62,447 bases of DNA, filler included, from Candidatus Omnitrophota bacterium (GCA_043812495.1; 8 parts of 7 records of this genome joined end to end with filler, not necessarily neighbours in it), one strand, 5' to 3'; counted from the first letter of the whole stretch, positions 1 through 62,447 are shown. The notes: generated by a model not told the origin, from the sequence alone. Translations and numbers: made by a program.

Positions 1-27
1 GTTGACTGAACATTTTTGTTTTCGCAT
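1..27 (-). CDS. 5' end of a gene running off the window (MRKQKCSVN...)
   Basis: Minus-strand AAGGAG, 6-nt spacer, ATG at 27; only 9 codons visible. Confidence 0.5.
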
Positions 28-158
28 GGCTGACTCCTTGAGTTCATCGGTTTAGCTTTATTGCTACCAATTATCTCATGGCTCATTCCATGCTTAAATC
101 TTAAATATGACTTTTTTTGCTCAAACGCGAAAGTCCTATAATTATTCAAATTATGTGC

Positions 159-267
159 TTATTGGTCTTTTCCTTATTAATGGAACAGTCAATAATATTT
201 TCTCTATACGAGAAAGAAGACCTAATATTGACTTCCACCGTTCCTTTAATAAAGAGAAAGTCAATAA
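159..267. repeat. ~109-bp AT-rich imperfect-palindrome element, copy 1 of 4
   Basis: Near-identical to 47660-47768 and to the reverse complements at 49390-49498 and 62211-62307. Confidence 0.9.
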
Positions 268-510
268 ATGGAGAGGGTATGACGCAGAAGATGGCTGCTT
301 TGTTGCCTGCTCGTACCGAATTGACGGAGGGCGGTGGTCATCGCCGTCTTCAAATCGCAGTTTGTAAATAAGAACACTTGGGCTTCAGAAAGGAACCATT
401 TATTTGAAGTTAGGGCTGTTGAAAGCAATAACCAAGTATCTTCGGTCAAGAGCACAGCACTAAAGATATATAGGTAGGTTTACTATCTAAGAAGCCCTCT
501 TCTTAGATTA

Positions 511-700
511 GGCGCCCGCCATTGAATCATTGGCGGGCGCTTCTTTTAATGACCGCATCACTTACGGAACGAGCGAGCGTCCGTCAAATTGCCATGGGCA
601 ATTTGACGAGATCTCGCCAATCTGCCAAAGGCAGATTGGCGGAAGTGACGTAAGTGATATGCGGGAATTAACCAAGCCCGCCAATGATTCAATGGCGGGC
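511..700. repeat. Cluster of REP-like palindromes (GCCCGCCA..TGGCGGGC x2) around a reverse-oriented AATTC..TCAT hairpin element
   Basis: Hairpins at 513-540 and 676-700; CACTTACG..CGTAAGTG stem 549-669; the same motifs recur at 39518 and 61958. Confidence 0.75.
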
Positions 701-921
701 TGGGATCCACGTTCATCCAATACAACATGGCATAATGTCTTTTGGCCTATGTAGTTACATACCTGTCATACTCTAACCCGGACAGTAACGTTTAATCTTT
801 TAAACAATGGAACAATCCGTCTGCTTAATGGTATTTGTTATTCAAAATGAATGCATTTGTAACCTACTGAAATAGAATAGGTAATGGCTCTATCAAAATA
901 TATATGCAATTTTCTATTGTT

Positions 922-938
922 TTGGTATAATAATTGCT
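922..938 (+). promoter_or_regulatory. Putative sigma54 (-24/-12) promoter
   Basis: TTGGTATAATAATTGCT has GG-N10-GC spacing, upstream of a PEP-CTERM-type EPS operon. Confidence 0.55.
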
Positions 939-1011
939 CTTATTAACATCACAACATTAATTTTGTTAAATTACTCTGTCATTACTTATTTAATTTTAAA
1001 GGAGGATGGAC

Positions 1012-1200
1012 ATGGTCCAAAAGAGGCTTACGATCACAGAGGTGGCTTCCCTTGTCGGGGTTAGCGCCAAGACGATCGCCCGCTGGGAAAAAGTCGGTAA
1101 AGTGAGAAGGCCCAAACGTGACTGGCGAGGCTGGCGAGTCTATGACGAGAATGATGTGACCCATATCAAGGAATTTCACGAAGCCGTTTTTGAAATATAA
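1012..1200 (+). CDS. Small MerR-family HTH DNA-binding protein
   Basis: LTITEVASLVGVSAKTIARWEK..PKRDWRGWRVY; GGAGG SD at 1001-1005 fits ATG 1012. Confidence 0.85.
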   Translation: MVQKRLTITEVASLVGVSAKTIARWEKVGKVRRPKRDWRGWRVYDENDVTHIKEFHEAVFEI

Positions 1201-1220
1201 ACAAAAAGGAGTGATCCATT

Positions 1221-2012
1221 ATGAAAAGACTATTAAAAAGAAGCATGGGCTTTGGCGCGGGGGGACTGGTGATGCTTTTGTTTTCTGCTGGCATTTGCCA
1301 TGGGCAGGGTGCTCTAGGGATTATTGCCGCGGAAACATCGACTGATTTACCCCTCAAAGGCGTTCAGACAGAATCCCTGATCCAAGAGCAAGATTTGCCT
1401 AACACGGAAATGCCTTTAGGAGATTCAAGCAAATATACTCTTGGTATTAACGATGTCATAAAAATTGACGTGCTGCGTCATCCTGAGGTCAGCGGAGAAT
1501 ACATCATTAATAACGAAGGAAAGATTCAATATGAATTTGTAGGTGACGTGAAAATCATCGGACTTACGAAAGATGAGGTCAGCGATAACTTGATTGAACT
1601 TTTATCAAAGTACGTTATTGACCCGGAAGTGACCGTTAAAATAACCGGGTATAACAGCAAAGTCGTTTATGTGATTGGTGAAGTTGGCAATCCTGGAAAA
1701 ATTTATATGCGCGGAGATACCATCACCGTGCGTGAAGCCCTTGTTCAGGCCGGACTGCCCACCCTGGGAGCTTCAACGCGCAAATGCCGCTTGATCACAC
1801 CGGCAGACAAAGGAAACGCCCAAACAAAATATGTCAATGTCTTCAGCCTTATTTATGAAGGGGACTTGAGAGAGAATATAGTGATGAAACCCGGGGATAC
1901 GCTTTATATTCCCGCCACGATCATGACAAAAGCCATGCGTGTCATCGCGCCGATCGCTCAACCTGTGACCACGGCAGCCGGGGCGGGATCAACCGTAATG
2001 ACGGGATTTTAA
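1221..2012 (+). CDS. Polysaccharide biosynthesis/export protein (Wza-like, Poly_export + SLBB)
   Basis: YTLGINDVIKIDV..VYVIGEVGNPG..EALVQAG..MKPGDTLYIP. Confidence 0.9.
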   Translation: MKRLLKRSMGFGAGGLVMLLFSAGICHGQGALGIIAAETSTDLPLKGVQTESLIQEQDLPNTEMPLGDSSKYTLGINDVIKIDVLRHPEVSGEYIINNEGKIQYEFVGDVKIIGLTKDEVSDNLIELLSKYVIDPEVTVKITGYNSKVVYVIGEVGNPGKIYMRGDTITVREALVQAGLPTLGASTRKCRLITPADKGNAQTKYVNVFSLIYEGDLRENIVMKPGDTLYIPATIMTKAMRVIAPIAQPVTTAAGAGSTVMTGF

Positions 2013-2056
2013 AAAACCGAAATGATGTTGAAATATTATAATTTTATTTGCTTGAT

Positions 2057-2154
2057 CCCCGCTTCTTGCTTTCGCAAGAAAGCAGCGGGGTTAATTCGGT
2101 CATGCACTTATGTTCTGCCGACATACCGTCGGCATCCATAAGTTCAGACCTCAT
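2057..2154 (+). repeat. Hairpin-TAATTC-hairpin-TCAT element
   Basis: CCCCGC..GCGGGG, TTAATTC, ACTTATG..CATAAGT stem, TCAT, directly before the next RBS. Confidence 0.7.
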
Positions 2155-2175
2155 TAAAGAGAAAGGAACTCCAAG

Positions 2176-3477
2176 ATGGAAGAAATCAGCGTTGGCGGAA
2201 TATCCCCCATCGAGTATTTAAGAATATTATTTAGACGCAAATGGATCATTATTATTCCGACCTTCATAGGTTTGGTTTGCGGAATATGCTCCGGCATGTT
2301 AATGCCTAAGAAATACCAATCCAACACGGTTATTCTCGTAGAAGAAGGAAAATCAGACAATCCCCTTTTCAATAATATCGCTATTTCAACGAATGTCGGC
2401 CAGCGCATCGCCACGATTAAAGAATCCATGCTGGGATGGAACAGTCTTGTCAAGCTGGTCAAAAGACTCAATCTCGATCAAGATGTCAAAAACAGCTACG
2501 AGTACGAAAAACTCATTCTTAACCTAAGAAGAAATACGCATATAAGCCTCAAAGGACCCAATATCATCGACCTGACCCATGTGGGGGCTGACCCGCAAGT
2601 GACTCAGGACATTGTTAAGAATATTACAGAAATATTTATTGAGCGCAATGTGGAAGCGCAGAATCAAGAGACATCCGATGCCATCAAATTCATCGAAGAG
2701 CAGCTCAAAGTCTATAGCGGGAAAATCAAGTCCGCTGAAATTGCCGAACTTCAAGATAAACTCAACGCATTGCTTGTCGATTCCACAGACGAACATCCTC
2801 TCGTCAAGAAAATACGCGGACAGATCAAGTCCAAACAGGAAGAGCTCAAAAAAGAAGGATTGGAGTACCGCGAAGACGTTGTCCTCAACAAAGAGACCAC
2901 TAACCCAATCGTTGATGATATTCGAAAGGCCCTGGATGGGCTGCAGAGCAAAGTCAAGGCCGGTTCGCAGGGCACAAGCGAACGTTCAGGAAATCTTGAC
3001 GATGATATTTATAAACTTATGCTGATTGAGAAAATGGATGATGTGATGGCGCGCGATATCCGGGTCAATGAACAAATCTACAATATGCTCTTGCAGAGAC
3101 TCGAAACGGCCAAAATCACAGAACGGCTTCAGTCCTCCAAAGAAGGAACGCGCTATACGATTCTCGATCCGCCCCGGCTCCCCTTGAAACCATTCAAACC
3201 AAACAAGCCGCTCATCGCGATGGTCGGATTATTTTTAGGATGCATGGCGGGGATCGGCTTTGTTTTCTTAAGAGAATTTCTGGATAAATCATTTTTGGAT
3301 GTTCAGGATGCCAAAGAATATTTTGGTCAGCCCTTGCTTGGCGCGATTTCACGCATCGCGACTTCTGAAACGATGACCCAAGAAACGGACCGCACGCGTT
3401 TTATGGTTCTCGTCGTCTGCGCGATCGGCATTACAGCCGTTATCGCCGCGATGTTTATCTCAAATATTATTCATTAA
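2176..3477 (+). CDS. Polysaccharide chain-length determinant (Wzz/GumC/Wzc N-terminal-like)
   Basis: N-terminal YLRILFRRKWIII + TM, coiled coil, HPLV motif, ILDPPRLPLKPFKPN + TM. Confidence 0.9.
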   Translation: MEEISVGGISPIEYLRILFRRKWIIIIPTFIGLVCGICSGMLMPKKYQSNTVILVEEGKSDNPLFNNIAISTNVGQRIATIKESMLGWNSLVKLVKRLNLDQDVKNSYEYEKLILNLRRNTHISLKGPNIIDLTHVGADPQVTQDIVKNITEIFIERNVEAQNQETSDAIKFIEEQLKVYSGKIKSAEIAELQDKLNALLVDSTDEHPLVKKIRGQIKSKQEELKKEGLEYREDVVLNKETTNPIVDDIRKALDGLQSKVKAGSQGTSERSGNLDDDIYKLMLIEKMDDVMARDIRVNEQIYNMLLQRLETAKITERLQSSKEGTRYTILDPPRLPLKPFKPNKPLIAMVGLFLGCMAGIGFVFLREFLDKSFLDVQDAKEYFGQPLLGAISRIATSETMTQETDRTRFMVLVVCAIGITAVIAAMFISNIIH

Positions 3478-3488
3478 AGAGGTCTCGC

Positions 3489-4445
3489 ATGTATACAAAA
3501 TATTATGGTTTTCATGAGCTCCCTTTTACTATGACACCCAATTCCCGTTATTTTTACGCGAGCGCGAGGCATACGGAAGCTCTCAATACCCTGATCTACG
3601 CCATCGAAGAAAGAAAAGGTTTTGTGGTGATTACAGGTGAAATCGGCTCCGGAAAAACAACCGTTTGCAGGACATTGCTCAATCGCCTGGAATCCCAAAC
3701 GCGAACGGCTCTGATTACAAACACGCATATCAGCTCAAAAGACTTACTGATGACGATTTTGGAAGATTTGGAGATTGACTATTCTCCGGGATCAAAAGCA
3801 AAACTTCTTTCCCGGCTGAATCATTATCTGATCGAACAGCTAAAGAATGACGCGAATGTCGTCCTGATCATCGACGAAGCCCAAAACTTAAAACCATCGG
3901 TCTTAGAAGAAGTCAGGATGCTGTCCAATCTCGAGACAGAAACAGAAAAATTGATCCAAATCATTCTCATGGGACAGCCCGAATTGAAGAAAAAATTGGG
4001 ATTAAGCAAACTCGAACAATTTCGGCAGCGCATCGCCGTTTACTATCATATTGAACCCCTCAATGAGCAGGATACAAAGGATTATGTCTTGCACCGCCTG
4101 AAAATCGCCAGCTCCCAGGACAGGAAATATTTTACAGATGAAGCACTTGAATTGGTCTATAAGTTTTCGCAAGGGATCCCCCGGCTGATCAATCAAATAT
4201 GCGACAGCGCACTTTTGACGGGCTATACGCAAGATAAAAAAATCATCAATGACAAAATCATGGTCGAAGTGATCAGCGAATCTCCCATGCTGCAACTGGC
4301 GCCTCATTTTCAAACAAAAATGAAAACAAATGATCCCAAAGATGTCCCTGGTCAGGAAAAGCAAAATTCAGGTCCCGTGAATTTGTCGACCCAACAGCTT
4401 AAAGAGATACTGGAGAAGCCCAACGAAAAGATTTTTACAGAATAG
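3489..4445 (+). CDS. ExeA/GspA-family AAA ATPase
   Basis: MYTKYYGFHELPF, GEIGSGKT Walker A, IIDEAQNL Walker B, GQPEL, GIPRLINQICD. Confidence 0.9.
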   Translation: MYTKYYGFHELPFTMTPNSRYFYASARHTEALNTLIYAIEERKGFVVITGEIGSGKTTVCRTLLNRLESQTRTALITNTHISSKDLLMTILEDLEIDYSPGSKAKLLSRLNHYLIEQLKNDANVVLIIDEAQNLKPSVLEEVRMLSNLETETEKLIQIILMGQPELKKKLGLSKLEQFRQRIAVYYHIEPLNEQDTKDYVLHRLKIASSQDRKYFTDEALELVYKFSQGIPRLINQICDSALLTGYTQDKKIINDKIMVEVISESPMLQLAPHFQTKMKTNDPKDVPGQEKQNSGPVNLSTQQLKEILEKPNEKIFTE

Positions 4446-4457
4446 GAAGGATAATCC

Positions 4458-4955
4458 GTGAGCCGCATTATTGACGCATTAAAGAAAACAAGCAAAAACA
4501 GAACGCAAGAAGAGCAAATCACCGCACACCCAAGCGAAGCCGACCGGAAGAATATTAATTATTTCGGCATCTCTGTTATTCTTTGCCTTTTGCTGATTGG
4601 GGGCTTGTCCATTACGATTGGCACGATCACACTCAATGAAGTCAAGGTTAGCCAGCAATCATCCTTGGTCGCCCTTAAGGAAATCGATAGACAGAAAGAG
4701 AAAATTGAGCAGGTTTCGCAAGCGCTGAGCGCGCAAAAGATGAATGTAGACTCCTCGCTCAAAACAGTACTCGAAAAACTTGAGTTGTTAACAACGCAGA
4801 TGGATAGCGCACACAAAAATTTGCAATCCATGCAGGCAGAGATAGTCGGCCTCGAGAATCAACTAACAGCAACGAGAAGCGAGCGTCAAAGAATCGTCGA
4901 CAAATATCATGAATTAAGATTGGAAATCAACACACTGAAGTCTATCAACAAATAA
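4458..4955 (+). CDS. Membrane-anchored coiled-coil protein with GspB/ExeB-like N-terminus
   Basis: GTG start after GGAAGG; MSRIIDALKK, one TM, heptad region. Confidence 0.75.
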   Translation: MSRIIDALKKTSKNRTQEEQITAHPSEADRKNINYFGISVILCLLLIGGLSITIGTITLNEVKVSQQSSLVALKEIDRQKEKIEQVSQALSAQKMNVDSSLKTVLEKLELLTTQMDSAHKNLQSMQAEIVGLENQLTATRSERQRIVDKYHELRLEINTLKSINK

Positions 4956-4969
4956 GAAAGGATAACTCC

Positions 4970-5755
4970 ATGGGAAAGTTCACCGACGCATTAAAAAAAG
5001 CGACTGAAGAGAGAATGGGCCGGATCGAGCGGATTGCCAAAGTCAAAGAGGCCGAACAGATCGTGATCAGAAAAATGGGAGATTCCAATGTGGATTCACG
5101 GATTATTTCCTATTTTGATGTAAAGTCTCCTGTCACAGAACAATACAAAATCTTAAAAACAAACCTTCTTTCTCTCAATAAGGGAAGACCTCCGAAGACT
5201 GTCGTCATCACAAGCTCAATTCATTCAGAGGGAAAAACAATCACCGCTTTGAATTTAGGGATCACCATGGCGCATGCCATCAACAATCCAAAGATTTTAG
5301 TGATCGACGCGGACCTTAGGCGCGGACGCTTAGCCCGTTATTTAGGGGTTGATCAGAAGATCGGTCTATCCGAAATTCTTCAAGGAAAGGCTCAAGCAGA
5401 GGACGCACTTTTTAAGATTGATATCGATAATTTGACGTTTATGGCTTGCGGGGAAACACCGCATCACCCTGTCGAACTTCTCGGCTCTGACAAGATGAAA
5501 CAGCTTTTAACTCATTTGAAGTCAAAATTTGATTTCATTTTGATCGATACGCCCCCTTTGATTTCCGTTACAGATCCCGGGATACTCGGCGCGGAAAGCG
5601 ATGGGGTGATTTTGGTTGTTCAGGCGGGACGAACGCAGCGCGGCATTGTGCGCCGGGCGATGGAATTACTCCACCAGGCCAAAGCCAATTTGCTGGGGCA
5701 GGTCTTGACGAATGTGGAGTATCATTTGCCGGAGTATATTTATAGGTATTTATAG
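4970..5755 (+). CDS. CpsD/CapB-family bacterial tyrosine kinase
   Basis: SEGKT, IDADLRR, LIDTPP, C-terminal Tyr cluster YHLPEYIYRY. Confidence 0.92.
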   Translation: MGKFTDALKKATEERMGRIERIAKVKEAEQIVIRKMGDSNVDSRIISYFDVKSPVTEQYKILKTNLLSLNKGRPPKTVVITSSIHSEGKTITALNLGITMAHAINNPKILVIDADLRRGRLARYLGVDQKIGLSEILQGKAQAEDALFKIDIDNLTFMACGETPHHPVELLGSDKMKQLLTHLKSKFDFILIDTPPLISVTDPGILGAESDGVILVVQAGRTQRGIVRRAMELLHQAKANLLGQVLTNVEYHLPEYIYRYL

Positions 5756-5905
5756 TTGGCGAGTTGGCCAGTTGACGAGTTAACCAGTTGGCCAGTTGGC
5801 CATTAACGAGTTAGCCAGTTAACGAGTTGACGAGTGAGCCAGTTAGCCAGTTTACCAGTTGAGGAGTTAACCAGTTGGCCAGTTGGCCATTAACGAGTTA
5901 GCAGA
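5756..5905. repeat. Degenerate 8-bp tandem repeat (AGTTGGCC/AGTTAACC/AGTTGACG)
   Basis: About 18 units up to the contig end. Confidence 0.85.
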
Positions 5906-6006
5906 NNNNNNNNNNNNNNNNNNNNNNNNNNNNNNNNNNNNNNNNNNNNTTAATTAATTAANNNNNNNNNNNNNNNNNNNNNNNNNNNNNNNNNNNNNNN
6001 NNNNNA

Positions 6007-9000
6007 AGACAAACTACCGCCTTGCTGTCCTCCGCGAGGGGCTATGTCCTCGGCGACGCCACAGGAAACAACGTGCCCAGCTCCCCATGGGCCCTTCAAA
6101 ACATCGCCCTCAAGAGAGCTGACCTTGCTCCTCATGCCGTCTCAGCCCTTGAACAGGCCTTAATAAAAGGAAACACCGGCGCCCTATGGGCCCTTCAAAA
6201 CATCGCCCTCAAGAGAGCTGACCTTGCTCCTCAGGCCGTCAAAGCTCTTGGGAAAGGCATGGATAAAGGCAGTACAACAAGTTTTGAGGCCATGACCAGG
6301 ATCGCTCAAGAAAAACCTGACCTTGAAGAAGAGCTTCCTTTTGAAACTCAAAAAGCTTTCTTATGGGGAAAGAACAAGCTGCCTGTAGCTTACGGAATTT
6401 ATCAGCAATATAAAGACCAGGATAGTCCCAAAGCTTTTATTGAGGAATTAATACGTGCGTCCCGGGAAACAATTGCCTCACCATTCGATTTCAATAACGA
6501 GGAAGACGTTTTATCCGCATTCATCGGTATCAGAACCGAGGGCATCACCGATGTCGATTTCGACGAATTCAAAGAACGTCTTGGAAAACTTAAGGCATTC
6601 GAACAGGTCCATCCCGGCTACTGGGCCAATCTTTTTAAGAAAAGCGATTATCCCGTTATCCGCCTAGCAAGCCAAGGCAATCCGTTAGATATCAGCCAGG
6701 TTGACGAAGACGTGCTTGCGTTTCATCGCAACCAGCTGTCGGAGATCCAGTCGCACATGAACGATTTGAGCTTGCCCAAAGAGCTTCTGGGCCAAGACTA
6801 TGGTGACTTTATCCAAAGGACTTATGCCTATGTACAAATCCGCAAAGAAAATCCAAAAACTCCGATCAACAGCAAACTCTTGAAACAGCACATTAAGTAT
6901 AAGCTGAAAGACAAGACCGTTTCCGATATCGAAAAAGATATCACACAACTCAAAGACCGTACACTTATCAACCAGGCGATGTTTGCCGTGGCCCGAAGCA
7001 TGAGCCAAAACTTCAGCGCCCAGAACGCCCAGCCTTACAGAAAATTGGCGCGCGATATTATCCTCGCCAATGAATTCTCTGATGATTGGGCACGGCACAT
7101 GGCCGATGACGATCCGCTTACAAAAATAGAAACATTCAATAGCTTCTATGAAGACGCCAAACATCATCTCCCCCTAAGCCTGGGGCTCTCTTTGGATCAA
7201 ATACCCAAGCTCAAAGGGGAATTCGAAATATTTACCAAAGACCTCTTTAATGAAATCAGCAAAGCCGTCATCACCAAAGAACAATCAACGGATGGTTACA
7301 CGCTTACCCCGGCCGGATTCTTAGGTGTCTTTCGAGGCCGCGCGGGCATCATCGATTGCTCGTTTGATGTTGATGACAAAAGCGTTGTTGATGGCAAAGG
7401 CGATGCCTATACACGGGCTCTACATGAAGACACGCGATACTATCTGGTGAAGAAAGGAAGCAGCCTTAAAGGCTATGTCGGTCTCCAGGAAGCTCAAGAT
7501 GATCAGGGAAGAAAAATCCTCGCCATTGACACCATCAATTCTCCGTCTCTCAACAGCTCGGAATTGATCCAAGAACTCTTAGGGAAGCTACAGGGTGTTG
7601 CCCTGACAAAGGGTTTTGAAGGCATTGCCTTGCCGAAAGACTTAGACGCCTCCTTTAACTTTGATAACGATGAAATCGTCAAAGCCTTACCAGAATACCG
7701 CAAAGCATCTTCTGTGACCTTGCGACCCATTCATCAGGAATCCTGGAACAAGCTTACGGGTATGTTCGGGAAAGATAAATATAATTCTATGGAACAGGGT
7801 GCATTTAAGTTAGTGAAAAACATCGCAAGGCCGGGCGCGAACCAACCCGTTGCTACTGTCCGCGCCGACCAGGCCTCTTTGACCCGCGCCGACCAGGCGT
7901 CGCTAAAAGAAGATATAAGTCGAGTAGAAAAAATTGCCAGGGATGCATTATTGGAAAGTTTATATTTAAGTGGTTTTCAATTAAGAACTAACAAAGAAAG
8001 AGGAAGGCTCAAGAGATTTTTTGGTAATCCAGGCCATTCAATTAGAATATCTAGAATGTATCCAGAAAAAGAAGGAAGGCTCCAAAGATCTCGTAGTGGA
8101 TTGTCTGGCCGTATAGAATATATTGTCGATTCAATAAAAGGAATTGAAAACAATCCTCAAATATTATTAGATATGGAAGACGGTAGAACTAGAGTTACAG
8201 CAGCTAGTGATCATTCCTTAGCTGGGGATTATGCCTTTGCGCCTCCAAAAGGTACGATAACAATACCTTTGTTCGCAGCAAGACTTATGTCAGATGGGGA
8301 TATTACTGCAATAGTTGGACACGAATTTAACCATTTGGCTAAACGTCATGCAGGATATAAAAGCATTAGCGATGTCGTCGAAGTGGATGCAGGAAATCAA
8401 CCGGAGAGGCAACTTGAAATTTTTGGGTTGAGCTCTCGTTGGGTTCGATCAATAAGACAAATGGCAAGAGATTTTCTTGATCGGGGGTTCACTCCAGAAG
8501 AAATAAAAGAATTCATTTCTCAAGGCAAAGAACTGGAGGCCGATCTCGATGGATTGAAATTAGCTTTTCGACTTGGATTCGATCCATCTCAAGTCGCAAG
8601 CGAGTATCTTAAGGCATCTAGAATAGCTTATGAGAAAGCAAAAAGTGATGGAACGCTCAAGAAAAGCAGAAGAACAGTTTCTTATCAAACTCACCCTGGC
8701 GATGGAGTAAGAAGAGCTTTTCTTGAGCAAAAGGCATTGGAACTCAAAGCACTGGGAGGAGAATATGCCGGGGATATTATAAAGCGGACTAACTTATGGG
8801 CCTCTATCCTCGCCGACTGGGCATCGCTGACAGAAAGCGTTCAGCCGTCAGCCGCCAGCTCTCAGCCCGACGTCGCCAGCCTTTCATCTGTCAACGGCTC
8901 GGCCGTAATCGCCTCAAGCATGCCTATTGTTGCGGGCACGGCTGATGTTATGGTGCATGCCATCAAAGACGGCGGGCACGCTGTCAGGGTCACGCGAGGC

Positions 9001-12000
9001 GATCCTTTCACGGACGCCGGGACCATTAAACTCTTGGAGCAAGGCGCGAGCGTTATTGCTTTAACAGAAAAGGCCGGGCGGGGGATAGCCCAAAGATTAG
9101 CTTTGGAAGGCGGTCAAGTGGTCGCGCGAGACGAAATCGATTTGTCTAAAATGGAAAGCCTGGAAAAACTTGAGGAAGCCAATGTCATTTTTGTCGGCAA
9201 TCATAAGACTGTCAGAGACCTTGCTCATCTTCCCGCCATAGGTAATGATGTAACAGGCCAAGTGGTTCGACAGCTTCTCATATCATCCATTATAGAGAAC
9301 ATCGACTCGATAAAAGTTGCCAAATCCAAAATCAAGCCCCAGGCGCCGCCTCAAAATGAACAAACCGTAAAAACCAGCCAAAGACCCGCAGATGATCCAA
9401 CAATCTCTATCCGCAACGACTCTGCCTCCCTCACGCGCGACATCTACCGCGAGCTCAGAAGCCAAATCGGCGATGACGTGGAAGTGGATGAAAAAGACTG
9501 GAGAGCAAACAACGCCCGCCGTTATGAACATTATATTGCCCGAAGATTAGGATGGAAAGACAGCATAGGAACATTTAGAGAGACACTTGATGATTTTGGG
9601 TGGAGCTTCAAGGAATTGATCTCGCCCAAGCAAAGACACATCACAGACTCCCTCATCCGCAGCCTTCGAGACAGCAATCTCAGAGACGTTAAAGGCAGCG
9701 CGTTTGAATATAAGCCGGGCCAGATCGCCGCGATTTATGTCGCGGCCAAGGCTCTCATCGAAAAAGACCCGACGGTTGTGGCCAAAGCCATCGGGACCGG
9801 CAAGACCAATATCGCGATGGCCGCTATCCACATTACGTTTGATGTGATTGACCGCGTTTGGTGGCGGCGATTAGCCAGGCAAATACCCGGCCCAATCTCC
9901 AAGTGGTTACAAAAGAGAAACGTTATTGAAATCCATCTTTTGGATAAATTGAAGAGCCAATTCCTCGTTGATCATTTCGGTCAATACCTGCAGAATGATC
10001 CCGATGTGGATGTGCGTGTGCTTGGCGCGCCCGAGGACCCGTTTGGGGACGCCGCCGATGCCGTCAAAAAGGGCGGCCACGCGTTCATGCAGGTCAGAGA
10101 CCAATCTTTGATGGAAGAGCAGGCTATACGCGCGTTGAAAAAAGGCGTTTCCGTTATCGGCATATCGATGGCAGGCGAAAAAGGCATTGCTCAAGAATTA
10201 AGCTTGCAAAATGACCAGGTGGTTGTCGTGGACGAAATCGATTTATCGCAACAGGAAAGCGCGCAACGACGTCTGATCGAGAAGGACAAGGTTGTTTATA
10301 TTATTAGCGAGGAAACGCTCCAAGACCTGGCGGATATTCCGGCGACGCCCGACAATCAGACAGCGAATGTCATCCGGTCGCTGGTCCAATCTTCCATCAA
10401 AATGGACAATGAAAAACATCAATACATTCCCTTAGATGTCTATAAACCTCTTTGGAATAGCGAAAAAGGAAAAAATGGAGAATACGACTTTGTTAAAATA
10501 AATGATGAAGAACTGGCCAACAATCAACATGCAAAATTTGAAGTCCGTTTAGTAGACGAAAAAGCCGTTGCCCACCGCGACCGGGCCAAGAAACACAAGG
10601 GCAAATTCAACAAGTTTAAATTCGCTTTCCACGAAGATCCCAAGAGAATCCGCAATGCCGTTATTGACGACCCGCAAGCTCTGATGAACCAGCCCTCGAG
10701 CGTTATCGCCAAGGGCCAGTCCTATCAAGAGCAGTTGGCCGACATCAAGCGTTTGGTTAAAGAGGAACAAATTGATGAAGAAGCCGCCAAGCAATGGCTT
10801 GATTCGATTCCGCAGTTTGTTGAGAATATTTATGATTATTTGAATCGGGCCAGGGAGCAGGGAATACGCGACCCAAAAGACGGGAAACTGAAAAAAGTTA
10901 AAATCACATGGGCCTGGAGCAACATCATGAAGGCCCAGAATCCGTTTGTCCGCATGATCAAGCTCTCAGATAAGGACACCGAAGACGTTGTTGATCAGCT
11001 CTACGAATTGGCCAAGAATGAGAACGCCGAGTATCTCCAAGAACAAGCCGAAGCCATCAGGGGAAGTTATTTGCAGGAGCACGCGGGAGAACCGGATGTT
11101 GAGGCGAGGGCGCAAGAAAAAGCCGGGAAATGGCTCGAAGGCAAAAAGGGCCTGAGATGGAAGTTTATTGAAAATTTTATCAGAGAAGACGAACGCTACA
11201 ACAAATCTTTCCGGCGCCTGTCCGGCCTCAAGGCCTTTAAGCTTTTTGTGAACGCCTGGGCCCAGACAACCGGCATGGAGCTGGGAAAACATTTTTACTC
11301 GAAGTATCTTTCGAGCGAACCGGAAAGATTCCGCGATGTGAACTACAACGTGACAGGCTCCTGGGGCCAGCAAAACGCGGGCACGCATTACGGCGATCCG
11401 CTTGTCTCGGCCATGCTCGCCGTTAAAAGCGTCCGGTCAGCCCAAGAGAAGATTGCCAGCGACATGGGAGGCTGGGAAAACCTTCAGACCAAAGAAGCTC
11501 AAGAGGAATTCGAGAAAAAAGTCCATGAGCTCATTCCAAACCAGGCACAAGACGTCTTCAATGCCCTTACGAGCAAAGATGTCATGGATATTTCTTATTC
11601 GGATGCCATCAGCGGGAAGGGTTTTATTCCCGGAGATCGCATTGTCGCTTTAACCGGTACCCCTGACCGCGACAAAGCGGCCTACCAGAAAATATTCGGA
11701 AAGAAAAAGCCTATTGTTGTGATTGACAAGAACCGGTTCCTGAATTTGGATAATTCAGAATGGGTGGTTGTCAAGACGCTTGAGGAGGCCCGCGAGCGCG
11801 TTGCCCAATTCATCGACAAAGAGACGCAAGCCGACTATATCCTTTTGAATGTGCGCGGAAGCGAGGACGTCGAGGCCTTATCCGGAGAGATCAAAGGCAA
11901 AAAAGTATTTATGATCACAGGCAAGATCGAAGATGAAAAGAGGGCCCAGGATGTATTGAACGGATTCAAAGACCAGGTCCGCGAGGCCAGAGAAGGCGCT

Positions 12001-15000
12001 GTCTTTATCACCCAGGGCGATCCGACCGGCTCCAACATGTTCAGAAAAGTACTTTCTAATAATTCTGCAAAGAAGGCCAATGTTGTGCATATCGATATTG
12101 ACGGCATCACCACCCTGACCCAGCACAAGGGCCGCGTCATGGGGCCGGAACGCCTCAATCCCGCGGAAGGCGAAAAATATTTTACCGTTGTTTATCTGGA
12201 TGATCCCAGCCTGAGCGGTGACAACAGAAATGCCTTAAGAGCTATTCTGGAAGATCAGACACTCTCTGATGAGAAACCGGATGATGGCGGCCGAACAGAA
12301 CGCGAGGAGCTGCTTGCGCAGAAAGCTTTGAAAATCGCCTATCAACTGGATGCCTGGGAGGCCCTGAAAACACGCCAGCTTGCCCAATCTAAAACAACGG
12401 TCAGCCTCACCTGGTCGGAAAATTTCAAATTCAGAAAAATGTTTTATGATCAGGCGCTTTTCGGGACGCCGAAGTTAACTCGACATACCCGGGGCAATCT
12501 GGGGGTCCTTGAAAATCTGCTTGGCGAGCGATGGGTGGAGAGACACGAAAAAGGCAATCTGACGTTTCTTAATTTTATCCCCTACGCGTCCGTTCACGCG
12601 TTTGCCCTGAACATCCTCGGGAAACTATTTGGCCAAAAGTGGGTTAATAAGATCAAGAGGAACAGCCTGGACGTTCTCAATCATCTCGCGCGCTATCCGC
12701 TTGTGCGCTCATTGGCCGTCCAGGAAAATTCGCGCGGCGAGCCAAAGAAAATCGCCAAAGACGTGCTTGACCAGCATAACGGCACGGCCACACTGCACAG
12801 GGCCAATATCGAGCGAGTCGCCTATGAAAAACAAAACGAAGCAAGAGGAAGGTTCTTCTTCAACCAGGCCAAAAAACTCCAGAACTACTTAAACGACAAT
12901 AGTGACCGGGAGTCGTTTACCTGGGGTGAAATCCGCGCGCTTGTCAACGAAAAGACCGCGCTCAGGCTGGCTCCGTATCTCGATTATCCGGTGGATCAGT
13001 TTATCGCGGACATGGACCGCGTGTTCTTAAAGGAGAATAAATCAAAAGACAGAAAACAAGAATATAAGAAGCTGTATCAAAGCCGGAAAAACCGGGATCT
13101 CTTTGTCCAGTTGGCCGCGGGCCAGGACCAATTGACCGAAGAAGAAGCAAGAACGCTTGCCAAAGTGGTTCATAGCCTGCTTCTCTCCAACGGTGACGAT
13201 GCCCTGAACCTCTCCATGGACCAGGTGCTCAAGGCCTATTCTTCCGACGCGAATTTTAACGGCATATCCGCGTTAGCCAGGGAACACGAAGACTTCGTGG
13301 AGCAAAAAGGAAAAGAGAAGAATCTAGATGACTATTTTACAAATAATATTAAGGAAGGTATCTTCAATGAGGTTGGCCATGGACAGATCAGCGTCAAAGA
13401 AGCGCTTGATAAGCTCAGCGCGGATAACTTGTCTTCCAAATTAGAAGAGACAAAGAGAGAGATCGGTTCCGACCATGTCATTATTCTTGGATATCTTAAT
13501 CCACTCCAATGGTCCCAAGGCATTTCGCCGGCCGCAAGGCAAATACATCAATTTATTCTGCAAAAGGCCTTAGACCAGATGCCGCCGCGTCTTCAAAGAG
13601 CTTTCCTTGGCCGTCCCATCCATGTTGTTGAGACGCTTTCTGAAGAAACGCTCGATGAGAGCGTGTATCTTAAAGCTGAATGGCTGGAGGGCTCTTCGCT
13701 TGGGGCGCAAACGGAATTGGCCAAAGTCGGTCTGGCCGCTTCCTCCGTTTCTCATCAAACAACACTCGGAAGAGTTATCGGCCGGGTCATTTATGCCATT
13801 TCAGAAAATATCCGCGGTAAAAACCTGCATATAGGAGCGGGCGCGGGTAAAGATGAGATTAATCAGATCGCCCGTCTTGTGGGCGCGATCAATGACACAG
13901 AAGATGATCCTGAAAAATGGGATGACAGCGTCTTCACATTGGCCGCGAAAATCGTCCGGGAAGCGAATGAAATTCCGGAAATTGAAAATGAGGACCCGGA
14001 AGCCAAAGACGTCAGGCTCATCCAACAAAAAGATGAAGCCATCAAAGTGTTTACGGGATTACGCGAAAACAAACAGGAATGGGAAGAGAATAGAGAAAAA
14101 GCCAGGAGGCAATACGCCCGAAGGTTCGAAGAACCCGCAAAACCATCCTTTAAAGAAGCCACCAAGGTGCTTTTTGCCGGTGACGGCAAACCCAAGCCCA
14201 AAGAAGAAAACTCCATGATCAAGGAGTTATTCAATCATTGGTTCCCGTTTGACAAAGACGAGCGGCATATGAACTTTGGAAAGGTCAAGGTCCTTGCCAA
14301 GCCGTCATCCGTGACCCTTCTTTCGATCGCGGGAGTTCTTATCGGTACGGTTATAGGGGGGCATGGATTTCCTTTTATTAATCCCGAAGCCCTGGCCGTC
14401 CTGCCTGATGACGGAGCGATCCTTTCAGGTCTCAAGCTCCTGGCAATAGCATTGACAGGCCCTATGGTGCGCGTGGCCGTCGGCGCCGTGATGATTATTG
14501 CCCAAATAAGATTCGAAGACGCAAAAACACGTTTAGGTCATATCGGTAATTTTGCCGTCGGGAAATCAGCAATCCTTTATCCGCTGTTTGCCGCGTATCT
14601 GTCGTCTTTATCCGGTAATTACAATGTCACGGAAACACCCGGGCTCAATTATCTCTTTGCCTACGGCGTCATCATGAGCGGTTACTTAAGCGTTGTGGTG
14701 CACGAAATTGTCCACGGTCTTCAGGCGGCTTTGTTCGGCATTCGCTCAACCGGCATTAAACTGCATGCCTTTGGCGGAGCGAATTCCCTGGAAAGCATGG
14801 GCAAAACGCGCTTCCAACAGGTGATGGTCGCGGTTGTCGGTCCCTTGACCAACCTTGTTCTGGCCATAGGCGCCGCTTTGATCGCTCAGCACTTTATTAA
14901 TCCGCAAACAAGCCCCATACTGGCCAAATTCATCGGCCACGCGGACGGAAATTTCCTTGATATCCTCTGGGAAAACCTCAAAGGATTTACGCAAATCGGT

Positions 15001-18000
15001 AATCTCAACTTTATTAAATTCCAGCTTTATATCACCGTAACCAACTTGATCCTGACGCCGGTGCTGGATGCCGGCCGCATGTTTAAAGCCATGGTCTTCA
15101 AGGGCCGATATGATGAAATCGCGGCCACACGAAAAACAGTGAAATGGGGCGGCTTGCTTGGCGTTCTGGAATTCAGCGCCTTGGCCTATTTCACGGGTAT
15201 TTGGTATCTTCCGCTCTTTGGCGTAGTCCTTGCCGTTATGGGCCGCAATGAATTGCTCAACATAGGAAAACGATTCGGCCGCAAGGCCCCGAAAAATGAT
15301 TCAAGCATGCATGCGGATTTGATTCCGGGTGCTTCAGTGGTTGCAGATTATTTCAAGTCAATTTTGTCCGCAAAAGGGAAAACAGGAGCTGCTTCACAAA
15401 CAGCGGAGGGTGTCGTGGCTGACAAACGAAACGCTGAAAAAGCATTACAAGGAGCAGTTCCTGTTTTCCCTATAAATATACCCACACCGAAAAAAGGCTC
15501 GGGATTACCTCTTCCAAGTAGTCCATTTGGGCTACCAACGCCGATGGGCACTGGCTTGCCTCTGCCTATACCCATCAGTAAAGGTCCGGCACCGGGAAGC
15601 GGCACTTTCGGCGGTCAACCAGATCATCATATTATGGAATTTGCAAGAAGCGGCGCAAGTCCGGCTGATATGTTAGCCATTTTAGCCCCTGAGGACAGCC
15701 GGCAGGGTCATAAAGCGGATGTCAAAGCTAAATTAGCAGAATCAGGTAGCGGAAACACGTCATCAGGCGGAATTCATGACAATACAACCTTAGCTGCCGG
15801 ACGCTTCCCCAGCGTCCCAGGCAGTGCAAATGGTATAAGCGGGGAACCAATAACCACGGCAGTAAGCTATGCCCGATCCGCTCCTGTCGGCATAGGGACT
15901 GATAATAGCACGAGTAGTCAGGGAGTGAACAGCGCGAACGATGTGCGTTCGAGCCTGACAGGTTCCAGCTCTGAAAGAAAAGCTGAAACCGGTGGTGCGA
16001 GAGGTGTGCGCCCGAGAAACGGAAGAAACACCCACAGTTTTGCTGAACTGTCTGCCACGGGTCTTACGGATATTCAAAACGCCACGGATCTTGGTGGAAA
16101 ATATGGCTACGATCGCTCTTTATATAGAGGTATAACAGGTAATAGCGCCATCAGCATAGTCTTAGCTGATGCAAGCTCTATGAAAGCCATCAGCGAGCCT
16201 GTCATGGTTCGTGAACTGGCCGGATATAGAGCTCAAGCTGCCTTAGATCGCCAAGCAGAGACACAAGGGCTAGAGCTGCGTCAACTGCTTCAAACCCTTG
16301 GAATACGTCCTGCTATAAGATTTGATGCAGACGCCAGCTTATATGCTGAAAATGGCTCATTACCGGTGGTTCCCGGAGTGCGTCAAGAAGTCCTCACCGG
16401 GAATACGGCTTTTGAAGTCACGCCTGCCATTATAAGAGAAGTTACTAGCGGGTTAAGTGCAGTTGCCTCAGAGTTCTTCAGATCGGGCGATGCGGAAGCC
16501 GCTGCAGCCTCAGATAACGAGCCGGTAAGCCAACAAGCAATATCTTATCCAACTGGTCATGGATTAGATATTCAACCAACAAAAGAGACCAGGACATTTG
16601 GAAAAACTCCGAATACGCCACGTAGGAGTTCTCTTGCTTATAGAGCCCTTCCATTAATCATTCTTGGCATCATCCTTGTCGCTGTTTTGGTTATTATTCC
16701 TTACGACTACAATTTCTTCTATACACCGCTTTTCGCCGGAGCCAGTGCCGCCTTGCTGCCGGTGGTGGGGATGATAACGAGTACAAACGAAGTGTCTCAT
16801 CCATCTAACACTGTTTTTGTCAAAGTAATCGAGCGTCGTTACAAAAACATCAACTTCTCTCAACTTATCCGTCTGCTGTTTCTTGCGGCCATGATTCATC
16901 AATGTCTTGTGGCCACAGTTATATCGTCCGCCGTTCATTCACCCGAATATTTTATCATAAGCGGTGTTGTTCTTTTGTTGGCGACACTGGCCTTCATCAT
17001 CAACGGCCTCATTGTTGGCATTCGAGGCAAAGACGTTACCCTGCCCATCCTCTTGACCGTAGACGGAAGATTTTATTGGACATCGCCCTATTTGAAATCC
17101 GATATGAAAAAAGTCCTGATTGTTCCGGCAATCGCCTTCACCCAGGTGATATTCCCAATCGGCACCCAGGTGATATTCCCAATCGGAAGCATACCTGGAT
17201 CTTCGCCGCATTCCCTATTAACAGGGAAGCTGTATAGCGTCTTAAAGAGAATTCTTCCATTCATTATCGTTATAGTGGTTATTGCGGTTTTGTTAAACAA
17301 CCCGTCCTTGGTCTTGGATAATCTGGCCGCGGCCAGCCTGACGCCGATGCTTGGTATGTTGAAAGTAAGAGAAGATGGGCATGCTTATGAGAGCCTTCAT
17401 GAGCTATTCTACGGCAATATGTCAACAGTCCATGAATTTGAGAGTATGCTAAATACTTATCAAGCATTTGGTTTGGAAGCGGGCTTTGGAATGGATGAAT
17501 TTGGAAGATTGACCAACCCCGTATCCATCGGCCGCAGGACAGGGGTTAAAGTCAGGAATTATTTATTTAACGCCAAGCATGTCCATATTCATCCCGAAGC
17601 GGACAGATCTATTAGCATACCAGATTGTTATGGAAAAGATGGCAACCGCAGAGGGTTAACGAACGAAGCAATAATTGTTTGGGGCGCGGGCAGAGAATTT
17701 TATCTGAGCGTCATCAATCTTCTTAAGCTCCCTCGTTCTATTTATGCTGAAAACGAGAATGGAAAAGAGATATTCGATCACGCAGGTGAACTCAAGGAAG
17801 ATGTTCTTTATGAAAGGGGGATTTTGGAATTTTATCGCGTCAATGAAGATTATGCTTTACAGAAAATTTCGAGAGAAGAAGTTCGTCGCATTGAAAATGA
17901 TTTAAGACTAAAATCGCATTGGGATCGGAAGCGGGCTTTAAAGAACTGGGGTACATTGATACAAAAATATCTCGGCGATGAATCCAAAATGTTTGAATCA

Positions 18001-21000
18001 GCTATTATTCACAGAACGATCCTTAAGATTTTGACTGTTAATTCAGGATATGATTATGACCAACTTGTTGAAATATTTTTCGGCACAAAGGCATATAACA
18101 CATATATCTACCACGAAGATGTTTCATTTATCAGAGATATTTTAGAGACATTAAATGATCAATTTCTAGCTGCCGGCAAGACAAAATCTGCCAGGTCTAC
18201 CAGGGAATTAATTCTACGCATTAATCGTAAAATGAATTACCTTATTCCTTACAATGGCCAAAATGGGCAAAAAGACGGCATCACCCTCTACTCCTTCCCC
18301 GCCATTGATCCGAGAGCCGTTAAAGATTTATTTCAGTCGGTTGTCAGCCACATCCGAACAATCAGAGGCCTGGCCAAAGGCCGCAACCCCTCCGTGGCCA
18401 CCGTGGACGGCCAGACCTTGCCTGCCGATAGGCAGGCCTCTGATGATCCTTTTGCCAAAGCCTTTGAAGACCTTCCCACCGACCGCGTCTTCATTGTGTC
18501 GGACGGGCTTGCGCGGATTTTGTCCTTAGATGAAAGCGCCAACGCAGGAACGGTCGGGCAATATTCTTCGGAAATGTCTTCGGGCTTAAAGAAGGCCCTT
18601 AAAAGGGAGGAAGTTGAGCCGGAGGCGATTTCCCAACTGCTTGCGCCCGGAGCCATCTTTGTTTCGGACGCCTATGAGGGGACGAAACAACGAAAGGAAT
18701 TGGCCCATGAATTCTTCCATCGCATTTACAGGAACGGGCCGCAATCGCTTCGCGACGCGTTTAACGTGGCCTGGAATTCCATCCCCGCGGAACTAAGACA
18801 GAAAGTCATGGCAGAATTCTACCGAAATCGTTACGGTGAGTCGTTCGAGGGTCATTACAGTGAAGAAAACAGGCCGGAAGAATTCTGGGCCAATTTTATG
18901 GCCGCGATGATACAGGCTAAGGATAGCGGCCGCGGTTCGACTCCAACGCTCAGTAAAGTTATCGCCAATGACAACGTTGTGCAGGTACTTTTTAGAGAAG
19001 GATTCGCGCGCCGGTTCGAAGAAAAACTGGACGCGCTTGAAATCACGCCTGTGGAAGTGACGTTTGAATCCGATTTGCCGGTCTATGACGGCCGCATACA
19101 ATATCTAGGTGGATGGATTAACGATATCTTTGGAATTCTCGCGATTGCTATCGGAGTAATCGCTTTAATAAAATTAGTTGAAACATTAACCCCACATGTG
19201 TTCCGCGCCACGGGGCACTCCCGCAGGGAGAGAACAGAAACCAGACCACAGAGAACAGAGAAAACATATCTGCGTCATCTGCGCTTCGAATCTGTGCTAT
19301 CTGCGGTTACAAGAGGAGGTATGCCATGGAACGACAAACAAAATACCAATCGATCATCTTCGACCACGCGGTCGAATTCATCAAGGACGACTGCGTCTTC
19401 GCGGCGGGCAAAGAACCGTCAGGAAAAACCAGACTCTTTCTCATTTTTAACCACAATGGAAATATCTATTCCCGTAACGGCAGGGAGAATTCCTGGGAGC
19501 AGCTTAAAGCCAGTGACGCTCACGCCATCCGCGAGAAGGCAAGTACCGCCAACATCAAACGCTACAGCGCGAGCGGTCACTTCGAGCAAATCTAAAGTTT
19601 TCACCCTCATCACCGCTGCCATCCTTGCTTTCTTCGCCGCCACACCTCTCCAAGCCGCCGAAGCAGGTTTTATAGAAACAGATAAGTATTTTCTTATAAA
19701 GTTTATAAGTTATTTCCTCCTTGTCCCATTGGTCGGCGGGCTAGCACTTGTGATTCATGAAACGGGACACTTTACTCCATCCAAAATATTTGGCTATCGA
19801 CCGAAGTTTAATTTTGGTGGGGAGGATGCGGAGGTTATACACAAGCCCTCTGCAGGCCATTCATTTCACGGATGGAAATGGATAATAGTTTGTGCCGGCG
19901 GAATGCTTATGAACCTTACGATGGGCGCAATAGGTTACATTATTTTCTTTCAGCAAAATGTTGTTTTACTTGGAGACTACCTAACCAATATTTTCAAATT
20001 GTTTACACTAATAAATTTAGCTATGGCAGCATGTTTCTTTATTAGTTTTAGCGAGGATTCAGATATAGCCCTAGTCATTGAAGCCATCAAAAATACATTT
20101 AAACAAAACAAGATAAAGAAAAATGCTTTGTCTTCCAGAATTAATGCCAAACCCGCTCAACCCGCCCAAGCCGAAGAAACCCTCTCAGCCAACATCTTCA
20201 CGCCTTTAAACATAGCAATCGCCGGGTTCGTTGTTGTTCTTGCCGCAATTATGACCTACCGATTCTTCAAAAACCGCGCGAATTCAGCAAACAAACAGTT
20301 TCCTTTAGGCAGGGCCACAGCGGCTTACCAAATCTTTAGAGCCCTCTTCGATAATGCCGCGCAAGACATTTTCAACGTTATGATTGCCTCTCCGTGCCAG
20401 TACAAATGCGCTGAGTGCATCGCCCGTCCCGCCATCAAAGAAATTGAAGATGCAAACGAACCGCTGTATGTGGACGCACAACACCTCCGCAATCTCTTCG
20501 ATGAGCTGGCCGGATCAAACAAGGTCCAAATCGTCGGGCTCGGCGAACCGACAACCTACGGCAAGAGAGATATTTACACCGAAGGCGTAAGCCAGGACTT
20601 TTTAGACATCATCCGCTATGCCGCAGAGAGGATTAAGGAAGTCCGCATTTATACCAACGCCTATGTTGTTCCCGAAGATTTTGAACTGGCCAAAGTATTC
20701 TTCGCGCAGTTCCCCAAGAACGTTGTCTGGGTTGTCTCTGTCGACAAAGACCACAAGGCTCAGATGAAGCTCCGCACAGGAAAATCCCTAAGGAACATCA
20801 TCAAAATAATGGAACAATTACACGCCAAAGGCCTTGTGCAAGTCAACTATCATGTTACCAGAGATCTTACGGACGTTAAGAATCGCAAATTACTAAGACG
20901 TTTTGGGCTGTTCTTTGTGTCCTCCAAGAGAATACGCATGGAGACAAAAATTGGGTTGGGGGCCGCGATAGATCATGAGGATGCAAGAGATTTTGAAAAT

Positions 21001-24000
21001 GAAAAATTGCAAAGACATATAGAAACGCCTAAAAAGATTTACCCATATATCGGTATGAATGGAAGCCTTTTGACTTCAGTACACGTTGCTTTTATGCCGC
21101 GCCAGCAGCGATACGACACTGGGATAATTAGCAGCCTCTTTGATGAAACGACCAGCCCAATCGCTTATCGATCGGCCATTATTGGAAATACCCATGAGAA
21201 GCCCTTATCCGGCCTAATCTTAAACAATCTCATTTTCTCCAGAAATTATGACAAGATTTTCCGAAAAACAGCGCTCGGCCCCGATGCCATCAGAAATATT
21301 CTGCGCTCATTGAACGAGTATTTATTCGGGGATAAAGAGCAGGCCCTCGCCATGTTCGCCCAGGTCAAAAAAGAGGCCGCTCGTTGGGATGACGTTTTCG
21401 ATCCGCGCACAATCTATAACAAAACCTTTGAGTTAAGAAGTATCATGGGAAAACTTTACGCCTATCCTCCGTTCAGGGATTTCATCCGAAAATCGTTTAC
21501 GACCTCTCCCAAGACCACACTTTATGACAGATTTATCATCACAAAAGTCATCCCGATAAGAAGCAGCAAAATTATCGTTAAAATAGTTGATGAAAAGATG
21601 GTTTTCACGAGAGTAATGGCATTTATGATTGGCTTATTTCTTACTTATGTTTATTGTACTTTTGATTGTGACATGCAGACCGCATGTGTCAGGTATACGG
21701 CTATATCCGCTCTTGTCATTTTTGGTTGGATTCTTAAAGATTTTCTTGAATCTGTCAACATAGATCTAAATGGACGATATGAATATCATAATAACAGCAA
21801 GCTATTCTACTTCTTATCAGGTAATTGGTTTAATATACGGAATGCAAGGAAAGTTTCCAAATACATCGTTAGAGAATTCAAAAAAGAATTCGGAGAAGAA
21901 CTCAAAAATGTTAAATTCTTCCGCTTTTTGGCAAGTGTGTGGCTTAATGTGCAGAATGCAAAGAATGCTATCAGGAAAGCCTTCAAAAAAATAACAACTA
22001 GTATTCAGAAAGAAAACAGAAATACTCTCCAGCCTTCTTTACCGGAAGAACCTCCCCAACCCGCCCAAGCCGAAGAAACCCTCTCAGCCAACATCTTCAC
22101 GCCTGAGGCTGTCGCGGCCATCGGGCTTGTCCTCACGCTCGCGGGGATCATGATCGCGCACAACTTCTTTAAAAATCGAAGGAATTCAACACAGCGGGGA
22201 ATGAGAATTGCCACCCCAAGCCAGGGCCCGCCGGTGAAAGCGAGAATTTCCCCCGCCCTAGCCATCCTCGCTCTTTCCGCTGTTCCCGCCTTCATCATTC
22301 TTTTCGCCGTCTTCCCCGAACACAGCCTTGCGTTTATGCCGGTCGCGTTGTCTGATATTGCTTTGCCGGGATTGATGGGAGCAATAAAAAGAGAAAAAAC
22401 AGTCCAAGAGGAATCTGAAAAACTGCCGAAACAACTCTTATTGATATTGCCTAAAGTATCAATAAACGAAAGAATATACCTTTTGAAAGACCACAGAAAG
22501 ATGTCGGTGTCCCAGTTAGCAAAAGCTTCTGGTCTTTACGAAAGAGTCATCCATGATTATATAAGCGTGGCTTATAAGTTTAACATAAGCACGAGAAATC
22601 TTATTAAGCTTGCGCGTGGTTTAAGGGTCGAACCTTCATTAATCCTTGTAGGACTTACTTTTAAGAAGGCCATCAAAGGTCTTGCTCTAGCAAAGAGAAT
22701 AAACTTATGCATGGTCATCTCCGGGTACGGCATCGGAAGATTAGCAAAAAAAGTGATTCATGTGCAGTTTGAGACATTAAAAAGTTGGATAACCGGTCAA
22801 GAAACGCCGAAAACAGATCAAATTATTAAATTAGCCAGGGCTTTTGGCATTGAGCCGTTATTGCTTTGCACGGATCTCTCTTTTGAGGAAGCTATCAAAA
22901 AGAAGAGCTCTTCTGTTGGTGAAGACATTCAATTATTGAGGTTAGAGAAGAACATGCTTAGTAAGGAATTTATAAAGGGGAGAGGCTTTAGCGCAAATAG
23001 CCTTTATTCTTGGGAGAGCGGTTACAGCATTCCAAGCGCTAAATTTCTGAGAAAAATGTCCGCTGCCACCGGCATTGAAGCATCATTGCTCATGACGCAT
23101 TTTTCTGCGGAGAACTTAATGAGACAACATAAACGCACAGGGGAAAGGATAGGGGAGCTTTTAAAAATCAGAAGTATCAGCCCGGAAGAACTCGCAGGAA
23201 AAATGGACGTCTCCATTGAAGAAGTCAATGTATGGATCAACCAAGAGTCCATACCGACGCCGGAGCAAATCATCGCCATGGGCAAGATATTCGAAGTCAA
23301 CGCCTTATCGATATACACATATCTTACTTTCGAAGAAGTCTTAGTAAGAAACCGAACATTGGCCGATAGGATAATTGTTTATAGGATTTTCAAAGGGATT
23401 GATCGGCATGCATGGCTTGATCTCGCAGGGATAGCAGTGGAAACTCTGGATGATTGGGAGCAGGATCGCGCAATTCCGGATTTTGCGAGTATTGAGGTTT
23501 TAGCAAGAACTTTCGGAATCACACCCGTGGATTTGTTGAAAGGATGGCCGCTCTTAAATACTCTGAAAAGGAAAGAACAAGCCGCTGATCGCGTAATATT
23601 GGCTCGCCTATCCAAAGATTTATCCCGGAAAGAGCTTGCTAAAAAGAGCGGCCTGAGGGTCGAAAGAATCATCGCGATCGAAGAAAACAAAAACAAACCA
23701 TCTACTAGCGATCTTCAGGCCATTGCCAAAGTTTGTCCGGTCAGCTTTGCTGATTTTATCAATGGATTAGCGCTTGAACAAATAGATCAGGCAAGAGAAA
23801 CTAAGAACAAAGGATATGCAGAGTTGCCGGAAGGATTATTAAAAGCATTGCTTAAAATGTCAGTCAAGGGAAGGCTATGGTACCTGAGGAACTATAGAAA
23901 AATGTCGATAGCCGACCTTTCGAAGGCTTCCGGTGTTTCCGAAAAACGTATCAATGATTATGAAAACGAAAAAAATGGGAAAGGTTTGCTTCCAAGAACC

Positions 24001-27000
24001 ATCGTCAAGCTTGCGCATGGTTTGAGGGTCGAGCCGTCATTGATTTTTATAGGACGCCCCATCAAGGAAGCTCTTAAGGGCCTTAGCCTTGGAGAGAGGA
24101 TAGATTTATGTAGAGAGATCTCCGGATCTTCCCAGGGCGTCCTAGTACATAGTTTGCATCTAACACCACTGATCTTCAGAAAATGGATAAACAATCAGAG
24201 AACGCCAACAACAGATGAAATTATTAAATTAGCCAGATTCTTTGGCATGGAGCCGTTATTACTTTGGACAGATCTTACATTTGAGGAAGCCTTATGTGAG
24301 AGCTCTTCATTCGGTGAAAATATTCAGCTATTGAGATTAGAGGAGAACATGCTTCTTGATGAATTTTCTAAAAAGACAGGAATTAGCCAGAATGCTATTA
24401 GGCTTTGGGAGAAAAATGTTTCCAGGATAGACAGTAAGAATCTGAAGAAATTATCCGATATATTTGGCCATGAAGAGTCATTGATCTATGCAAGCCTTCC
24501 TTTGGAAAAGGCTTTAAGACGGCGTAAAATTATGGCCGAGAGAATAGAATTGCTCATGAAGGTTAGGGACATTACTATTGGGGAATTAGAGACAGAGATG
24601 GGATCTGATCAAAAAACGATCCGTCAATGGTTAAGACAAAAGAGTAAGCCAGGATTGGATAAAATCATTAGAATGTCAAAAATATTCAAAGTTAATGCCT
24701 TGTGGATATACACACACCTGACCTTTGAGGAAATCTTAAAAGAAAGCGAGAACTTGGCAGATAGAATAATTATCTTAAGAATGGATAGAGGAATAAATAA
24801 AAAAGAGTTGGCTCAACAAATAGAAGTAGACATAACTACTATTGGGGCATGGGAGACGGGAAAGATTGGCCCGCAAATCTCTCACATCCACGCTCTAGCC
24901 AGAGCCTTTGGGGCTGAAACTTCAGCATTATTAAAAGGAAAACCGCTGAAAAATATTATCCGAAGAAAGAGAAGCCTGGCCGACCGTGTTCAGCTAGCTC
25001 GCCTATCCAAAGATTTATCCCGGAAAGAGCTTGCTAAAAAGAGCGGCCTGAGGGTCGAAAGAATCATCGCGATCGAAGAAAACACAATCAAGCCATCCAC
25101 CGGCGATCTTCAGGCCATTGCCAAAGTTTGTCCGGTCAGCTTTGAGGAGCTTATTGAAGGATTAGAACTTTGGGGTGTCGATGGAAAAAAGAGCAGGACA
25201 GCGGGTGTTTACACGCTGATGCCGGACTTATTCGGAATCTTTGCGGTTGTGGTCATAGCCATCGTTTTAAACAAATTATTCAAAACATTAACCCAAAACG
25301 TGTTCCGCGCCACGGGGCACTTCCGCAGGGAGAGAACAGCCGCCAGAGGCGAGCCTCGCTCGCCTCGCTCGACGCGAGTCGAAGCGGGCCAAAGGCGGGA
25401 AACCAGTAAACAGAAACCAGATTCACTGCGCACTACATACGAGATGCGATTTTCAAGTCTATCAAGGCAATCAGGGCGGCTAGCAGGGCGGCAACAAGGC
25501 ATCAGGGCTAAGGAAGGCCACAAGACTATGAAAGGCGCCATTGACCTTGCCAGAAACTTGTTGTCTTTTGAATCCTTAAGCCTTATTAGCCTTGCTATCT
25601 TGATAGCCTTTAATAGCCCTGTTGCCTTAATAGCCGTGTTGGCCCTGTTTGCCTTTAATAGCCTTGGATTGTCAGTGAATTTATTTAATAACATATACGA
25701 AAAAAACAAAGGAGGAACACCATGGACACGAGAAACAGTAGAACCACTTATGATTCCATTATCTTTGATCACGCGGTCGAATTCATCAAGGACGACTGCG
25801 TCTTTGCGGCGGGCAAAGAACCGTCAGGAAAAACCAGGCTCTTTCTTATCTTTAACCACAATGGCAACATTTATTCGCGCAATGGCAAGGAAAATTCTTG
25901 GGAACAGCTTGACGCCCGCGACGCTCGCCTCATTAGAGAGCGTGCCGGCACCGCCAATATCAAACGTTACAGCGCGAGCCGGATTTGCTTCAGTTTCCCC
26001 TACAGGCGAACGCCGATGGCGACAGCCGAGGCGACCGGTCACTTCGAGCAGATCTAGATTAGCTCTAACCCAACCTCAAAAATCTTCCCAGTCCGCTTCA
26101 GCCGACAAAACCCTCTCAGCCAACATCTTCACGCCTTTAAACATAGGGATCGCCGTTTTTGCCCTTATTTTTATCATATCCTGGATCGTGATATCCAAGG
26201 AAAGCGAGAAGATAAGGGCCGAACTGATGAAAGAATCGGATTATATCAGAGGGATCCTTCCTTTTGATCTGGAGCCGGTTGGAATTAAACTCGATTTTGG
26301 TAGTTTAATTAGTAATCCTCTCTTGGAGAAAAGACAAATATCTCTGACAACGTTTCCCTCACTCAAATATAAAACATTTATTCATGAATTGATGCATTTT
26401 GTCTATTGTGACCAGATGAAGGTTGATGAGCAAGCTTGCCGCGGTGTCATTTCTTTAATGTGGGAAAAGAAAGCAGCAATCCCGATGATTGTCATTAAAA
26501 TTGCCTCTGCTCTCTTATGGGTTCTTGCATTTGGGATAAGCTATCTATTGATTAATCTTTTCATTGCCAAAGGTATACCTGATCTTCCAATGTGGTTTGG
26601 CCTATCGGATCTAACGATCGGAAGGGTTACTGCTATAGTCTTTGTTGGACTTGTTGTATTAAAACAAGTTCTTTGGTTTAAACAAGAAGCTTATCGGTTC
26701 TTTAAAATAAGTATTGAAGAGAATCCAAATTCAAATAGTGCTGAAGTTTGGAGAAGAACATCAGATGAAAAAGATGATTATCTAAGAGAAAATTCCATGG
26801 CCAGCCCTGATGAATTTGCGGCCGATGCATTAACGTGGTATCTCTTTGAACCAGAAGAATTCAGAGAAAGAGCAGGAAATAATGAAAATATTCGCGAGCT
26901 CTATCAAAGGATTAAAACAGGATTTTTCAAAGATGTAGAATATACGATAGATCCATCCAGTGAATCTTTACTCAAGATTGTCGTGTTAAGGAAAAATTCT

Positions 27001-28582
27001 GCTTTGCCTATGGACAGGGATTCGGATCTATCTACAAAAAGGGACGGTTCTGATCCTTCTACCCAAACCGATCAAGACAGCCAAACCCTCCTAGCTTCAA
27101 CCGGCATCCTCACGCCTGAGGCTGTCGCGGCCATCGGGCTTGTCCTCACGCTCGCGGGGATCATGATCGCGCACAGCTTCTTTAAGAATCGAAGGAATTC
27201 AACACAGCGGGGAATGAGAATCGCCACCCCAAGCCAGGGGCCGCCAGTAAAAGCGAGAATTTCCCCCGCCCTAGCCATCCTCGCTCTTTCCGCTGTTCCT
27301 GCCTTCATCATTCTTTTCGCCGTCTTCCCCGAACACAGCCTTGCGTTTATGCCGGTCGCGTTGTCTGATATTGCTTTGCCGGGATTGATGGGAGTAATAC
27401 GAATTACCTCCGCTAATAAAAATAAAATCAGTGATTTCTACAACCAACCCGGCGCCTTTCCGCGAATAAAAACCTTCAACATCACGGACTTGCTTGGAGA
27501 GGCTCTTAAGCATGGTAAAATTAAACAATCCTTCCCACTTCCAAATGGAAAGACATGGGGTAAATATGAGAGTATGCAGGTGGGAGTAGGCCTCTCCAAA
27601 ATCATGTGTGAGATTGAAATGAGAAACGCTACTGACGCCACATTCACTTTCACAAGCTATAAAAAAGATGCAAAGGGACATGATGAAGAACACAAGAAAA
27701 GCCGTTGGCTATGGACAGGGGAAGGTACACCCCAATATCAACCGGAAGAAACTGTTGAATCGAAGATAATCTCAGAAATCAGTGATTTCTACAACCAACC
27801 CGGCGCCTTCCCGCGAACAAAAACCTTTAACATCACGGACCTTCTCGGCCCAAAGGCTCTTAAGCATGGTGCAATCAAACGATCCTTTCCTCTTCCCACC
27901 AAGGGAAAGACATGGGGTAAAAATGAGGGTATGCGGGTGGCAGTAGGTCTCTACAAAGTCACATGCGAAATTCACATGGAAAGCCCTACACAAGTCACCT
28001 TCACATTCACAAGCTATAAGAAAGGTAAGGATAAAAAACACAAGAAAAGACGCTGGCTATGGACAGGGGAAGACACACCCCAATATCAGCCGGAAAAAGA
28101 TGAAAAACAAAAGCAGGAGCAAGAGAAAGCTATCAGAGACAAAATCATTGCTTTTTACAGAAGAACCTATTTTCCGCGAACAAAAACCTTTAACATCACG
28201 GACTTTCTTGGAGAGGCTCTTAAGTATGGCATTATTCAAAGTACCTTCCCTCTTCCCACCAATGGAAAGACATGGGGTAGACAAGAAAGCAGTATGCAGG
28301 TGGGGCAAGGCCTCTCCAAAGTCATGTGTGAGATTGAAATGAGAAGCGCTACTGACGCCACATTCACCTTCACAAGCTATAAAAAAGATGCAAAGGAACA
28401 TGATGAAGAACACAAGGAAAGCCGCTTTCTATGGACAGGGGAAGGCACACCCCAATATCAACCGGAAGAAGATGAAGAGTTGAGGAGACAAAAAAAGGAA
28501 GCCATTAAGAACGAAATCATTGCTTTCTACAGACGAACCGATTTTTCGCGAACGAAAACCTTCAACATCACGGACTTTCTTG
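6007..28582 (+). CDS. Giant multidomain membrane protein (>7,500 aa), partial at both ends
   Basis: One stop-free frame across the whole 22.6-kb contig; recognisable motifs (HEFNH, HEIVH, HxHx7Sx2D, HEFFH, HETGH, CxxxCxxC, Xre-HTHs, HELMH); the duplicated linker shows mostly synonymous changes in this frame. Confidence 0.9.
17139..17186 (+). repeat. Perfect 24-bp tandem duplication (TQVIFPIG x2)
   Basis: CACCCAGGTGATATTCCCAATCGG twice. Confidence 0.9.
19326..19595 (+). CDS. Nested out-of-frame small protein (89 aa) inside the giant ORF, copy 1
   Basis: AGGAGGT SD, ATG; paralog at 25722 differs almost only at synonymous sites in this frame. Confidence 0.75.
   Translation: MERQTKYQSIIFDHAVEFIKDDCVFAAGKEPSGKTRLFLIFNHNGNIYSRNGRENSWEQLKASDAHAIREKASTANIKRYSASGHFEQI
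20158..20215 (+). repeat. Re-used linker (QPAQAEETLSANIFTP)
   Basis: 48 bp identical to 22057-22104; related copy at 26101-26146. Confidence 0.85.
22092..22381 (+). repeat. 290-bp duplicated two-TM linker, copy 1
   Basis: About 8 differences from 27105-27394. Confidence 0.9.
25722..26057 (+). CDS. Nested out-of-frame small protein (111 aa) inside the giant ORF, copy 2
   Basis: AAGGAGG SD, ATG; same frame offset as copy 1; carries a 57-nt in-frame insertion. Confidence 0.72.
   Translation: MDTRNSRTTYDSIIFDHAVEFIKDDCVFAAGKEPSGKTRLFLIFNHNGNIYSRNGKENSWEQLDARDARLIRERAGTANIKRYSASRICFSFPYRRTPMATAEATGHFEQI
27105..27394 (+). repeat. 290-bp duplicated two-TM linker, copy 2
   Basis: Near-identical to 22092-22381. 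Confidence 0.9.
27427..28582 (+). repeat. Tandem coding repeats of ~351-372 bp (~120 aa), 3 full plus 1 partial
   Basis: FPRxKTFNITD..SFPLP.GKTWG..FTFTSYKK..WLWTGExTPQYQPE. Confidence 0.9.
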
Positions 28583-28923
28583 NNNNNNNNNNNNNNNNNN
28601 NNNNNNNNNNNNNNNNNNNNNNNNNNTTAATTAATTAANNNNNNNNNNNNNNNNNNNNNNNNNNNNNNNNNNNNNNNNNNNNAGATGAAGGCGAAGGAGA
28701 ACCCTACGAAGCTCCCAAACGAGTTCTGCGAAGTCCGCCAATGAATCAATGGCGGACGAAGCAGAACGAAAGTTTTGGAGCGAAGTAGGGTTTGAGTGTT
28801 CGGCTTCGGAGAATGAACCTTCAGGGAATACCTCAAAGATACCCTGCCATTTCTGGCAGAGAGGTTCATTTTATACTACATATTTAAGATTGTGTTATAA
28901 TGTAGTGTAAAGGAGAACGATCC

Positions 28924-29229
28924 ATGAGCGTATTGAAAGATATCTTAAAAGAGAGCAAACAGCATTACATTGAAGCAAAACGGAAAATTGAGCAGAAATT
29001 ATCGCGTCTCCCTCAGGGCTCCATTAAGGAAAGAGTGATTTCCGGCAAAAAGTATTATTACTTGCAATATCGAAAAGGAGAGAAAGTCGTACAGAAATAT
29101 CTTGGAAAGATTAAACCTGAGAAATTAATGAAGGAATTGAAAGAAAAACGGCTGTTCAAATCTGAGCTTCAAAAAGTCAACGAAGCGCTGAAGGTTCTCA
29201 AAAGATCGGAAGGAAGAAAGCGTGATTAA
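28924..29229 (+). CDS. Small basic protein, putative partner/antitoxin of the downstream nucleotidyltransferase
   Basis: AAGGAG SD; PQGSIKERVISGKKYYYLQYR..QKYLG motif; overlaps the next start. Confidence 0.75.
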   Translation: MSVLKDILKESKQHYIEAKRKIEQKLSRLPQGSIKERVISGKKYYYLQYRKGEKVVQKYLGKIKPEKLMKELKEKRLFKSELQKVNEALKVLKRSEGRKRD

Positions 29230-29911
29230 GGTCATTCGGGAAATCTTAAAAGTTTTCTATGACAATGGCCTATTTGATGAGGGCGTCGAGCTTATCGGCA
29301 GCTGGTGTTTTCAGCTCTATCAAAAGCACTTAGGCGCACAAAGCTTTCCTTTAATAACGCAGGATATCGATTTTCTCATTCCCAACCCCTTTCGCGGAAA
29401 GAATCATAGTGGTTTTATCGATCAGCTTGAGAACTTAGGATTCAATGTCGATTTCAAGAGTGACGGCTCCATCTATCTTTGGAATGCTGAGCTAAAGATA
29501 GAATTTATCACTCCGGAAAAAGGCCGGGGCACAAATTCATCCATAAAGATTAGAAAACTCGGGATTAACGCTATTCCGTTAAGGTTTGTCGCTTTACTGT
29601 GCGATAATCCTGTGAGCATCGTCGAAGATGGAATGAAAATCCTTGTCCCCCGCCCTGCCAATTTTTGTCTTCATAAACTGATCGTGGCTTCCCGCAGGAA
29701 AAAGGTCGATAAATATTTAAAAGATCTGCAGCAGGCCATATGTACTTCCGTGATTGTCGATAAAGCTGAATTATTGGATTTGTTCAATTCTCTGCCTAAG
29801 AAGTGGAGAGTGGCGATTATCCAAATGGTTGATCGATCGAAAGACGAACTGCCATTATTAAGTCAAGAAACCGAAAAACTCGAACGTACACTACAAAATG
29901 CAAAGAAATAA
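29222..29911 (+). CDS. GSU2403-like nucleotidyltransferase-fold protein
   Basis: LIGSW..TQDIDF, IEFITP, HKLIVASRR..KDLQQA. Confidence 0.75.
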   Translation: MIKVIREILKVFYDNGLFDEGVELIGSWCFQLYQKHLGAQSFPLITQDIDFLIPNPFRGKNHSGFIDQLENLGFNVDFKSDGSIYLWNAELKIEFITPEKGRGTNSSIKIRKLGINAIPLRFVALLCDNPVSIVEDGMKILVPRPANFCLHKLIVASRRKKVDKYLKDLQQAICTSVIVDKAELLDLFNSLPKKWRVAIIQMVDRSKDELPLLSQETEKLERTLQNAKK

Positions 29912-29996
29912 GATTATGTAGTGTAAAATAGAATTGTCAACGTTGTCGGGAAGAAATTGCACTGAAACTTGATAGCTAATCACACGGAGAAAAATC

Positions 29997-30485
29997 ATGA
30001 ACATCTTCGACTACGCGATGCAAATAGAAAAAGAAGGAGAGGCGCTATATTTGGAATTTGCCAAGGCCGCGGGCGAAAAAGGTTTGTACGTGATCTTCAC
30101 GGAACTGGCCCAGCAGGAAAACAGGCATAATGAAATTTTTAAAAAAATGAAGGAAAACCAGGAAGCCGCGGTCGCCGACATCCCGTTTCTTGAAAACGTC
30201 AAGTCGGTTTTCGCGGACTGGAAGCAAAACAAGGATAAAATCAATTTTAAAGTTCCGCAGGCGGACCTGTACCGCCGGGCGCTTGAAATAGAACAAAAAA
30301 GCGTAGACCTCTACACGCAGGAAGCCGGCAAGGTCGAAGACGAGAAACAAAAAGCAATGTTCATGAAGATCGCCGACGAAGAACGCAACCATTACCACGT
30401 CGTTGAGAACATCATTGAATTTATTACTAAGCCTAAACAATGGGTCGAGCACGCCGAGTTCACCAAGATCGGCGAGGAATACTGA
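29997..30485 (+). CDS. Rubrerythrin/ferritin-like protein
   Basis: [17 protein letters not shown] and [17 protein letters not shown] diiron motifs. Confidence 0.88.
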
Positions 30486-30601
30486 AGTCCGCGGTGAAAG
30501 TAATCATTTAGGGACGTCCTTCGCCGGTAAGCTAAGGGTGTCCCCAAAAAAGCAACAAAGGGACACCCTTCAACGACGGGCGAAGAACGTCCCTGATTCC
30601 A

Positions 30602-30828
30602 CACTTGAGCCTGAGAATATCATTGAGAAAGAAGACAAAAGTATGTTGGCCGTGCGCACGGAAGTCCGCAGCAAGCACGGCGATTCCCATCTGGGCCACG
30701 TGTTTGACGACGGCCCCCAACCGACGGGCTTACACTATTGCCTCAATTCCGCGGCGCTTCGCTTTATTCCGAAGGAAGACCTGGACAAAGAGGGCTACGG
30801 GGAATACCTGAAGATTTTTGAAAAATAA
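30602..30828 (+). pseudogene. msrB: C-terminal remnant of methionine-R-sulfoxide reductase
   Basis: [30 protein letters not shown] present; the N-terminal half is replaced by a palindromic element at 30510-30596. Confidence 0.75.
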
Positions 30829-30908
30829 GAATGATGATCAACTCTCACCCCCCATTATAGGCAAATTCGTTTATTGTAACGGTTTGTCTTAGTCCAGCCT
30901 TGTCCTGG

Positions 30909-30999
30909 TGGATTGCAATCTAAAGTGAGACAAAATTAAGCCCTCGTCTTTCTGTTAATTTGTAAGCATTTTTCAGCAATTTGATTGGCAGTCCAATAA
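30909..30999 (-). mobile_element. Probable IS3-family right-end remnant
   Basis: TGGATTGCAATCTAAAGTGAGACA terminal-IR-like; related pieces at contig ends 48738-48755 and 56488-56556. Confidence 0.45.
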
Positions 31000-31138
31000 A
31001 TCAATTACCCTGTGCCAAGAGCACAGGGTATGAAGGTCTATTCCCAAAGACGAAGCTGGACTTCTTTGGGCGTTTTCCCTTGTTCTTTTATATATTTTTC
31101 CACTACTTCCCAATTCCCACGCTCGCCTACTGTCCCCA
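31000..31138 (-). mobile_element. tnpA: IS200/IS605-family tnpA 3' end and right-end hairpin
   Basis: 31038-31138 encodes GTVGERGNWEVVEKYIKEQG..* (Y1 catalytic YxxxQ); perfect hairpin TACCCTGTGC/GCACAGGGTA at 31006-31030. Confidence 0.8.
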
Positions 31139-31380
31139 NNNNNNNNNNNNNNNNNNNNNNNNNNNNNNNNNNNNNNNNNNNNTTAATTAATTAANNNNNN
31201 NNNNNNNNNNNNNNNNNNNNNNNNNNNNNNNNNNNNNNGAAGAAAATTTGACGCAACGCATTGAAATGACGTAAGTTATGATTCCGCAAATTTTACGTAA
31301 AGACAGTTTTTCAAAATAAACGTAAAAAAATTATTTTAAAATATTTTTTAACAAAGTACTGTTATTTAAGATATAGGACA

Positions 31381-31537
31381 GAACCATGATTACATTGATT
31401 CAAGAACAGATTACACAGATGTGAATATCTGTGTAATCTAAGGAAATCCGTGCAATCAGGGCCATTCAATTTTTTTGTCATCAAGATGACTTTCTTAAAG
31501 TTAGAAGGTCTTTATCCATCCCAATAAGAATGGCCCT
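31381..31537. repeat. GATTACACAGAT..ATCTGTGTAATC palindromic family, copy 1
   Basis: Related to 44074-44167 and 52839-52996, including the AATCAGGGCCATTC/GAATGGCCCT arms. Confidence 0.7.
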
Positions 31538-31540
31538 TAA

Positions 31541-32122
31541 CTATTCTTTCGAAATCAATAAAGGAACATTAGTAATCGTTTCATAAATGGGGCCTTGGGG
31601 TGTGAGCGTGCTTTTAATGAGGCTCACGCTTCGGACGGGCTGGCGTATGGTCTTGGGGTAAGAAAAATTTTTGATGGCCTTGGTCAAGGCCAATTTATTG
31701 AGCGAAGAACGCAGGCGGCCGAGCGTCATATGGGCTTGAAATGCTCGGTTTTCCCTTTCAAATCCGCAATCCGTCAATTTTTCATCCAAGCAAGAGGCAA
31801 TTTGCAATAAATCTTGTTTTCCGTTTTCTATGCCTAGCCAAATGACCTGAGGGTTTTCGATTCTTGGGAAAGCCCCGAGATGAACAGGCTCGATGGAGAA
31901 AGCATGATTCGACTTAACGCAGGATTGCATGATCTGAATGATCGCATCAATCTTCTTGAGTGAAGTTTGACCGAGAAACTTTAATGTCAGATGAATATTG
32001 TCCGGTTTGACCCACTTAACGTCAGCCCCGGTTTTCCTAAGATCCTTCTGAATTTCACCAAGGGCTGTTCGCAGATCTTGATCAAGTTCAACAGCAATAA
32101 AAGCGCGGATAGAGTCTTCCAT
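31541..32122 (-). CDS. thpR: RNA 2',3'-cyclic phosphodiesterase (2H family)
   Basis: RAFIAVEL, HLTLKFLG and HMTLGR 2H motifs, GPIYE. Confidence 0.92.
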   Translation of the reverse strand: MEDSIRAFIAVELDQDLRTALGEIQKDLRKTGADVKWVKPDNIHLTLKFLGQTSLKKIDAIIQIMQSCVKSNHAFSIEPVHLGAFPRIENPQVIWLGIENGKQDLLQIASCLDEKLTDCGFERENRAFQAHMTLGRLRSSLNKLALTKAIKNFSYPKTIRQPVRSVSLIKSTLTPQGPIYETITNVPLLISKE

Positions 32123-32127
32123 CTGAC

Positions 32128-32592
32128 TTAAAGAAAACGGAGCAATAAACGAAGAGCGGATTTGGCCGCTTTTGATTTGACGCAAAGCCTACCCCCTTCA
32201 AAAATGTATCTGTGGCATTCGACTTTGTCTTTGGTGGCGAGGGCAATATAGGTGAGGCCTATGGGTTTTGTTTTTGTGCCTCCCGAAGGACCGGCAATCC
32301 CGGTAATCGCCAGGCCAAAATCGGTTTTTAAAATTCGGCGGACATTTTTTGCCATTTTCTCAGCAACGGCTTGACTGACAGCACCATGTCTTTGGATGAG
32401 CTTCTTTGGTACGCCAAGCAACATTTCCTTAGACTTATTAGAATAAGTCACGCAGCTTAACACGAAAAACCGCGAACTGCCCGGAATATTGGTCAGCTGA
32501 TTAGCCAGAAAACCCCCTGTGCAGGATTCAGCTAAGCTTAAGGTTTTTCCTTTGGAGAGTAGCTTTTTGGCTATCTTTTCTTCAAGACGCAT
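32128..32592 (-). CDS. cinA: CinA C-terminal / NMN deamidase PncC
   Basis: LAESCTGG, YSNKSK, HGAVS, ITGIAGPSGG. Confidence 0.9.
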   Translation of the reverse strand: MRLEEKIAKKLLSKGKTLSLAESCTGGFLANQLTNIPGSSRFFVLSCVTYSNKSKEMLLGVPKKLIQRHGAVSQAVAEKMAKNVRRILKTDFGLAITGIAGPSGGTKTKPIGLTYIALATKDKVECHRYIFEGGRLCVKSKAAKSALRLLLRFL

Positions 32593-32690
32593 CAAGGGTA
32601 TTGTAGACGAGGACAAAAATCTTGACAAGCATTAATATTTAGAATATAGTGAACTGAAATTATTACTCTTTCTTGAGCAAAGGAGACAGG

Positions 32691-33896
32691 ATGTTTAATA
32701 CGATTCCGGAAATAATCAAAGACCTCCAAGCCGGTCGGATGGTTATTGTTATGGATGATGAGGGGCGCGAAAACGAGGGAGATCTTCTGATCGCTGCCCA
32801 ATTTTGTAAACCGGAAAATATCAACTTCATGGCCACCAAGGCCAGGGGTTTGATTTGCGTTCCCATGGATGAGCAGCGCTTGAGTGAACTTAAACTCAAC
32901 CAAATGGTCGATCAGGCGGATCTTAATCCTGAGCACCAGCGATGCAATACGGCGTGGGCTATTTCCGTTGATGCCGCTCAGGGGATTACGACAGGCATAT
33001 CCGCTTTTGACCGGGCGCATACCGTTAAAGTTCTTATTGATCCGGAAGCAAAACCCCAGAATTTAGTCATCCCGGGACACCTGTTTCCCTTGAAAGCGCG
33101 CAAAGGCGGTGTTTTAGTCAGGGCCGGACATACCGAGGCCTCTGTTGATTTGATGCGCTTGGCTGGCCTTTATCCGGCAGGTGTCATTTGTGAGATTATG
33201 AATGACGACGGAACCATGGCGCGAACGACGGATTTGATCGGATTTTCGCAAAAACATTCCCTCAAAATATGCACGATTGACAGCTTGATCGAATACCGCC
33301 GAAAATATGAGAAGCTCATTGAGCGGGGACCGGAAACGATTTTGCCGACAAAATACGGAACCTTCAAGATGGTGGGATATGTTTCCAAGGTCGATGATTT
33401 GTGTCACGTGGCTTTGCTGATGGGAAAAGTGGACGGGACGGTCCCGGAGCTTGTGCGCGTTCAATCCGAATGTCTGACCGGTGAGGTGTTCGATTCTCTT
33501 CGCTGTGACTGCGGCGAACAATTGCAGAGCTCCTTAAAAATGATTCAGAAGAATGGTTCGGGCATTCTTCTTTACTTGCGACAGGAAGGTCGCGGGATCG
33601 GCCTTGTGAATAAAATGAAAGCCTATCACCTTCAGGACGGCGGCATGGACACCGTGGAAGCCAATGAAGCGCTGGGATTTTTACCTGATTTAAGAACCTA
33701 CGGTATCGGGGCGCAGATCCTCGTGGATCTTGGGGTCAAGCAAATTCGTCTTTTGACGAACAATCCTCGAAAAATCGTTGGCCTTGAAGGGTATGGCTTA
33801 ACCGTTGTTGAGCGTGTCTCGGTCCAGATCCCCCATAATCCTAACAACAAGCATTATCTCAAAGCCAAAAAAGACAAGCTTGGGCATATTTTATAA
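32691..33896 (+). CDS. ribBA: Bifunctional DHBP synthase / GTP cyclohydrolase II
   Basis: [43 protein letters not shown]. Confidence 0.96.
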
Positions 33897-33936
33897 TTTT
33901 TTTTCGTCACGGACTCACCAGAAATAATAACGGACC

Positions 33937-34398
33937 ATGAAGACTCCACGAACAAAAAATAATACGCGAGGCAAGAAGATTTGCGTCGTTGCTTCCCGGT
34001 TTAATGATTTTATCAGCGAGAAATTATTAGCCGGTTGCTTGGATGAGTTGACCAAGCAAGGCGTCAAGAAAGATCAAATCCTTACGCATTGGGTTCCCGG
34101 ATCCTTTGAGATCCCTGTTGTCGCCTTAAAATGCGCACTGAAGAAATCAACAGTTGCCGTCATTTGCTTGGGTGCGGTGATTCGCGGGGAAACACTTCAT
34201 TTTGAACATATCGCCCGTTGTGCAGCCGACGGGATCAAAGAAGTAGCCTTGTTAACCAAAAAGCCGATTATCTTCGGTGTTTTGACAACCGATACGGTGG
34301 ATCAGGCCGAAAAACGGTGCCAGGTCAAAGGGCCCAATAAAGGCCGTGAGGCTGCACAGGCCGCGCTGGATATGATTGATCTTTTCAAACAACTGTGA
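33937..34398 (+). CDS. ribH: 6,7-dimethyl-8-ribityllumazine synthase
   Basis: SRFN, VPGSFEIP, GAVIRGETLHF, FGVLT. Confidence 0.96.
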   Translation: MKTPRTKNNTRGKKICVVASRFNDFISEKLLAGCLDELTKQGVKKDQILTHWVPGSFEIPVVALKCALKKSTVAVICLGAVIRGETLHFEHIARCAADGIKEVALLTKKPIIFGVLTTDTVDQAEKRCQVKGPNKGREAAQAALDMIDLFKQL

Positions 34399-34532
34399 AG
34401 CTCTGTGGCCTAACGGCCATGGTGTCTTTGCTTAGGGTGTTCCGACATTCCACCTTCTGCGGAAGTCGGAACCCCGACCCAGTCCGCCAAGAATTATGAC
34501 GGACTGGCGTCGGGGTAGAAAGACAGATCCTT

Positions 34533-34952
34533 ATGCGTAAGCGAACGCAGTCCCGGGAATGGGCCTTAAAAGTTCTTTATCAATCCGACATCACGCGAGA
34601 TCCGATCTCAACGGTCAGCGAAACCGTGTTGACCAAGGAAAATATCAGGCTGGAAGAAATTGCGGATTATGCCAAGAACCTTGTTCTGGGTGTCGAGGCC
34701 AAAAGCAAAGAGATCGATCAGAAACTTTCCGTGTATGCAACCAATTGGGAGCTCAAGCGTATGGCGATCATCGATCGCAATATTTTACGCCTGGGAATTT
34801 TCGAACTTTTATTCACTCAAGACATTCCTCCCAAGGTCGCGATCAATGAAGCCATCGAATTGGCCAAGAAATACGGAGATCTCGATTCCAGCAAATTTAT
34901 TAACGGCGTTCTGGACAAAATTCATAAGACAGAACTCAAAAGCGTCTCCTGA
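34533..34952 (+). CDS. nusB: Transcription antitermination factor NusB
   Basis: [36 protein letters not shown]. Confidence 0.96.
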
Positions 34953-34958
34953 TCCATC

Positions 34959-35795
34959 GTGACGAAATTCGCCGATCTTCATATCCACACGCAGTACTCC
35001 GACGGTACATTATCCTGCCAAGATATCATCACCGAATCCCTTCAAGCCGGTCTTGCCTGCATCAGCATTACCGATCATGATTCACTTGATGGCATCAAGC
35101 CGACCATGGCTTTGGCCAAGGAGGTGAATCTCGAAGTGATTTCCGGCATTGAATTATCTTCGGAAATCAATGGTAAGGATATCCATATTCTCGGTTATTT
35201 TATCGATGAGGAGAACCAGGCCCTTCTTCAAACGCTTAAGAAGATTCAGCAAATTCGTATCGAACGCATCAAGAAAATGATTCAGAAACTTAAAGAACTT
35301 GATATCGGTAATATCCATCTTGAAGAAGTTTGTTCTCTGGGCGCTTCTAAGGCTCTTGGCCGTCCGCATTTGGCCGCTTGCTTGGAACAGAAAGGATATG
35401 TCTCATCGATTAAGGAGGCCTTTGATCGTTTTCTAGCTGAGGGAAAACCGGCCTATGTGAAGAAATATAAACAGTCTCCGCAAGAGGCTATCGATTCGAT
35501 TCGTCAGGCCGATGGGCTGGCGGTCTTAGCGCATCCTATGGTCTCTGATGTCGATGATCTGATTCCTGCATTTGTTGAAGCCGGCCTCAAAGGCTTGGAA
35601 ATATTTTATCCCGGTTATCAGGAAAAAACGATACAATATTATGAAGGGCTTGCCCAAAAATACCAGCTGTTGATCACGGGCGGCTCAGATTCTCACGGAA
35701 AGACAAAGAGTCATACGGCGATTGGTTGCGTCAAAATTCCTTATGATTTGGTTGAACGATTAAAGGATCTTTATGCGCGTGAAAAGAGAAAATGA
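34959..35795 (+). CDS. PHP-domain metal-dependent phosphoesterase (TrpH-like)
   Basis: DLHIHTQYSDG, ITDHD, HILGY, LAHP, GGSDSHG. Confidence 0.9.
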   Translation: MTKFADLHIHTQYSDGTLSCQDIITESLQAGLACISITDHDSLDGIKPTMALAKEVNLEVISGIELSSEINGKDIHILGYFIDEENQALLQTLKKIQQIRIERIKKMIQKLKELDIGNIHLEEVCSLGASKALGRPHLAACLEQKGYVSSIKEAFDRFLAEGKPAYVKKYKQSPQEAIDSIRQADGLAVLAHPMVSDVDDLIPAFVEAGLKGLEIFYPGYQEKTIQYYEGLAQKYQLLITGGSDSHGKTKSHTAIGCVKIPYDLVERLKDLYAREKRK

Positions 35796-36891
35796 CCATC
35801 GAGATATTGACTTCATGAAAATGGCCTATGGATTAGCCTTGCGCGCCAAAGGAAGGACTTCTCCCAATCCATTGGTGGGAGCCGTTATCGTCAAACAGAA
35901 TCGCGTGATTTCTATCGGCTATCATCAGCGTTGCGGCGGTGATCACGCGGAAATCATAGCTCTTAAAAAAGCCGGACCCAGAGCCAAAGGCGCCAAACTT
36001 TATGTCACGCTTGAGCCATGCGCTCATTTTGGCCGCACGCCTCCCTGTGCTGATCGCATTATCCAAAGCGGGATCAAGGAAGTGATTGTGGGGATGAAAG
36101 ACCCTAATCCGGTCACTTGCGGCCGATCGTTGCGGAGATTACGGCAGTCGGGCATTAAAGTCAAAGTCGGCTTTCTAAAGCAAGAATTATCCAAGATGAA
36201 TGAAGCGTTCATTAAATATATAAAATATAAAATGCCTTTTGTGGTGGCCAAATGCGCGCAAACCCTTGACGGCAAGGTCGCGACTCGGACAGGTCAGTCC
36301 CGATGGATCACGTCGAGTAAAACAAGAGAGATCAGCCGCCGCCTGCGCAAAGATTTTGATGCCATCGTGGTCGGAGTCAATACCGTGCGCAAGGATAATC
36401 CTTTCTTGAACGCGACAGGTCCATCCAAGCCGATCAAGAAAATAATCATTGATTCGACTCTCGATACGCCGGTGCGTGCCCGGTTGTTTCAGAACACAAG
36501 ACCGCAAGACATTACTCTTTGCGCAACCAAAGAGGCTCGCAAAAACAAATTAAAGACGTTTACCAAGAAGGGCATTAATGTTATGATTTGTCCTGGAGCC
36601 AAGGGGCGGGTTTCTTTGCGCTATGTCTTTCGTGCACTGGCCCAAAGAGAAATAACAAATATTTTGATTGAAGGCGGTTCGCAGATCATCGGTTCCGCTC
36701 TCAAAAAAAAACTGGTTGATAAGATGTGGGTTTTGATCGCTCCAAAGATATTGGGCGATCAAAAGGCTATAAGTTCCGTGAGGGGTTTAAGTCCTTTGCG
36801 CATCGATCAGGCCATCCTGTTAAAGGATTTAGCCTGTTTAAAAATTGATCAAGATTTATGGGTGGAAGCCTATGTTTGCAGGAATCGTTGA
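35773..36891 (+). CDS. ribD: Riboflavin deaminase/reductase
   Basis: TSPNPLVGAV, HAE, LEPCAHFGRTPPC, IEGG; start may be GTG 35779. Confidence 0.95.
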   Translation: MRVKRENDHRDIDFMKMAYGLALRAKGRTSPNPLVGAVIVKQNRVISIGYHQRCGGDHAEIIALKKAGPRAKGAKLYVTLEPCAHFGRTPPCADRIIQSGIKEVIVGMKDPNPVTCGRSLRRLRQSGIKVKVGFLKQELSKMNEAFIKYIKYKMPFVVAKCAQTLDGKVATRTGQSRWITSSKTREISRRLRKDFDAIVVGVNTVRKDNPFLNATGPSKPIKKIIIDSTLDTPVRARLFQNTRPQDITLCATKEARKNKLKTFTKKGINVMICPGAKGRVSLRYVFRALAQREITNILIEGGSQIIGSALKKKLVDKMWVLIAPKILGDQKAISSVRGLSPLRIDQAILLKDLACLKIDQDLWVEAYVCRNR

Positions 36892-37462
36892 AGAATCCGG
36901 ACGCGTTAAGAAAATAGAACGCAAGAAAAACCTTTTTGTTTTGACGATTGAAGCCAAAAAGGTTCATCTGGGCACAGTCATCGGGCAGAGCATAGCCGTC
37001 GACGGTGTTTGCTTGACGGTGACGAAAAAGAGAAACCGTTTTTTGACCTTTGACGTGATGCTAGAGACAATTCGACGTACAACTTTTCAATACTTAAAAG
37101 AAGGCGATCCAGTCAATCTTGAGCGGTCGTTGCGGGCGAACAGCCGTATCGACGGACATTTTGTCCAGGGGCACGTGGAAGGCGTGGGAACCATCGTCAA
37201 AAGAGTCACCGTTCCTAATTATGAAGAATTCCATATTCAAATACCGAAAGGCCTCACCCGTTATGTCGTCGAAAAAGGTTCCGTCTGTGTCGACGGAATC
37301 AGCTTAACGGTGGGCGAGGTGAAGAGAAATGTTTTTCGGATCTATATCATTCCGCACACGCTTAAGATCACGACCCTAGGACGCAAAAAGGCTTCCAGCA
37401 AGGTCAATATCGAGACGGATATTTTAGCTAAATACATTCTGGACAAGAAAGTCAGGCAATGA
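36872..37462 (+). CDS. ribE: Riboflavin synthase alpha chain
   Basis: MFAGIVE N-terminus, DGVCLTV, VNLER, GHFVQGHV. Confidence 0.95.
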   Translation: MFAGIVEESGRVKKIERKKNLFVLTIEAKKVHLGTVIGQSIAVDGVCLTVTKKRNRFLTFDVMLETIRRTTFQYLKEGDPVNLERSLRANSRIDGHFVQGHVEGVGTIVKRVTVPNYEEFHIQIPKGLTRYVVEKGSVCVDGISLTVGEVKRNVFRIYIIPHTLKITTLGRKKASSKVNIETDILAKYILDKKVRQ

Positions 37463-38697
37463 AAAAACGCGTTGTCATTACGGGCCTGGGAATTCTCACA
37501 AGCAACGGAAAAGGCAAAGAGGAATACTGGCAGGCCTTGAGAGACGGCAAGGTCGGCTATAAGCCGGTCACGTTGTTTGATGCCTCAGAATTCCGCGTCA
37601 ACCAAGCCGGTGAAATAAGCGATTTTGACGCCAAGGTCTATATGGGCCTCAAAGGATTGCGGTCGCTCGACAGAAGCACAAAACTGCTTGTCTCAGCTTC
37701 CAAATTGGCGGTTGCCGACAGCCGATTTATCATCACCGAAGAGAACACCAATGATATTGGGGTTTCCGTGGGAACGACGTTGGGCAGTATCAAGAGCATC
37801 AGCGATTTTGATGAAGTGACTTTAAGAGAAGGACCGCGCTACACAAATCCGGCCCTGTTTCCCAATACCGTCATTAACTCACCCGCCAGTCAGGTTTCGA
37901 TCTGGAATAATATCAAAGGTTTTAACACGACGATCTCGACGGGATTTACCGCCAGCATCGATGCGATGAGTTATGCCTATGACTTCTTGCAATATGGGCG
38001 CGCCAAATTGATTTATACGGGAAGTGTCGAAGAGATGTGCCGGCAGACCTTTTTCGGTTTTTATGCTCTTAAGTTTATGTCCGGCTCAAAAGATGGCGAT
38101 GAATTTATTAACTGTCCCTTTGATAAAAGAAGAAACGGGATCACATTCGGCGAAGGGGCGTGTTTGATGGCGATGGAAGATTTTGAGCATGCGAAGAAAA
38201 GAAATGCTCCGATAATGGCTGAAGTTTTGGGATTCGGATACAGTTTTGATCCGTTCCGGATTCATAAATATAATCCGCGGGCAACGGGCTTAAAGAGTTC
38301 TATTGTTTTTGCGCTCGAAAATGCCGAGCTTAAGCCCAAAGACATTGATTATATTTGCGCCAATGCCAATTCAACACCCATGGCCGATAAAGTGGAGACC
38401 TTAGCGATTAAAGAAGTCTTTGGGGAGCAGGCCTACAAAGTTCCCGTCAGTAGCGTCAAATCCATGATTGGGGAATGCTTTAGCGCCTCGGGCGCTTTTG
38501 CGGTGGCCGCGGCGCTAGGGGCGCTCCTTAAAGATTTTATTCCACCGACGGTCAATTACCGGGATAGGGATCCCGATTGTGATCTGGATTATGTTCCCAA
38601 TCAAGCGCGTTCGGCCAAATTGAAGAATATTTTGATTATTACATGCGGACCAAACGGCAGTAATTCCTGCATGATCATCAGGAGGTTTGAAGGATGA
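37459..38697 (+). CDS. Ketosynthase-fold protein lacking the catalytic triad (chain-length-factor-like)
   Basis: FabF-like throughout, but STGFTAS (Cys>Phe), ICANANST (His>Asn), SMIGEC (His>Glu). Confidence 0.85.
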   Translation: MKKRVVITGLGILTSNGKGKEEYWQALRDGKVGYKPVTLFDASEFRVNQAGEISDFDAKVYMGLKGLRSLDRSTKLLVSASKLAVADSRFIITEENTNDIGVSVGTTLGSIKSISDFDEVTLREGPRYTNPALFPNTVINSPASQVSIWNNIKGFNTTISTGFTASIDAMSYAYDFLQYGRAKLIYTGSVEEMCRQTFFGFYALKFMSGSKDGDEFINCPFDKRRNGITFGEGACLMAMEDFEHAKKRNAPIMAEVLGFGYSFDPFRIHKYNPRATGLKSSIVFALENAELKPKDIDYICANANSTPMADKVETLAIKEVFGEQAYKVPVSSVKSMIGECFSASGAFAVAAALGALLKDFIPPTVNYRDRDPDCDLDYVPNQARSAKLKNILIITCGPNGSNSCMIIRRFEG

Positions 38698-39443
38698 AAT
38701 TTTTACAAGGCAAAGTCGCGCTTGTCACAGGAGGTTCACGCGGAATTGGAAAGGCCATTGTCCTTATGCTCGCCCACCAAGGTTGTGACGTGGCCTTCAG
38801 TTTTCAGAAAAGCAAAGACGCGGCCTTGGTTTTGGAAAAGGAAATAAAAAGTTGCGGCGTTAGAGGGAAAGCCAGTTGCGTGGATGTGACCGATTTTGAT
38901 CAAGTCAAGATATGGATCGAGGAAACAAAAAATAAATTTGGACAGCTGGATATTTTGATCAACAATGCCGGCATCTTGGCGGATAAAGCCCTGATGATGA
39001 TGGAACAAAAAGACTGGCAAAGTGTGATCGATACGAATTTAAACGGTTTGTTTAACGTGACGCGTTCTTGCATCGTGACATTCCTCAAGCAAAAAAGCGG
39101 CCAGGTCATCAATATATCATCCGTGAGCGGCATCGTGGGCTTGCCTCGCCAGACCAATTATTCCGCGTCCAAAGGCGGTATGATCGCATTTACAAAAGCT
39201 TTGGCCAAGGAAGTAGCGGGTTATGGTATTCAGGTCAATGCCATTGCGCCCGGATTTATCGAAACCGATATGCTCAAGGGTCTCACACAAGAGCAAAAAA
39301 CAAAAATCCTTGAATCGATTCCCCTGGCAAGAATCGGCGCTCCTGAGGATGTGGCGAATTGTGTTAAATTTCTATTAAGCCAGCAAGCAAAATACATAAC
39401 CGGTCAAGTTGTCCAAGTGGACGGAGGACTGGCAATCCGTTAG
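38694..39443 (+). CDS. fabG: 3-oxoacyl-ACP reductase
   Basis: TGGSRGIG, NNAG, YSASK, PGFIETDM. Confidence 0.93.
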   Translation: MKFLQGKVALVTGGSRGIGKAIVLMLAHQGCDVAFSFQKSKDAALVLEKEIKSCGVRGKASCVDVTDFDQVKIWIEETKNKFGQLDILINNAGILADKALMMMEQKDWQSVIDTNLNGLFNVTRSCIVTFLKQKSGQVINISSVSGIVGLPRQTNYSASKGGMIAFTKALAKEVAGYGIQVNAIAPGFIETDMLKGLTQEQKTKILESIPLARIGAPEDVANCVKFLLSQQAKYITGQVVQVDGGLAIR

Positions 39444-39476
39444 GAGTCGAAATATTATGTTTGTATTTGTTTAATA

Positions 39477-39547
39477 CCCCCACACCAATTATCTCATCAT
39501 TGGTGTGGGGGTCAATTCGCCCGCCATTGAATCAGTGGCGGGCTCAT
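39477..39547 (+). repeat. Hairpin-CAATTC-hairpin-TCAT element
   Basis: CCCCCACACCAAT..ATTGGTGTGGGGG, TCAATTC, GCCCGCC..GGCGGGC, TCAT. Confidence 0.75.
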
Positions 39548-39566
39548 TGAAAGGAGAGCCCCTATT

Positions 39567-40001
39567 ATGCAATTAGATATTGAACAAATTAAGAACGTCA
39601 TCCCGCATCGTTTTCCTTTTTTAATGATCGATCGCGTCTTAGACGTTGTGCCCAACGAAAAACTCATTGCGATTAAGAATGTTTCCACCAATGAACATTA
39701 TTTTGTGGGGCATTTCCCGCAAGAGAAAGTCATGCCCGGCGTATTGATCACAGAAGCCATGGCCCAGGCCGGCTGCATCTATTTTTATTACAGCAAAAAT
39801 TTGCAGGGTAAGAAATTGATTTACTATCTCGGAAAAGTGACCGTTAGATTTATGGCCCCGGTTGTCCCTGGCGATCAGCTGAGAATCGAGGTTACAACAG
39901 GAAAGTTTTTGCCCAAAGTAGGAATTCTCAAAACAAAGGCCTTTGTCGAAGACAAAACCGTTGCCGAAGCAGAAATTGTTTTTAGCACAAAGGAAGTTTA
40001 A
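39567..40001 (+). CDS. fabZ: 3-hydroxyacyl-ACP dehydratase
   Basis: IPHRFPFLMIDR, GHFP..MPGVLITEAMAQ, VVPGDQL. Confidence 0.93.
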   Translation: MQLDIEQIKNVIPHRFPFLMIDRVLDVVPNEKLIAIKNVSTNEHYFVGHFPQEKVMPGVLITEAMAQAGCIYFYYSKNLQGKKLIYYLGKVTVRFMAPVVPGDQLRIEVTTGKFLPKVGILKTKAFVEDKTVAEAEIVFSTKEV

Positions 40002-40269
40002 CTCCCGCCGCAATAAAAACTCGCATCTTTGACAATCATAGCCAAAAGATTGACGCATTCAGCGACCCCGCCGTTTGCATTCTGAAAGAATGCGGCGGGG
40101 TCGCTCTCAGCGTCAACCCTGAGGGAGGAAAAATAGAAAATCCCACCCTTTTGACTTTAACCAAAAGGGTGGGACTATTGAGGCATTCCGAAAGATTGAC
40201 GAATAAAGGCATAAGTGATAAACTACACTCCAGTTATTGTTAACTACGGTTGTACAAATATTGTTATTT

Positions 40270-40513
40270 CCCCGTGCCGAAAATCGGCACGGGATAAATT
40301 CGCGCAATGAACTTACGTTCCTCTAAATGACTTCACAACTTAGCGAGTGTTAACGAAGCTAAGTTGTGTGACGGAATTTACTCCGCACCTTTGAGACATA
40401 TCAAATCAATTTGCTAAAGGTGCGGAGCTAATTCGTGCAGTCACTTATGTTCATTCACTTCGTTCATTCCATAAGTGACGCACTCATGAGTCGTCCGTAA
40501 GTTCAGTGCTCAT
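40270..40513. repeat. Nested AATTC..TCAT hairpin elements upstream of the tRNA
   Basis: Outer GAACTTACG..CGTAAGTTC stem encloses an inverted copy and an inner GTCACTTATG..CATAAGTGAC copy. Confidence 0.7.
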
Positions 40514-40516
40514 TTA

Positions 40517-40591
40517 CGGGGCGTAGCGCAGCTTGGCTAGCGCGCAACGTTCGGGACGTTGAGGTCATGGGTTCGAATCCCATCGCCCCGA
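40517..40591 (+). tRNA. tRNA-Pro (CGG)
   Basis: Acceptor CGGGGCG/CGCCCCG, anticodon arm CAACG-TTCGGGA-CGTTG, T-arm ATGGG-TTCGAAT-CCCAT; CCA not encoded. Confidence 0.95.
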
Positions 40592-40639
40592 TCAGGCTAT
40601 TAATCAATATCTGCTTAAAGAATGAATTTTAGAAAAAGA

Positions 40640-40858
40640 CGCAGCTTGACCGCCATTGATTCGTTGGCGGTCTTGACCGCCATTGGTTCATTGGCGGTCA
40701 TCCGCCGACGAATTAGTGGCGGATGGCTAGCGCGCAACGTTCGGGACGTTGAGGTCATGGGTTTCCGCCACGTCAAAATGACGGAGTCATTTTGACGGGC
40801 GAGATCTCGGCTTATTCCGCCGAAGGCGGAACAAGCCGGACAAATCCCATCGCTCCGA
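40640..40858 (+). pseudogene. Second tRNA-Pro(CGG) copy interrupted by palindromes in the D- and T-loops
   Basis: CGCAGCTTG [3 hairpins] GGCTAGCGCGCAACGTTCGGGACGTTGAGGTCATGGGTT [2 hairpins] AATCCCATCGCTCCGA. Confidence 0.8.
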
Positions 40859-40907
40859 TTTTGATTCCAAGGTTTGCTAAGGTTGTCTTCTTTTGCCAAC
40901 AATCAAG

Positions 40908-41195
40908 ATGAATAAAGAACTCAAGAGAAAGCAAGCCCGTTTTATTTATACAGGCAGGGTTCAGGGTGTTGGTTTTCGCTTCACGGTACAGCGCATCGCT
41001 TCAGATCTCAACCTCGTGGGTTGGGTAAGAAATTTGCCTGATGGCCGCGTTGAAGCACTTGTCGAAGGTGAAGAAAAGTCTCTTGAGGAATTCATCGGGC
41101 GAATCGATAATCAATTTCAGGGATATATCAGGAAAAAAGACATTGTCTTCCAAGACCCGAAGGGGAAATACTCCTCTTTTGAAATCAATTTTTAG
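40908..41195 (+). CDS. acyP: Acylphosphatase
   Basis: [21 protein letters not shown]. Confidence 0.93.
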
Positions 41196-41333
41196 AACCG
41201 TAAAATTCAGAATCCATGACATGCAAAAGGAATCAAGGCAGTATGTATTTTGAGACAGCGGCTATTGGCGTTATTGTGCTTCTTGCGGCTTTAGCTCTTC
41301 TGTAATTGATAATTTTGCAATAAAGTATTTTTT

Positions 41334-42059
41334 ATGCGCTACGGAATCTTTTCAGATATTCACGGTAATCTTCAGGCCTTGGAGGTTATCGTGCGTGCTT
41401 TAAAAAAAGAGCACATTGATCGCTATCTGTGCGTGGGCGATATCATCGGCTATGGAGCGAATCCCCAAGAGTGCATTAAGGCTGTTGTGAATCTCAAGGC
41501 CGCGTGTGTTGCCGGAAATCATGATTGGGCGATACTGAGTAAGGTCGATATCCAATATTTTAATCCCATGGCGGCGGAGGCTGTTTATTGGACGCGGGAA
41601 AACACGACAAAAGAAAATAAAGATTTTTTGGAAAATTTAGAATTAGTCTACAAAGACGAACAGCTCATGGCGGTACACGGAACGTTAAGTGAACCCGAAT
41701 ATTTCGATTATTTAATGGACCGTCGATTAGCGCGGGAGACGTTTACGCTCATGGACCGCGCAATTTGTTTTGTCGGGCATTCGCATATTCCGGGTATTTT
41801 TGTTCAGAAGCAAGAATTGATTGCTTATGCCTCTGTCGTTGATATCACGCTAGAGGAGGGATGTCGGTATATTGTCAATACGGGCAGTGTCGGCCAGCCG
41901 CGCGACGGGAGCCCCATGGCCGCTTATTGCGTGTTTGACTCCGTAAAAAAAAACGTGTGCGTCAAAAGGGTTAATTATGATATTGAAGAAGCCCAAAGGC
42001 GAATTCTTTTGGCCGGTTTACCGCCGTATCTAGCCAGCCGACTCTCCTTTGGTCGGTAA
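41334..42059 (+). CDS. Metallophosphoesterase
   Basis: SDIHGN, GDIIGYG, GNHD, GHSH, NTGSVGQPRDG. Confidence 0.92.
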   Translation: MRYGIFSDIHGNLQALEVIVRALKKEHIDRYLCVGDIIGYGANPQECIKAVVNLKAACVAGNHDWAILSKVDIQYFNPMAAEAVYWTRENTTKENKDFLENLELVYKDEQLMAVHGTLSEPEYFDYLMDRRLARETFTLMDRAICFVGHSHIPGIFVQKQELIAYASVVDITLEEGCRYIVNTGSVGQPRDGSPMAAYCVFDSVKKNVCVKRVNYDIEEAQRRILLAGLPPYLASRLSFGR

Positions 42060-42265
42060 ACAAGAAGGGAATAGTATTCTTATATTTGATTGATCCCCGC
42101 CCATCAAAATGGTCAAACAATTTTGATGGGCGGGGTTAATTCAGCCAGTGACTTACGCTCCTTTTCAAGTCGCGTAAGTCACCCCATTTTTGTCCCCCAG
42201 GCGAAATAGGGGAAAATAAAGTTAATTTTGATGCAAATTTATGCAAAAAGGATAATTTTTCAGTA

Positions 42266-42564
42266 ATGGCCGAAAATGAGATTTTACAACTGTCCTTCCT
42301 GCCACAAACCACTTGGGGCGATAAAATCCTCAACTGTTTCTCCGATGAAATGCGGAATTCTTATAAGAATGGTTTAGCTCGGGAATTAATGCTTTCAATC
42401 ACTCAAAAGATGGAGTTGTTTTTACATATTATTCCCAAATTAAATCATTACGCTGAGAAGATGAAAAATGTCATAAAAAATGATTCTAAAAATATTGAAG
42501 AATGTCTTTTGCGAGAATTTGCATACTCTGGAATTGAAGATGAACTAAGAATTGCTTTTATGAG
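42266..42564 (+). pseudogene. AT-rich hypothetical gene truncated by IS630
   Basis: ORF runs into the IS630 terminal repeat at 42565. Confidence 0.45.
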
Positions 42565-42571
42565 TACTACC

Positions 42572-43267
42572 CTAACAACATTGAATTTGCGGATAGAGAC
42601 GCTTTAGTTTGATGCGAGCATCATCAGTTGTAAATTGCCAATCAACAGATTTTTGTCTGGCATTGCGATCTCTTTCCCAACATTTGGTTTCATGCTTCAA
42701 TGTTTGTAGATCAGGAACGCGTCTCTTCAAACATTGATTTGTTAAGACGCTGAGCTCAATCTCAGCTATATTTAACCAACTGCCATGTTTAGGCGTATAA
42801 TGAATCTCAAGACGCTCAGCCAATCGACGAGCTTCTTGTGGTTCAAAAGCTTCATAAAGAGAAGCAATTTTATGAGTATTCAAATTATCACAAACAAGTC
42901 GAATTTTTTTCACATGGGCATAGTCAACATCCAACAATTCTTTAATCTCTTGCGCCCAGTCAATCATAGTTTTGCGTTCTCGGATGTTAACCTTTCGCCA
43001 GCTTCCCAAAGGCTCTGTAAACATGAAATTGACCGCTGTCCCATTGCGTTCATATTTGTAATCGTATTTGCGTGGTTGCCCCGGCTTAAGCGGCAACGGA
43101 TCTTTTATTTCTTTAATCAATTGCAAAGGTTGTTCATCCATACATACCATCGGAATTTCTGGATCATACGCCAAACAATCCAAGGACAAAATGTCTTCCA
43201 TGTTGGCAACAAACTCCGCATTTTTCTCAGGCGGTATGCGCCAGCATTTCTCCAAATGCGGTTTCAA
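42572..43267 (-). CDS. IS630 transposase DDE part (orfB)
   Basis: VCMDE, LVCDNLNTH, PKHGSWLNIAE. Confidence 0.92.
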   Translation of the reverse strand: MKPHLEKCWRIPPEKNAEFVANMEDILSLDCLAYDPEIPMVCMDEQPLQLIKEIKDPLPLKPGQPRKYDYKYERNGTAVNFMFTEPLGSWRKVNIRERKTMIDWAQEIKELLDVDYAHVKKIRLVCDNLNTHKIASLYEAFEPQEARRLAERLEIHYTPKHGSWLNIAEIELSVLTNQCLKRRVPDLQTLKHETKCWERDRNARQKSVDWQFTTDDARIKLKRLYPQIQCC

Positions 43268-43707
43268 CTCGTTTTTTTTAAAGTCTTACGTATCGTCTCG
43301 GTTGATACTGTATCAACAACTTCTAAAGTAATCATGTTATCGGCTAACATTTTTAATGTCCAGCGATCTCGTCCTTCGGGCGCTTTGCTGCAACTCATCG
43401 CAATTAAATGTGCTTCTTTTTCTCCGTCCAGCTTCTTACGACGTGATGGCTTGTCTTGCGGCTTTCTTTCTAATGCTTTTTCTAATCCTTCTTCTACTAA
43501 ACGTCTACGGACATTAAACACTGTTTTTGCGTGGCATCGAAATATTTCTGCGATTTCTTTATCTTCTCGATTCGCTCCGTTGACATCTGCTTCTAGTAAA
43601 ATATTTGCGTGTTTAATTTTGTATGCCGCGACTTTACCTTTGCTGACTATTTCTTTTAGTTGTTTTTGCTCTGCTTTGCTGAGCCTTACGATGTATTTTT
43701 TAACCAT
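43264..43707 (-). CDS. IS630 transposase HTH part (orfA), joined to orfB by a probable -1 frameshift
   Basis: A8 run in ..LKKTS*; a -1 shift gives LKKNELKPH. Confidence 0.9.
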   Translation of the reverse strand: MVKKYIVRLSKAEQKQLKEIVSKGKVAAYKIKHANILLEADVNGANREDKEIAEIFRCHAKTVFNVRRRLVEEGLEKALERKPQDKPSRRKKLDGEKEAHLIAMSCSKAPEGRDRWTLKMLADNMITLEVVDTVSTETIRKTLKKTS

Positions 43708-43885
43708 TTCAAATTCCTCCTTTCTTCTATTATCGGAGAAATTTGAAACTTTTACATAGATAATTTCAATATTGTTCGGGTAGTANNNNNNNNNNNNNNN
43801 NNNNNNNNNNNNNNNNNNNNNNNNNNNNNTTAATTAATTAANNNNNNNNNNNNNNNNNNNNNNNNNNNNNNNNNNNNNNNNNNNN

Positions 43886-44024
43886 GACAATGTAAAGAAG
43901 CTGTCGCGTCTCTTATCATCATCGACTCTACTTGCTTGTTATCAAAGAACCCTAAAGCGGCTGAAATCCTCAAGATTAAATCACAAAGGTTTAAAGAACG
44001 GCTCAAAAATTAACAAAGTCCTGT
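43886..44024. repeat. 139-bp repeat, probable IS end; reverse complement of 62307-62445
   Basis: Identical sequence at a contig start and at the window end. Confidence 0.7.
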
Positions 44025-44073
44025 TAGGGTGAAAGATTGGTCCTAACTTATTGAAAAAGAAGAAAATAATGAA

Positions 44074-44167
44074 ATTGAGAGAATGGCCCTGATTACACAG
44101 ATTATATTCGATTGCACGGATGAAAAAATCTTTGTAATCTTTTTTTAAATCTGTGTAATCAGGTTCT
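44074..44167. repeat. GATTACACAGAT palindromic family, copy 2
   Basis: CCTGATTACACAGAT..ATCTGTGTAATCAGG. Confidence 0.7.
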
Positions 44168-44198
44168 TTCATACACCCTAAATAAGAAAGAACCGAAA

Positions 44199-44555
44199 TT
44201 ATTGTTTTTTTACGCGGGCGGCTTTGCCGACGCGATCTCTGAGGTAATAAAGCTTGGCTTGCTTGACGACGCCTTTACTGACAACTTTGAGGCTGTCGAT
44301 GACAGGTGAATGCAGAGGAAAGATGCGCTCCACCCCTTCCCCGAAAGAGATCTTTCTTACCGTAAAGGTGGCCTGAAGGCCGCTTCCGGTCCTACGGGTC
44401 ACAACGCCTTCAAAGGGATGAAGTCTGACTTTGTCGGCTTCGGCCACTTTGACCATCATTTGGACCGTATCGCCAACACTAAAATCAGGTAGGTCTTTGC
44501 GTGTGTATTTTTCCTCAAATACTTTCATTTTCTCATGAATAGCTGTCGCAACCAT
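44199..44555 (-). CDS. rplS: 50S ribosomal protein L19
   Basis: PDFSVGDTV, FEGVV, TFTVRKISFGEGVERIFP, AKLYYLR. Confidence 0.97.
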   Translation of the reverse strand: MVATAIHEKMKVFEEKYTRKDLPDFSVGDTVQMMVKVAEADKVRLHPFEGVVTRRTGSGLQATFTVRKISFGEGVERIFPLHSPVIDSLKVVSKGVVKQAKLYYLRDRVGKAARVKKQ

Positions 44556-44727
44556 TGTTATAAACCTCCGTTAATTTTTCTTATTTTTTGAGTTTAACCA
44601 GATAGGCACTCGCTTACGCTCGTGCACTATCTCCCTTCGGGCCGCCCCTTTTATTAAAGGGGCGGGGTCATATCGAAATTTGCCTATCTGGTCCCGCCCT
44701 TTGCCTTTAGGCAAAGGGCGGTCGGAA

Positions 44728-45441
44728 TTATCCGCAGGATATTTTCTTGTTAAGATGACTGAAATTCCGATATGATAAATCCGGGCGCGTCTTTTTGGTT
44801 TGAAGGACCGCTTGCTTTTTGCGCCAATCTTCAATCTTCTGATGGTTTCCAGATAATAACACATTCGGTATATGAATGCCACGAAAATTTGCGGGCCGCG
44901 TATATTGAGGATATTCCAACAGATGATTCTCGAAAGATTCGCAATGAAGCGATTCCTGGCGGCCCAGCACGCCCGGAATCAATCGTGTCACACAATCCAC
45001 TAAAACCATGGCCGGCAATTCACCGCCTGTTAGAACATAGTCTCCAATCGAAATACATTCATCCGCGAGGTGGTCAGCAACTCGGTGGTCGACACCTTCG
45101 TAATGGCCGCAAACAATGATCATATTCTTCTCTTTTGAAAGCTTCTTTGCTTTCTTCTGTGTTAAGCAAGCGCCACTCGGGGCCATAAGAATAACCTTGG
45201 CCTTGCGCCGCCCTTTGATCTTTCGAACCGCATCGAAAATCGGCTGAGGACTCATCACCATGCCCGGCCCTCCGCCAAAGGGGCGGTCATCCACTTTTTT
45301 GTGTTTATCCGTCGTGTAATCGCGCAGATCATGAACGCGAATAGCTATCTTTCTTTTTTCCTGGGCCCGCTTGACAATGGACTCCTTAAAGATGGCCGAG
45401 AAACTCTCAGGAAAAATCGTTAAGATGTCGAATTGTAGCAT
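44728..45441 (-). CDS. trmD: tRNA (guanine37-N1)-methyltransferase
   Basis: VDDRPFGGGPGMV, CGHYEGVD, SIGDYVLTGGE, LEYPQYTRP. Confidence 0.97.
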   Translation of the reverse strand: MLQFDILTIFPESFSAIFKESIVKRAQEKRKIAIRVHDLRDYTTDKHKKVDDRPFGGGPGMVMSPQPIFDAVRKIKGRRKAKVILMAPSGACLTQKKAKKLSKEKNMIIVCGHYEGVDHRVADHLADECISIGDYVLTGGELPAMVLVDCVTRLIPGVLGRQESLHCESFENHLLEYPQYTRPANFRGIHIPNVLLSGNHQKIEDWRKKQAVLQTKKTRPDLSYRNFSHLNKKISCG

Positions 45442-46021
45442 GACAAGAATTCCTTCTGAAATGTTTCAAACCGTCCTTGACTAATGGCCTCGCGGATTTG
45501 ATGCATGAGTTTTAAATAAAAATAGACGTTGTGATAAGACGCGTAATAACATCCGACAATTTCGTGCGTGCTGAAGAGATGACGGATATAACTGCGCGTA
45601 TAGGTCCGGCAGACAAAACAATCGCAGTGCTCATCCAAAGGCTTTTGGTCATTGGCAAACTCACCGTTACGAACCACCATCTTCCCTTTTTTGGTAAAGA
45701 CTGTTCCATAACGGCCGTAACGGGTGGGAACGCAGGTATCAAACATATCCACGCCTTCGGCCACGGCGCGCACAATTTGATCCGGCATGCCGATCCCCAT
45801 GAGATACCGCGGTTGTTCTTTGGGTAAAAACGGTTCACAGTAAGATAGCGCTTCGAACATCACATCCACGGGTTCGCCCACGCTAATACCCCCCACGGCA
45901 AACCCATCAAAACCGATGGCCCTCAATTCTTCGGCCGAGCGCTCCCGCAAGTCCTTAAACGAAGAACCTTGCACAATACCAAATAAGAGCTGACCTTTTT
46001 CTTTGGGACTATGCCGGAGGT
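45420..46021 (-). CDS. tgt: Queuine tRNA-ribosyltransferase, 5'-partial
   Basis: QGS, GFAVGGISVGE, PRYLMGIG, DMFDTCVPTR, CDCFVC zinc site. Confidence 0.95.
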
Positions 46022-46121
46022 NNNNNNNNNNNNNNNNNNNNNNNNNNNNNNNNNNNNNNNNNNNNTTAATTAATTAANNNNNNNNNNNNNNNNNNNNNNN
46101 NNNNNNNNNNNNNNNNNNNNN

Positions 46122-46777
46122 AGGGTCCCGACAGCTTCTCTCCATTGCTCCGTATCGATATAGGCGTTGGATAAAAGCCCAAGGACTTTAAAATCAGTCA
46201 TTGAATTGGGATGCTCAGCGGAGAGCTTGCTATAGTGCGTAATGGCTTGCGCATAAGCTTGGGCGGCTTCGCGCTTTTGATCATGTCCGTTGTAATATTT
46301 GGCGATATAAAGCGGAATCGTAAGACCTCCGTCCGTTAAAGGAAATTTTTGGACGATGATGTCATAAACGATTTTGGCTTGGTCCCAATTGCCCTGAAGC
46401 TCGTATGTTTTCCCGACTAAAAGCATGGCTTGCGAACAAATTCCCTTGTCTTCAGGATAAGTTGCGCATGTTGTATCAAATATCTCCCGGGCCTTTTCAT
46501 AGTCTTTCTTTGTGGCATAGGTTTTACCTAATAAAATATAAGCGCTTTTGGCTAAATTAGATTTCGAAAATCGGTCAATCACTTTTTGATAAGAAGCGGC
46601 TATCTCTTCGTAGGTTTTATCCGGAACAGCTTCAGGGCTTCTTACGGCCCGGTCAAGCTTTTGATTGGTCTGCCAAATAATCTTCTCGGCATTATAATCA
46701 CCGCGGTAATCCAAGATAGATAAAACCAGAAATACGCCACCTAGAATGACAGCGAATATGAGTAATGTCTTTTTCAT
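46122..46777 (-). CDS. Membrane-anchored TPR protein, 3'-partial
   Basis: N-terminal TM, TPR pattern (LLGKTY..KDYEKAREIF..YP). Confidence 0.8.
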
Positions 46778-47649
46778 TTCTTTTCCTTTGCCATTAAGTA
46801 ATAGGTTGTTGTTGCCGTTAAGACAAGCGCCTCTATTAATAATTTCGCAAAAACACTCAGTGCTATGATCAAGCCTGCCAGGCCGGGCATGGTGAGTGAT
46901 AAAGCGCTGGTGCCGATGATACTTCGAAGCATCAGAACAGGAACATAAATAAGACCGGGAATAAGAACAATTCCCAGCATGAAAAAGAACGATCGACTCA
47001 AAATTTTAAAGTTTTCCGTAAAGGCCCTGTGGATTTTTAATTTATCGATGACAATGGCGGGGATAACAAAAATATACAAGGTCGTTACGATGACATCGAT
47101 GAGTAAATTAAAATAAGGCCGGCCGTAGACAACAATGCTTCTCATGATGAAGAAAACTCCGGTTTCGGATTTTATGCGCAGCGCTCTTTCAAAAATCAAT
47201 TCGTACCCCTTCAAGAGAGGAAAAATAGTCAAAAAAGTCAAAATAGCCGCGATGACAATGTGAATATAAGATGAACGGGTTTTACGAAAGGCTGAACGCA
47301 GAGAAATGGTCTTTTCGTTCCTGATAGACGCGATCATGGAAACAGTCATGGCGCTTAAATAAGCAGTAATCAGGAAATAAAGCGGAATTTGGGCATAAAA
47401 GAATAATTTCGGAACGAGCTGGAAGTTAAAAGGATAGTGTAAGTAAGCCTCATTGTACAATCTTCGGATGATGGGGCCAAAAAACAAGCTGAGAGGCCAT
47501 CGCGGGGCAAAGTAAAGGATTTCAAGTATAAGCAGCTGAATAAAGACCGAGATACATAGAGGATACAAAATAAGAGGATGGCGCATAATCGTGGCGACAG
47601 CGTTCTGTATAAATAAAAATAGGCTTTTATCCGCTGAAGATTTTTTCAT
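46774..47649 (-). CDS. Multi-pass membrane protein
   Basis: AAGGAG SD before MKKSSADK; about 6 TM segments. Confidence 0.75.
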   Translation of the reverse strand: MKKSSADKSLFLFIQNAVATIMRHPLILYPLCISVFIQLLILEILYFAPRWPLSLFFGPIIRRLYNEAYLHYPFNFQLVPKLFFYAQIPLYFLITAYLSAMTVSMIASIRNEKTISLRSAFRKTRSSYIHIVIAAILTFLTIFPLLKGYELIFERALRIKSETGVFFIMRSIVVYGRPYFNLLIDVIVTTLYIFVIPAIVIDKLKIHRAFTENFKILSRSFFFMLGIVLIPGLIYVPVLMLRSIIGTSALSLTMPGLAGLIIALSVFAKLLIEALVLTATTTYYLMAKEKK

Positions 47650-47659
47650 TATTGCTCCT

Positions 47660-47768
47660 TTAATGGTCTTTTCCTTATTAATGGAACAGTCAATAATATT
47701 CTCTCTATACGAGAAAGAAGACCTAATATTGACTTCCACCGTTTCTTTAATAAAGAGAAAGTCAATAA
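47660..47768. repeat. ~109-bp element, copy 2
   Basis: Near-identical to 159-267. Confidence 0.9.
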
Positions 47769-47972
47769 TGAGTCCCGCCTCTTGCATTCTGCAAGAATGC
47801 GGCGGGGAGAATTAACCCCCACACCAATTTCCTGATAGTGCTGAGTTATGTTGAACCATTTTTACTTTTTATGACCAAAATACTGCTTTCTCCCTTAACC
47901 AATAATTGGTGCGGGGGGTCAAATTCCGTCAAACGACTTAGCTCGCTGTGTCTCGCTAAGTCGTGACGTCAT
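47768..47972. repeat. Back-to-back AATTC..TCAT hairpin elements
   Basis: Reverse copy 47768-47815, central CCCCCACACCAAT..ATTGGTGCGGGGG arm, forward copy 47922-47972. Confidence 0.65.
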
Positions 47973-48217
47973 TTGAGCTAGAACCTGTTAATATTATTGA
48001 AGTTACAAACTTAAGCCATAATAGCATACGCTAAAAATCGTGTCAAATAAAAATGTATTTATTATGCCTTAAAAACAACAATGGCAGGTTGATAAACAAC
48101 CTGCCACATTTAATGCATACGTTTCGGGCTTCATTCGCGCAGACTCACCCATAGCTTAACACAAAAAGAACCGCTTATTTATTGTAATTCAGCGAGCTCG
48201 ATAGCCTATTGTAAGAC

Positions 48218-48472
48218 TTAGTTCTTTTTGCGCTTATAAATTGCCATCGCTGCCAAGCCGCTGCCCAACAATAACATTGTCGCAGGCTCAGGATTGTGTA
48301 TAGTTGCAATGCTGCCCCCGCCTGTTGCAACACTTCCGCTCCCAACAACACCGGCAAGGCTGTCTCCAAAAATTCCGGCAGAACTACCGCCAGGGCCACA
48401 TCCGTATATAAACGGAAGCGAGCCAGCCAGTATGGCAAAATTAAGCACACGCGCGATCGTTTTATTCATCAT
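48218..48472 (-). CDS. Tiny PEP-CTERM protein with N-terminal lipoprotein-type signal
   Basis: FIYGC lipobox; NPEPATMLLLGSGLAAMAIYKRKKN sorting signal. Confidence 0.82.
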   Translation of the reverse strand: MMNKTIARVLNFAILAGSLPFIYGCGPGGSSAGIFGDSLAGVVGSGSVATGGGSIATIHNPEPATMLLLGSGLAAMAIYKRKKN

Positions 48473-48541
48473 TCTCTTCCCTTATTATAAGCCCAAACTA
48501 TAATTTCATACCGTGGCCGGATTGTCTATATAAAAAGAGAA

Positions 48542-48637
48542 TTAACCTCTTTTTCTTTTTAAGCCAACCAAACCGATTAAACCGCTTCCCAAAAGAACCA
48601 TAGTCAGAGGTTCCGGGATCGGTCTTACGCGATCAAC
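48542..48637 (-). CDS. C-terminus of a second PEP-CTERM protein (partial; not in ORF track)
   Basis: VDRVRPIPEPLTMVLLGSGLIGLVGLKRKRG*. Confidence 0.85.
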   Translation of the reverse strand, partial: VDRVRPIPEPLTMVLLGSGLIGLVGLKRKRG

Positions 48638-48796
48638 NNNNNNNNNNNNNNNNNNNNNNNNNNNNNNNNNNNNNNNNNNNNTTAATTAATTAANNNNNNN
48701 NNNNNNNNNNNNNNNNNNNNNNNNNNNNNNNNNNNNNTTAGATTGCAATCCACCAAATTATGCTGTTTTTCTCACACAAATTATCAATCCAACGTG

Positions 48797-49000
48797 AGCC
48801 TCTAGGGGACGTTGACAGCCTCTAGCAGCCTCTAGGGGACGTAAGCCTCTAGGGGACGTTGATTAACAGCCTCTAGGGGACGTTGATTAATTCATGACTT
48901 CACTAAGTTTTTCTTTATCCTTACTTTAATACTTTAATCAACGTCCCCTAAGTTTCTAAGTTTTCTTCCCCTAAGTTTTCCTAAGTTTTTCCCCTAAGTT
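48797..49000. repeat. GCCTCTAGGGGACGTTGA repeats with an inverted copy and CTAAGTTTT units
   Basis: Four direct copies, inverted TCAACGTCCCCTA near 48938. Confidence 0.75.
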
Positions 49001-49250
49001 TTCTAAATTTTAAACGCTTCATCAGTTTTGTCTCGGAAGTGTGCTTGCCCTCGCTATGCCGTAAATACTCATCGAGGATTTTGCCGACTGTCCAGTTGGT
49101 CAGTATCTTCTGATAACGGACAAACTGATGAACGCGTAAGGTGCCTTGATTGATTTTTGATCTGATTAATGTAAGGAATTTTTGGTAAGAGACAGGATTA
49201 TTTTGTGTTCTATTCTCTGCCTGAGCTTTATTGATCGGAAAGCTGTTCAT
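48981..49250 (-). pseudogene. DUF1016/YhcG N-terminal-like fragment
   Basis: YQKFLTLIRSKI..LTNWTVGKILDE; ends inside the repeat tract. Confidence 0.4.
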
Positions 49251-49389
49251 TTATTTAATTATATCATCAACCAAACAAGCAGAATACAGAGAACTTGAGA
49301 ATCTGCTGCGATGGAGTCGGCGCATGCACTGTCTCAAAGCCAACACATCCCTTGAATTGAATACTTTTAAAGAGTACAATTATTTATAA

Positions 49390-49498
49390 TTATTGACTTT
49401 CTCTTTATTAAAGGAACGGTGGAAGTCAATATTAGGTCTTCTTTCTCGTATAGAGAGAATATTATTGACTGTTCCATTAATAAGGAAAAGACCAATAA
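49390..49498. repeat. ~109-bp element, copy 3 (reverse orientation)
   Basis: Abuts ATG 49500. Confidence 0.9.
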
Positions 49499-49499
49499 A

Positions 49500-50267
49500 A
49501 TGACAAAATTATTCCAAAAAACTTTTATCATTTTCTCTGCGGTATTATCCGCAACATCTGTAATCACTTCCTTGGCTTTCGGACAAAATTCTTTGATTGC
49601 GACCGTGCAGAGATCTCTTCCTTCGATAGTTCAGGTGGAATCTCAAATCACAGGCGCCTATCAATCCAAAGGATCCTCGGCCGCTATTCATAAAGAATCC
49701 GGCCGGTTGATTGTTTTAAGAAACGTTAAAACCGCCCAGTACCATCGAGATGGCGCCGGCGTTATCATCGACCCTCGGGGATTGATCGTCACCAATCATC
49801 ATATCGTCAGCGAAGCCAATAAGATTGCCATTATCCTGAATGACAAGCAGGTCGTCTCCGGTCAGGTGGTTTGGAGCGTGCCTGAAAAAGATGTAGCGAT
49901 CGTACGCATCGATCCGCCCTATCCTTTGCGCGCCATTGCCTTTGCCGATTCGCAAGGCTTGCGCCTGAAAGATGAAGTGGTCACGGTGGGCAATTCCCCT
50001 GTTTTAAAACAAACTATTTCCGGCGGAAAAGTCATTGGCCTGGGGACCAACGCGTCTTCAAACAGCCGCGGGCAAAGAACCAATGATATGCTTCAATTGG
50101 ATATTAATTTGTATAAAGGCGACAGCGGCGGGCCTGTTTTAAACCGCGAAGGGCAATTGGTCGGTCTGATGGTCGCGGGTCAAGTCAAAAAGGACCGCTC
50201 CAGCTTTGCGATTCCGTCCAATACAATTCGAATGGAATATATAAAGTATTTAGAAACCCTGAAGTGA
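49500..50267 (+). CDS. Secreted trypsin-like (HtrA-type, no PDZ) serine protease
   Basis: Signal peptide; IVTNHH, KDVAIV, GDSGGPV catalytic triad. Confidence 0.9.
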   Translation: MTKLFQKTFIIFSAVLSATSVITSLAFGQNSLIATVQRSLPSIVQVESQITGAYQSKGSSAAIHKESGRLIVLRNVKTAQYHRDGAGVIIDPRGLIVTNHHIVSEANKIAIILNDKQVVSGQVVWSVPEKDVAIVRIDPPYPLRAIAFADSQGLRLKDEVVTVGNSPVLKQTISGGKVIGLGTNASSNSRGQRTNDMLQLDINLYKGDSGGPVLNREGQLVGLMVAGQVKKDRSSFAIPSNTIRMEYIKYLETLK

Positions 50268-50276
50268 TTTTTTATT

Positions 50277-52805
50277 ATGCGCAATAAACGTATTCGATCG
50301 TCCATCCTTTTCGTCCTCAGCGCCCTGATCATTCTCGGCTGCGGATTGTATTTTCGCTTCTATCCTTTAACCCATTATATCGATTCAGATTCCTACGAAA
50401 AAGGAACGCTCTTGGTCGTTTCGCGTTTAAGAACGCGGGCCGCCCAGCAGGTCGCTGAAGCGTTTCCCCGTCTGAGCGGACCTGAAAAAGACCGACTCGC
50501 CAAAGAGCAGTTTGACCGCATTATGCGTGAGGAAAACGAGAATGTCCGTAAAACCATCGATGTGGCCTCCCGGAATGTCAGCCGCACAAGAGCCTCAAAA
50601 CCTCCCTTCTATCTTCTTGGCTCTGATTCGTATAATTATTATGGGCTGACGAAGAGAATCGTCCAAAAGGGAGCCATCAGCGACACCTTCAAGGGTAGTA
50701 AATTTTATAATGAACTGATGGTCGCCCCCTTAGGGCACATGGAACCCCTCAATCTTCATCCCTTCGCGGGCTATTTACTTTATCGTATCCTAGAGAAGCT
50801 TGATCCAACGATTCCTCTGATGACAGCGGTAAGTTTAACGCCTGTGATTCTCGCAGCCCTGGCCTTGCTGGCCTTCTTGATTGTGTGCTCCATCCTCGAT
50901 TACCCCAAGTGGTCCGCGCTGATCGGGTCATTTCTTTTCTTTTGTTCTCCGACATTTTTAAAAAGAAGCGCCTTTGGCTGGTACGATAACGACCCTTATA
51001 ATGTTTTGTTCCCTTTGGTGATCCTCGGGTTGATATTGGCAGGTTTAAGAAAAATTCACGACGTCAAACAAAGCGTTTTGCTGGCTATTCTCTGCGGCCT
51101 GAGCATGACCCTCTATGCTTATTTCTGGCACGGATGGGTCTTTCTCTTTGGGCTTTTATTGACTGCGGGATTTTTCATTATTCTCTATCATTCACTTTTT
51201 ATCAAGGAACCCGCGATTGGCAGGCATCTTTTCCTTTATTTTCTGGCTTTTTCTTTTACGACGATTCTGGGAATTACCTTTTGTTTTGGGCTCAATGAAT
51301 TTTTTGTTCTTTTTCAGGAAGGCTTTAAGGCCCTGAAGAATTTCACCAATCAGGAACTTTCGTTATGGCCTAATTTGTACATTGCGGTCGGAGAATTGAG
51401 GCGCCTGCCGTTGGATGAAATTCTCGCACTCAACGGCCAGAAACTGTTTTTTGTTTTTTCTTTGCTTGGATTTGTTGTAGCCGGCTTTAAGGCATTCCGA
51501 TCGCCAAATCCCAACAGGTTTTCAACTATTATTCTCGGTGTACTCATCACGTCTTGTTTTTATCTGACCCTAAACGCCCAGCGATTTGCCTTGCTGCTTC
51601 TTGTTCCTTTAAGCTTATTTTTTATTGAGGGTCTTCGCGCCTTTGTTGCATTCTTCAAAAACCTGATCGTTCAACGCTTTGCTTCGCACGCTTGGCCACG
51701 CATCACTTTTTTGATTATGGGTATTGGCCTTCTTGGCGTAATGGCAACCACTTGCTTGCGCAGCGCTCAAGTCACCATGGTTGGATGGCGGGCTATCTAT
51801 CATGACACATGGGATCGAGCCTTAGAGTTTCTCAAGAACAATACACCCAAAGAAAGCATTATTACGTCGTGGTGGCCACCGGGCCATTTTATTACATCGA
51901 TGAGCGAACGCCGGGTGACGTTTGACGGGGCCACCCTTAATCAACCTCAAGCCTACTGGGTCGCTTATTTGTTGATCACCGATAATGAAAAAGAAGCCGC
52001 GGGAATCTTGCGTATGCTTAATACAAGCGCGAATGGGGCGGTTGAATATCTCCAGGTGCAAGGATGGCCTCTTGCGGCAAGCGTGGATCTTTTAAGAAAG
52101 ATTGTTGTGCAAAATATACCTGAGGCCGGCGAAACACTAAAGAACGCATCTTTCTCGGGCAATCAAATTAAGGAAATTCTCAAGCTGACGCATGGTCAAC
52201 CGCCGCCATCTTACATTTTTTTGTATAATGAGTTAATCGAGAAGAATATTGAATTGAGTTTTGTGGGCCGATGGAATTTTCAAAAAATCGAAGACATTAA
52301 CAAAAATAAGCAAAAGCTCGCGAAAGTTGCGCGGGAACCGAAATATTACGTCAAATATATATGGGATTTGATCGGAGGTCCTCCGCGCTACAGCACCCTT
52401 GCCCAGCTTTCGCGCGAAGGGCAAAAAGTCATCTTTGAACAAGGCGTGATGGTGGACATTAAGGACCTGACTTGTCGCATTGCCTCAGCCAAATATGGCC
52501 AGGGAACTCCGCGCAGCCTTTTTACTATTCAGAATAATCGAGTCATTGAGAAAGTATTTCCTGCGGCCAATCTATCCTATTCGGCTCTTCTTCTCAGCGA
52601 CGAGCATGTCTCTAGCTGCGTGCTGCTCGATACCTACCTCGCGCAATCGATCTTCGCGCGTCTTTTCTTCTTTGACGCTAAGGGTCTTAAATATTTTACA
52701 CCTTTTTACGCCAAAAGAAATCTCACCGGCCGGACGCATATCAAGATTTTTAAGGTCGATTGGGATCGATTCTTTAGCGACCTGAACTCTTCGCCTCATC
52801 CATAG
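50277..52805 (+). CDS. STT3/PglB/AglB-like oligosaccharyltransferase
   Basis: GSDSYNY, GWYDND, VGE, many TMs, FLKNNTP..SWWPPGH..RRVTFDG. Confidence 0.82.
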   Translation: MRNKRIRSSILFVLSALIILGCGLYFRFYPLTHYIDSDSYEKGTLLVVSRLRTRAAQQVAEAFPRLSGPEKDRLAKEQFDRIMREENENVRKTIDVASRNVSRTRASKPPFYLLGSDSYNYYGLTKRIVQKGAISDTFKGSKFYNELMVAPLGHMEPLNLHPFAGYLLYRILEKLDPTIPLMTAVSLTPVILAALALLAFLIVCSILDYPKWSALIGSFLFFCSPTFLKRSAFGWYDNDPYNVLFPLVILGLILAGLRKIHDVKQSVLLAILCGLSMTLYAYFWHGWVFLFGLLLTAGFFIILYHSLFIKEPAIGRHLFLYFLAFSFTTILGITFCFGLNEFFVLFQEGFKALKNFTNQELSLWPNLYIAVGELRRLPLDEILALNGQKLFFVFSLLGFVVAGFKAFRSPNPNRFSTIILGVLITSCFYLTLNAQRFALLLLVPLSLFFIEGLRAFVAFFKNLIVQRFASHAWPRITFLIMGIGLLGVMATTCLRSAQVTMVGWRAIYHDTWDRALEFLKNNTPKESIITSWWPPGHFITSMSERRVTFDGATLNQPQAYWVAYLLITDNEKEAAGILRMLNTSANGAVEYLQVQGWPLAASVDLLRKIVVQNIPEAGETLKNASFSGNQIKEILKLTHGQPPPSYIFLYNELIEKNIELSFVGRWNFQKIEDINKNKQKLAKVAREPKYYVKYIWDLIGGPPRYSTLAQLSREGQKVIFEQGVMVDIKDLTCRIASAKYGQGTPRSLFTIQNNRVIEKVFPAANLSYSALLLSDEHVSSCVLLDTYLAQSIFARLFFFDAKGLKYFTPFYAKRNLTGRTHIKIFKVDWDRFFSDLNSSPHP

Positions 52806-52838
52806 ATTTTGGTTCATTCTTATTGAGGGTACATCAAT

Positions 52839-52996
52839 GAACCTGATTCCACAGATTTTAAAAAAGATTGCACAGATGTTTTTTATCTGTGTAATCGAAT
52901 ATAATCTGTGAAATCAGGGCCATTCTTCAAATTTCTTTGTTTTCTTCCCTTTCAATAAGTTATGATAAATCTATTATCCTAATTGAGAATGGCCCT
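52839..52996. repeat. GATTACACAGAT palindromic family, copy 3
   Basis: CCTGATTCCACAGAT..ATCTGTGAAATCAGGGCCATTC..GAATGGCCCT. Confidence 0.7.
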
Positions 52997-53013
52997 AAAT
53001 TTTCATCAACAAT

Positions 53014-53955
53014 CTATTGTTTTAAATCGCGCAAGCGTTGAATGTGCGCCTGAGAGGGAGAAATAAGGGCGGGGTGCTGCTCTACGCGGACTTCTCCTGC
53101 TTTTGGTTTATTGGCCGCGGCGTCTTGATCGGTCTCTTGTTCATCCACATTCATCAATGTTCCTCTTAAACGGATGCGGGTTGTCCCCGCAATGGGAGAC
53201 ACATCGAGAGCATCTTCTTTTTTATCTTCGGGCTTCGGCTCAAGACTCGCGAAAGGCACAATGACTCCTTCCTGCCGTTCGATATCAGGTTTTGCGTTTA
53301 CTAGCGGCCCCGATGTGGATGACGCATAATAACTGGACCGGACGATATCCTCTAATTGCGTCGCCAATTTATCCTGATCCATGCCGCGTAATTTTGTAAT
53401 GATCTCAAGAACCATGGGACGCTGATCATCCATAAAATAAGCCAGGCCGAGACCAAAATAGGCATAGGGTATTTTGAGCCGATCCAGAATCTTATTAAAA
53501 TAATAGATGGCCTTCTGGGGTTCTTGCTTGCCTAATAAATACGTCCACGCGAGCGACAATTGAGCGCTTCCGTCCTGCGGATTGACGGTTAAGGCCTTTT
53601 GACAAACGTCTATGGCCTCATCGAACCTCCCTAACCCATAATAGGCTCTTGCCAAATTTACATAGGCCTCCGTATTCTTCGGGTCAATATCCATAGCCGC
53701 TTTAAAATACCAAGCCACCTCCGCAAGATCCATGTGAGTTTCTTTGTAGGCCAGGCCTAATTTATTAAAGGCTTCAGCGTTGTTGGGATCTAACTCTATG
53801 GCCTTTTCGTAATATTCAATGGCCTTTGAGTAGTTTCCCTGACTGAAAAATTGCTCTCCCTTTTGGAAGACAGAATCCGTCGATTCAGCCAGCCCAAGAG
53901 AAGCGGTGCTCAATAAAAAAACAGCGATGAAATAAAAGCAAACTATTCTTTTCAT
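53014..53955 (-). CDS. Secreted TPR protein
   Basis: Signal peptide; KAIEYYEKAIELDPNNAEAFNKLG-type TPRs. Confidence 0.88.
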   Translation of the reverse strand: MKRIVCFYFIAVFLLSTASLGLAESTDSVFQKGEQFFSQGNYSKAIEYYEKAIELDPNNAEAFNKLGLAYKETHMDLAEVAWYFKAAMDIDPKNTEAYVNLARAYYGLGRFDEAIDVCQKALTVNPQDGSAQLSLAWTYLLGKQEPQKAIYYFNKILDRLKIPYAYFGLGLAYFMDDQRPMVLEIITKLRGMDQDKLATQLEDIVRSSYYASSTSGPLVNAKPDIERQEGVIVPFASLEPKPEDKKEDALDVSPIAGTTRIRLRGTLMNVDEQETDQDAAANKPKAGEVRVEQHPALISPSQAHIQRLRDLKQ

Positions 53956-54875
53956 TCTGGCGCCTTCTTTTGCAGGATTCTCTCAAATATACTAGGCTTG
54001 ATTTCATGCTCCAGTTCGTCTTTGGAGGGCTTTTTTTCTTTAGATTCATTATCTTTTTTCGGCCGAAAACGCTCTGAGGTTTTCTGAGCCGGACCTTCTT
54101 TTCCATTCGTCATGGCGTCCCCTTGCACCTGTCCACCGCCTGCACCTTTAGATTTACCGGCACCACTTCCTTGACCAGGTCCGCCAGCTCCTCCTGCACT
54201 ACCAGATGCATCACCGGTACCCCCAGCTCCAGATCCTCCCATGCCACCGGCGCTTCCCTGATCGCCTGATTGAGTCATGTCTTCTGTAGAAATTTCTTGC
54301 GTGATATTCTGAATTTCGGATGCGGAGAAAGCTCCAACGATAACTTTCTTGACGGCCAGCGTAACCGCAACTTCTTCGGCACTTGCCCGTTTAGGGTTGA
54401 TATTGACCTGGGTAATTTTCAGAAGCGTCGGGGACGTATCGATGAGGTACATGAATCGCGTAACATTCTCTAACGTTCCGTCACATTCAAGATTGGCATA
54501 ATACTCCACATATCCTCGTTTTTGACGGGAATCCGACGGATTAACTTTAATCAGGTTCACTTTCGCCTCACTCGCTAGTATTTCAATATCTTTGAGAAAG
54601 GCGGCAATGATTTCTTCTTCCGTTTTTTGGCCCGCTGAATAATAGATAGAAAAATCCATATTTTCTTTTATGATCTTATCTTTATACAAAAGAAAGCGTA
54701 AATCGCGCTTGATGACATTTTTCTGTTCTTCGATCTCATCTTCCAGGCTCGATAAGCGAGATAAAGCCGGCCCGAGAAAAAGGCGGTCAAAGAAGGCTAC
54801 AAGCACAAAGGCCATCGCCAGATAAAAGATTTTTTTCTCTTGCGGCGTAAGTTTTCCTAGAAATTTCTGAATCAA
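53952..54875 (-). CDS. pilO: Type IV pilus PilO-like protein with Gly-rich tail
   Basis: KLTPQEKK + TM, LECDGTLENVTRFMYLI; follows pilM/N. Confidence 0.7.
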   Translation of the reverse strand: MIQKFLGKLTPQEKKIFYLAMAFVLVAFFDRLFLGPALSRLSSLEDEIEEQKNVIKRDLRFLLYKDKIIKENMDFSIYYSAGQKTEEEIIAAFLKDIEILASEAKVNLIKVNPSDSRQKRGYVEYYANLECDGTLENVTRFMYLIDTSPTLLKITQVNINPKRASAEEVAVTLAVKKVIVGAFSASEIQNITQEISTEDMTQSGDQGSAGGMGGSGAGGTGDASGSAGGAGGPGQGSGAGKSKGAGGGQVQGDAMTNGKEGPAQKTSERFRPKKDNESKEKKPSKDELEHEIKPSIFERILQKKAPE

Positions 54876-54908
54876 GAATCACTCCCGGTCATGTTGGTTG
54901 TTCGCTTC

Positions 54909-56387
54909 TTACTCCCCTAAAGGGACCTCTTCGCTTTCAGGTTCATCTTTGGCGCTTTCCAGCTTAAGGGACAACTCAAAACTAGCGACGTCCTTGCCGC
55001 GCTCTTTTTTGGCTATCGTTGATGTTGTTTTGACGCTTTTAAACATTTCCGTTTCTTCCAGATCTGTCACTAAAGAAAATACGCGGGACATGGATTCGGA
55101 GATACCTTGAAGGGTAATCGTGCCCTGTTCGTCGATCGAGACGCTGTTCAGATAAATTTCATCCGGAACGATGCGATAAAGCTCGTCCAAAACGTTCAGG
55201 CCAATTAAACGGCTATTGAGATAATCTTTGATAATACGCGTCTTGGAGGCCACTTGCTCGAGAGACTGCGCTTCTTGCCTTTTGTCTACGTGGCTTTTGT
55301 TTAAATAGTCTAAGGTCATTCCCCGAAAATTGATTTTGCTCAAAAACATAAAACAGACAAATGCCAAAATAAGGCCACTGAAGGTGCAAAACTTTATGAC
55401 CTCACGCCCTTGCTGTTCAATGGCTTTCTGCATTCTGACTTCTTCGGGCGTAAAATCCATGCGGCAATCTTTCATAGAAAGCAAAGGCGAAATGACGTCC
55501 ACAAATGATTCTCCGCCTGATTCCCGAATGATTTTCTTGGTCATCTGATTGACCTTGATATTATCCAGATAGGGAACAATTTTCACATTCGCTTTGAGTT
55601 CTTTCTGCAGAATCGGTTGTAATTCCTTGGCCTGGTCCGTATCATCAGTCAAGATATAGCTGTCCGGCATCTTTTCGATATCCTCATTCTGATAGGATTC
55701 GATTGACTTTTTCAGCTCAGCGACGAATTTGTCATAACCCGTCGGGCCCTCTTCGATCATCTGTTTGCTTCCTAAAGGAATATTGCGACAGGCCACGACT
55801 TTCCCGTTAAGACAAACGGTGAAATCCGTCGAAGTAGATCCGATATCCACAATACCGGCCGGAGTGTTCGCGGCGGATAGCCCCTGGACCTTCGAATAAA
55901 AATGAGAAATGCTCTCAGGAGCAAAAAGCACTTTATCCAAACTCAATCCCGCCTCTTGGGTCACGGTGAACTGCTTTTTGATGATATTTCGATTGACGAT
56001 CACCATGAGAAGTTTGCTGTAATTTTTTTGGTAAACGCCGATATTGATATAATCTATGATGATTTCTTCGCGAGAGTACGGGGTATGGCGGCCTGCCTGC
56101 AGATTGGTAATCGATTTAATTTCTTCGGGATCAACGGAAGGAATCTCGATATTCTTGGTCGTGGTCACATTGGAGGGAATCACGCACAAGGCAAGCGGCT
56201 TTTTTACGTTAAAATCATTTAAAACGGACTTAATGATCGTCGGGAGTTCCTCCGGCGAAATCCCCCGGATATCGCGCTTGGCAATATGAACGACTTCCTT
56301 GGATGACGCAGACATCCTCAAATGGGCCATTTTAATTGTTTCCTCATTGAGCCCAATGGAAATAAAATTTTGATCTTTCTTAAAAAT
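54909..56387 (-). CDS. pilM: PilM-PilN fusion, 5'-partial
   Basis: Actin-like GIVDIGSTST, then TM and PilN-like PDEIYLNSV..ITLQG. Confidence 0.8.
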   Translation of the reverse strand: MFKKDQNFISIGLNEETIKMAHLRMSASSKEVVHIAKRDIRGISPEELPTIIKSVLNDFNVKKPLALCVIPSNVTTTKNIEIPSVDPEEIKSITNLQAGRHTPYSREEIIIDYINIGVYQKNYSKLLMVIVNRNIIKKQFTVTQEAGLSLDKVLFAPESISHFYSKVQGLSAANTPAGIVDIGSTSTDFTVCLNGKVVACRNIPLGSKQMIEEGPTGYDKFVAELKKSIESYQNEDIEKMPDSYILTDDTDQAKELQPILQKELKANVKIVPYLDNIKVNQMTKKIIRESGGESFVDVISPLLSMKDCRMDFTPEEVRMQKAIEQQGREVIKFCTFSGLILAFVCFMFLSKINFRGMTLDYLNKSHVDKRQEAQSLEQVASKTRIIKDYLNSRLIGLNVLDELYRIVPDEIYLNSVSIDEQGTITLQGISESMSRVFSLVTDLEETEMFKSVKTTSTIAKKERGKDVASFELSLKLESAKDEPESEEVPLGE

Positions 56388-56669
56388 NNNNNNNNNNNNN
56401 NNNNNNNNNNNNNNNNNNNNNNNNNNNNNNNTTAATTAATTAANNNNNNNNNNNNNNNNNNNNNNNNNNNNNNNNNNNNNNNNNNNNCTTACAAATTAAC
56501 AGTTTTTTTGGTCTTTGGAGCTTTTTTCTTATTTTGTCTCACTTAATGTTACAATCTTTCTCCAAGGCATAAGGCTTGTTTTTTTGTTGTATGCCCCGAG
56601 CAAAAATGTTACAATAGAAACACTTTCCGCAAGGGTTAGTGCGCGGAAAATGAATCAAGGTGAAATTGA

Positions 56670-57233
56670 GTGGACGTTGTTTCCAAAAGCACTCTTAGAG
56701 AAAAAATCCTTAATTTACTGAAAAGTCAAAAAGAGGAGGATAAACTAAGGAAAAGCAAGATCATTCAAGACAAGCTTTTTGCGGCACCTGAATTTCAGAA
56801 AGCACAGGTTGTCTTGTTTTATGCATCATTTAATGGAGAAGTGGATACGTTTGATATGATGAAGCAAGCAAAAAAAATCGGAAAACAAATAGCCCTACCA
56901 ACAATCATAAAAGACCAAAAAAGAATCGTTCCTTCCTTCGTCGAGGACCTTGATGCAGAGTTGACGGACGGGCCTTACGGGATTAAGCAGCCCAAACAAG
57001 AATATCTCAGACCCGTTGATTGTCAAAAGATTGACCTGGTCCTTGTGCCGGGTGTTGCCTTTGACAAATACAATAACCGCCTGGGGCGCGGGGGCGGATA
57101 CTACGATCGATTTCTTGAGGAGCTCTCTTGTGAAAAGCCCCGTTTTGGTCTTGCCTTTGATTTCCAAGTTTTAGATCGCTTGCCTCATCCTGAAGAACAC
57201 GACCAAACTGTTTCGCGTGTTCTGACCAACTGA
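56670..57233 (+). CDS. ygfA: 5-formyltetrahydrofolate cyclo-ligase
   Basis: KSTLRE, EVDT, YGIKQP, VPGVAFD..RLGRGGGYYDR. Confidence 0.93.
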   Translation: MDVVSKSTLREKILNLLKSQKEEDKLRKSKIIQDKLFAAPEFQKAQVVLFYASFNGEVDTFDMMKQAKKIGKQIALPTIIKDQKRIVPSFVEDLDAELTDGPYGIKQPKQEYLRPVDCQKIDLVLVPGVAFDKYNNRLGRGGGYYDRFLEELSCEKPRFGLAFDFQVLDRLPHPEEHDQTVSRVLTN

Positions 57234-57318
57234 TTCAAACCGTTTCTTCTTTCCACTTTCCAAAAGACGCTTTTTTCAGGTTGCCTTAAAGAGTTCCACC
57301 ATTTAAGGAGGAAGCCCT

Positions 57319-58881
57319 ATGTCTGACAATACCACAATTGCCATTATGGCCTTTGGTTTTCCGTTTTGTATCGTCTTTGGTTACTTTTTGAGCCGGTTCT
57401 TTGCGGATCGACGGCTCAAAGAAGCTCAGCACAAGACAAAAGAGCTCAGCGAAAATATCAAAAAAGAGATCGAAAGCCGTCGTAAAGAAGCCGATATCGC
57501 CGGCAAAGAGCTGATGATTAAGCTCAAGCAGGATTTTGAGAAGGAAACCAAAGACCGCCGCGAAGAGATCGCCGCGTCCGAAAAAAGAATCGTTCAAAAA
57601 GAGGAGAATCTCGAACGGCGCGCCGATCTTCTGGAGAAGAAAGAAAAAGACATTGAGGGAAGAATCAAGACCCTGCATGAGAGCGAAGAAAAGGTCAAAG
57701 GGAAAGATCAGGAACTGCTTAAGTTGATCGCCGAGGAAAAGCTGCGGTTGCAGAAAATGGCGTCTTTGACGCAGGAAGAAGCCAAGGCCCTTTTGCTCTC
57801 GCGGCTTGAGGAAGAAATCACGCATGAAAAAGCCACGATGATCAGAAAAATGGAAGATGAGATCAAAGAGACATCCGATAAAAAAGCCAAAGAAATTATT
57901 TCCACGGCCATTCAGCGCTGCGCGACCGATCACGCCGCTGAGACCACAATCAGTGTCGTGCCTTTGCCTAACGATGAAATGAAGGGACGCATCATCGGCC
58001 GCGAGGGACGTAATATTCGCGCCCTCGAAATGGCCACAGGCGTGGACATCATCATTGACGATACGCCAGAGGCGGTCACGATTTCCGGTTTTGATATGGT
58101 GCGCCGGGAAATCGCGCGCATTGCCCTTGAGAATTTGATTGCCGACGGACGCATCCATCCCGGACGCATTGAAGAGGTCGTTGAAAAGGCCAAGAAAGAA
58201 ATTGAATCGCGCATCAAGGAAGAAGGAGAGCGCGCGGCCTTTGATTTAGGAATACACGGGATGCATCCGGAACTTCTTAAGCTCATCGGAAAACTGAAAT
58301 TCAGAACAAGTTTCGGACAAAACGCCCTTCAGCACACCAAGGAAGTGGCCATGCTCATGGGCATTATGGCCACCCAATTGAAATTGGATGAGAAGATGGC
58401 CAGGCGTGCCGGACTTTTACATGATATCGGAAAAGTGGTTGGCCAGGAAACCGAAGGAACTCATGCCGTGATCGGTGCCAACTTGGCGCGCAAGTACGGC
58501 GAAATTCCCGAGGTGGTCAAAGCCATCGAAGCGCATCACGAAGAAGTTGAAACGAGCTCGGTTTACGGTGTTTTGGTTTGCGCGGCTGATGCAATCAGCG
58601 CCGCGCGGCCAGGCGCCCGCGCCGAAACGCTCGAAACCTATATCAAGAGACTCGAAGTCCTCGAGGGAATCGCCAATTCATTTAAGGGCGTTGATAAATC
58701 GTATGCCCTTCAGGCGGGCCGCGAGGTACGCATTATCGTGAATCCCGACAAAATCAACGACGACGAATCAGTCGTCATGGCGCGGGATATCCGCAAGAAG
58801 GTCGAGCAAGGCATGGAATATCCGGGCCAGATCAAAGTGATTGTGATTCGGGAAAAGCGCGCGGTGGAGTACGCGAAGTAA
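57319..58881 (+). CDS. rny: Ribonuclease Y
   Basis: TM + coiled coil, KH ([13 protein letters not shown]), HD (LLHDIGK), QAGREVR. Confidence 0.97.
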
Positions 58882-58882
58882 A

Positions 58883-58942
58883 AGTCACCAGGTCACCAGT
58901 CACAAGGTCACATGTGACTTTGTGACATGCGAACTTGTGACT
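58883..58942. repeat. GTCAC(C/A)A heptamer inverted repeat
   Basis: Four GTCAC units followed by three TGTGAC units. Confidence 0.7.
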
Positions 58943-58964
58943 TAAGGTTGCAGAAAGACTTCTT

Positions 58965-59777
58965 ATGAATATTTTATGTATCGGTGATATTGTTGGGCGG
59001 CCGGGACGTGAGGCCATTAAGAAATTGCTGCCGGAGCTCATCAAAGAACTTACCCTTGATTTGGTTGTGGCCAACGCGGAAAATTCCGCGGGCGGCTCCG
59101 GAATTACACCCCGCATCGCCGATGAACTTTTTGCCATCGGCTGTGATGTCCTGACGCTCGGCGACCATGCCTGGGATCGGCCGGAATTATCGGATTACTT
59201 AAAAGAAAATGACCGTATTATCCGTCCGGCCAACTTCCCCGAAGACACAACGCCGGGTCACGGATGGTGTATGGCCCAAACACGCCAGGGTCAAAAGGTC
59301 GGCATAATAAATCTTTTAGGCCGCGTTTTTATACGGTATAATGTCAATTGTCCGTTTAGGGCTTTAGAAAAAATCACCAAAGAATTAAAACAAACAACGC
59401 CGATTCTGATTGCGGATTTCCATGCAGAGGCCACGAGCGAGAAAATCGCCCTGGGACATTTCATCGACGGACAGATTTCGGCTTTGGTCGGAAGCCATAC
59501 CCATGTGGCCACAGCCGACGAAAAGATTCTCCCCAAGGGTACGGCCTACATCACGGATTTAGGCATGACAGGCCCGCATGATTCGGTGATCGGGCAGAAC
59601 AAAGAACAAATCATTAAACGATTTATTACCTGCATGCCGTCTCGCTTTGAGGTGGCAACCGACGATGTTCAGTTGAACGGTGTGATTATAGAGATTGACG
59701 AGAAAACGGGGAAAGCCAAAACGATTTCACGTATTCAAAGGTCCATTGAGGGCGCAAATTACGGAAAACCATCCTGA
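58965..59777 (+). CDS. ymdB: TIGR00282/YmdB metallophosphoesterase
   Basis: GDIVGRPG, NAEN, RPANFP, DFHAEATSEK, GSHTHV, TDLGMTG. Confidence 0.93.
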   Translation: MNILCIGDIVGRPGREAIKKLLPELIKELTLDLVVANAENSAGGSGITPRIADELFAIGCDVLTLGDHAWDRPELSDYLKENDRIIRPANFPEDTTPGHGWCMAQTRQGQKVGIINLLGRVFIRYNVNCPFRALEKITKELKQTTPILIADFHAEATSEKIALGHFIDGQISALVGSHTHVATADEKILPKGTAYITDLGMTGPHDSVIGQNKEQIIKRFITCMPSRFEVATDDVQLNGVIIEIDEKTGKAKTISRIQRSIEGANYGKPS

Positions 59778-59819
59778 CAGCAGACAGGAAATGAACGTAA
59801 TTTGTGTGCCCGAAATGGA

Positions 59820-59995
59820 CCCCCCACCACTTTTTAGAGACAACCATGGAATCAAAAGTGGTGGGGATACAAGGGAAAAACGTTTTATTTAACAACAACG
59901 CCTTATTGCTAAAAGTGGTGGGGAGCTGAATTCGCGCAGTGACTTATGTCGCCCACTAACAAAGCATGAACGGACTCCATAAGTCACGCACTCAT
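59820..59995 (+). repeat. Hairpin-GAATTC-hairpin-TCAT element
   Basis: AAAAGTGGTGGGG arms; GTGACTTATG..CATAAGTCAC stem; TCAT before the RBS. Confidence 0.7.
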
Positions 59996-60012
59996 TCAAA
60001 AAGGAGATTATT

Positions 60013-60402
60013 ATGAACGCTTGGGATGGGATGAACCGAAGAAAATTTCCGCGCGCCAATTATCCTTGTCTTGTGATTATCCGCCATTCGCACGCAGGCC
60101 CCGAGGCCTTGCTGACGCATACGGAAAATATCGGTATCGGAGGCGTGTGTGTTATCTTGAAAAGAAATTTAAAACTTTTTATGCCGGTTGAGCTCGAAAT
60201 TGATTTGTTGGATACGACCACGCACATCAAATGCGAAGGTAAGGTTGTCTGGTCCGTGAAACGCAGCAGTGCCGAAGAAAAGAAGCCGTCTTTTTATGAT
60301 ACGGGAATCGAATTCGGCGATATCCCCGAAGTGGATGAAGAGCGTGTTCAGGATGTCGTTGATCGCCTCATGAAGCAAGAAAAAAAATCAGATCAAGACT
60401 AA
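60013..60402 (+). CDS. PilZ-domain protein
   Basis: RRKFPR and NIGIGG c-di-GMP motifs, GKVVW, GIEF. Confidence 0.88.
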   Translation: MNAWDGMNRRKFPRANYPCLVIIRHSHAGPEALLTHTENIGIGGVCVILKRNLKLFMPVELEIDLLDTTTHIKCEGKVVWSVKRSSAEEKKPSFYDTGIEFGDIPEVDEERVQDVVDRLMKQEKKSDQD

Positions 60403-60531
60403 CGTCCATGAAACCAACGCAGCCGTGCGCGTTCACGCGAAGAACGAAAATATTATTCTCCTCTTTTCCCCTGCCCAGATGCAATAGAATGGACACCCGC
60501 AAGCCTATTCTGAACTTCAGGAACTCGACCT

Positions 60532-61884
60532 ATGATTAGGACAAGATTTGCGCCTAGCCCTACGGGATATCTTCATATCGGCGGGGCGCGAACAGCGCTT
60601 TTTAGCTGGATGTATGCGCGCTCGCAGAGTGGTCAATTTGTTCTGCGCATCGAGGACACAGACTTAGCCCGTTCCCAAAAAGAATATTTGGACGATATCC
60701 TTGAGAGCATGACATGGCTGGGACTTTCGTGGGATGAGCTTTATCATCAAAGCGAGCGTTTTGATATTTACAAAGAACATGCCCAGAAATTGCTGAAGGA
60801 GGATAAGGCCTATCAGGAAGGCGAGGCGATCCTTCTGAAGATATCCGGCAATCCCGCTACCGGCGGGATTGCCGAGACCTCGTCATCCGCCGGTCTTAGA
60901 GTCATCAAAAAAGCGGATGACGGGCCCCAGCATATTGTCAAATTCTTTGATCTAATTCACGGAGAGATTCACTTTGACACGGCCACGCTCAAAGATGAGG
61001 TCTTAATTAAATCCGACGGCTCTCCCACCTATAGCTTTGCCTGTGTTGTCGATGATGCTCTTATGGACATTTCCCACGTGATCCGCGGCGACGATCACAT
61101 CTCTAATACCCCAAAACAGATTATGATGTATGAGGCATTAGGTTTTAAAATTCCAAAGTTTGCCCATCTTCCCTTGATTATGGGCGATGACGGCGGCAGG
61201 CTTTCCAAGCGAACCGGAGCGGTTGCCCTAACAGATTATCGGGCGATGGGTTTTGTGTCCAAGGCCGTTGTGAATTATCTTATGCTTTTAGGATGGTCGC
61301 CCGGCAACAACCAAGAAATCATTGAGCTATCTTCGGCCGTCAAAAAATTTTCCATCAAAAAACTTAATAAAGCCAAGGCAGCCTTTTCTTTAGACAAATT
61401 AAAATGGGTCAACGCCCAGCATATCAAACAAATGGCAGCTCAAGACCTAACGGATCTTTTGATTCCATTCTTAAAAGAGAAAAACTATATCGGCGATGAT
61501 TTTGATAGAAAAAGGCTGGAAAGTATTGTAAAATTGTTTCAGTCGAGAATGGATACGCTTTTGGATTTCCTCGAAAGGGCTGATTTTGCCTTTGTCGATG
61601 ATTATGCCGTTAACCAAGAGGCCAAGGCAAAATATCTTTCGCAAGATCGATCTCAAGAGTTTGCTTTGCTATCCAAGAGGCTAAAAGACCTTAAGGAATT
61701 TAATGGGGCGTCAACGGAAAGAGCGTTTCGCGAGCTCGTCGAGGAACTAAATCTTCAGGCCGCGGAGCTTGTGCATCCTGTGCGCGTGGCTCTCTGTGGC
61801 AAAGATGTGGGGCCGGGCCTGTTTGAAACCATGGCGATTATCGGCAAAGAAAAAACCATTGAACGCTTAAATAAAGCTTTTTAA
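60532..61884 (+). CDS. gltX: Glutamate-tRNA ligase with palindromic in-frame insert
   Basis: RFAPSPTGYLHIGG, LRIEDTD, IRGDDHISNT, RLSKR. Confidence 0.96.
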   Translation: MIRTRFAPSPTGYLHIGGARTALFSWMYARSQSGQFVLRIEDTDLARSQKEYLDDILESMTWLGLSWDELYHQSERFDIYKEHAQKLLKEDKAYQEGEAILLKISGNPATGGIAETSSSAGLRVIKKADDGPQHIVKFFDLIHGEIHFDTATLKDEVLIKSDGSPTYSFACVVDDALMDISHVIRGDDHISNTPKQIMMYEALGFKIPKFAHLPLIMGDDGGRLSKRTGAVALTDYRAMGFVSKAVVNYLMLLGWSPGNNQEIIELSSAVKKFSIKKLNKAKAAFSLDKLKWVNAQHIKQMAAQDLTDLLIPFLKEKNYIGDDFDRKRLESIVKLFQSRMDTLLDFLERADFAFVDDYAVNQEAKAKYLSQDRSQEFALLSKRLKDLKEFNGASTERAFRELVEELNLQAAELVHPVRVALCGKDVGPGLFETMAIIGKEKTIERLNKAF

Positions 61885-61916
61885 TTAAGGAGATAGTAAA
61901 ATTTTAATTTGCTATG

Positions 61917-61987
61917 CCCCTCGTCCGCTACAACCGTTGGCGGACTCGGGGTCAATTCGCCCGCCACTGATTCAATGGCGGGCTCAT
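61917..61987 (+). repeat. Hairpin-CAATTC-hairpin-TCAT element
   Basis: Same layout as 39477-39547. Confidence 0.75.
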
Positions 61988-62006
61988 CGAAGAGAAAGGG
62001 GATTCA

Positions 62007-62162
62007 TTGAAACCTCAAGCAGTTATTATAATCCTTTTGCTGATCACCGGAGGCTTTGTTTTATCTGGCTGTGAGACGATGAAAGGTCTTAAACAGGATA
62101 TCAAGAATACCTGGAACAATGCGTCCACGGCAAGTGATAAATTCCAAGAAAAGTGGTGGTAA
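62007..62162 (+). CDS. Entericidin EcnA/B-like small lipoprotein (51 aa; not in ORF track)
   Basis: AAAGGGG SD, TTG start; MKPQAVIIILLLITGGFVLSGCETMKGLKQDI..KWW*. Confidence 0.75.
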   Translation: MKPQAVIIILLLITGGFVLSGCETMKGLKQDIKNTWNNASTASDKFQEKWW

Positions 62163-62210
62163 TCGTTTAAGCTGATCGATTATTTCTTGCGTTCATTGCT
62201 GATTCGTCCA

Positions 62211-62307
62211 TTATTGACTTTTTCTTTATTAAAGGAACGGTGGAAGTCAATATAAGGTCTTCTTTCTCGTATAGAGAAAATATTATTGACTGTTCCATTA
62301 ATAAGGA
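62211..62307. repeat. ~109-bp element, copy 4 (reverse, 3'-truncated)
   Basis: Cut at 62307 by the 139-bp repeat. Confidence 0.85.
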
Positions 62308-62445
62308 CAGGACTTTGTTAATTTTTGAGCCGTTCTTTAAACCTTTGTGATTTAATCTTGAGGATTTCAGCCGCTTTAGGGTTCTTTGATAACAAGCAAG
62401 TAGAGTCGATGATGATAAGAGACGCGACAGCTTCTTTACATTGTC
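62307..62445. repeat. 139-bp repeat, second copy
   Basis: Reverse complement of 43886-44024. Confidence 0.7.
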
Positions 62446-62447
62446 CG

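Follow-up and report, generated by a model that had tools for sequence, protein, structure and literature searches.

The closest described system to the elements reported here is that of the Ssn nucleases and their NTS/SRM hairpin repeats, although the published repeat motif does not fit. SsnA, a GIY-YIG protein of 94 aa, binds its hairpin repeat only as single-stranded DNA and cuts a few nucleotides upstream, and copies of the repeat often stand on either side of an ssnA gene (Chenal et al., 2025, Nat Commun 16:2388, PMC11893778). In the portions of that report considered here the role described is in transformation rather than mobility, and the discoverers themselves raise an IS-like origin (PMC11893778). 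The same portions describe the NIMEs of Neisseria, in which RS repeats are bracketed by dRS3 (PMC11893778). For the CGTC-tagged class of REPs, Di Nocera et al. (2013, PMC3733652) state that it 'apparently lacks a dedicated transposase'.

The window analysed here is a stretch of 62,447 nucleotides from a Candidatus Omnitrophota genome (GCA_043812495.1, hereafter G000), composed of seven contig pieces of a 66-contig MAG with N linkers between them. An initial annotation had described in it a genome-wide family of hairpins with fixed AATTC...TCAT boundaries and varying stems; every copy listed is present in the sequence as described, and since the pieces come from across the MAG the label 'genome-wide' is fitting. 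The reading that we favour on balance makes these hairpins the arms of modular palindromic repeats, a DNA-level family of Omnitrophota, rare full-length copies of which encode a single-domain GIY-YIG nuclease of 80-87 aa, the predicted mobiliser. A full-text literature search found no description of this Omnitrophota hairpin family in the portions of text that it returned.

The unit consists, 5' to 3', of an L arm or inverted B, an A hairpin, the junction T-NAA|TTC, a B hairpin and TC-ATTN'A. B, the AATTC...TCAT hairpin, has an outer stem of 5 bp, (T)NAAT/ATTN'(A), in which N and N' covary, then an invariant 2x2 TC/TC loop and a long inner stem that carries a 1-2-nt bulge and closes in ACTTAYG/CRTAAGT; its tip is variable (11 to >180 nt) and houses nested inserts. 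GGGG-T-NAA|TTC joins B to the GC-rich hairpin A, and 5' of A lies either L, a 30-nt AT-rich arm, or an inverted B. A types and B types are freely combined, being shuffled among copies, and whole units as well as other hairpins are found within B tips. The proposal that the element inserts into itself is supported by the nested copy at 40295-40516 and by a comparison within the genome, where the 55-nt and 116-nt B classes share their arms and differ by a 61-nt tip insert.

Near the start of the window the GCCCGCCAYTGAWTCARTGGCGGGC core hairpin stands alone (512-540, no strand assigned); at other sites this module forms A, a complete B tip or an inner hairpin. It is followed by a reversed B of 126 nt (546-671, minus strand, TTAATTC...TCATTAA), the tip of which holds a nested 'double hairpin' insert, H1-GAGATCTCG-H2, and to which an A hairpin of the CCCAGCCCGCCATTGAATCATTGGCGGGCTTGG type is joined (672-704, minus strand). 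The copies that follow are on the plus strand unless stated otherwise. Between a Wza-like gene (1221-2012) and a Wzz-like gene (2176-3477) are an AT-rich L arm of about 30 nt (2023-2055, nhmmer match C9:2023-2055), an A hairpin (2057-2090) and a B hairpin (2092-2157, covariance match C9:2087-2157). In the fabG-fabZ spacer, an L arm (39444-39474, match C14:8206-8236) and an A hairpin of the CCCCCACACCAATT type (39477-39511) precede a B of the 39-nt class (39512-39550), which ends one base 5' of the fabZ SD. The nested copy begins with the A hairpin of an outer unit (40270-40293), the B of which (40295-40516) has as its tip a whole B'-A-B unit, made of an inverted B (40324-40380, minus strand, covariance match C14:9086-9146), an A hairpin with the arms CTCCGCACCTTT...AAAGGTGCGGAG (40381-40427, no strand assigned) and a forward B, CTAATTC...TCATGAG (40428-40490, covariance match C14:9186-9252). 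One copy had been noted to adjoin a tRNA gene, and the last base of this outer B indeed abuts the +1 of tRNA-Pro (40517-40591) with no gap.

Further downstream, an L arm (42066-42091, match C14:10828-10853) and an A hairpin (42095-42135) lead into a partial, degraded B that lacks TCAT and the 3' TCATT boundary (42137-42186). A symmetric B'-A-B unit comprises an inverted B (47765-47815, minus strand), an A hairpin (length 102) with a gene-less loop of about 70 nt (47816-47918, no strand assigned) and a forward B with the variant boundaries CAAATTC...TCATTTG (47919-47975, also a covariance match). Between a ymdB-like and a PilZ gene, the 3' arm only of an A hairpin (AAAAGTGGTGGGGAG, 59911-59925) precedes a B (59927-59998, covariance match C23:3436-3511), followed by an SD and the ATG at 60013. 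Downstream of gltX, an A hairpin of the CCCCTCGTCCGC type (61917-61951), with an L arm on its 5' side, is joined to a B of the 39-nt class (61952-61990), the 3' boundary of which has one change (TCATCGA). Four copies had been placed just 5' of an SD; we find an SD and start at 2176, 39567 and 60013, with a weaker case at 61990.

Across the genome, AATTC...TCATT with five of six inner pairs gave 100 matches, against 1-46 for ten control motif pairs, which is more than chance. A covariance model gave 117 matches at E<=0.01 in the 1.94-Mb MAG, a count that rests on 150 of 659 candidates scored. TC/TC (84) and its reverse-strand form GA/GA (93) stood out when every hairpin combining a 5-bp outer stem, a 2x2 loop and a 4-bp inner stem was counted by its loop: no other non-complementary loop was strongly enriched, the runner-up reaching 46. 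Among 41 genomes of the order, 30 contain the boundary pattern (a reversed-pattern control gave 0-1 per genome), and the covariance model matched 97 of 151 genomes sampled from the phylum. The units represent a sizeable share of intergenic DNA in a streamlined, uncultured phylum.

Units have been gained independently in short spacers between stop codon and SD or beside tRNA genes. Empty sites in relatives were found at both loci compared, at a genus-to-family distance from which exact element ends are not readable: in most of 30 relatives, G001 (the sole genome of the same family) among them, no element lies between fabG and fabZ, and this spacer is occupied in G000 and, independently and with other A and B sequences, in G010, while the tRNA-Pro leader carries a unit in G000 and none in G010 and G018. 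The spacer between stop codon and SD is where operon expression is set, and units placed there may shape expression as well as genome rearrangement. The initial annotation had pictured non-autonomous, hairpin-built repeats that are gained at new sites and nest in themselves, and this part of its model stands; the part that assigned their movement to HUH Y1 transposases is not supported, as discussed below.

No gene other than that of a small GIY-YIG nuclease was found within the element. This gene, of 80-87 aa, lies in the A loop at 12 loci in 11 genomes from several families, with A arms bracketing it on both sides and B' and B outside; these B'-A(GIY)-B loci include one on contig C5 of G000, a pseudogene with four stops in G001, one each in G124, G004 and G051, and two in G010. 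The layout recurs at 5/5 of the nearest homologues from named Omnitrophota or unclassified MAG records, and at 0/60 loci from other phyla. PF01541 spans nearly the entire 84-aa ORF (62.2 bits) and homologues have 77-87 aa; no NCBIfam model scored above its cut-off with this protein, and the nearest solved chain is the UPF0213 protein BH0048 (1ZG2, E=1.4e-8). The boundary pattern was present in 16/17 genomes of the order with a close homologue and 14/24 without (Fisher p=0.014; mean copies 9.8 and 2.0, respectively), in a test where the genomes are related, hence not independent, and which is not subfamily-specific because the homologue search (E<=1e-12, 84-aa query) also catches GIY-YIG genes sitting in tRNA genes. 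The total GIY-YIG count shows a rho of 0.39 with unit copy number. As a separate observation, other small GIY-YIG genes of G000 occupy other hairpins and split tRNA genes.

Set beside the published portions of the Ssn work considered here, the likeness lies in a tiny single-domain GIY-YIG protein with its gene bracketed by inverted copies of a hairpin repeat, in the tens to hundreds of intergenic copies of that repeat, and in a GC-rich stem that has AAT/ATT at its base and is flanked by oriented sequence that is not palindromic (...TCATT-CCCGCG...CGCGGG-AAT-C in NTS, GAATT-N-A-CCCC...GGGG-T-N-AATTC in Omnitrophota). In contrast to what those portions describe, the Omnitrophota nuclease gene sits inside the loop of one hairpin, the unit is built of two or three abutting hairpins including a B with its TC/TC loop, units nest in one another and occupy stop-to-SD gaps, and site gain was found where the Ssn paper covers a role in transformation. 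The SRM search motif as published there (HGTCWY N0-2 YYVSBRH N0-5 WNVSBRG N0-2 RNCYNB) is neither enriched in the Omnitrophota genome (7 matches, 1-5 in five first-order Markov controls) nor a match to A or B (0 of the 7). NIMEs, as far as the same source outlines them, are likewise mosaics of repeat modules, joined at a short conserved palindrome which doubles as the site of the nuclease (PMC11893778), but they differ in sequence and phylum, and the Omnitrophota modules are nesting hairpins.

By analogy with the Ssn nucleases, the GIY-YIG enzyme may mobilise the units by binding its hairpin in single-stranded DNA and nicking nearby, the likeliest point of nicking or exchange being the invariant A/B junction, T-NAA|TTC. 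Nick-primed copying from one copy would then spread the element or replace another copy; units without the gene would be its non-autonomous derivatives, and their position next to an SD would result from entry into operon spacers that are very short, combined with selection for an intact SD and start. The sequence comparisons make the A/B junction the likeliest candidate for a hot spot: A and B are shuffled across it, at an orthologous locus in G010 and G051 the left B' is conserved and the right B is a different one, and an IS200-like element is located exactly at T(C/T)AA|TTC three times. More tentatively, the units could represent a new class of prokaryotic mobile DNA, hairpin-modular and moved solely by an 80-87-aa GIY-YIG single-strand nuclease that nicks hairpin feet (T-NAA|TTC), with modules copied or swapped between copies, homing to the feet of other structures (hairpin tips, the tRNA +1, the stop-to-SD spacer), and the attC-like B acting as the folded recognition and exchange site. 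Should a small GIY-YIG nuclease indeed move the units, they would transpose or home without transposase or recombinase, and the Ssn family, which has until now been linked with the control of transformation, would gain the mobile-element origin that its discoverers guessed at. Nuclease-hairpin pairs of this kind, in which the edges are fixed and the stems free, could also extend the range of programmable enzymes that cut single-stranded DNA.

The alternative that survives best, which we nevertheless regard as unlikely, is that host recombination or replication (or another enzyme) spreads the hairpins and that the GIY-YIG gene is a selfish homing passenger that invades A loops, as homing endonuclease genes do introns. 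It would accommodate the rarity of the gene in G000, where just one intact nuclease-bearing copy of this type was found among about 117, or roughly one per 100 units, together with the presence of G000's other small GIY-YIG genes in other locations noted above. A(GIY) without B in G023, G034 and G061, and G026, which has 12 units and no close nuclease homologue, also fit it, and free shuffling of A and B modules is compatible with recombination between copies. Against a passenger, the high-copy genomes G000, G010, G006 and G018 each have a close nuclease homologue, the B'-A(GIY)-B layout is repeated at 12 loci in several families, and the route by which units reach new spacers is left unexplained.

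It is less probable still that the units are RNA-level elements, that is, transcribed intercistronic hairpins which shape mRNA processing, stability or translation start, with B directly 5' of the SD. Their placement would suit such a role: units fill the stop-to-SD gap, an SD and ORF start lie directly 3' of TCATTN'A in 23/68 G000 copies (an ORF start within 40 nt downstream in 35/68), and G010 units abut the SD exactly in 15/20, with a strong sense bias. Only 2/68 copies have an SD without an ORF, so the repeat itself does not include the SD. Units lie more often in sense orientation (17:10 between co-directional genes among 34 strict units, and 39:23), but antisense copies are common and units are not retained at orthologous sites. 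In favour of an RNA role, TC/TC becomes GA/GA on the opposite strand, a motif that can form tandem sheared pairs. The stems themselves argue against selection on RNA. In the covariation test, for which 5 of the 19 pairs had been pre-filtered for pairing at sequence selection, 12/19 pairs change on both sides, double-change cells number 77 against 22.5 in shuffles (0/500 shuffles reach the observed value), and slid controls are 27-40% paired. Of the 406 stem cells 99.0% are paired with just 2 G-U, and such almost purely Watson-Crick stems indicate a palindrome kept at the DNA level. In Rfam 15, tRNA was the sole match at gathering score in the window and five full loci gave none at E<=0.1, and consensus scans found A not terminator-like and L not promoter-like.

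The mobiliser named in the initial annotation, an IS200/IS605 TnpA or RAYT cleaving PATE/REP-like elements as single-stranded DNA at TCAT, now appears improbable. A hairpin that has a 1-2-nt bulge and is flanked by short, fixed motifs is in keeping with it, as are hairpin ends and the absence of an obvious target duplication on insertion beside a short fixed sequence. The three IS200-like insertions, each at the A/B junction and immediately 3' of T(C/T)AA, mean that a Y1 enzyme acts at that spot. However, none of the seven Y1_Tnp matches in the genome is flanked by A or B, no Y1 gene was found inside any unit, and the ends of the IS200-like element (left ACCCAGCGGGGAATCCCCGCC..., right ...CCACGGCTGTAAAGCCGTGGGTATCTATT) are unlike B. 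The four RAYT-like genes are flanked by repeats of their own, which differ from those of the units. Unit copy number is not correlated with the Y1 count (rho -0.09, 41 genomes), and five genomes with at least 4 units have no Y1 match (G006, G008, G011, G016 and G024, 71-96% complete), G006 having 24 copies. REP elements, including BIMEs, REPINs with RAYT and the GTAG- and CGTC-tagged families, are, in the parts of the survey considered, also tagged short palindromes present in many copies, frequently as pairs of opposite orientation or in mosaics between co-directional or convergent genes (PMC3733652). A subset of B copies terminates in CGTCAT, as in the CGTC tag, but the Omnitrophota tag is STCAT at the 3' side plus AATTC at the 5' side, and the units are linked to a GIY-YIG nuclease rather than a Y1 transposase. 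The stem is the conserved part of REP elements, whereas in Omnitrophota the stems vary and the boundaries are fixed.

In form B resembles an attC site, in which a short, conserved outer stem leads through an unpaired central spacer to an inner stem that has an extrahelical base and ends in a variable structure (in B, a tip of 11 to >180 nt), and units lie at gene boundaries, but use by a tyrosine recombinase in an integron-like cassette system is very improbable, as no integron integrase exceeded the family cut-off (TIGR02249, best matches two Xer-like genes at 89.5 and 71.4 bits, cut-off 265), the units form no arrays and are dispersed over most contigs in both orientations beside housekeeping genes and tRNAs, and the B boundary sequence is one that we take to be distinct from the attC core. 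Finally, the hairpin at 31000-31030, which had been read as an IS200 right end, is part of another multi-copy repeat, located at the ends of contigs C3, C13, C18 and C41, and the ends of the IS200-like element map elsewhere.

The window is not a continuous chromosomal stretch; its seven pieces derive from contigs C9, C11, C13, C14, C16 (both ends), C18 (start) and C23 and are joined by linkers of the form N44-TTAATTAATTAA-N44; the source genome itself is a 1.94 Mb metagenome-assembled genome of 66 contigs, 90.5% complete. Each of the hairpin copies listed in the initial annotation is present in the window sequence. A genome-wide search located ACTTAYG...CRTAAGT at 96 places, nearly all of them lying between ...GGGG-T-(C/T/A)AATTC and TCATT(G/A/T)A. 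Across the genome, AATTC...TCATT with 5/6 inner pairs occurs 100 times, against 1–46 times for ten control motif pairs. An unbiased scan of the genome collected every hairpin in which a perfect outer stem (5 bp) is separated from a perfect inner stem (4 bp) by a 2x2 loop of any sequence. Among the non-complementary loops, strong enrichment was confined to TC/TC (84 cases) and GA/GA (93), the same loop read from the opposite strand; the next loop reached 46. Of 659 candidates in the genome, 150 were scored with a covariance model, which recovered 117 copies at E≤0.01. No Rfam family matched, either in the window at gathering score or in five full loci at E≤0.1. What was first noticed in the window is confirmed, and the family extends far beyond it.

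The hairpin bounded by AATTC and TCAT, here termed B, begins with an outermost 5-bp stem, (T)NAAT/ATTN'(A), followed by a 2x2 TC/TC loop. Inward of this loop lie a 4-bp GC-rich stem, a 5'-arm bulge of 1–2 nt, a roughly 10-bp stem with ACTTAYG/CRTAAGT at its end, and a tip. The tip may be a short loop, once more with TC...TC edges, or it may consist of an inner hairpin or of a large insert. In the source genome the base before AAT covaries with that after ATT (TCAAT/ATTGA 36, TTAAT/ATTAA 18, TAAAT/ATTTA 15, CAAAT/ATTTG 3). Copies fall into length classes of 39, 55–58, 65–69, 73 and 116 nt, plus larger ones. Beside B stands a GC-rich hairpin, A, which has several sequence types, and the junction between the two is an invariant GGGG-T-NAATTC; the commonest 6-mers after YGGGGT are CAATTC, TAATTC and AAATTC (54 cases), the next 6-mer being found 6 times. 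To the left of A in the source genome there is a conserved AT-rich arm of about 30 nt, L (consensus TTGAAATATTATAATTGTATTTGCTTAAT), which has approximately 100 nhmmer matches and is followed by A in nearly all of them. Where L is missing, an inverted B (B') occupies its place, hence there are two unit layouts, L-A-B and B'-A-B. Types of A and types of B occur in many different combinations, and one core hairpin, GCCCGCCAYTGAWTCARTGGCGGGC, has three roles: it serves as A, makes up all that the 39-nt B contains, and forms the inner hairpin in the 73-nt class. No 'empty' A hairpin followed by TNAAT-ATTN'A or the palindrome TNAATTN'A was seen, the 16 and 7 pattern matches not being A hairpins. The idea that L is a sigma-70 promoter and A an intrinsic terminator was rejected, since consensus scans call neither.

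Covariation was counted on a hand-drawn structure laid over an alignment of 22 B hairpins from 14 genomes. It can be seen that 99.0% of the 406 stem cells are paired, and that sliding the partner by 1–3 columns as a control lowers pairing to 27–40%. Changes on both sides were found in 12 of the 19 stem pairs, five of which nineteen (N/N' and the 4-bp inner stem) had to pair for a sequence to be selected, while the ten long-stem pairs had not. Double-change cells numbered 77, compared with 22.5 in shuffles, and none of 500 shuffles reached the observed value. Only 2 of the 406 cells are G-U pairs, copies lie in both orientations and units are not retained at orthologous sites, which is what would be expected if the palindrome is kept as DNA and not through selection acting on a transcript. 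Read on the strand opposite AATTC...TCAT, the 2x2 loop is GA/GA, and with DNA parameters this opposite strand has the more stable fold in 54 of 68 copies. Mismatches of G-T versus A-C type in these 68 copies number 27 versus 21 on the top strand and 34 versus 11 on the bottom strand, giving no clear functional strand.

Members of the family also nest within one another. A complete B'-A-B unit (window 40324–40490) lies within the tip of an outer B at 40295–40516. The 116-nt class consists of the arms of the 55-nt class plus a 61-nt two-hairpin tip insert; the same insert is common to B hairpins of two different arm types, and a related one is contained in the reversed B at window 546–671. These nested copies and tip inserts, together with empty sites in relatives, bear out the initial reading of a non-autonomous, self-nesting element family. 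A second repeat class, two hairpins linked by GAGAYCTCG, sits in B tips of differing arm types at window 575–645, at C18:35870–35985 and in four more 116-nt copies.

The boundary pattern GGGKTHAATTCS-N(20–120)-YCATTDA was sought in 41 genomes of the order and occurs in 30 of them, with 64 copies in the source genome, 30 in G010, 24 in G006, 13 in G018 and 12 in G026, and a reversed-pattern control gave 0–1 per genome. Between genomes the stems vary, but the boundaries remain, as do ACTTAYG/CRTAAGT and the TC edges of the tip. The exact 39-nt class of B was confined to the source genome when 40 relatives were searched, indicating that sequences turn over while boundaries persist. The covariance model, built from the 22 aligned B hairpins of 14 genomes, was also applied to 151 genomes sampled from the phylum, no more than 36 candidates being scored in each; 97 of these genomes have one or more copies at E≤0.001.

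Empty sites, which the initial annotation had proposed seeking in relatives, were found both between fabG and fabZ and 5' of tRNA-Pro. In most of 30 relatives, including G001, the one relative that shares the source genome's family, the fabG-fabZ spacer is a short stop-SD-ATG only. The source genome carries L-A-B there (window 39444–39550), G010 an A-B unit whose A and B sequences are quite different, and G023 an inverted unit. The order fabZ, tRNA-Pro, acylphosphatase is preserved in G010 and G018 with no unit 5' of the tRNA, and the 247-base nested structure at window 40270–40516 is therefore an insertion. These comparisons indicate that the units are gained, not ancestral, although they span genera or families, a distance too great for exact ends or a target duplication to be read. 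Inspection by eye gave no consistent direct repeat around whole units; AGGAG stands on both sides of the fabZ unit and is not repeated at other units. In public reads, words from window 34000–43780 were covered to 5–14%, only in three groundwater runs of one study, and the contigs from these runs (150–640 nt, depth about 2) were too shallow, none bridging a unit, filled or empty.

Units lie within housekeeping operons (fabG/fabZ, wza/wzz-like, ymdB/PilZ) and also after gltX. An ORF start was found within 40 nt of the right end in 35 of the 68 well-formed copies of the source genome, and in 23 of these an SD lies no more than 14 nt away as well. Only 2 of the 68 show an SD with no ORF, and the SD is therefore not part of the repeat. 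In G010, where there is no L arm, SD and ATG directly follow 15 of 20 units. Strict criteria, applied with a crude ORF caller that limits the gene-context counts, retain 34 of the approximately 100 L-bearing units; among these, L starts within 21 nt of an upstream stop in 15 of 19 cases, and between co-directional genes 17 units are sense and 10 antisense. Insertion into very short operon spacers, with selection keeping the SD and start, may explain most of this placement. Two copies end exactly at the +1 position of a tRNA (window 40516/40517 and one on C57), and a further two lie directly against a tRNA gene at its far end. The exact abutment on +1 hints at targeting of a structure's foot.

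The initial annotation had inferred that the hairpins are moved by HUH Y1 transposases (IS200/IS605 TnpA, RAYT), which the genomic evidence does not support. Seven Y1_Tnp matches were found in the source genome. Four are RAYT-like genes of 220–331 aa (C2:46102–47079, C45:203–1198, C4:1223–2215, C47:51913–52575), each bracketed by its own distinct inverted repeats (GGGGTCAGGTCTCGAC..., GGGACGTTGATGATAGTATTACA..., CCAATTACAAACCCGCATTGTAATTGG); such genes would represent REP-like systems of their own within one small genome. Across 41 genomes Y1 count and unit count are not correlated (rho -0.09), and five genomes with at least four units, including G006 with 24, have no Y1 match. A further match is an IS200-like tnpA of 142 aa with an in-frame TAG (element at C64:87–449, C24:108, C8:76609 and C18:19041; the C18 copy looks internally deleted). 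The ends of this element differ from B. Its three copies are inserted exactly in the A/B junction, ...GGGG-T(C/T)AA | IS | TTC-B..., which is thus a site of action of a single-strand-specific enzyme. The hairpin at window 31000–31030, earlier read as an IS200 right end, belongs to another multi-copy repeat. This repeat, ATCAATT-ACCCTGTGCCAAGAGCACAGGGT-ATGAAGGTCTATTCCC..., is distinct from the IS200-like element and meets contig ends at four places: window 30990–31138 (the end of C13) and the ends of C3, C18 and C41.

The evidence points instead to a small GIY-YIG nuclease as the candidate enzyme behind the units. PF01541 has 16 matches in the source genome, mostly in ORFs of about 60–175 aa. 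One 84-aa gene (C5:24309–24563) lies inside the loop of an A hairpin with arms CCCCCACACCAATTATT...AATAATTGGTGTGGGGG, flanked by an inverted B on the left and a forward B on the right. The same B'-A(GIY)-B arrangement occurs in G001 (a pseudogene with four stops), G124, G004, G051 and twice in G010, and A hairpins containing the gene without B were found in G023, G034 and G061; more distant homologues are in split tRNA genes. At the orthologous locus in G010 and G051 the left B' is conserved and the right B is a different one, showing that module replacement takes place at the junction. The five nearest homologues in a species-wide collection (61–74% identity, four of them from Omnitrophota) have B on one or both sides, as against none of 60 loci from other phyla. 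Within the order, 17 genomes have a close homologue and 16 of them show the boundary pattern, compared with 14 of the 24 genomes lacking one (Fisher p=0.014); copies average 9.8 in the first group and 2.0 in the second. This co-occurrence lends weak support, since the query does not single out the subfamily and genomes that are related cannot be counted as independent. No NCBIfam model scored over cut-off for the nuclease, and its nearest solved relative is a UPF0213 protein.

About a dozen other small GIY-YIG genes of the source genome (on C50, C29, C51, C66, C36, C17, C8, C4 and C62 and at C18:44539) lie in other hairpin types, beside or inside tRNA genes that are duplicated around them. A GIY-YIG gene with a duplicated tRNA is similarly arranged after tRNA-Pro in G010 and G018. 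In the symmetric unit at window 47765–47975, the loop of A, approximately 70 nt long (47830–47902), has no ORF and may be a remnant of a lost nuclease gene.

Among described systems, Ssn comes closest: SsnA is a 94-aa single-domain GIY-YIG nuclease whose hairpin repeat (NTS/SRM) is bound only as ssDNA, with cleavage a few nt upstream. Its gene often stands between two copies of the repeat; in Neisseria a function in natural transformation was shown, and an IS-like origin was no more than suggested (PMC11893778). The two architectures are clearly alike, and the A hairpin, having AAT/ATT at its feet, is similar to NTS. However, the SRM search motif is not enriched in the source genome (7 matches, 1–5 in controls, none in A or B), and that paper contains no B hairpin, nesting or stop-to-SD placement (PMC11893778). 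CGTC-tagged REPs are described as lacking a transposase (Di Nocera et al., 2013, PMC3733652); among the B copies, only some have the CGTCAT ending. In form, B resembles the attC site of integrons, but the source genome has no integron integrase. The listings of full-text literature searches showed no description of this Omnitrophota family. We file the units with the nuclease-associated hairpin repeats of Ssn/REP type, as a variant.

A separate feature of the window is contig C11 (6022–28584), the full length of which is taken up by one open frame of about 7,520 codons. Over its first 1,333 residues this frame gave only a weak match to Peptidase_M48 (E=5e-5), and it looks like a giant protein gene truncated by the contig ends.

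Follow-up and report, generated by a model that had tools for sequence, protein, structure and literature searches.

Nested genes and duplicated linker modules in an internal piece of a giant Omnitrophota gene

Results

The window analysed here is a stretch of 62,447 nucleotides (filler included) from Candidatus Omnitrophota bacterium (GCA_043812495.1), in which contig C11 lies between N spacers at positions 6006-28582. C11 is an internal piece of a giant gene of the Omnitrophota type: 7,525 codons are open from position 6007 and include neither a start nor a stop. The genome is 90% complete, and its nearest relative belongs to a different genus. The genome holds 16 such giant-ORF pieces with 93,478 codons in total, and the contig breaks fall at repeats within the giant gene. 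C11 is joined by an exact 140-base overlap to C37 (1,513 codons), the only giant piece linked to it in this way. A giant-gene start is present on C45 and shares 44-46% identity with the starts of two relatives' genes of more than 40,000 codons (>43,900 and >40,400), which come after ORFs that, judging from their sequences, we take to be secretin/pilus-like.

The features of C11 are listed in Table 1. Nineteen hydropathy peaks were counted as predicted membrane helices in a Kyte-Doolittle scan, which is not a trained predictor. Five HExxH motifs were found, including those of the M48 and M50 domains, and the helix-turn-helix array carries an internal duplication (23602-23775 and 24997-25170, 91%). 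SecA DEAD was not detected in C11 by Pfam, and the helicase-like block had no phmmer match to the ordinary ORFs of the genome; glycosyl transferase and NUDIX domains gave no match in a family scan of C11. Promoter and terminator counts between 14000 and 28582 were close to those of shuffled sequences (26 vs 22 and 15 vs 17), and an Rfam scan of C11 returned three matches at chance level.

Table 1. Features of contig C11 in window coordinates.
Feature	Position	Strand	Basis
Internal piece of giant ORF (whole contig C11)	6006..28582	+	stop-free frame from 6007
Peptidase M48-like domain (HEFNH), AT-rich	8230..8727	+	Pfam, over cut-off
GC3-rich block, helicase-like motifs	9600..12500	+	weak DEAD/ResIII matches (E 0.007-0.03)
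Peptidase M50 domain (HEIVH)	14683..15099	+	Pfam, over cut-off
Leader segment duplicated along with nested gene, copy 1	19129..19245	+	79% to 25231-25347
AGGAGG ribosome-binding site, 6 bases before copy 1 ATG	19314..19319	+	sequence
Nested gene copy 1, 89 codons + TAA, -1 (+2) frame	19326..19595	+	frame conservation, ribosome-binding site
Second M50-like domain (HETGH), AT-rich	19744..20136	+	below Pfam cut-off
48-bp linker unit, opening helix module 1	20158..20205	+	repeat comparison, profile
Radical SAM-like domain	20395..20871	+	below cut-off
48-bp unit and two-helix linker ending LPGLMGAI	22057..22386	+	repeat comparison
AT-rich array of Cro/C1-type HTH domains	22400..25190	+	internal duplication, composition
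Leader segment, second copy	25231..25347	+	repeat comparison
Intergenic repeat read through in giant frame as predicted membrane helix	25449..25670	+	repeat copies, hydropathy
AGGAGG ribosome-binding site of copy 2	25710..25715	+	sequence
Nested gene copy 2, 111 codons + TAG, -1 frame	25722..26057	+	frame conservation, ribosome-binding site
Variant linker unit and helix start	26101..26160	+	repeat comparison
AT-rich cargo, HELMH motif, two predicted helices, no family match	26200..27050	+	composition, hydropathy
Two-helix linker ending LPGLMGVI	27059..27433	+	repeat comparison
Three tandem ~120-residue repeats, no known family, running on into C37	27400..28582	+	repeats

An earlier note on this DNA had described AT-rich cargo blocks alternating with GC-rich linkers, and the five blocks named there indeed have a GC content of 0.37-0.41 (GC3 0.25-0.43) while the named linkers reach 0.48-0.57. 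The compositional steps expected at linker borders were found at three linkers (0.35/0.57/0.35 at 22049-22386, 0.36/0.56/0.43 at 27059-27399 and 0.30/0.52/0.48 at 20150-20260), but the copy at 26078 showed no upward step (0.57/0.47/0.40). The spread of GC3 in 100-codon windows of C11 was 0.096. For 678 ordinary genes of the genome the value was 0.070, and 200 codon shuffles gave 0.049 (maximum 0.063).

The re-used linkers were confirmed as well, with the 48-bp unit at 20158 and 22057, its variant at 26101, and a two-helix linker of about 290-300 bp whose copies (22084-22383 and 27097-27396) are 96% identical and differ at nine bases, six of them synonymous in the giant frame. The second half of the linker at 27059-27433 is 96% identical to C65:11564-11756, which adjoins an antisense antitoxin-PIN operon. 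Repeated DNA makes up only 16% of C11 and is confined to its second half. Profiles detected helix module 1 seven times and helix module 2 three times in this genome's giant pieces. Neither module had a profile match among 1,954 ordinary ORFs of this genome, and the linker profiles had no match in two relatives' giant proteins. A 23-base linker core found no exact match in metagenome contigs, and linker DNA folded no better than shuffles except at 25280-25429 (z -2.2).

These data support C11 as a compositional mosaic with duplicated linker modules. Recombination or duplication at the linkers would leave such combinations of linkers. Of the proposal that the linkers serve as homology arms for shuffling, the part supported is that duplicated modules stand in different combinations before different cargo. 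With no profile match in the two relatives, the linkers count as private to this genome and so do not form a conserved site of recombination. The second proposal, that linkers are topological or processing signals, did not stand for some of them, which are out-of-frame genes and read-through intergenic DNA and not protein-level signals.

The motifs regarded as possible processing sites were located (LPVVGMI at 16756, LTPMLGML at 17338, LPGLMGAI at 22363 and LPGLMGVI at 27376), and two of the four are copies of one repeat. They belong to the earlier model of a polyprotein effector library, in which linkers are dedicated homology arms for ongoing shuffling and ..G(M/A)I marks cleavage sites for the protein's own membrane proteases. 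The mosaic linker joints, the GC steps and the HExxH motifs fit this model, as does the occurrence of ..G(M/A)I 11 times in 93,478 residues vs 0.65 in local shuffles, for a motif that was defined post hoc. Cleavage into several products is also proposed by West-Roberts et al. (10.1101/2023.11.21.568195). Against it, the motif occurs once in 84,351 residues of two relatives' giant proteins, and the linkers are a minor and private component of C11. No integron integrase (TIGR02249) exceeded the cut-off of 265 bits in this 90% complete genome, where two tyrosine recombinases scored 89.5 and 71.4. Further, the strongest dispersed repeat of C11 is not a linker of this kind but a nested gene. Taken together, we regard the polyprotein model as improbable.

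The repeat pair 19337-19574 / 25742-25979, overlooked in the earlier note, is conserved in a frame other than the giant frame. Its two copies lie in nested ORFs that are conserved in the -1 frame (89% vs 57%), and copy 2 carries a 19-residue insert near its end. They are the sole out-of-frame ORFs of at least 60 codons with GGAGG and ATG in the 93,478 codons of the giant pieces, where 0.03 were expected in the -1 frame. In two relatives' giant genes, too, the only out-of-frame Shine-Dalgarno and ATG ORFs of at least 45 codons are copies of this family. It is thus nearly certain that two 'linkers' of C11 are copies of a real nested gene that is one base out of frame. A reading of 19337-19574 as an antisense enzyme was dropped, as it had no Pfam match and conservation follows a frame of the sense strand. 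A promoter-like match at 19145-19174 (9 of 12) was not above chance.

Of the order's 151 genomes, 89 contain a detected copy of the family. It is nested in 58 genomes, always in the same frame, and about 39 have a free copy, located between mraZ and rsmH; by detected copies, 50 genomes have nested copies only, 31 the division-operon copy only and 8 both. In the present genome the nested copies are the only ones detected, and mraZ is directly followed by rsmH. Among 100 examined copies 74 were nested, all in one frame, 70 of them with a Shine-Dalgarno sequence of 5-6 bases. In close nested pairs, differences at codon positions 1, 2 and 3 of the small frame were 0.029, 0.018 and 0.192, and identity was higher in the small frame in all 37 pairs above 70% DNA identity. 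This shows that the nested genes are under purifying selection and have their own ribosome-binding sites.

Across nested copies the host frame had no stop in 6,694 codons, compared with 66 in 1,805 codons of free copies. Conservation of the overlapped giant-frame peptide barely exceeded that of the corresponding frame in free copies (0.785 vs 0.746; 0.46 vs 0.44), and the peptide is therefore taken as a spacer. No flanking domain is fixed (any flank matched at most six other loci), and the position within the giant gene varies (codon 14,254 vs 7,051). Because 62 of the 151 genomes gave no match, including all eight of one taxonomic family (f13), the small gene is not universal. The family forms 175 clusters at 50% identity; among seven named loci with the family, four are labelled Omnitrophota and three 'Planctomycetales', and a metagenome search with the nested protein returned one distant locus. 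In bacteria, conserved order-wide nested genes are rare. Neither the mraZ-rsmH paralogue of a nested gene nor nesting of toxin-antitoxin genes was found in the literature searched.

The constant frame could also be explained if the -1 ORF had no initiation of its own and served as another C-terminus, which ribosomes would enter by programmed -1 frameshifting to make shorter forms of the giant protein. An internal Shine-Dalgarno sequence can stimulate -1 shifting, as in dnaX, and hairpins lie near 41 of 70 nested copies, although not at either C11 copy (z -0.8 and +1.6). These hairpins, however, are upstream and not downstream, all 74 nested copies listed have an ATG behind the Shine-Dalgarno sequence, at a distance suited to initiation, and free genes encode the same protein with the same start, which makes frameshifting very unlikely. 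Still less credible is that faulty assembly of a fragmented metagenome bin produced the mosaic and the nested copies. Contigs do break at repeats within the giant gene; yet linker copies diverge by 4-20% with a synonymous bias, the frame is open across every joint, and the same nesting recurs in 57 further genomes, one of which is a single contig (G062).

The fold of the small protein was predicted confidently (pLDDT 89.7). Pfam gave no match, NCBIfam three single-member matches (E>0.003), none convincing, and the best E in a sequence search of the PDB was 0.37. In structural comparisons VIA-align reached a best Z of 5.7 (AcrIF13, rmsd 2.4, 59 aligned), within background, Foldseek found nothing at E<=0.001 among PDB and viral structures, and the ESM Atlas held no usable match. 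These blank searches do not show that the fold is new. By analogy with the paralogue in the mraZ-rsmH-ftsL operon, the product might be a soluble beta-meander/helix protein that couples production of the giant protein to envelope building or division, a role that we put forward as rather doubtful.

Besides nested genes, the giant frame contains read-through DNA. Copies of the repeat at 25449-25670, 70-75% identical, lie between genes on three other contigs (C33, C50 and C3), and part of it showed no more palindromic folding than shuffled sequences did (z -0.2). In total, 20 segments of giant pieces match DNA elsewhere in this genome. When the giant pieces were compared with one another, 24 of 261 self-matches proved to be frame-shifted or antisense.

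Eight two-gene operons of the toxin-antitoxin type lie on the opposite strand of other giant-ORF pieces in the genome, each with a Pfam match in at least one gene of its pair (HicA, HicB, PIN, PIN_3, DUF2283, DUF433 or DUF5615); the DUF433/DUF5615 and DUF2283 pairs are presumably toxin-antitoxin systems. Across these operons the host frame had no stop in 1,591 codons, where 55.8 were expected. Predicted promoters one to two mismatches from consensus precede five of nine antisense units, and 16 of 17 genes are intact, the exception being one of the two HicA genes, that of C20, which has an internal stop. In C11 itself no toxin-antitoxin gene was detected, and 83 ORFs in other frames gave no meaningful Pfam match. 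Since only C37 is joined to C11 by exact overlap, the eight operons may belong to other giant genes. Of 29 HicA loci in relatives, 8 are nested antisense and 21 free; for PIN_3, also with 29 loci, the numbers are 11 and 18. Two relatives' giant stretches (84,000 codons) contain no antisense toxin-antitoxin-like ORF with a strong Shine-Dalgarno sequence; antisense toxin-antitoxin genes are thus not required.

Discussion

One explanation accepts the nested sense gene as real but takes antisense operons and repeats as selfish insertions into low-constraint spacers between helices, with the giant gene as a large permissive target. This is consistent with the broken HicA, with the presence inside giant pieces of a DDE transposase fragment and of repeats that have as many as 32 matches elsewhere, and with the mostly free HicA and PIN loci of relatives and their absence from the two relatives' giant stretches. 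If inserted DNA must be stop-free, however, intergenic DNA should be a better target than the giant gene, but 8 of the 12 loci (12 families searched) lie within the giant pieces, 14.5% of the genome (nominal P 5e-5, an inflated enrichment because the first families were picked after they had been sighted in giant pieces). The intact genes, the promoters ahead of five units and nested HicA sub-lineages common to several families also speak against mere passengers, the last in a weak tree, all trees being quick searches with few columns. We judge the passenger explanation to be a possible but minority reading.

We instead favour, as moderately probable, that the giant frame grows by uptake of open-frame DNA and is likely shielded by nested genes. 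Inserted DNA would be retained only when it has no stop in the giant frame or has lost those that it had, and this frame-filtered capture is the part of the explanation that we consider quite likely. Stop-free retention would imply that ribosomes must read on through the giant frame. Linkers would spread, and cargo would be exchanged, as linker copies undergo ordinary homologous recombination or gene conversion, with no dedicated recombinase needed. Ribosomes would initiate internally on the giant mRNA to translate a nested sense gene, whose product would be made together with the giant protein, as for comS in srfAB. The antisense operons would have their own promoters and punish recombinational loss of their segments, much like the toxin-antitoxin cassettes of chromosomal integrons. 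That nested genes, whether needed or addictive, stabilise the giant gene against deletion is proposed tentatively, at somewhat less than even chance.

These questions bear on how the single ORFs of 100-400 kb of Omnitrophota arise, resist deletion and get translated. The purging of stops across captured genes is evidence at the sequence level that translation has to continue along the giant frame, and the nested genes offer handles in a 90-residue product, predicted antisense promoters and segments whose loss rates can be compared. As gene prediction retains the giant ORF and discards whatever lies inside it, the nested family and much of the toxin-antitoxin content of these genomes are probably missing from annotations.

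Comparison with known systems

Giant proteins of the archaeovorin type were described for Omnitrophota (West-Roberts et al., bioRxiv 10.1101/2023.11.21.568195; the multi-enzyme class of Nielsen and Lui, bioRxiv 10.64898/2026.06.07.730766). C11 resembles them in its very long ORF, many predicted membrane helices, fragmentation at repeats, and divergent peptidase and radical SAM-like domains (M48 and M50 over cut-off, SAM below). SecA DEAD was not detected in this piece beyond the weak DEAD/ResIII matches, and the 7,525 codons of C11, open at both ends and joined to the 1,513 of C37, are part of a longer gene, where the type is defined by 30,000 residues or more. The words 'nested', 'antisense' and 'recombination' do not occur in the texts of either paper, supplements aside.

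In Bacillus subtilis, comS is nested in srfAB in another frame of the same strand and is co-transcribed with its host gene (PMC12915044). The small gene described here is likewise a same-strand gene in another frame of a very large gene, with its own ribosome-binding site, start and stop while the host frame stays open. Its product is about twice as long as ComS, and the gene is found order-wide, duplicated here, with a free paralogue between mraZ and rsmH. As no Pfam or NCBIfam family matches it, there is no sign of homology to ComS.

Rickettsia palindromic elements are inserted in frame in genes. The translated intergenic repeats of the giant pieces (25449-25670 and up to 19 further segments) are similar in this respect, but their sequence is different and 25449-25670 supplies a predicted membrane helix.

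Toxin-antitoxin cassettes are known from sedentary chromosomal integrons (Richard et al. 2024, PMC13108822). In both systems a large modular array rich in repeats is enriched in toxin-antitoxin modules that carry promoters, predicted ones in the giant pieces, where the enrichment was counted outside C11 and with families partly chosen post hoc. Integron cassettes are separate ORFs, each with an attC site, whereas the cargo of the giant gene is fused in one frame, which the modules overlap from the opposite strand, and no integron integrase exceeded the cut-off. As a speculative generalisation, which we hold to be unlikely in full, the giant genes of Omnitrophota may be in-frame, superintegron-like arrays without an integrase. 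Such arrays, each a single translated frame of tens of thousands of codons, would capture DNA in any orientation, swap cargo at linkers and be locked into the chromosome by overprinted genes. The locks would be a cell-envelope gene that occurs order-wide in the -1 frame and antisense toxin-antitoxin cassettes that are pre-adapted, free of stops and able to move between giant genes of different families.

Giant frames and their cargo-linker mosaic

The source genome (G000; 1.94 Mb, 66 contigs, 90% complete) harbors 16 giant ORF pieces, together 93,478 codons. One of them, contig C11 (window 6006-28582), is a single open frame of 7,525 codons without start or stop, and 140 bases at its end overlap exactly with the start of contig C37. 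An N-terminus on contig C45 shares 44-46% identity with the giant-gene starts of two relatives, whose genes exceed 43,900 and 40,400 codons. In C11, peptidase M48 and M50 domains scored above cut-off, while another M50-like domain and one resembling radical SAM stayed under it. The piece also contains an extended array of Cro/C1 HTH domains, five HExxH motifs and weak helicase matches. This fits the giant, membrane-threaded proteins of Omnitrophota, whose giant genes are already described in two preprints (10.1101/2023.11.21.568195; 10.64898/2026.06.07.730766). On contigs C20 and C63, one giant ORF runs into the next one in another frame, the overlap covering a repeated segment (Table), which could reflect misassembly, a real frameshift or a gene boundary.

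It was observed in the earlier note that AT-rich cargo alternates with re-used GC-rich membrane-helix linkers, and composition bore this out: the named cargo blocks had a GC content of 0.37-0.41 and the named linkers of 0.48-0.57, with an upward step at the border in three of four linker copies tested. GC3 variation amounted to 0.096, compared with 0.049 in codon shuffles and 0.070 across ordinary genes. The linkers also have a modular build: the 48-bp unit leads into two different helices, one linker helix has two different upstream segments, and the second helix module stands ahead of the HTH array, of the triple repeat or, in contig C65, of other sequence. Recurrence throughout the genome held for giant pieces only: profiles of two helix modules detected seven and three copies, all in giant pieces, and none in 1,954 ordinary ORFs; giant proteins of two relatives gave no match. 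The two copies of the 290-bp two-helix linker are young and are read in the giant frame, since six of their nine base differences are synonymous in it. An arrangement of this kind would be expected in sequence if linkers had been sites of recombination or duplication. The motif ..G(M/A)I, a pattern set post hoc, occurs 11 times in giant pieces (0.65 expected), three matches being one repeat and two another, and only one time in the 84,351 residues of two relatives' giant proteins.

Directly ahead of the second nested gene copy (see below), window 25449-25670 shares 70-75% identity with three intergenic stretches (C33, C50, C3) and codes for a predicted helix in the giant frame. Altogether 20 giant-piece segments match DNA elsewhere in the genome, intergenic position having been checked for this one only, and 24 of 261 self-matches among giant pieces are frame-shifted or inverted. 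Linkers and cargo would be moved around through homologous recombination, with linker copies as the partners, because no integron integrase above cut-off was found in the genome. Inserts would persist only where the giant frame stays open, and therefore the frame would have to be translated through.

A small gene nested in the giant frame

Between the two members of the repeat pair 19337-19574/25742-25979, 34 of 213 bases differ; 24 of these differences fall on giant-frame position 2, the third codon position in the -1 frame. Two ORFs lie in that frame, one of 89 codons and one of 111, both starting 6 bases after AGGAGG; they are 89% identical there and 57% identical in the giant frame. Among all giant pieces these were the only out-of-frame sense ORFs of at least 60 codons with GGAGG and ATG. 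No further whole copy was found in the genome, where mraZ is directly followed by rsmH in the division operon. A tail alone in another giant piece (Table) is likely a relic of segment copying.

At 50% identity the family splits into 175 clusters, almost all of them 80-110 residues long. A search of 151 genomes of the order gave 110 matches, which came from 89 of these genomes. Among 100 copies examined in fetched loci (L-numbers), 69 lie within a frame open over the entire 2-8 kb locus, five in long frames broken by N runs, 18 adjoin mraZ and eight are placed otherwise, three of these preceding rsmH. All 74 nested copies occupy the same frame, none the other sense frame or the antisense strand, and 70 have a Shine-Dalgarno (SD) sequence of 5-6 bases. 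Four of seven named loci carrying the gene are labeled Omnitrophota. A nested copy occurs in 58 genomes, a division-operon copy in 39 (40 with G029) and both in eight (nine), about 20 division-operon copies being placed by coordinates only. The order ribF-mraZ-gene-rsmH-ftsL was seen in 15 loci; apart from MraZ, the gene names are putative ones given from sequence. The favored, yet rather doubtful, reading drawn from the paralogue's position alone is that the small protein ties giant-protein production to envelope building or division. In a quick unrooted tree a branch (97) splits the division-operon copies from the rest, and nested copies mostly group with those of their own family; this suggests that the gene has long been inherited vertically within giant genes. 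None of eight genomes searched in one family of the order (f13) matched the small-gene family, HicA or PIN_3, and these genomes may be without such giant genes.

For selection analysis, 72 nested copies of at least 70 residues were used, two short ones being omitted. Close nested pairs differed at codon positions 1/2/3 by 0.029/0.018/0.192, a pattern like that of 20 free copies (0.025/0.006/0.228). Giant-frame stops were absent from 6,694 overlapped codons in nested copies, compared with 66 in 1,805 in free copies, and purine-ending codons at potential stop sites numbered 120 of 1,119 and 117 of 252, respectively. Since the giant-frame peptide over the gene is Ser/Thr-rich and its conservation is barely above that of a chance overlap, we regard it, from these sequence comparisons, as a spacer held stop-free. 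A predicted helix begins within 60 residues downstream at 41 of 68 loci, compared with 18% at random places. Strong hairpins precede 41 of 70 copies and 9 of 70 controls, and are absent ahead of both copies in C11; as a guess, the long, near-perfect ones (Table) are possibly RNase III sites or leaders. The fold is predicted with confidence (pLDDT 89.7) and consists of five strands in a meander, then a helix and a final strand; searches of PDB sequences, VIA-align, Foldseek PDB/viral and ESM Atlas gave no significant match.

Antisense operons in other giant pieces

Scanning the opposite strand of the giant pieces yielded 1,080 candidate ORFs. Among the best 121, which were checked against Pfam, at least eight toxin-antitoxin-type two-gene units were antisense to the giant frame (Table), as was one orphan partner-like gene; the units belong to loci L154-L167. 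The window itself has none of these genes, and giant stretches of two relatives contain no such antisense ORF with a strong SD. Over 17 antisense genes the giant frame has no stop in 1,591 codons, where 55.8 would be expected from ordinary genes. Predicted promoters, one or two mismatches from consensus, precede five of nine units, and the C65 operon is flanked by copies of the C11 linker family. Genome-wide searches with 12 families placed eight loci inside giant pieces, which make up 14.5% of the genome. Another four loci (ParE, DUF433 and a pair of nucleotidyltransferases) fell outside them, and no locus turned up for four of the families; the nominal P of 5e-5 for enrichment is inflated by the choice of families.

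In relatives, 29 HicA loci were examined, the best per genome out of 95 matches; eight of them are nested antisense, and two of those counted as "free" contain N. PIN_3 is likewise nested on the opposite strand at 11 of 29 loci (10 genomes). Host frames of the nested loci are open throughout the locus, in one register per family, and acidic motifs are kept in nested PIN proteins, as judged by eye. Quick trees need five label changes and are still compatible with a single origin. The operons would punish loss of the segments that hold them; that they are passengers is nearly as likely.

Table. Features of the window, of other contigs of the genome (C) and of fetched loci (L)
Feature	Location	Strand or context	Remarks
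Nested copies 1 and 2	window 19326-19595; 25722-26057	sense, -1 frame
Nested-gene tail, 36 codons	C65:12439-12546	inside another giant piece	69% to copy 2
Tandem ~120-residue repeats, three to four	window 27400-28582		DNA 76-90% alike; no known family
Ser/Gly/Pro/Ala-rich stretch	window 15300-16700		odd codon pattern (GC2 0.54, GC3 0.38); other frames without Pfam match
Overlapping giant ORFs	C20: 47930-33579/33670-2	different frames	92-base repeated segment
Overlapping giant ORFs	C63: 35970-17005/17168-3	different frames	164-base repeated segment
125-base element	C20 giant-ORF bases 1847-1971	in frame	32 matches elsewhere in genome
Imperfect 8-base repeat array	window 5746-5902	end of preceding contig
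REP-like short palindromes, first of two families (26 and 34 bases)	window 514, 676, 28733, 39519, 40648, 40675, 61959
REP-like short palindromes, second of the two families	window 2057, 40067, 44693, 47774
~90-residue gene	L013, L016, L020, L021, L023, L025, L026, L028-L032, L035-L037	between mraZ and rsmH	about 39 genomes of the order
Paired nested copies	L006, L056, L078, L060/L080	close together in one giant frame	L006: second begins directly after end of first
Near-perfect 50-60-base hairpin	L040-L042, L046, L047, L051, L052, L054, L055, L058, L061, L065	just upstream of SD
HicB-HicA unit; PIN or PIN_3/small-partner unit	C53:22975-23409; C53:6282-6900	antisense	Pfam
HicB-HicA, HicA with internal stop	C20:24687-25081	antisense	Pfam
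PIN or PIN_3 with small partner, two units	C42:6689-7292; 9128-9773	antisense	Pfam
PIN or PIN_3 with small partner	C65:10684-11323	antisense	Pfam
88-codon gene with DUF2283	C63:11559-12047	antisense	Pfam
DUF433 with DUF5615	C19:7717-8372	antisense	Pfam
DDE_3 transposase fragment	L160:8984-9484 (G000 C20)	antisense in giant piece	E 1e-28
Paralogous antisense ORFs	C65:24181-24537; C53:3783-4169	antisense	each behind near-consensus promoter

Comparison with known systems

Nested genes are known elsewhere and giant genes are known. No description of genes nested in giant genes was found in the literature searched (openly available main texts), and the main texts of the two Omnitrophota preprints, as far as available, do not mention "nested" or "antisense". 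By analogy with comS in srfAB, as portrayed in PMC12915044, we propose that the nested sense gene would be made from the giant host mRNA. The antisense operons would resemble the toxin-antitoxin cassettes of chromosomal integrons (PMC13108822) in putting a penalty on segment loss.

Follow-up and report, generated by a model that had tools for sequence, protein, structure and literature searches.

A small gene, which we call X, is very probably encoded twice inside a giant open reading frame (ORF) of a Candidatus Omnitrophota bacterium, on the same strand and out of frame, as genuine dual coding of one stretch of DNA (probability about 0.85). The window analysed here is a stretch of 62,447 nucleotides from genome GCA_043812495.1, made of concatenated contigs joined by N44-TTAATTAATTAA-N44 spacers. 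Recurrent nesting in relatives, a switch of substitution phase inside X and the absence of giant-frame stops across it support the initial annotation, which had proposed nested dual coding with independent initiation and a spacer-like giant frame. Because X lies out of frame in a giant gene and both frames appear to be kept intact by selection, usual annotation misses what is probably a real gene.

Nested genes in a giant reading frame

The host ORF runs without a stop through 7,525 codons, and the other two plus-strand frames of the same stretch contain 467 and 374 stops. It is a fragment cut at both contig ends, since the window consists of joined contigs. Its domains include M48, M50-like, radical-SAM-like and many HTH_3 domains, and with 7,525 stop-free codons and this mosaic of domains it resembles the Archaeovorin type, for which a length of 7,000 codons or more is expected. 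Many hydrophobic segments were also seen in it by eye. The source genome holds 271.5 kb of stop-free giant frames, in which only four ORFs in an alternative frame of the same strand reach 60 aa and have a Shine–Dalgarno (SD) site; two of the four are X.

Both ORFs named in the initial annotation are present as described, on the plus strand and in the −1 frame (Table 1). Each trails the giant frame by one base (small frame + 1 nt gives the giant frame), and the strong SD sites claimed for them were found, with GGAGG 6 nt ahead of each ATG. The two copies are the product of a duplication within the giant gene, and a block upstream of copy a, comprising a hydrophobic segment and a basic stretch, was duplicated with it. 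Within this block lies a nearly invariant segment of ~40 nt, for which no significant structure was detected upstream of either window copy (z = −0.67 and −1.18); Rfam likewise gave no matches at E ≤ 1 over positions 18000–27000 of the window. A promoter scan returned 15 sites against 11.2 ± 3.8 in shuffled sequences, and an internal promoter is therefore unsupported. As judged by eye, two hydrophobic segments in the giant frame flank the copy a overlap. The contig also contains repeats able to mislead an assembler.

Table 1 Features of the giant ORF and its two nested genes (window coordinates)
Feature	Position	Strand	Remarks
Giant ORF fragment	6006..28582	+	Spans one entire contig, with the host frame beginning at 6007
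Nested gene X, copy a	19326..19595	+	89 codons and TAA; giant frame −1
Nested gene X, copy b	25722..26057	+	111 codons and TAG; frame relation as copy a
SD of copy a (AGGAGGT)	19314..19320	+	Giant frame reads Gly-Gly; GGAGG at 19315–19319, 6 nt ahead of ATG 19326
SD of copy b (AAGGAGG)	25709..25715	+	GGAGG at 25711–25715, 6 nt ahead of ATG 25722
57-nt (19-codon) insertion in C-terminal tail of copy b relative to copy a	25979..26035	+	Both frames stay open
Giant-frame reading of overlap, copy a	19327..19594	+	Ser/Thr/Arg-rich, low-complexity
Upstream block duplicated with copy a	19129..19245	+	Partner 25231–25347, 79% identical
Partner of upstream block	25231..25347	+	~330 nt of unshared sequence between block and copy b

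Evidence for selection on both frames

Comparison of the two copies over the block from S9 to L60 (52 codons, 156 nt) reveals 18 nucleotide differences, of which 17 lie at third positions of X and are all synonymous and one lies at a second position and exchanges Arg and Lys. These counts and the retained stop codon (TAA or TAG) reproduce what had been aligned by hand in the initial annotation, and at least 17 of 18 changes falling in one phase would have a chance of ~1e-7 (binomial, p = 1/3). The giant-frame reading has 18 changed codons, every one of them non-synonymous and none a stop; the strings quoted earlier for this scrambled yet open frame were recovered exactly. The full 238-nt repeat has 42 differences, 30 of them at position 2 of the giant frame (position 3 of X), and in other internal repeats of the giant gene changes occur mostly at giant-frame position 3. 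For the linker duplicate (300 nt, 22084 versus 27097), 12 differences give 6 synonymous and 5 non-synonymous codon changes; the six synonymous changes stand, but '6 of about 8', as once reported, overstated the signal. Three pairs of loci from other lineages exhibit a phase that shifts to the X frame solely inside X: between loci L025 and L026, for example, positions 1441–1800 contain 31 differences at X position 3, 9 at giant-frame position 3 and 8 elsewhere, and the flanks favour giant-frame position 3. This substitution pattern indicates purifying selection on the nested X frame. ORFs of this length in the X frame are unremarkable alone; what exceeds chance is the phase of substitution, together with conservation among relatives.

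Stop counts carry a corresponding signal for the giant frame. All 54 nested copies tested are free of giant-frame stops across X, compared with ~4.5 expected in each, and the same frame in 15 free-standing copies contains a mean of 3.0 stops, with at least one in 14 of the 15. For the two window copies the probability of an open giant frame is 0.063 and 0.044, values that are mildly unlikely taken alone. The peptide read from the overlap in 53 nested loci is rich in Ser and Thr (28.5% versus 13.4% in the flanks) and poor in Asp and Glu (3.2% versus 10.7%). By these stop counts, selection also acts to keep the giant frames unbroken.

Occurrence and nesting in relatives

Of 400 other genomes from the phylum, 70 contain a match to X. 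The classified set comprises 74 matches in 63 genomes, with 11 weaker matches (E 2e-4 to 9e-3) left out; among those weaker matches, eight genomes had no other match. Nesting was observed for 57 of the 74 homologues, in 50 genomes, counts that are not independent events because the relatives are kin. The host frame of these 57 is always +1-shifted and open across the entire 1.7–3.2 kb locus, and nesting in the other frame occurs in none of the 74. A second, overlapping set with 3-kb flanks gave 44 nested copies out of 46, the remaining 2 lying at locus edges. Across the relatives, the open frame around X was covered over 1.7–6.3 kb rather than over whole giant genes. The other 17 homologues are free-standing, 14 of them between mraZ and rsmH, where the division and cell-wall operon begins, and in an unrooted tree the nested lineage is the sister group of this free-standing paralogue, such that one origin and one reversal suffice for the nested state.

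Initiation signals are preserved throughout the family. An SD-like site precedes all 74 homologues (73 with ATG, one with GTG), free-standing homologues start at the same position as nested X, and in families from two orders or classes the nested copies retain their SD, ATG, stop codon and the residues that define the fold. The homologues are thus mostly nested with their signals kept, the opposite of the uniformly free-standing, decaying copies that the initial annotation had set against its own reading. In 47 of 53 loci the start region folds more weakly than other segments of that locus, and the start regions of the window copies have folding z-scores of +1.0 and +1.5. A profile search recovered 229 representative proteins, the best 150 of which are all 59–220 aa long; therefore none of these 150 is an in-frame part of a long protein. 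As for the prediction that standard gene callers would miss X, 164 members are already catalogued in a protein collection as hypothetical proteins, but mostly from short contigs or free-standing loci.

Flanking sequences of the nested loci are mostly unrelated to each other and encode unrelated enzyme domains. Of 34 downstream flanks from relatives, 30 were scanned, and only 1 of the 30 encodes a peptidase (M48), with 13 lacking any Pfam family and the others diverse, which argues against the earlier suggestion that X is an immunity factor for neighbouring peptidase domains.

A predicted fold without a known match

AlphaFold2 predicts X as four strands, a helix and a strand (pLDDT 87.6, pTM 0.78). 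The structure prediction and fold search proposed earlier thus yielded a confident fold but not a match to a known one. Foldseek against the PDB gave no match at E ≤ 0.001, and an ESM Atlas search with X gave no usable match. The best hit in a wide VIA-align search, AcrIF13 (Z 5.4, 59 residues aligned, rmsd 2.4), is within the stated background; other hits (Z 5.2 and 5.0) are unrelated chains, and Z 5.4 falls among common arrangements. Sequence profiles from Pfam, NCBIfam and the PDB assign X to no family, with stray single-member matches at E of at least 0.0014. Two candidate identities gained no support. X does not match MraZ (PF02381): it has no Pfam match, and the adjoining true MraZ genes match with E values of 1e-38 and 6e-37. 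Nor does its sequence match Hfq/Sm, although one source names a member 'Hfq': that protein, P0230, has no Pfam family, an Hfq/LSM match is found in 0 of 31 members, and no Sm protein is among the structure matches listed. On the strength of the model, X is a real protein family with a confidently predicted fold and no convincing known-fold match.

Alternative explanations

The giant frame might remain open across X only to avoid termination there, with its polarity or loss of downstream expression, the 'giant gene' being a welded operon with a product that is cleaved into modules and a spacer peptide that has no role of its own. Such an arrangement would agree with the low-complexity, non-conserved overlap peptide, with the unrelated flanks and enzyme domains of nested loci, and with the M48 and M50-like peptidase domains in the host, but no cleavage sites were identified, and we consider it improbable. 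It is in any case a refinement of dual coding, because translation of the giant frame through X would still be required.

Much less probable still is programmed −1 ribosomal frameshifting, in which X would be the C-terminal domain of a truncated giant product, as in dnaX. X does lie in the −1 frame, and an internal SD-like site can stimulate slippage, as in dnaX and prfB. However, 15 of 56 nested loci have an X-frame stop at most 5 codons ahead of the ATG, 25 of 56 have one at most 10 codons ahead, and an in-phase X_XXY_YYZ heptamer occurs within the open stretch in only 3 of 56; these two observations led us to reject the frameshift model. The use of ATG in 73 of 74 homologues at an SD spacing typical of initiation, and the start position shared with free-standing homologues, also speak against it. 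The last alternative, a recently captured or mobile small gene decaying in the giant gene, or an assembly or frameshift artefact, is largely refuted. Free-standing homologues exist and the contig has repeats of the kind that mislead assemblers, but the signals and fold-defining residues are kept across families of two orders or classes, the same frame relation recurs in independently assembled genomes, and the window copies still differ by 17 of 18 synonymous changes since diverging, which happened after nesting because the upstream flank was duplicated too. On sequence grounds, substitution phase, recurrent nesting and giant-frame stop counts together reject a chance ORF, decay after capture and misassembly.

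A model of dual coding and its implications

Under genuine dual coding, X would start at its own SD and ATG inside the giant mRNA and end at its own stop codon, and ribosomes translating the giant ORF would read this DNA shifted by one base, as a Ser/Thr-rich, acid-poor spacer that would sit between membrane-anchored modules. X itself would be an old, folded, cytosolic protein of ~90 residues, with selection acting on it at the amino-acid level and on the giant frame across it through stop exclusion only. We infer that both X and the giant product are actually made. The giant frame seems to have spread over a pre-existing X, rather than X having arisen inside the giant frame; because the tree is unrooted, this direction, capture rather than escape, is one we infer.

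The function of X is a guess, because its fold has no convincing match. By analogy with comS and srfA, X could be a small regulator or adaptor coupling giant-gene expression to the physiology of the envelope or of division, a suggestion that we regard as rather doubtful. A broader reading, tentative and on the whole unlikely when its three parts are taken together, would join origin, function and control. Omnitrophota giant genes would have grown by welding neighbouring genes into one frame, making X the ancient partner and the giant frame the newcomer that overprinted it, whereas overlapping genes usually originate the other way round. X, as the paralogue of a gene of the mraZ–rsmH division operon, would stay a separately translated product, and transcribing a predation-linked giant gene would deliver a division or envelope regulator in cis. 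In a sister class, a two-hairpin RNA leader with CCUCC in an apical loop would gate the X ribosome-binding site and would respond to ribosomes passing in the giant frame.

Long, deeply conserved same-strand two-frame overlaps are, to our knowledge, very rare among cellular genomes. Microproteins make up the characterised bacterial cases that the available part of one source (PMC11230408) names; X is a predicted folded protein of 89–111 residues, fully nested, for which selection on each frame can be read from the sequences. The selected continuity of giant frames would provide independent evidence of translation through record-size ORFs, and the nesting of X hints that giant genes are assembled through fusions that cross what were once gene boundaries. 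A gene caller that disallows overlaps on one strand would drop a real and widespread gene wherever the giant gene is assembled whole, and peptides from X and from the spacer are concrete targets in Omnitrophota proteomes.

Comparison with known systems

The arrangement resembles comS within srfAB (surfactin synthetase), a separately initiated small gene wholly within a very large same-strand gene in another frame. The comS microprotein has 46 aa, and the gene ties competence to srfA in Bacillus subtilis; in nesting of this type the small gene is therefore expressed whenever the large gene is transcribed. X differs from the comS microprotein in its length of 89–111 aa and confidently predicted fold, in having a free-standing paralogue and conservation across families of a phylum, in a copy number that reaches two or more per giant gene, and in a host frame that across X is a degenerate spacer rather than an enzyme domain. 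Complete out-of-frame embedded genes are also known from phages: Rz1 in Rz of lambda, E in D of phiX174, and L of MS2. Those belong to size-constrained viral genomes, whereas the host of X is a cellular genome that spends at least 271 kb on giant frames, and economy of space is therefore not an obvious driver of the nesting.

Stop-free over more than 7,000 codons and with many hydrophobic segments, the host ORF is like the Archaeovorin-type giant proteins of Omnitrophota, and host genes in relatives carry PEP-utilising/PPDK, GGDEF and GNAT domains, which are listed for Archaeovorin in the available part of 10.1101/2023.11.21.568195. The available text of that report and of 10.64898/2026.06.07.730766 makes no mention of genes inside giant genes; a term search returned no 'nested', and 'overlap' only in other senses.

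According to the accessible portion of PMC11230408, only two such cases had been characterised by the start of 2019, and the rpmH/rnpA overlap of Thermus thermophilus is one of them. As proposed for X, it comprises two real proteins from one DNA stretch in different frames. Both of its partners are small housekeeping genes, without a giant host or a spacer-like frame. Closer in form is gndA in gnd of Escherichia coli, a same-strand frameshifted ORF whose syntenic SD, start and stop are conserved in relatives, as the accessible portion of PMC11230408 describes; X is likewise same-strand and out of frame, with start signals and a stop conserved in relatives. GndA is a 36-aa, UUG-initiated product inside an enzyme domain, unlike X, and the same portion discusses gndA as emerging within its host gene, whereas X seems to be the older partner and its host frame the newcomer. 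What is found for X is nonetheless what characterises cases of the comS and gndA type: an enclosed ORF with its own conserved starts, signs of purifying selection, and a host frame that is kept.

Nested and free-standing copies of X in relatives

The initial annotation had proposed that two paralogous copies of a small gene, X, lie out of frame inside the giant ORF, the stop-free plus-strand frame filling its contig, and had named a count of nested versus free-standing homologues as a check. We fetched ~1.5 kb on each side of phylum-sample matches to E ~1e-4, leaving out 11 weaker matches; a second scan of the fetched sequence, using a profile built from 31 X members, gave 74 distinct hits in 63 genomes. 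Fifty-seven hits (50 genomes) are nested within a frame shifted +1 nt that is open across the entire fetched locus, and 17 (16 genomes) are free-standing. Around nested hits the frames stay open for 524–1,088 codons, with both ends open in nearly every case, and none of the 74 hits is nested in the other alternative frame. Both arrangements occur together in three genomes, and seven genomes carry two nested copies. Named Omnitrophota contigs taken with 3-kb flanks, a set that partly overlaps the first, yielded 46 hits; 44 are nested, their frames staying open for as many as 2,087 codons, and two lie at locus edges. From one nested locus to the next, the flanking sequence is mostly unrelated.

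In a sample of 400 other genomes from the phylum, X matches 70 at E ≤ 0.01, almost all of them belonging to the same order or class. When the six-frame ORFs of the genome studied here (G000) were all searched with the profile, only the two nested copies matched and no third emerged, the next match having E 0.14. L, Y, R, N and W positions are invariant in the alignment of 31 members. As for the proposed structure and fold check, AlphaFold2 on this alignment gave a confident model (pLDDT 87.6, pTM 0.78) of four strands, a helix and a final strand, but no known fold was recovered: family and fold went unmatched in Pfam, NCBIfam, PDB-sequence, Foldseek, VIA-align and Atlas searches. The X profile retrieved 229 proteins at E ≤ 0.001 from 1.84 billion representative proteins; the best 150 of these are all 59–220 residues long, and the X domain is therefore not seen in-frame within long proteins among them. 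A word-indexed protein search returned 164 members, called 'hypothetical protein' where any name is given; odd names on two of them gain no support from Pfam.

Giant frames of the genome

The contig harbouring both X copies (G000:C11, 22,577 bases) has 0 stops over 7,525 codons in the giant frame, which exits the contig at both ends, and 467 and 374 stops in the remaining two plus-strand frames. Pfam domains of the giant frame comprise M48, M50-like, radical-SAM-like and a long HTH_3 array. This XRE-type array, with internal duplications spaced 1,395–1,398 nt, is unusual for a giant protein anchored in the membrane. A recurrent linker motif (TLSANIFTP in the giant frame) precedes hydrophobic segments at module boundaries, and the tandem repeat at the contig end probably caused the contig break. 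ORFs touching the spacers that chain the contigs of the 62-kb window end by contig edge, not at a genuine stop.

The genome spans 1.94 Mb in 66 contigs and is 90% complete; 271.5 kb of it, ~14%, is made up of 13 segments that run for at least 1,500 codons free of stops, one of them a 75-kb contig uninterrupted end to end. On contigs C20 and C63, a huge frame runs ~90–160 nt into a second one in a different register, which could reflect a frameshift, faulty assembly or a true boundary. Within the 271.5 kb, only four ORFs of 60 aa or more lie on the same strand in an alternative frame and have a Shine–Dalgarno (SD)-like site: the two X copies, and two others whose sites are weak and whose translations look like repeats.

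Features of the window, the genome and related loci (numerical positions without a contig or locus handle are those of the window)
Feature	Location	Remark
X copy a	19326-19595	89 aa
X copy b	25722-26057	111 aa
Giant frame	from 6007, contig 6006-28582
Spacers N44-TTAATTAATTAA-N44	5906-6005, 28583-28682 and five more sites	chain the contigs
HTH_3 array	22400-25200	giant protein
TLSANIFTP linker motif	20149-20241, 22048-22140, 26080-26172	one copy directly 3′ of X copy b
Tandem modules	27457-28582	three of ~360 nt at contig end; giant frame ...FPRTKTFNITDLLG...WLWTGEGTPQYQPEE...
Nearly invariant ~40-nt block	19185-19245, 25290-25347	upstream of both X copies
Stop-free segments ≥1,500 codons	G000 contigs C65, C53, C20, C63, C45, C19, C42, C35, C52, C37	outside the window
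ribF-mraZ-rsmH	G000:C18:62329-64698	rsmH directly after mraZ, without X
Un-nested X of the nested clade	L115 (G236:C8) 5522-9697; L040	end of 880-codon repeat-rich ORF overlapped by 8 nt
Two-hairpin RNA leader	L004-L042 and L072-L107, e.g. L008:1350-1497	~150 nt upstream of nested ATG, within giant coding frame
Hairpins with the leader's conserved loop motif	G000:C65 ~24105 and ~35696	no adjoining X gene

Selection on two overlapping frames

Both window ORFs are present as first described, on the giant gene's strand and one base behind its frame, with stop codons TAA (copy a) and TAG (copy b) and, as claimed, a ribosome-binding site (GGAGG, 6 nt 5′ of each start). They are mutual nearest relatives (SH-aLRT 96), the nearest relative beyond them being ~52% identical. 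The reported bias towards synonymous change also held: across codons S9–L60 (52 codons), 18 of 156 bases differ, 17 of them at small-frame third positions and all synonymous, the last being an R/K change, and all 18 codons changed in the giant frame are non-synonymous. The next 68 bases hold 18 further differences (5 synonymous and 6 non-synonymous small-frame codons), after which a 57-nt insertion in copy b leaves both frames open; the final seven codons are common to both. Over the 238-nt X repeat, giant-frame position 2 takes 30 of 42 differences; in four other internal repeats of the giant gene, position 3 takes the largest share or close to it (6/12, 8/15, 7/19 and 12/24). For the 300-nt linker repeat, the six synonymous changes claimed were recovered, but they stand against five non-synonymous codon changes and are not 6 of about 8. 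The nearly invariant block upstream of both copies shows no significant structure, and changes in the surrounding duplicate are even over codon positions (8, 8, 9).

Three pairs from other lineages bear out the same frame-specific signal: substitutions concentrate on X third positions solely within X, and their alignable flanks prefer giant-frame third positions. Between loci L025 and L026, positions 1441–1800 differ at 31 X third positions, 9 giant-frame third positions and 8 others. X windows have fewer substitutions than flanks. With the X protein fixed and codons redrawn from giant-frame usage, ~4.5 giant-frame stops are expected per copy, versus 0 in all 54 nested copies tested, counts that come from kin and are not independent trials; 15 free-standing copies tested hold a mean of 3.0, with at least one stop in 14. 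The chance of an open giant frame in the window copies themselves is 0.063 and 0.044, so the case for selection on openness rests on the family and not on the window alone. Judged from these sequence comparisons, the X frame and the giant frame are each under their own selection.

Probable translation of X and the overlap peptide

All 74 hits have an SD-like site 5–8 nt 5′ of the start (mostly GGAGG, GGGGG in three), and start codons are ATG in 73 and GTG in 1. In 47 of 53 nested loci, the 60 nt around the X start are less strongly folded than stretches elsewhere in that locus, and the window starts fold more weakly than their own shuffles (z +1.0 and +1.5). Entry into X by frameshifting is unlikely: in 15 of 56 nested loci a stop closes the X frame no more than 5 codons ahead of the ATG, and an in-phase slippery heptamer is found in only 3 of 56. 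Ribosomes would instead begin X at its own start within the giant mRNA.

Across 53 nested loci, the giant-frame overlap peptide is rich in Ser, Thr and Leu and poor in acidic residues (S+T 28.5% versus 13.4% in flanks; D+E 3.2% versus 10.7%) and shows no conservation between loci; the SD is read as Gly-Gly. By eye, both window overlaps are flanked by hydrophobic segments with a basic stretch upstream. We read this stretch as a spacer through which the giant frame would run.

In sister-class relatives, a conserved 9-base motif lies upstream of 47 of 108 X starts, and an alignment of 28 of 33 distinct leader sequences contains two long hairpins. Single leaders fold with z −5.1 to −6.1, and RNAalifold predicts 22 pairs, 16 with compensatory changes. 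A conserved loop containing GUGGCA caps the first hairpin; in the second, a UGACCC bulge is conserved and the apical loop shows CCUCC, complementary to the SD. Rfam gave no match at any meaningful score for ten leader loci, and the leader is absent from both window copies. As hairpins on contig C65 share the conserved loop motif away from any X gene, the first hairpin may be a recurrent giant-gene element in its own right.

Origin and possible role of X

Free-standing X has an rsmH-like gene downstream in 14 of 17 copies. In loci L018 and L029 Pfam places MraZ immediately upstream, and in the latter it also finds MraW/RsmH and RibF around X; in L018, L029, L034 and 11 more loci this paralogue has mraZ on one side and rsmH on the other, where the division/cell-wall operon begins. 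In a phylogeny of 73 members, one branch (SH-aLRT 97) separates 16 free-standing copies from all 56 nested ones, the sole exception being L040, a nested-clade member that is un-nested: X there overlaps an upstream 880-codon ORF by 8 nt and a downstream 412-aa ORF by 4 nt. The nested/free label needs two changes on this unrooted tree. At L115, where X likewise overlaps the start of the next gene by 4 nt, the un-nested arrangement could represent a stage before fusion or a later re-splitting.

The giant frame likely spread over an older X gene, a direction we infer because X is conserved, folded and has a free-standing sister group, because the overlapping host peptide is compositionally degenerate, and because L040 is un-nested at the end of a long ORF. 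The suggestion that X is an immunity factor for neighbouring peptidase domains was not supported: Pfam scans of 30 of 34 downstream flanks of relatives found a peptidase (M48) in only one. Thirteen of the 30 have no Pfam family, and the others carry PEP-utilising, Amidase_2, RelA/SpoT, LysM+YkuD, GGDEF, receiver, GNAT and other domains. A tentative idea, more probably wrong than right, is that X is a small cytosolic regulator or adaptor coupling the giant gene with the physiology of the envelope or of division, since its paralogue sits in a division/cell-wall operon and some giant genes carry cell-wall-acting domains; the title and text of 10.1101/2023.11.21.568195 point the same way on this link.

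The text of that paper and of 10.64898/2026.06.07.730766, supplements aside, contains neither 'nested' nor 'Shine' and uses 'overlap' only in other senses, and a search of the Omnitrophota literature on overlapping genes or nested reading frames returned unrelated titles only. Among known systems, PMC11230408 reports dozens of internal overlapping ORFs in E. coli and notes that before 2019 only comS and Thermus rpmH had been characterised.
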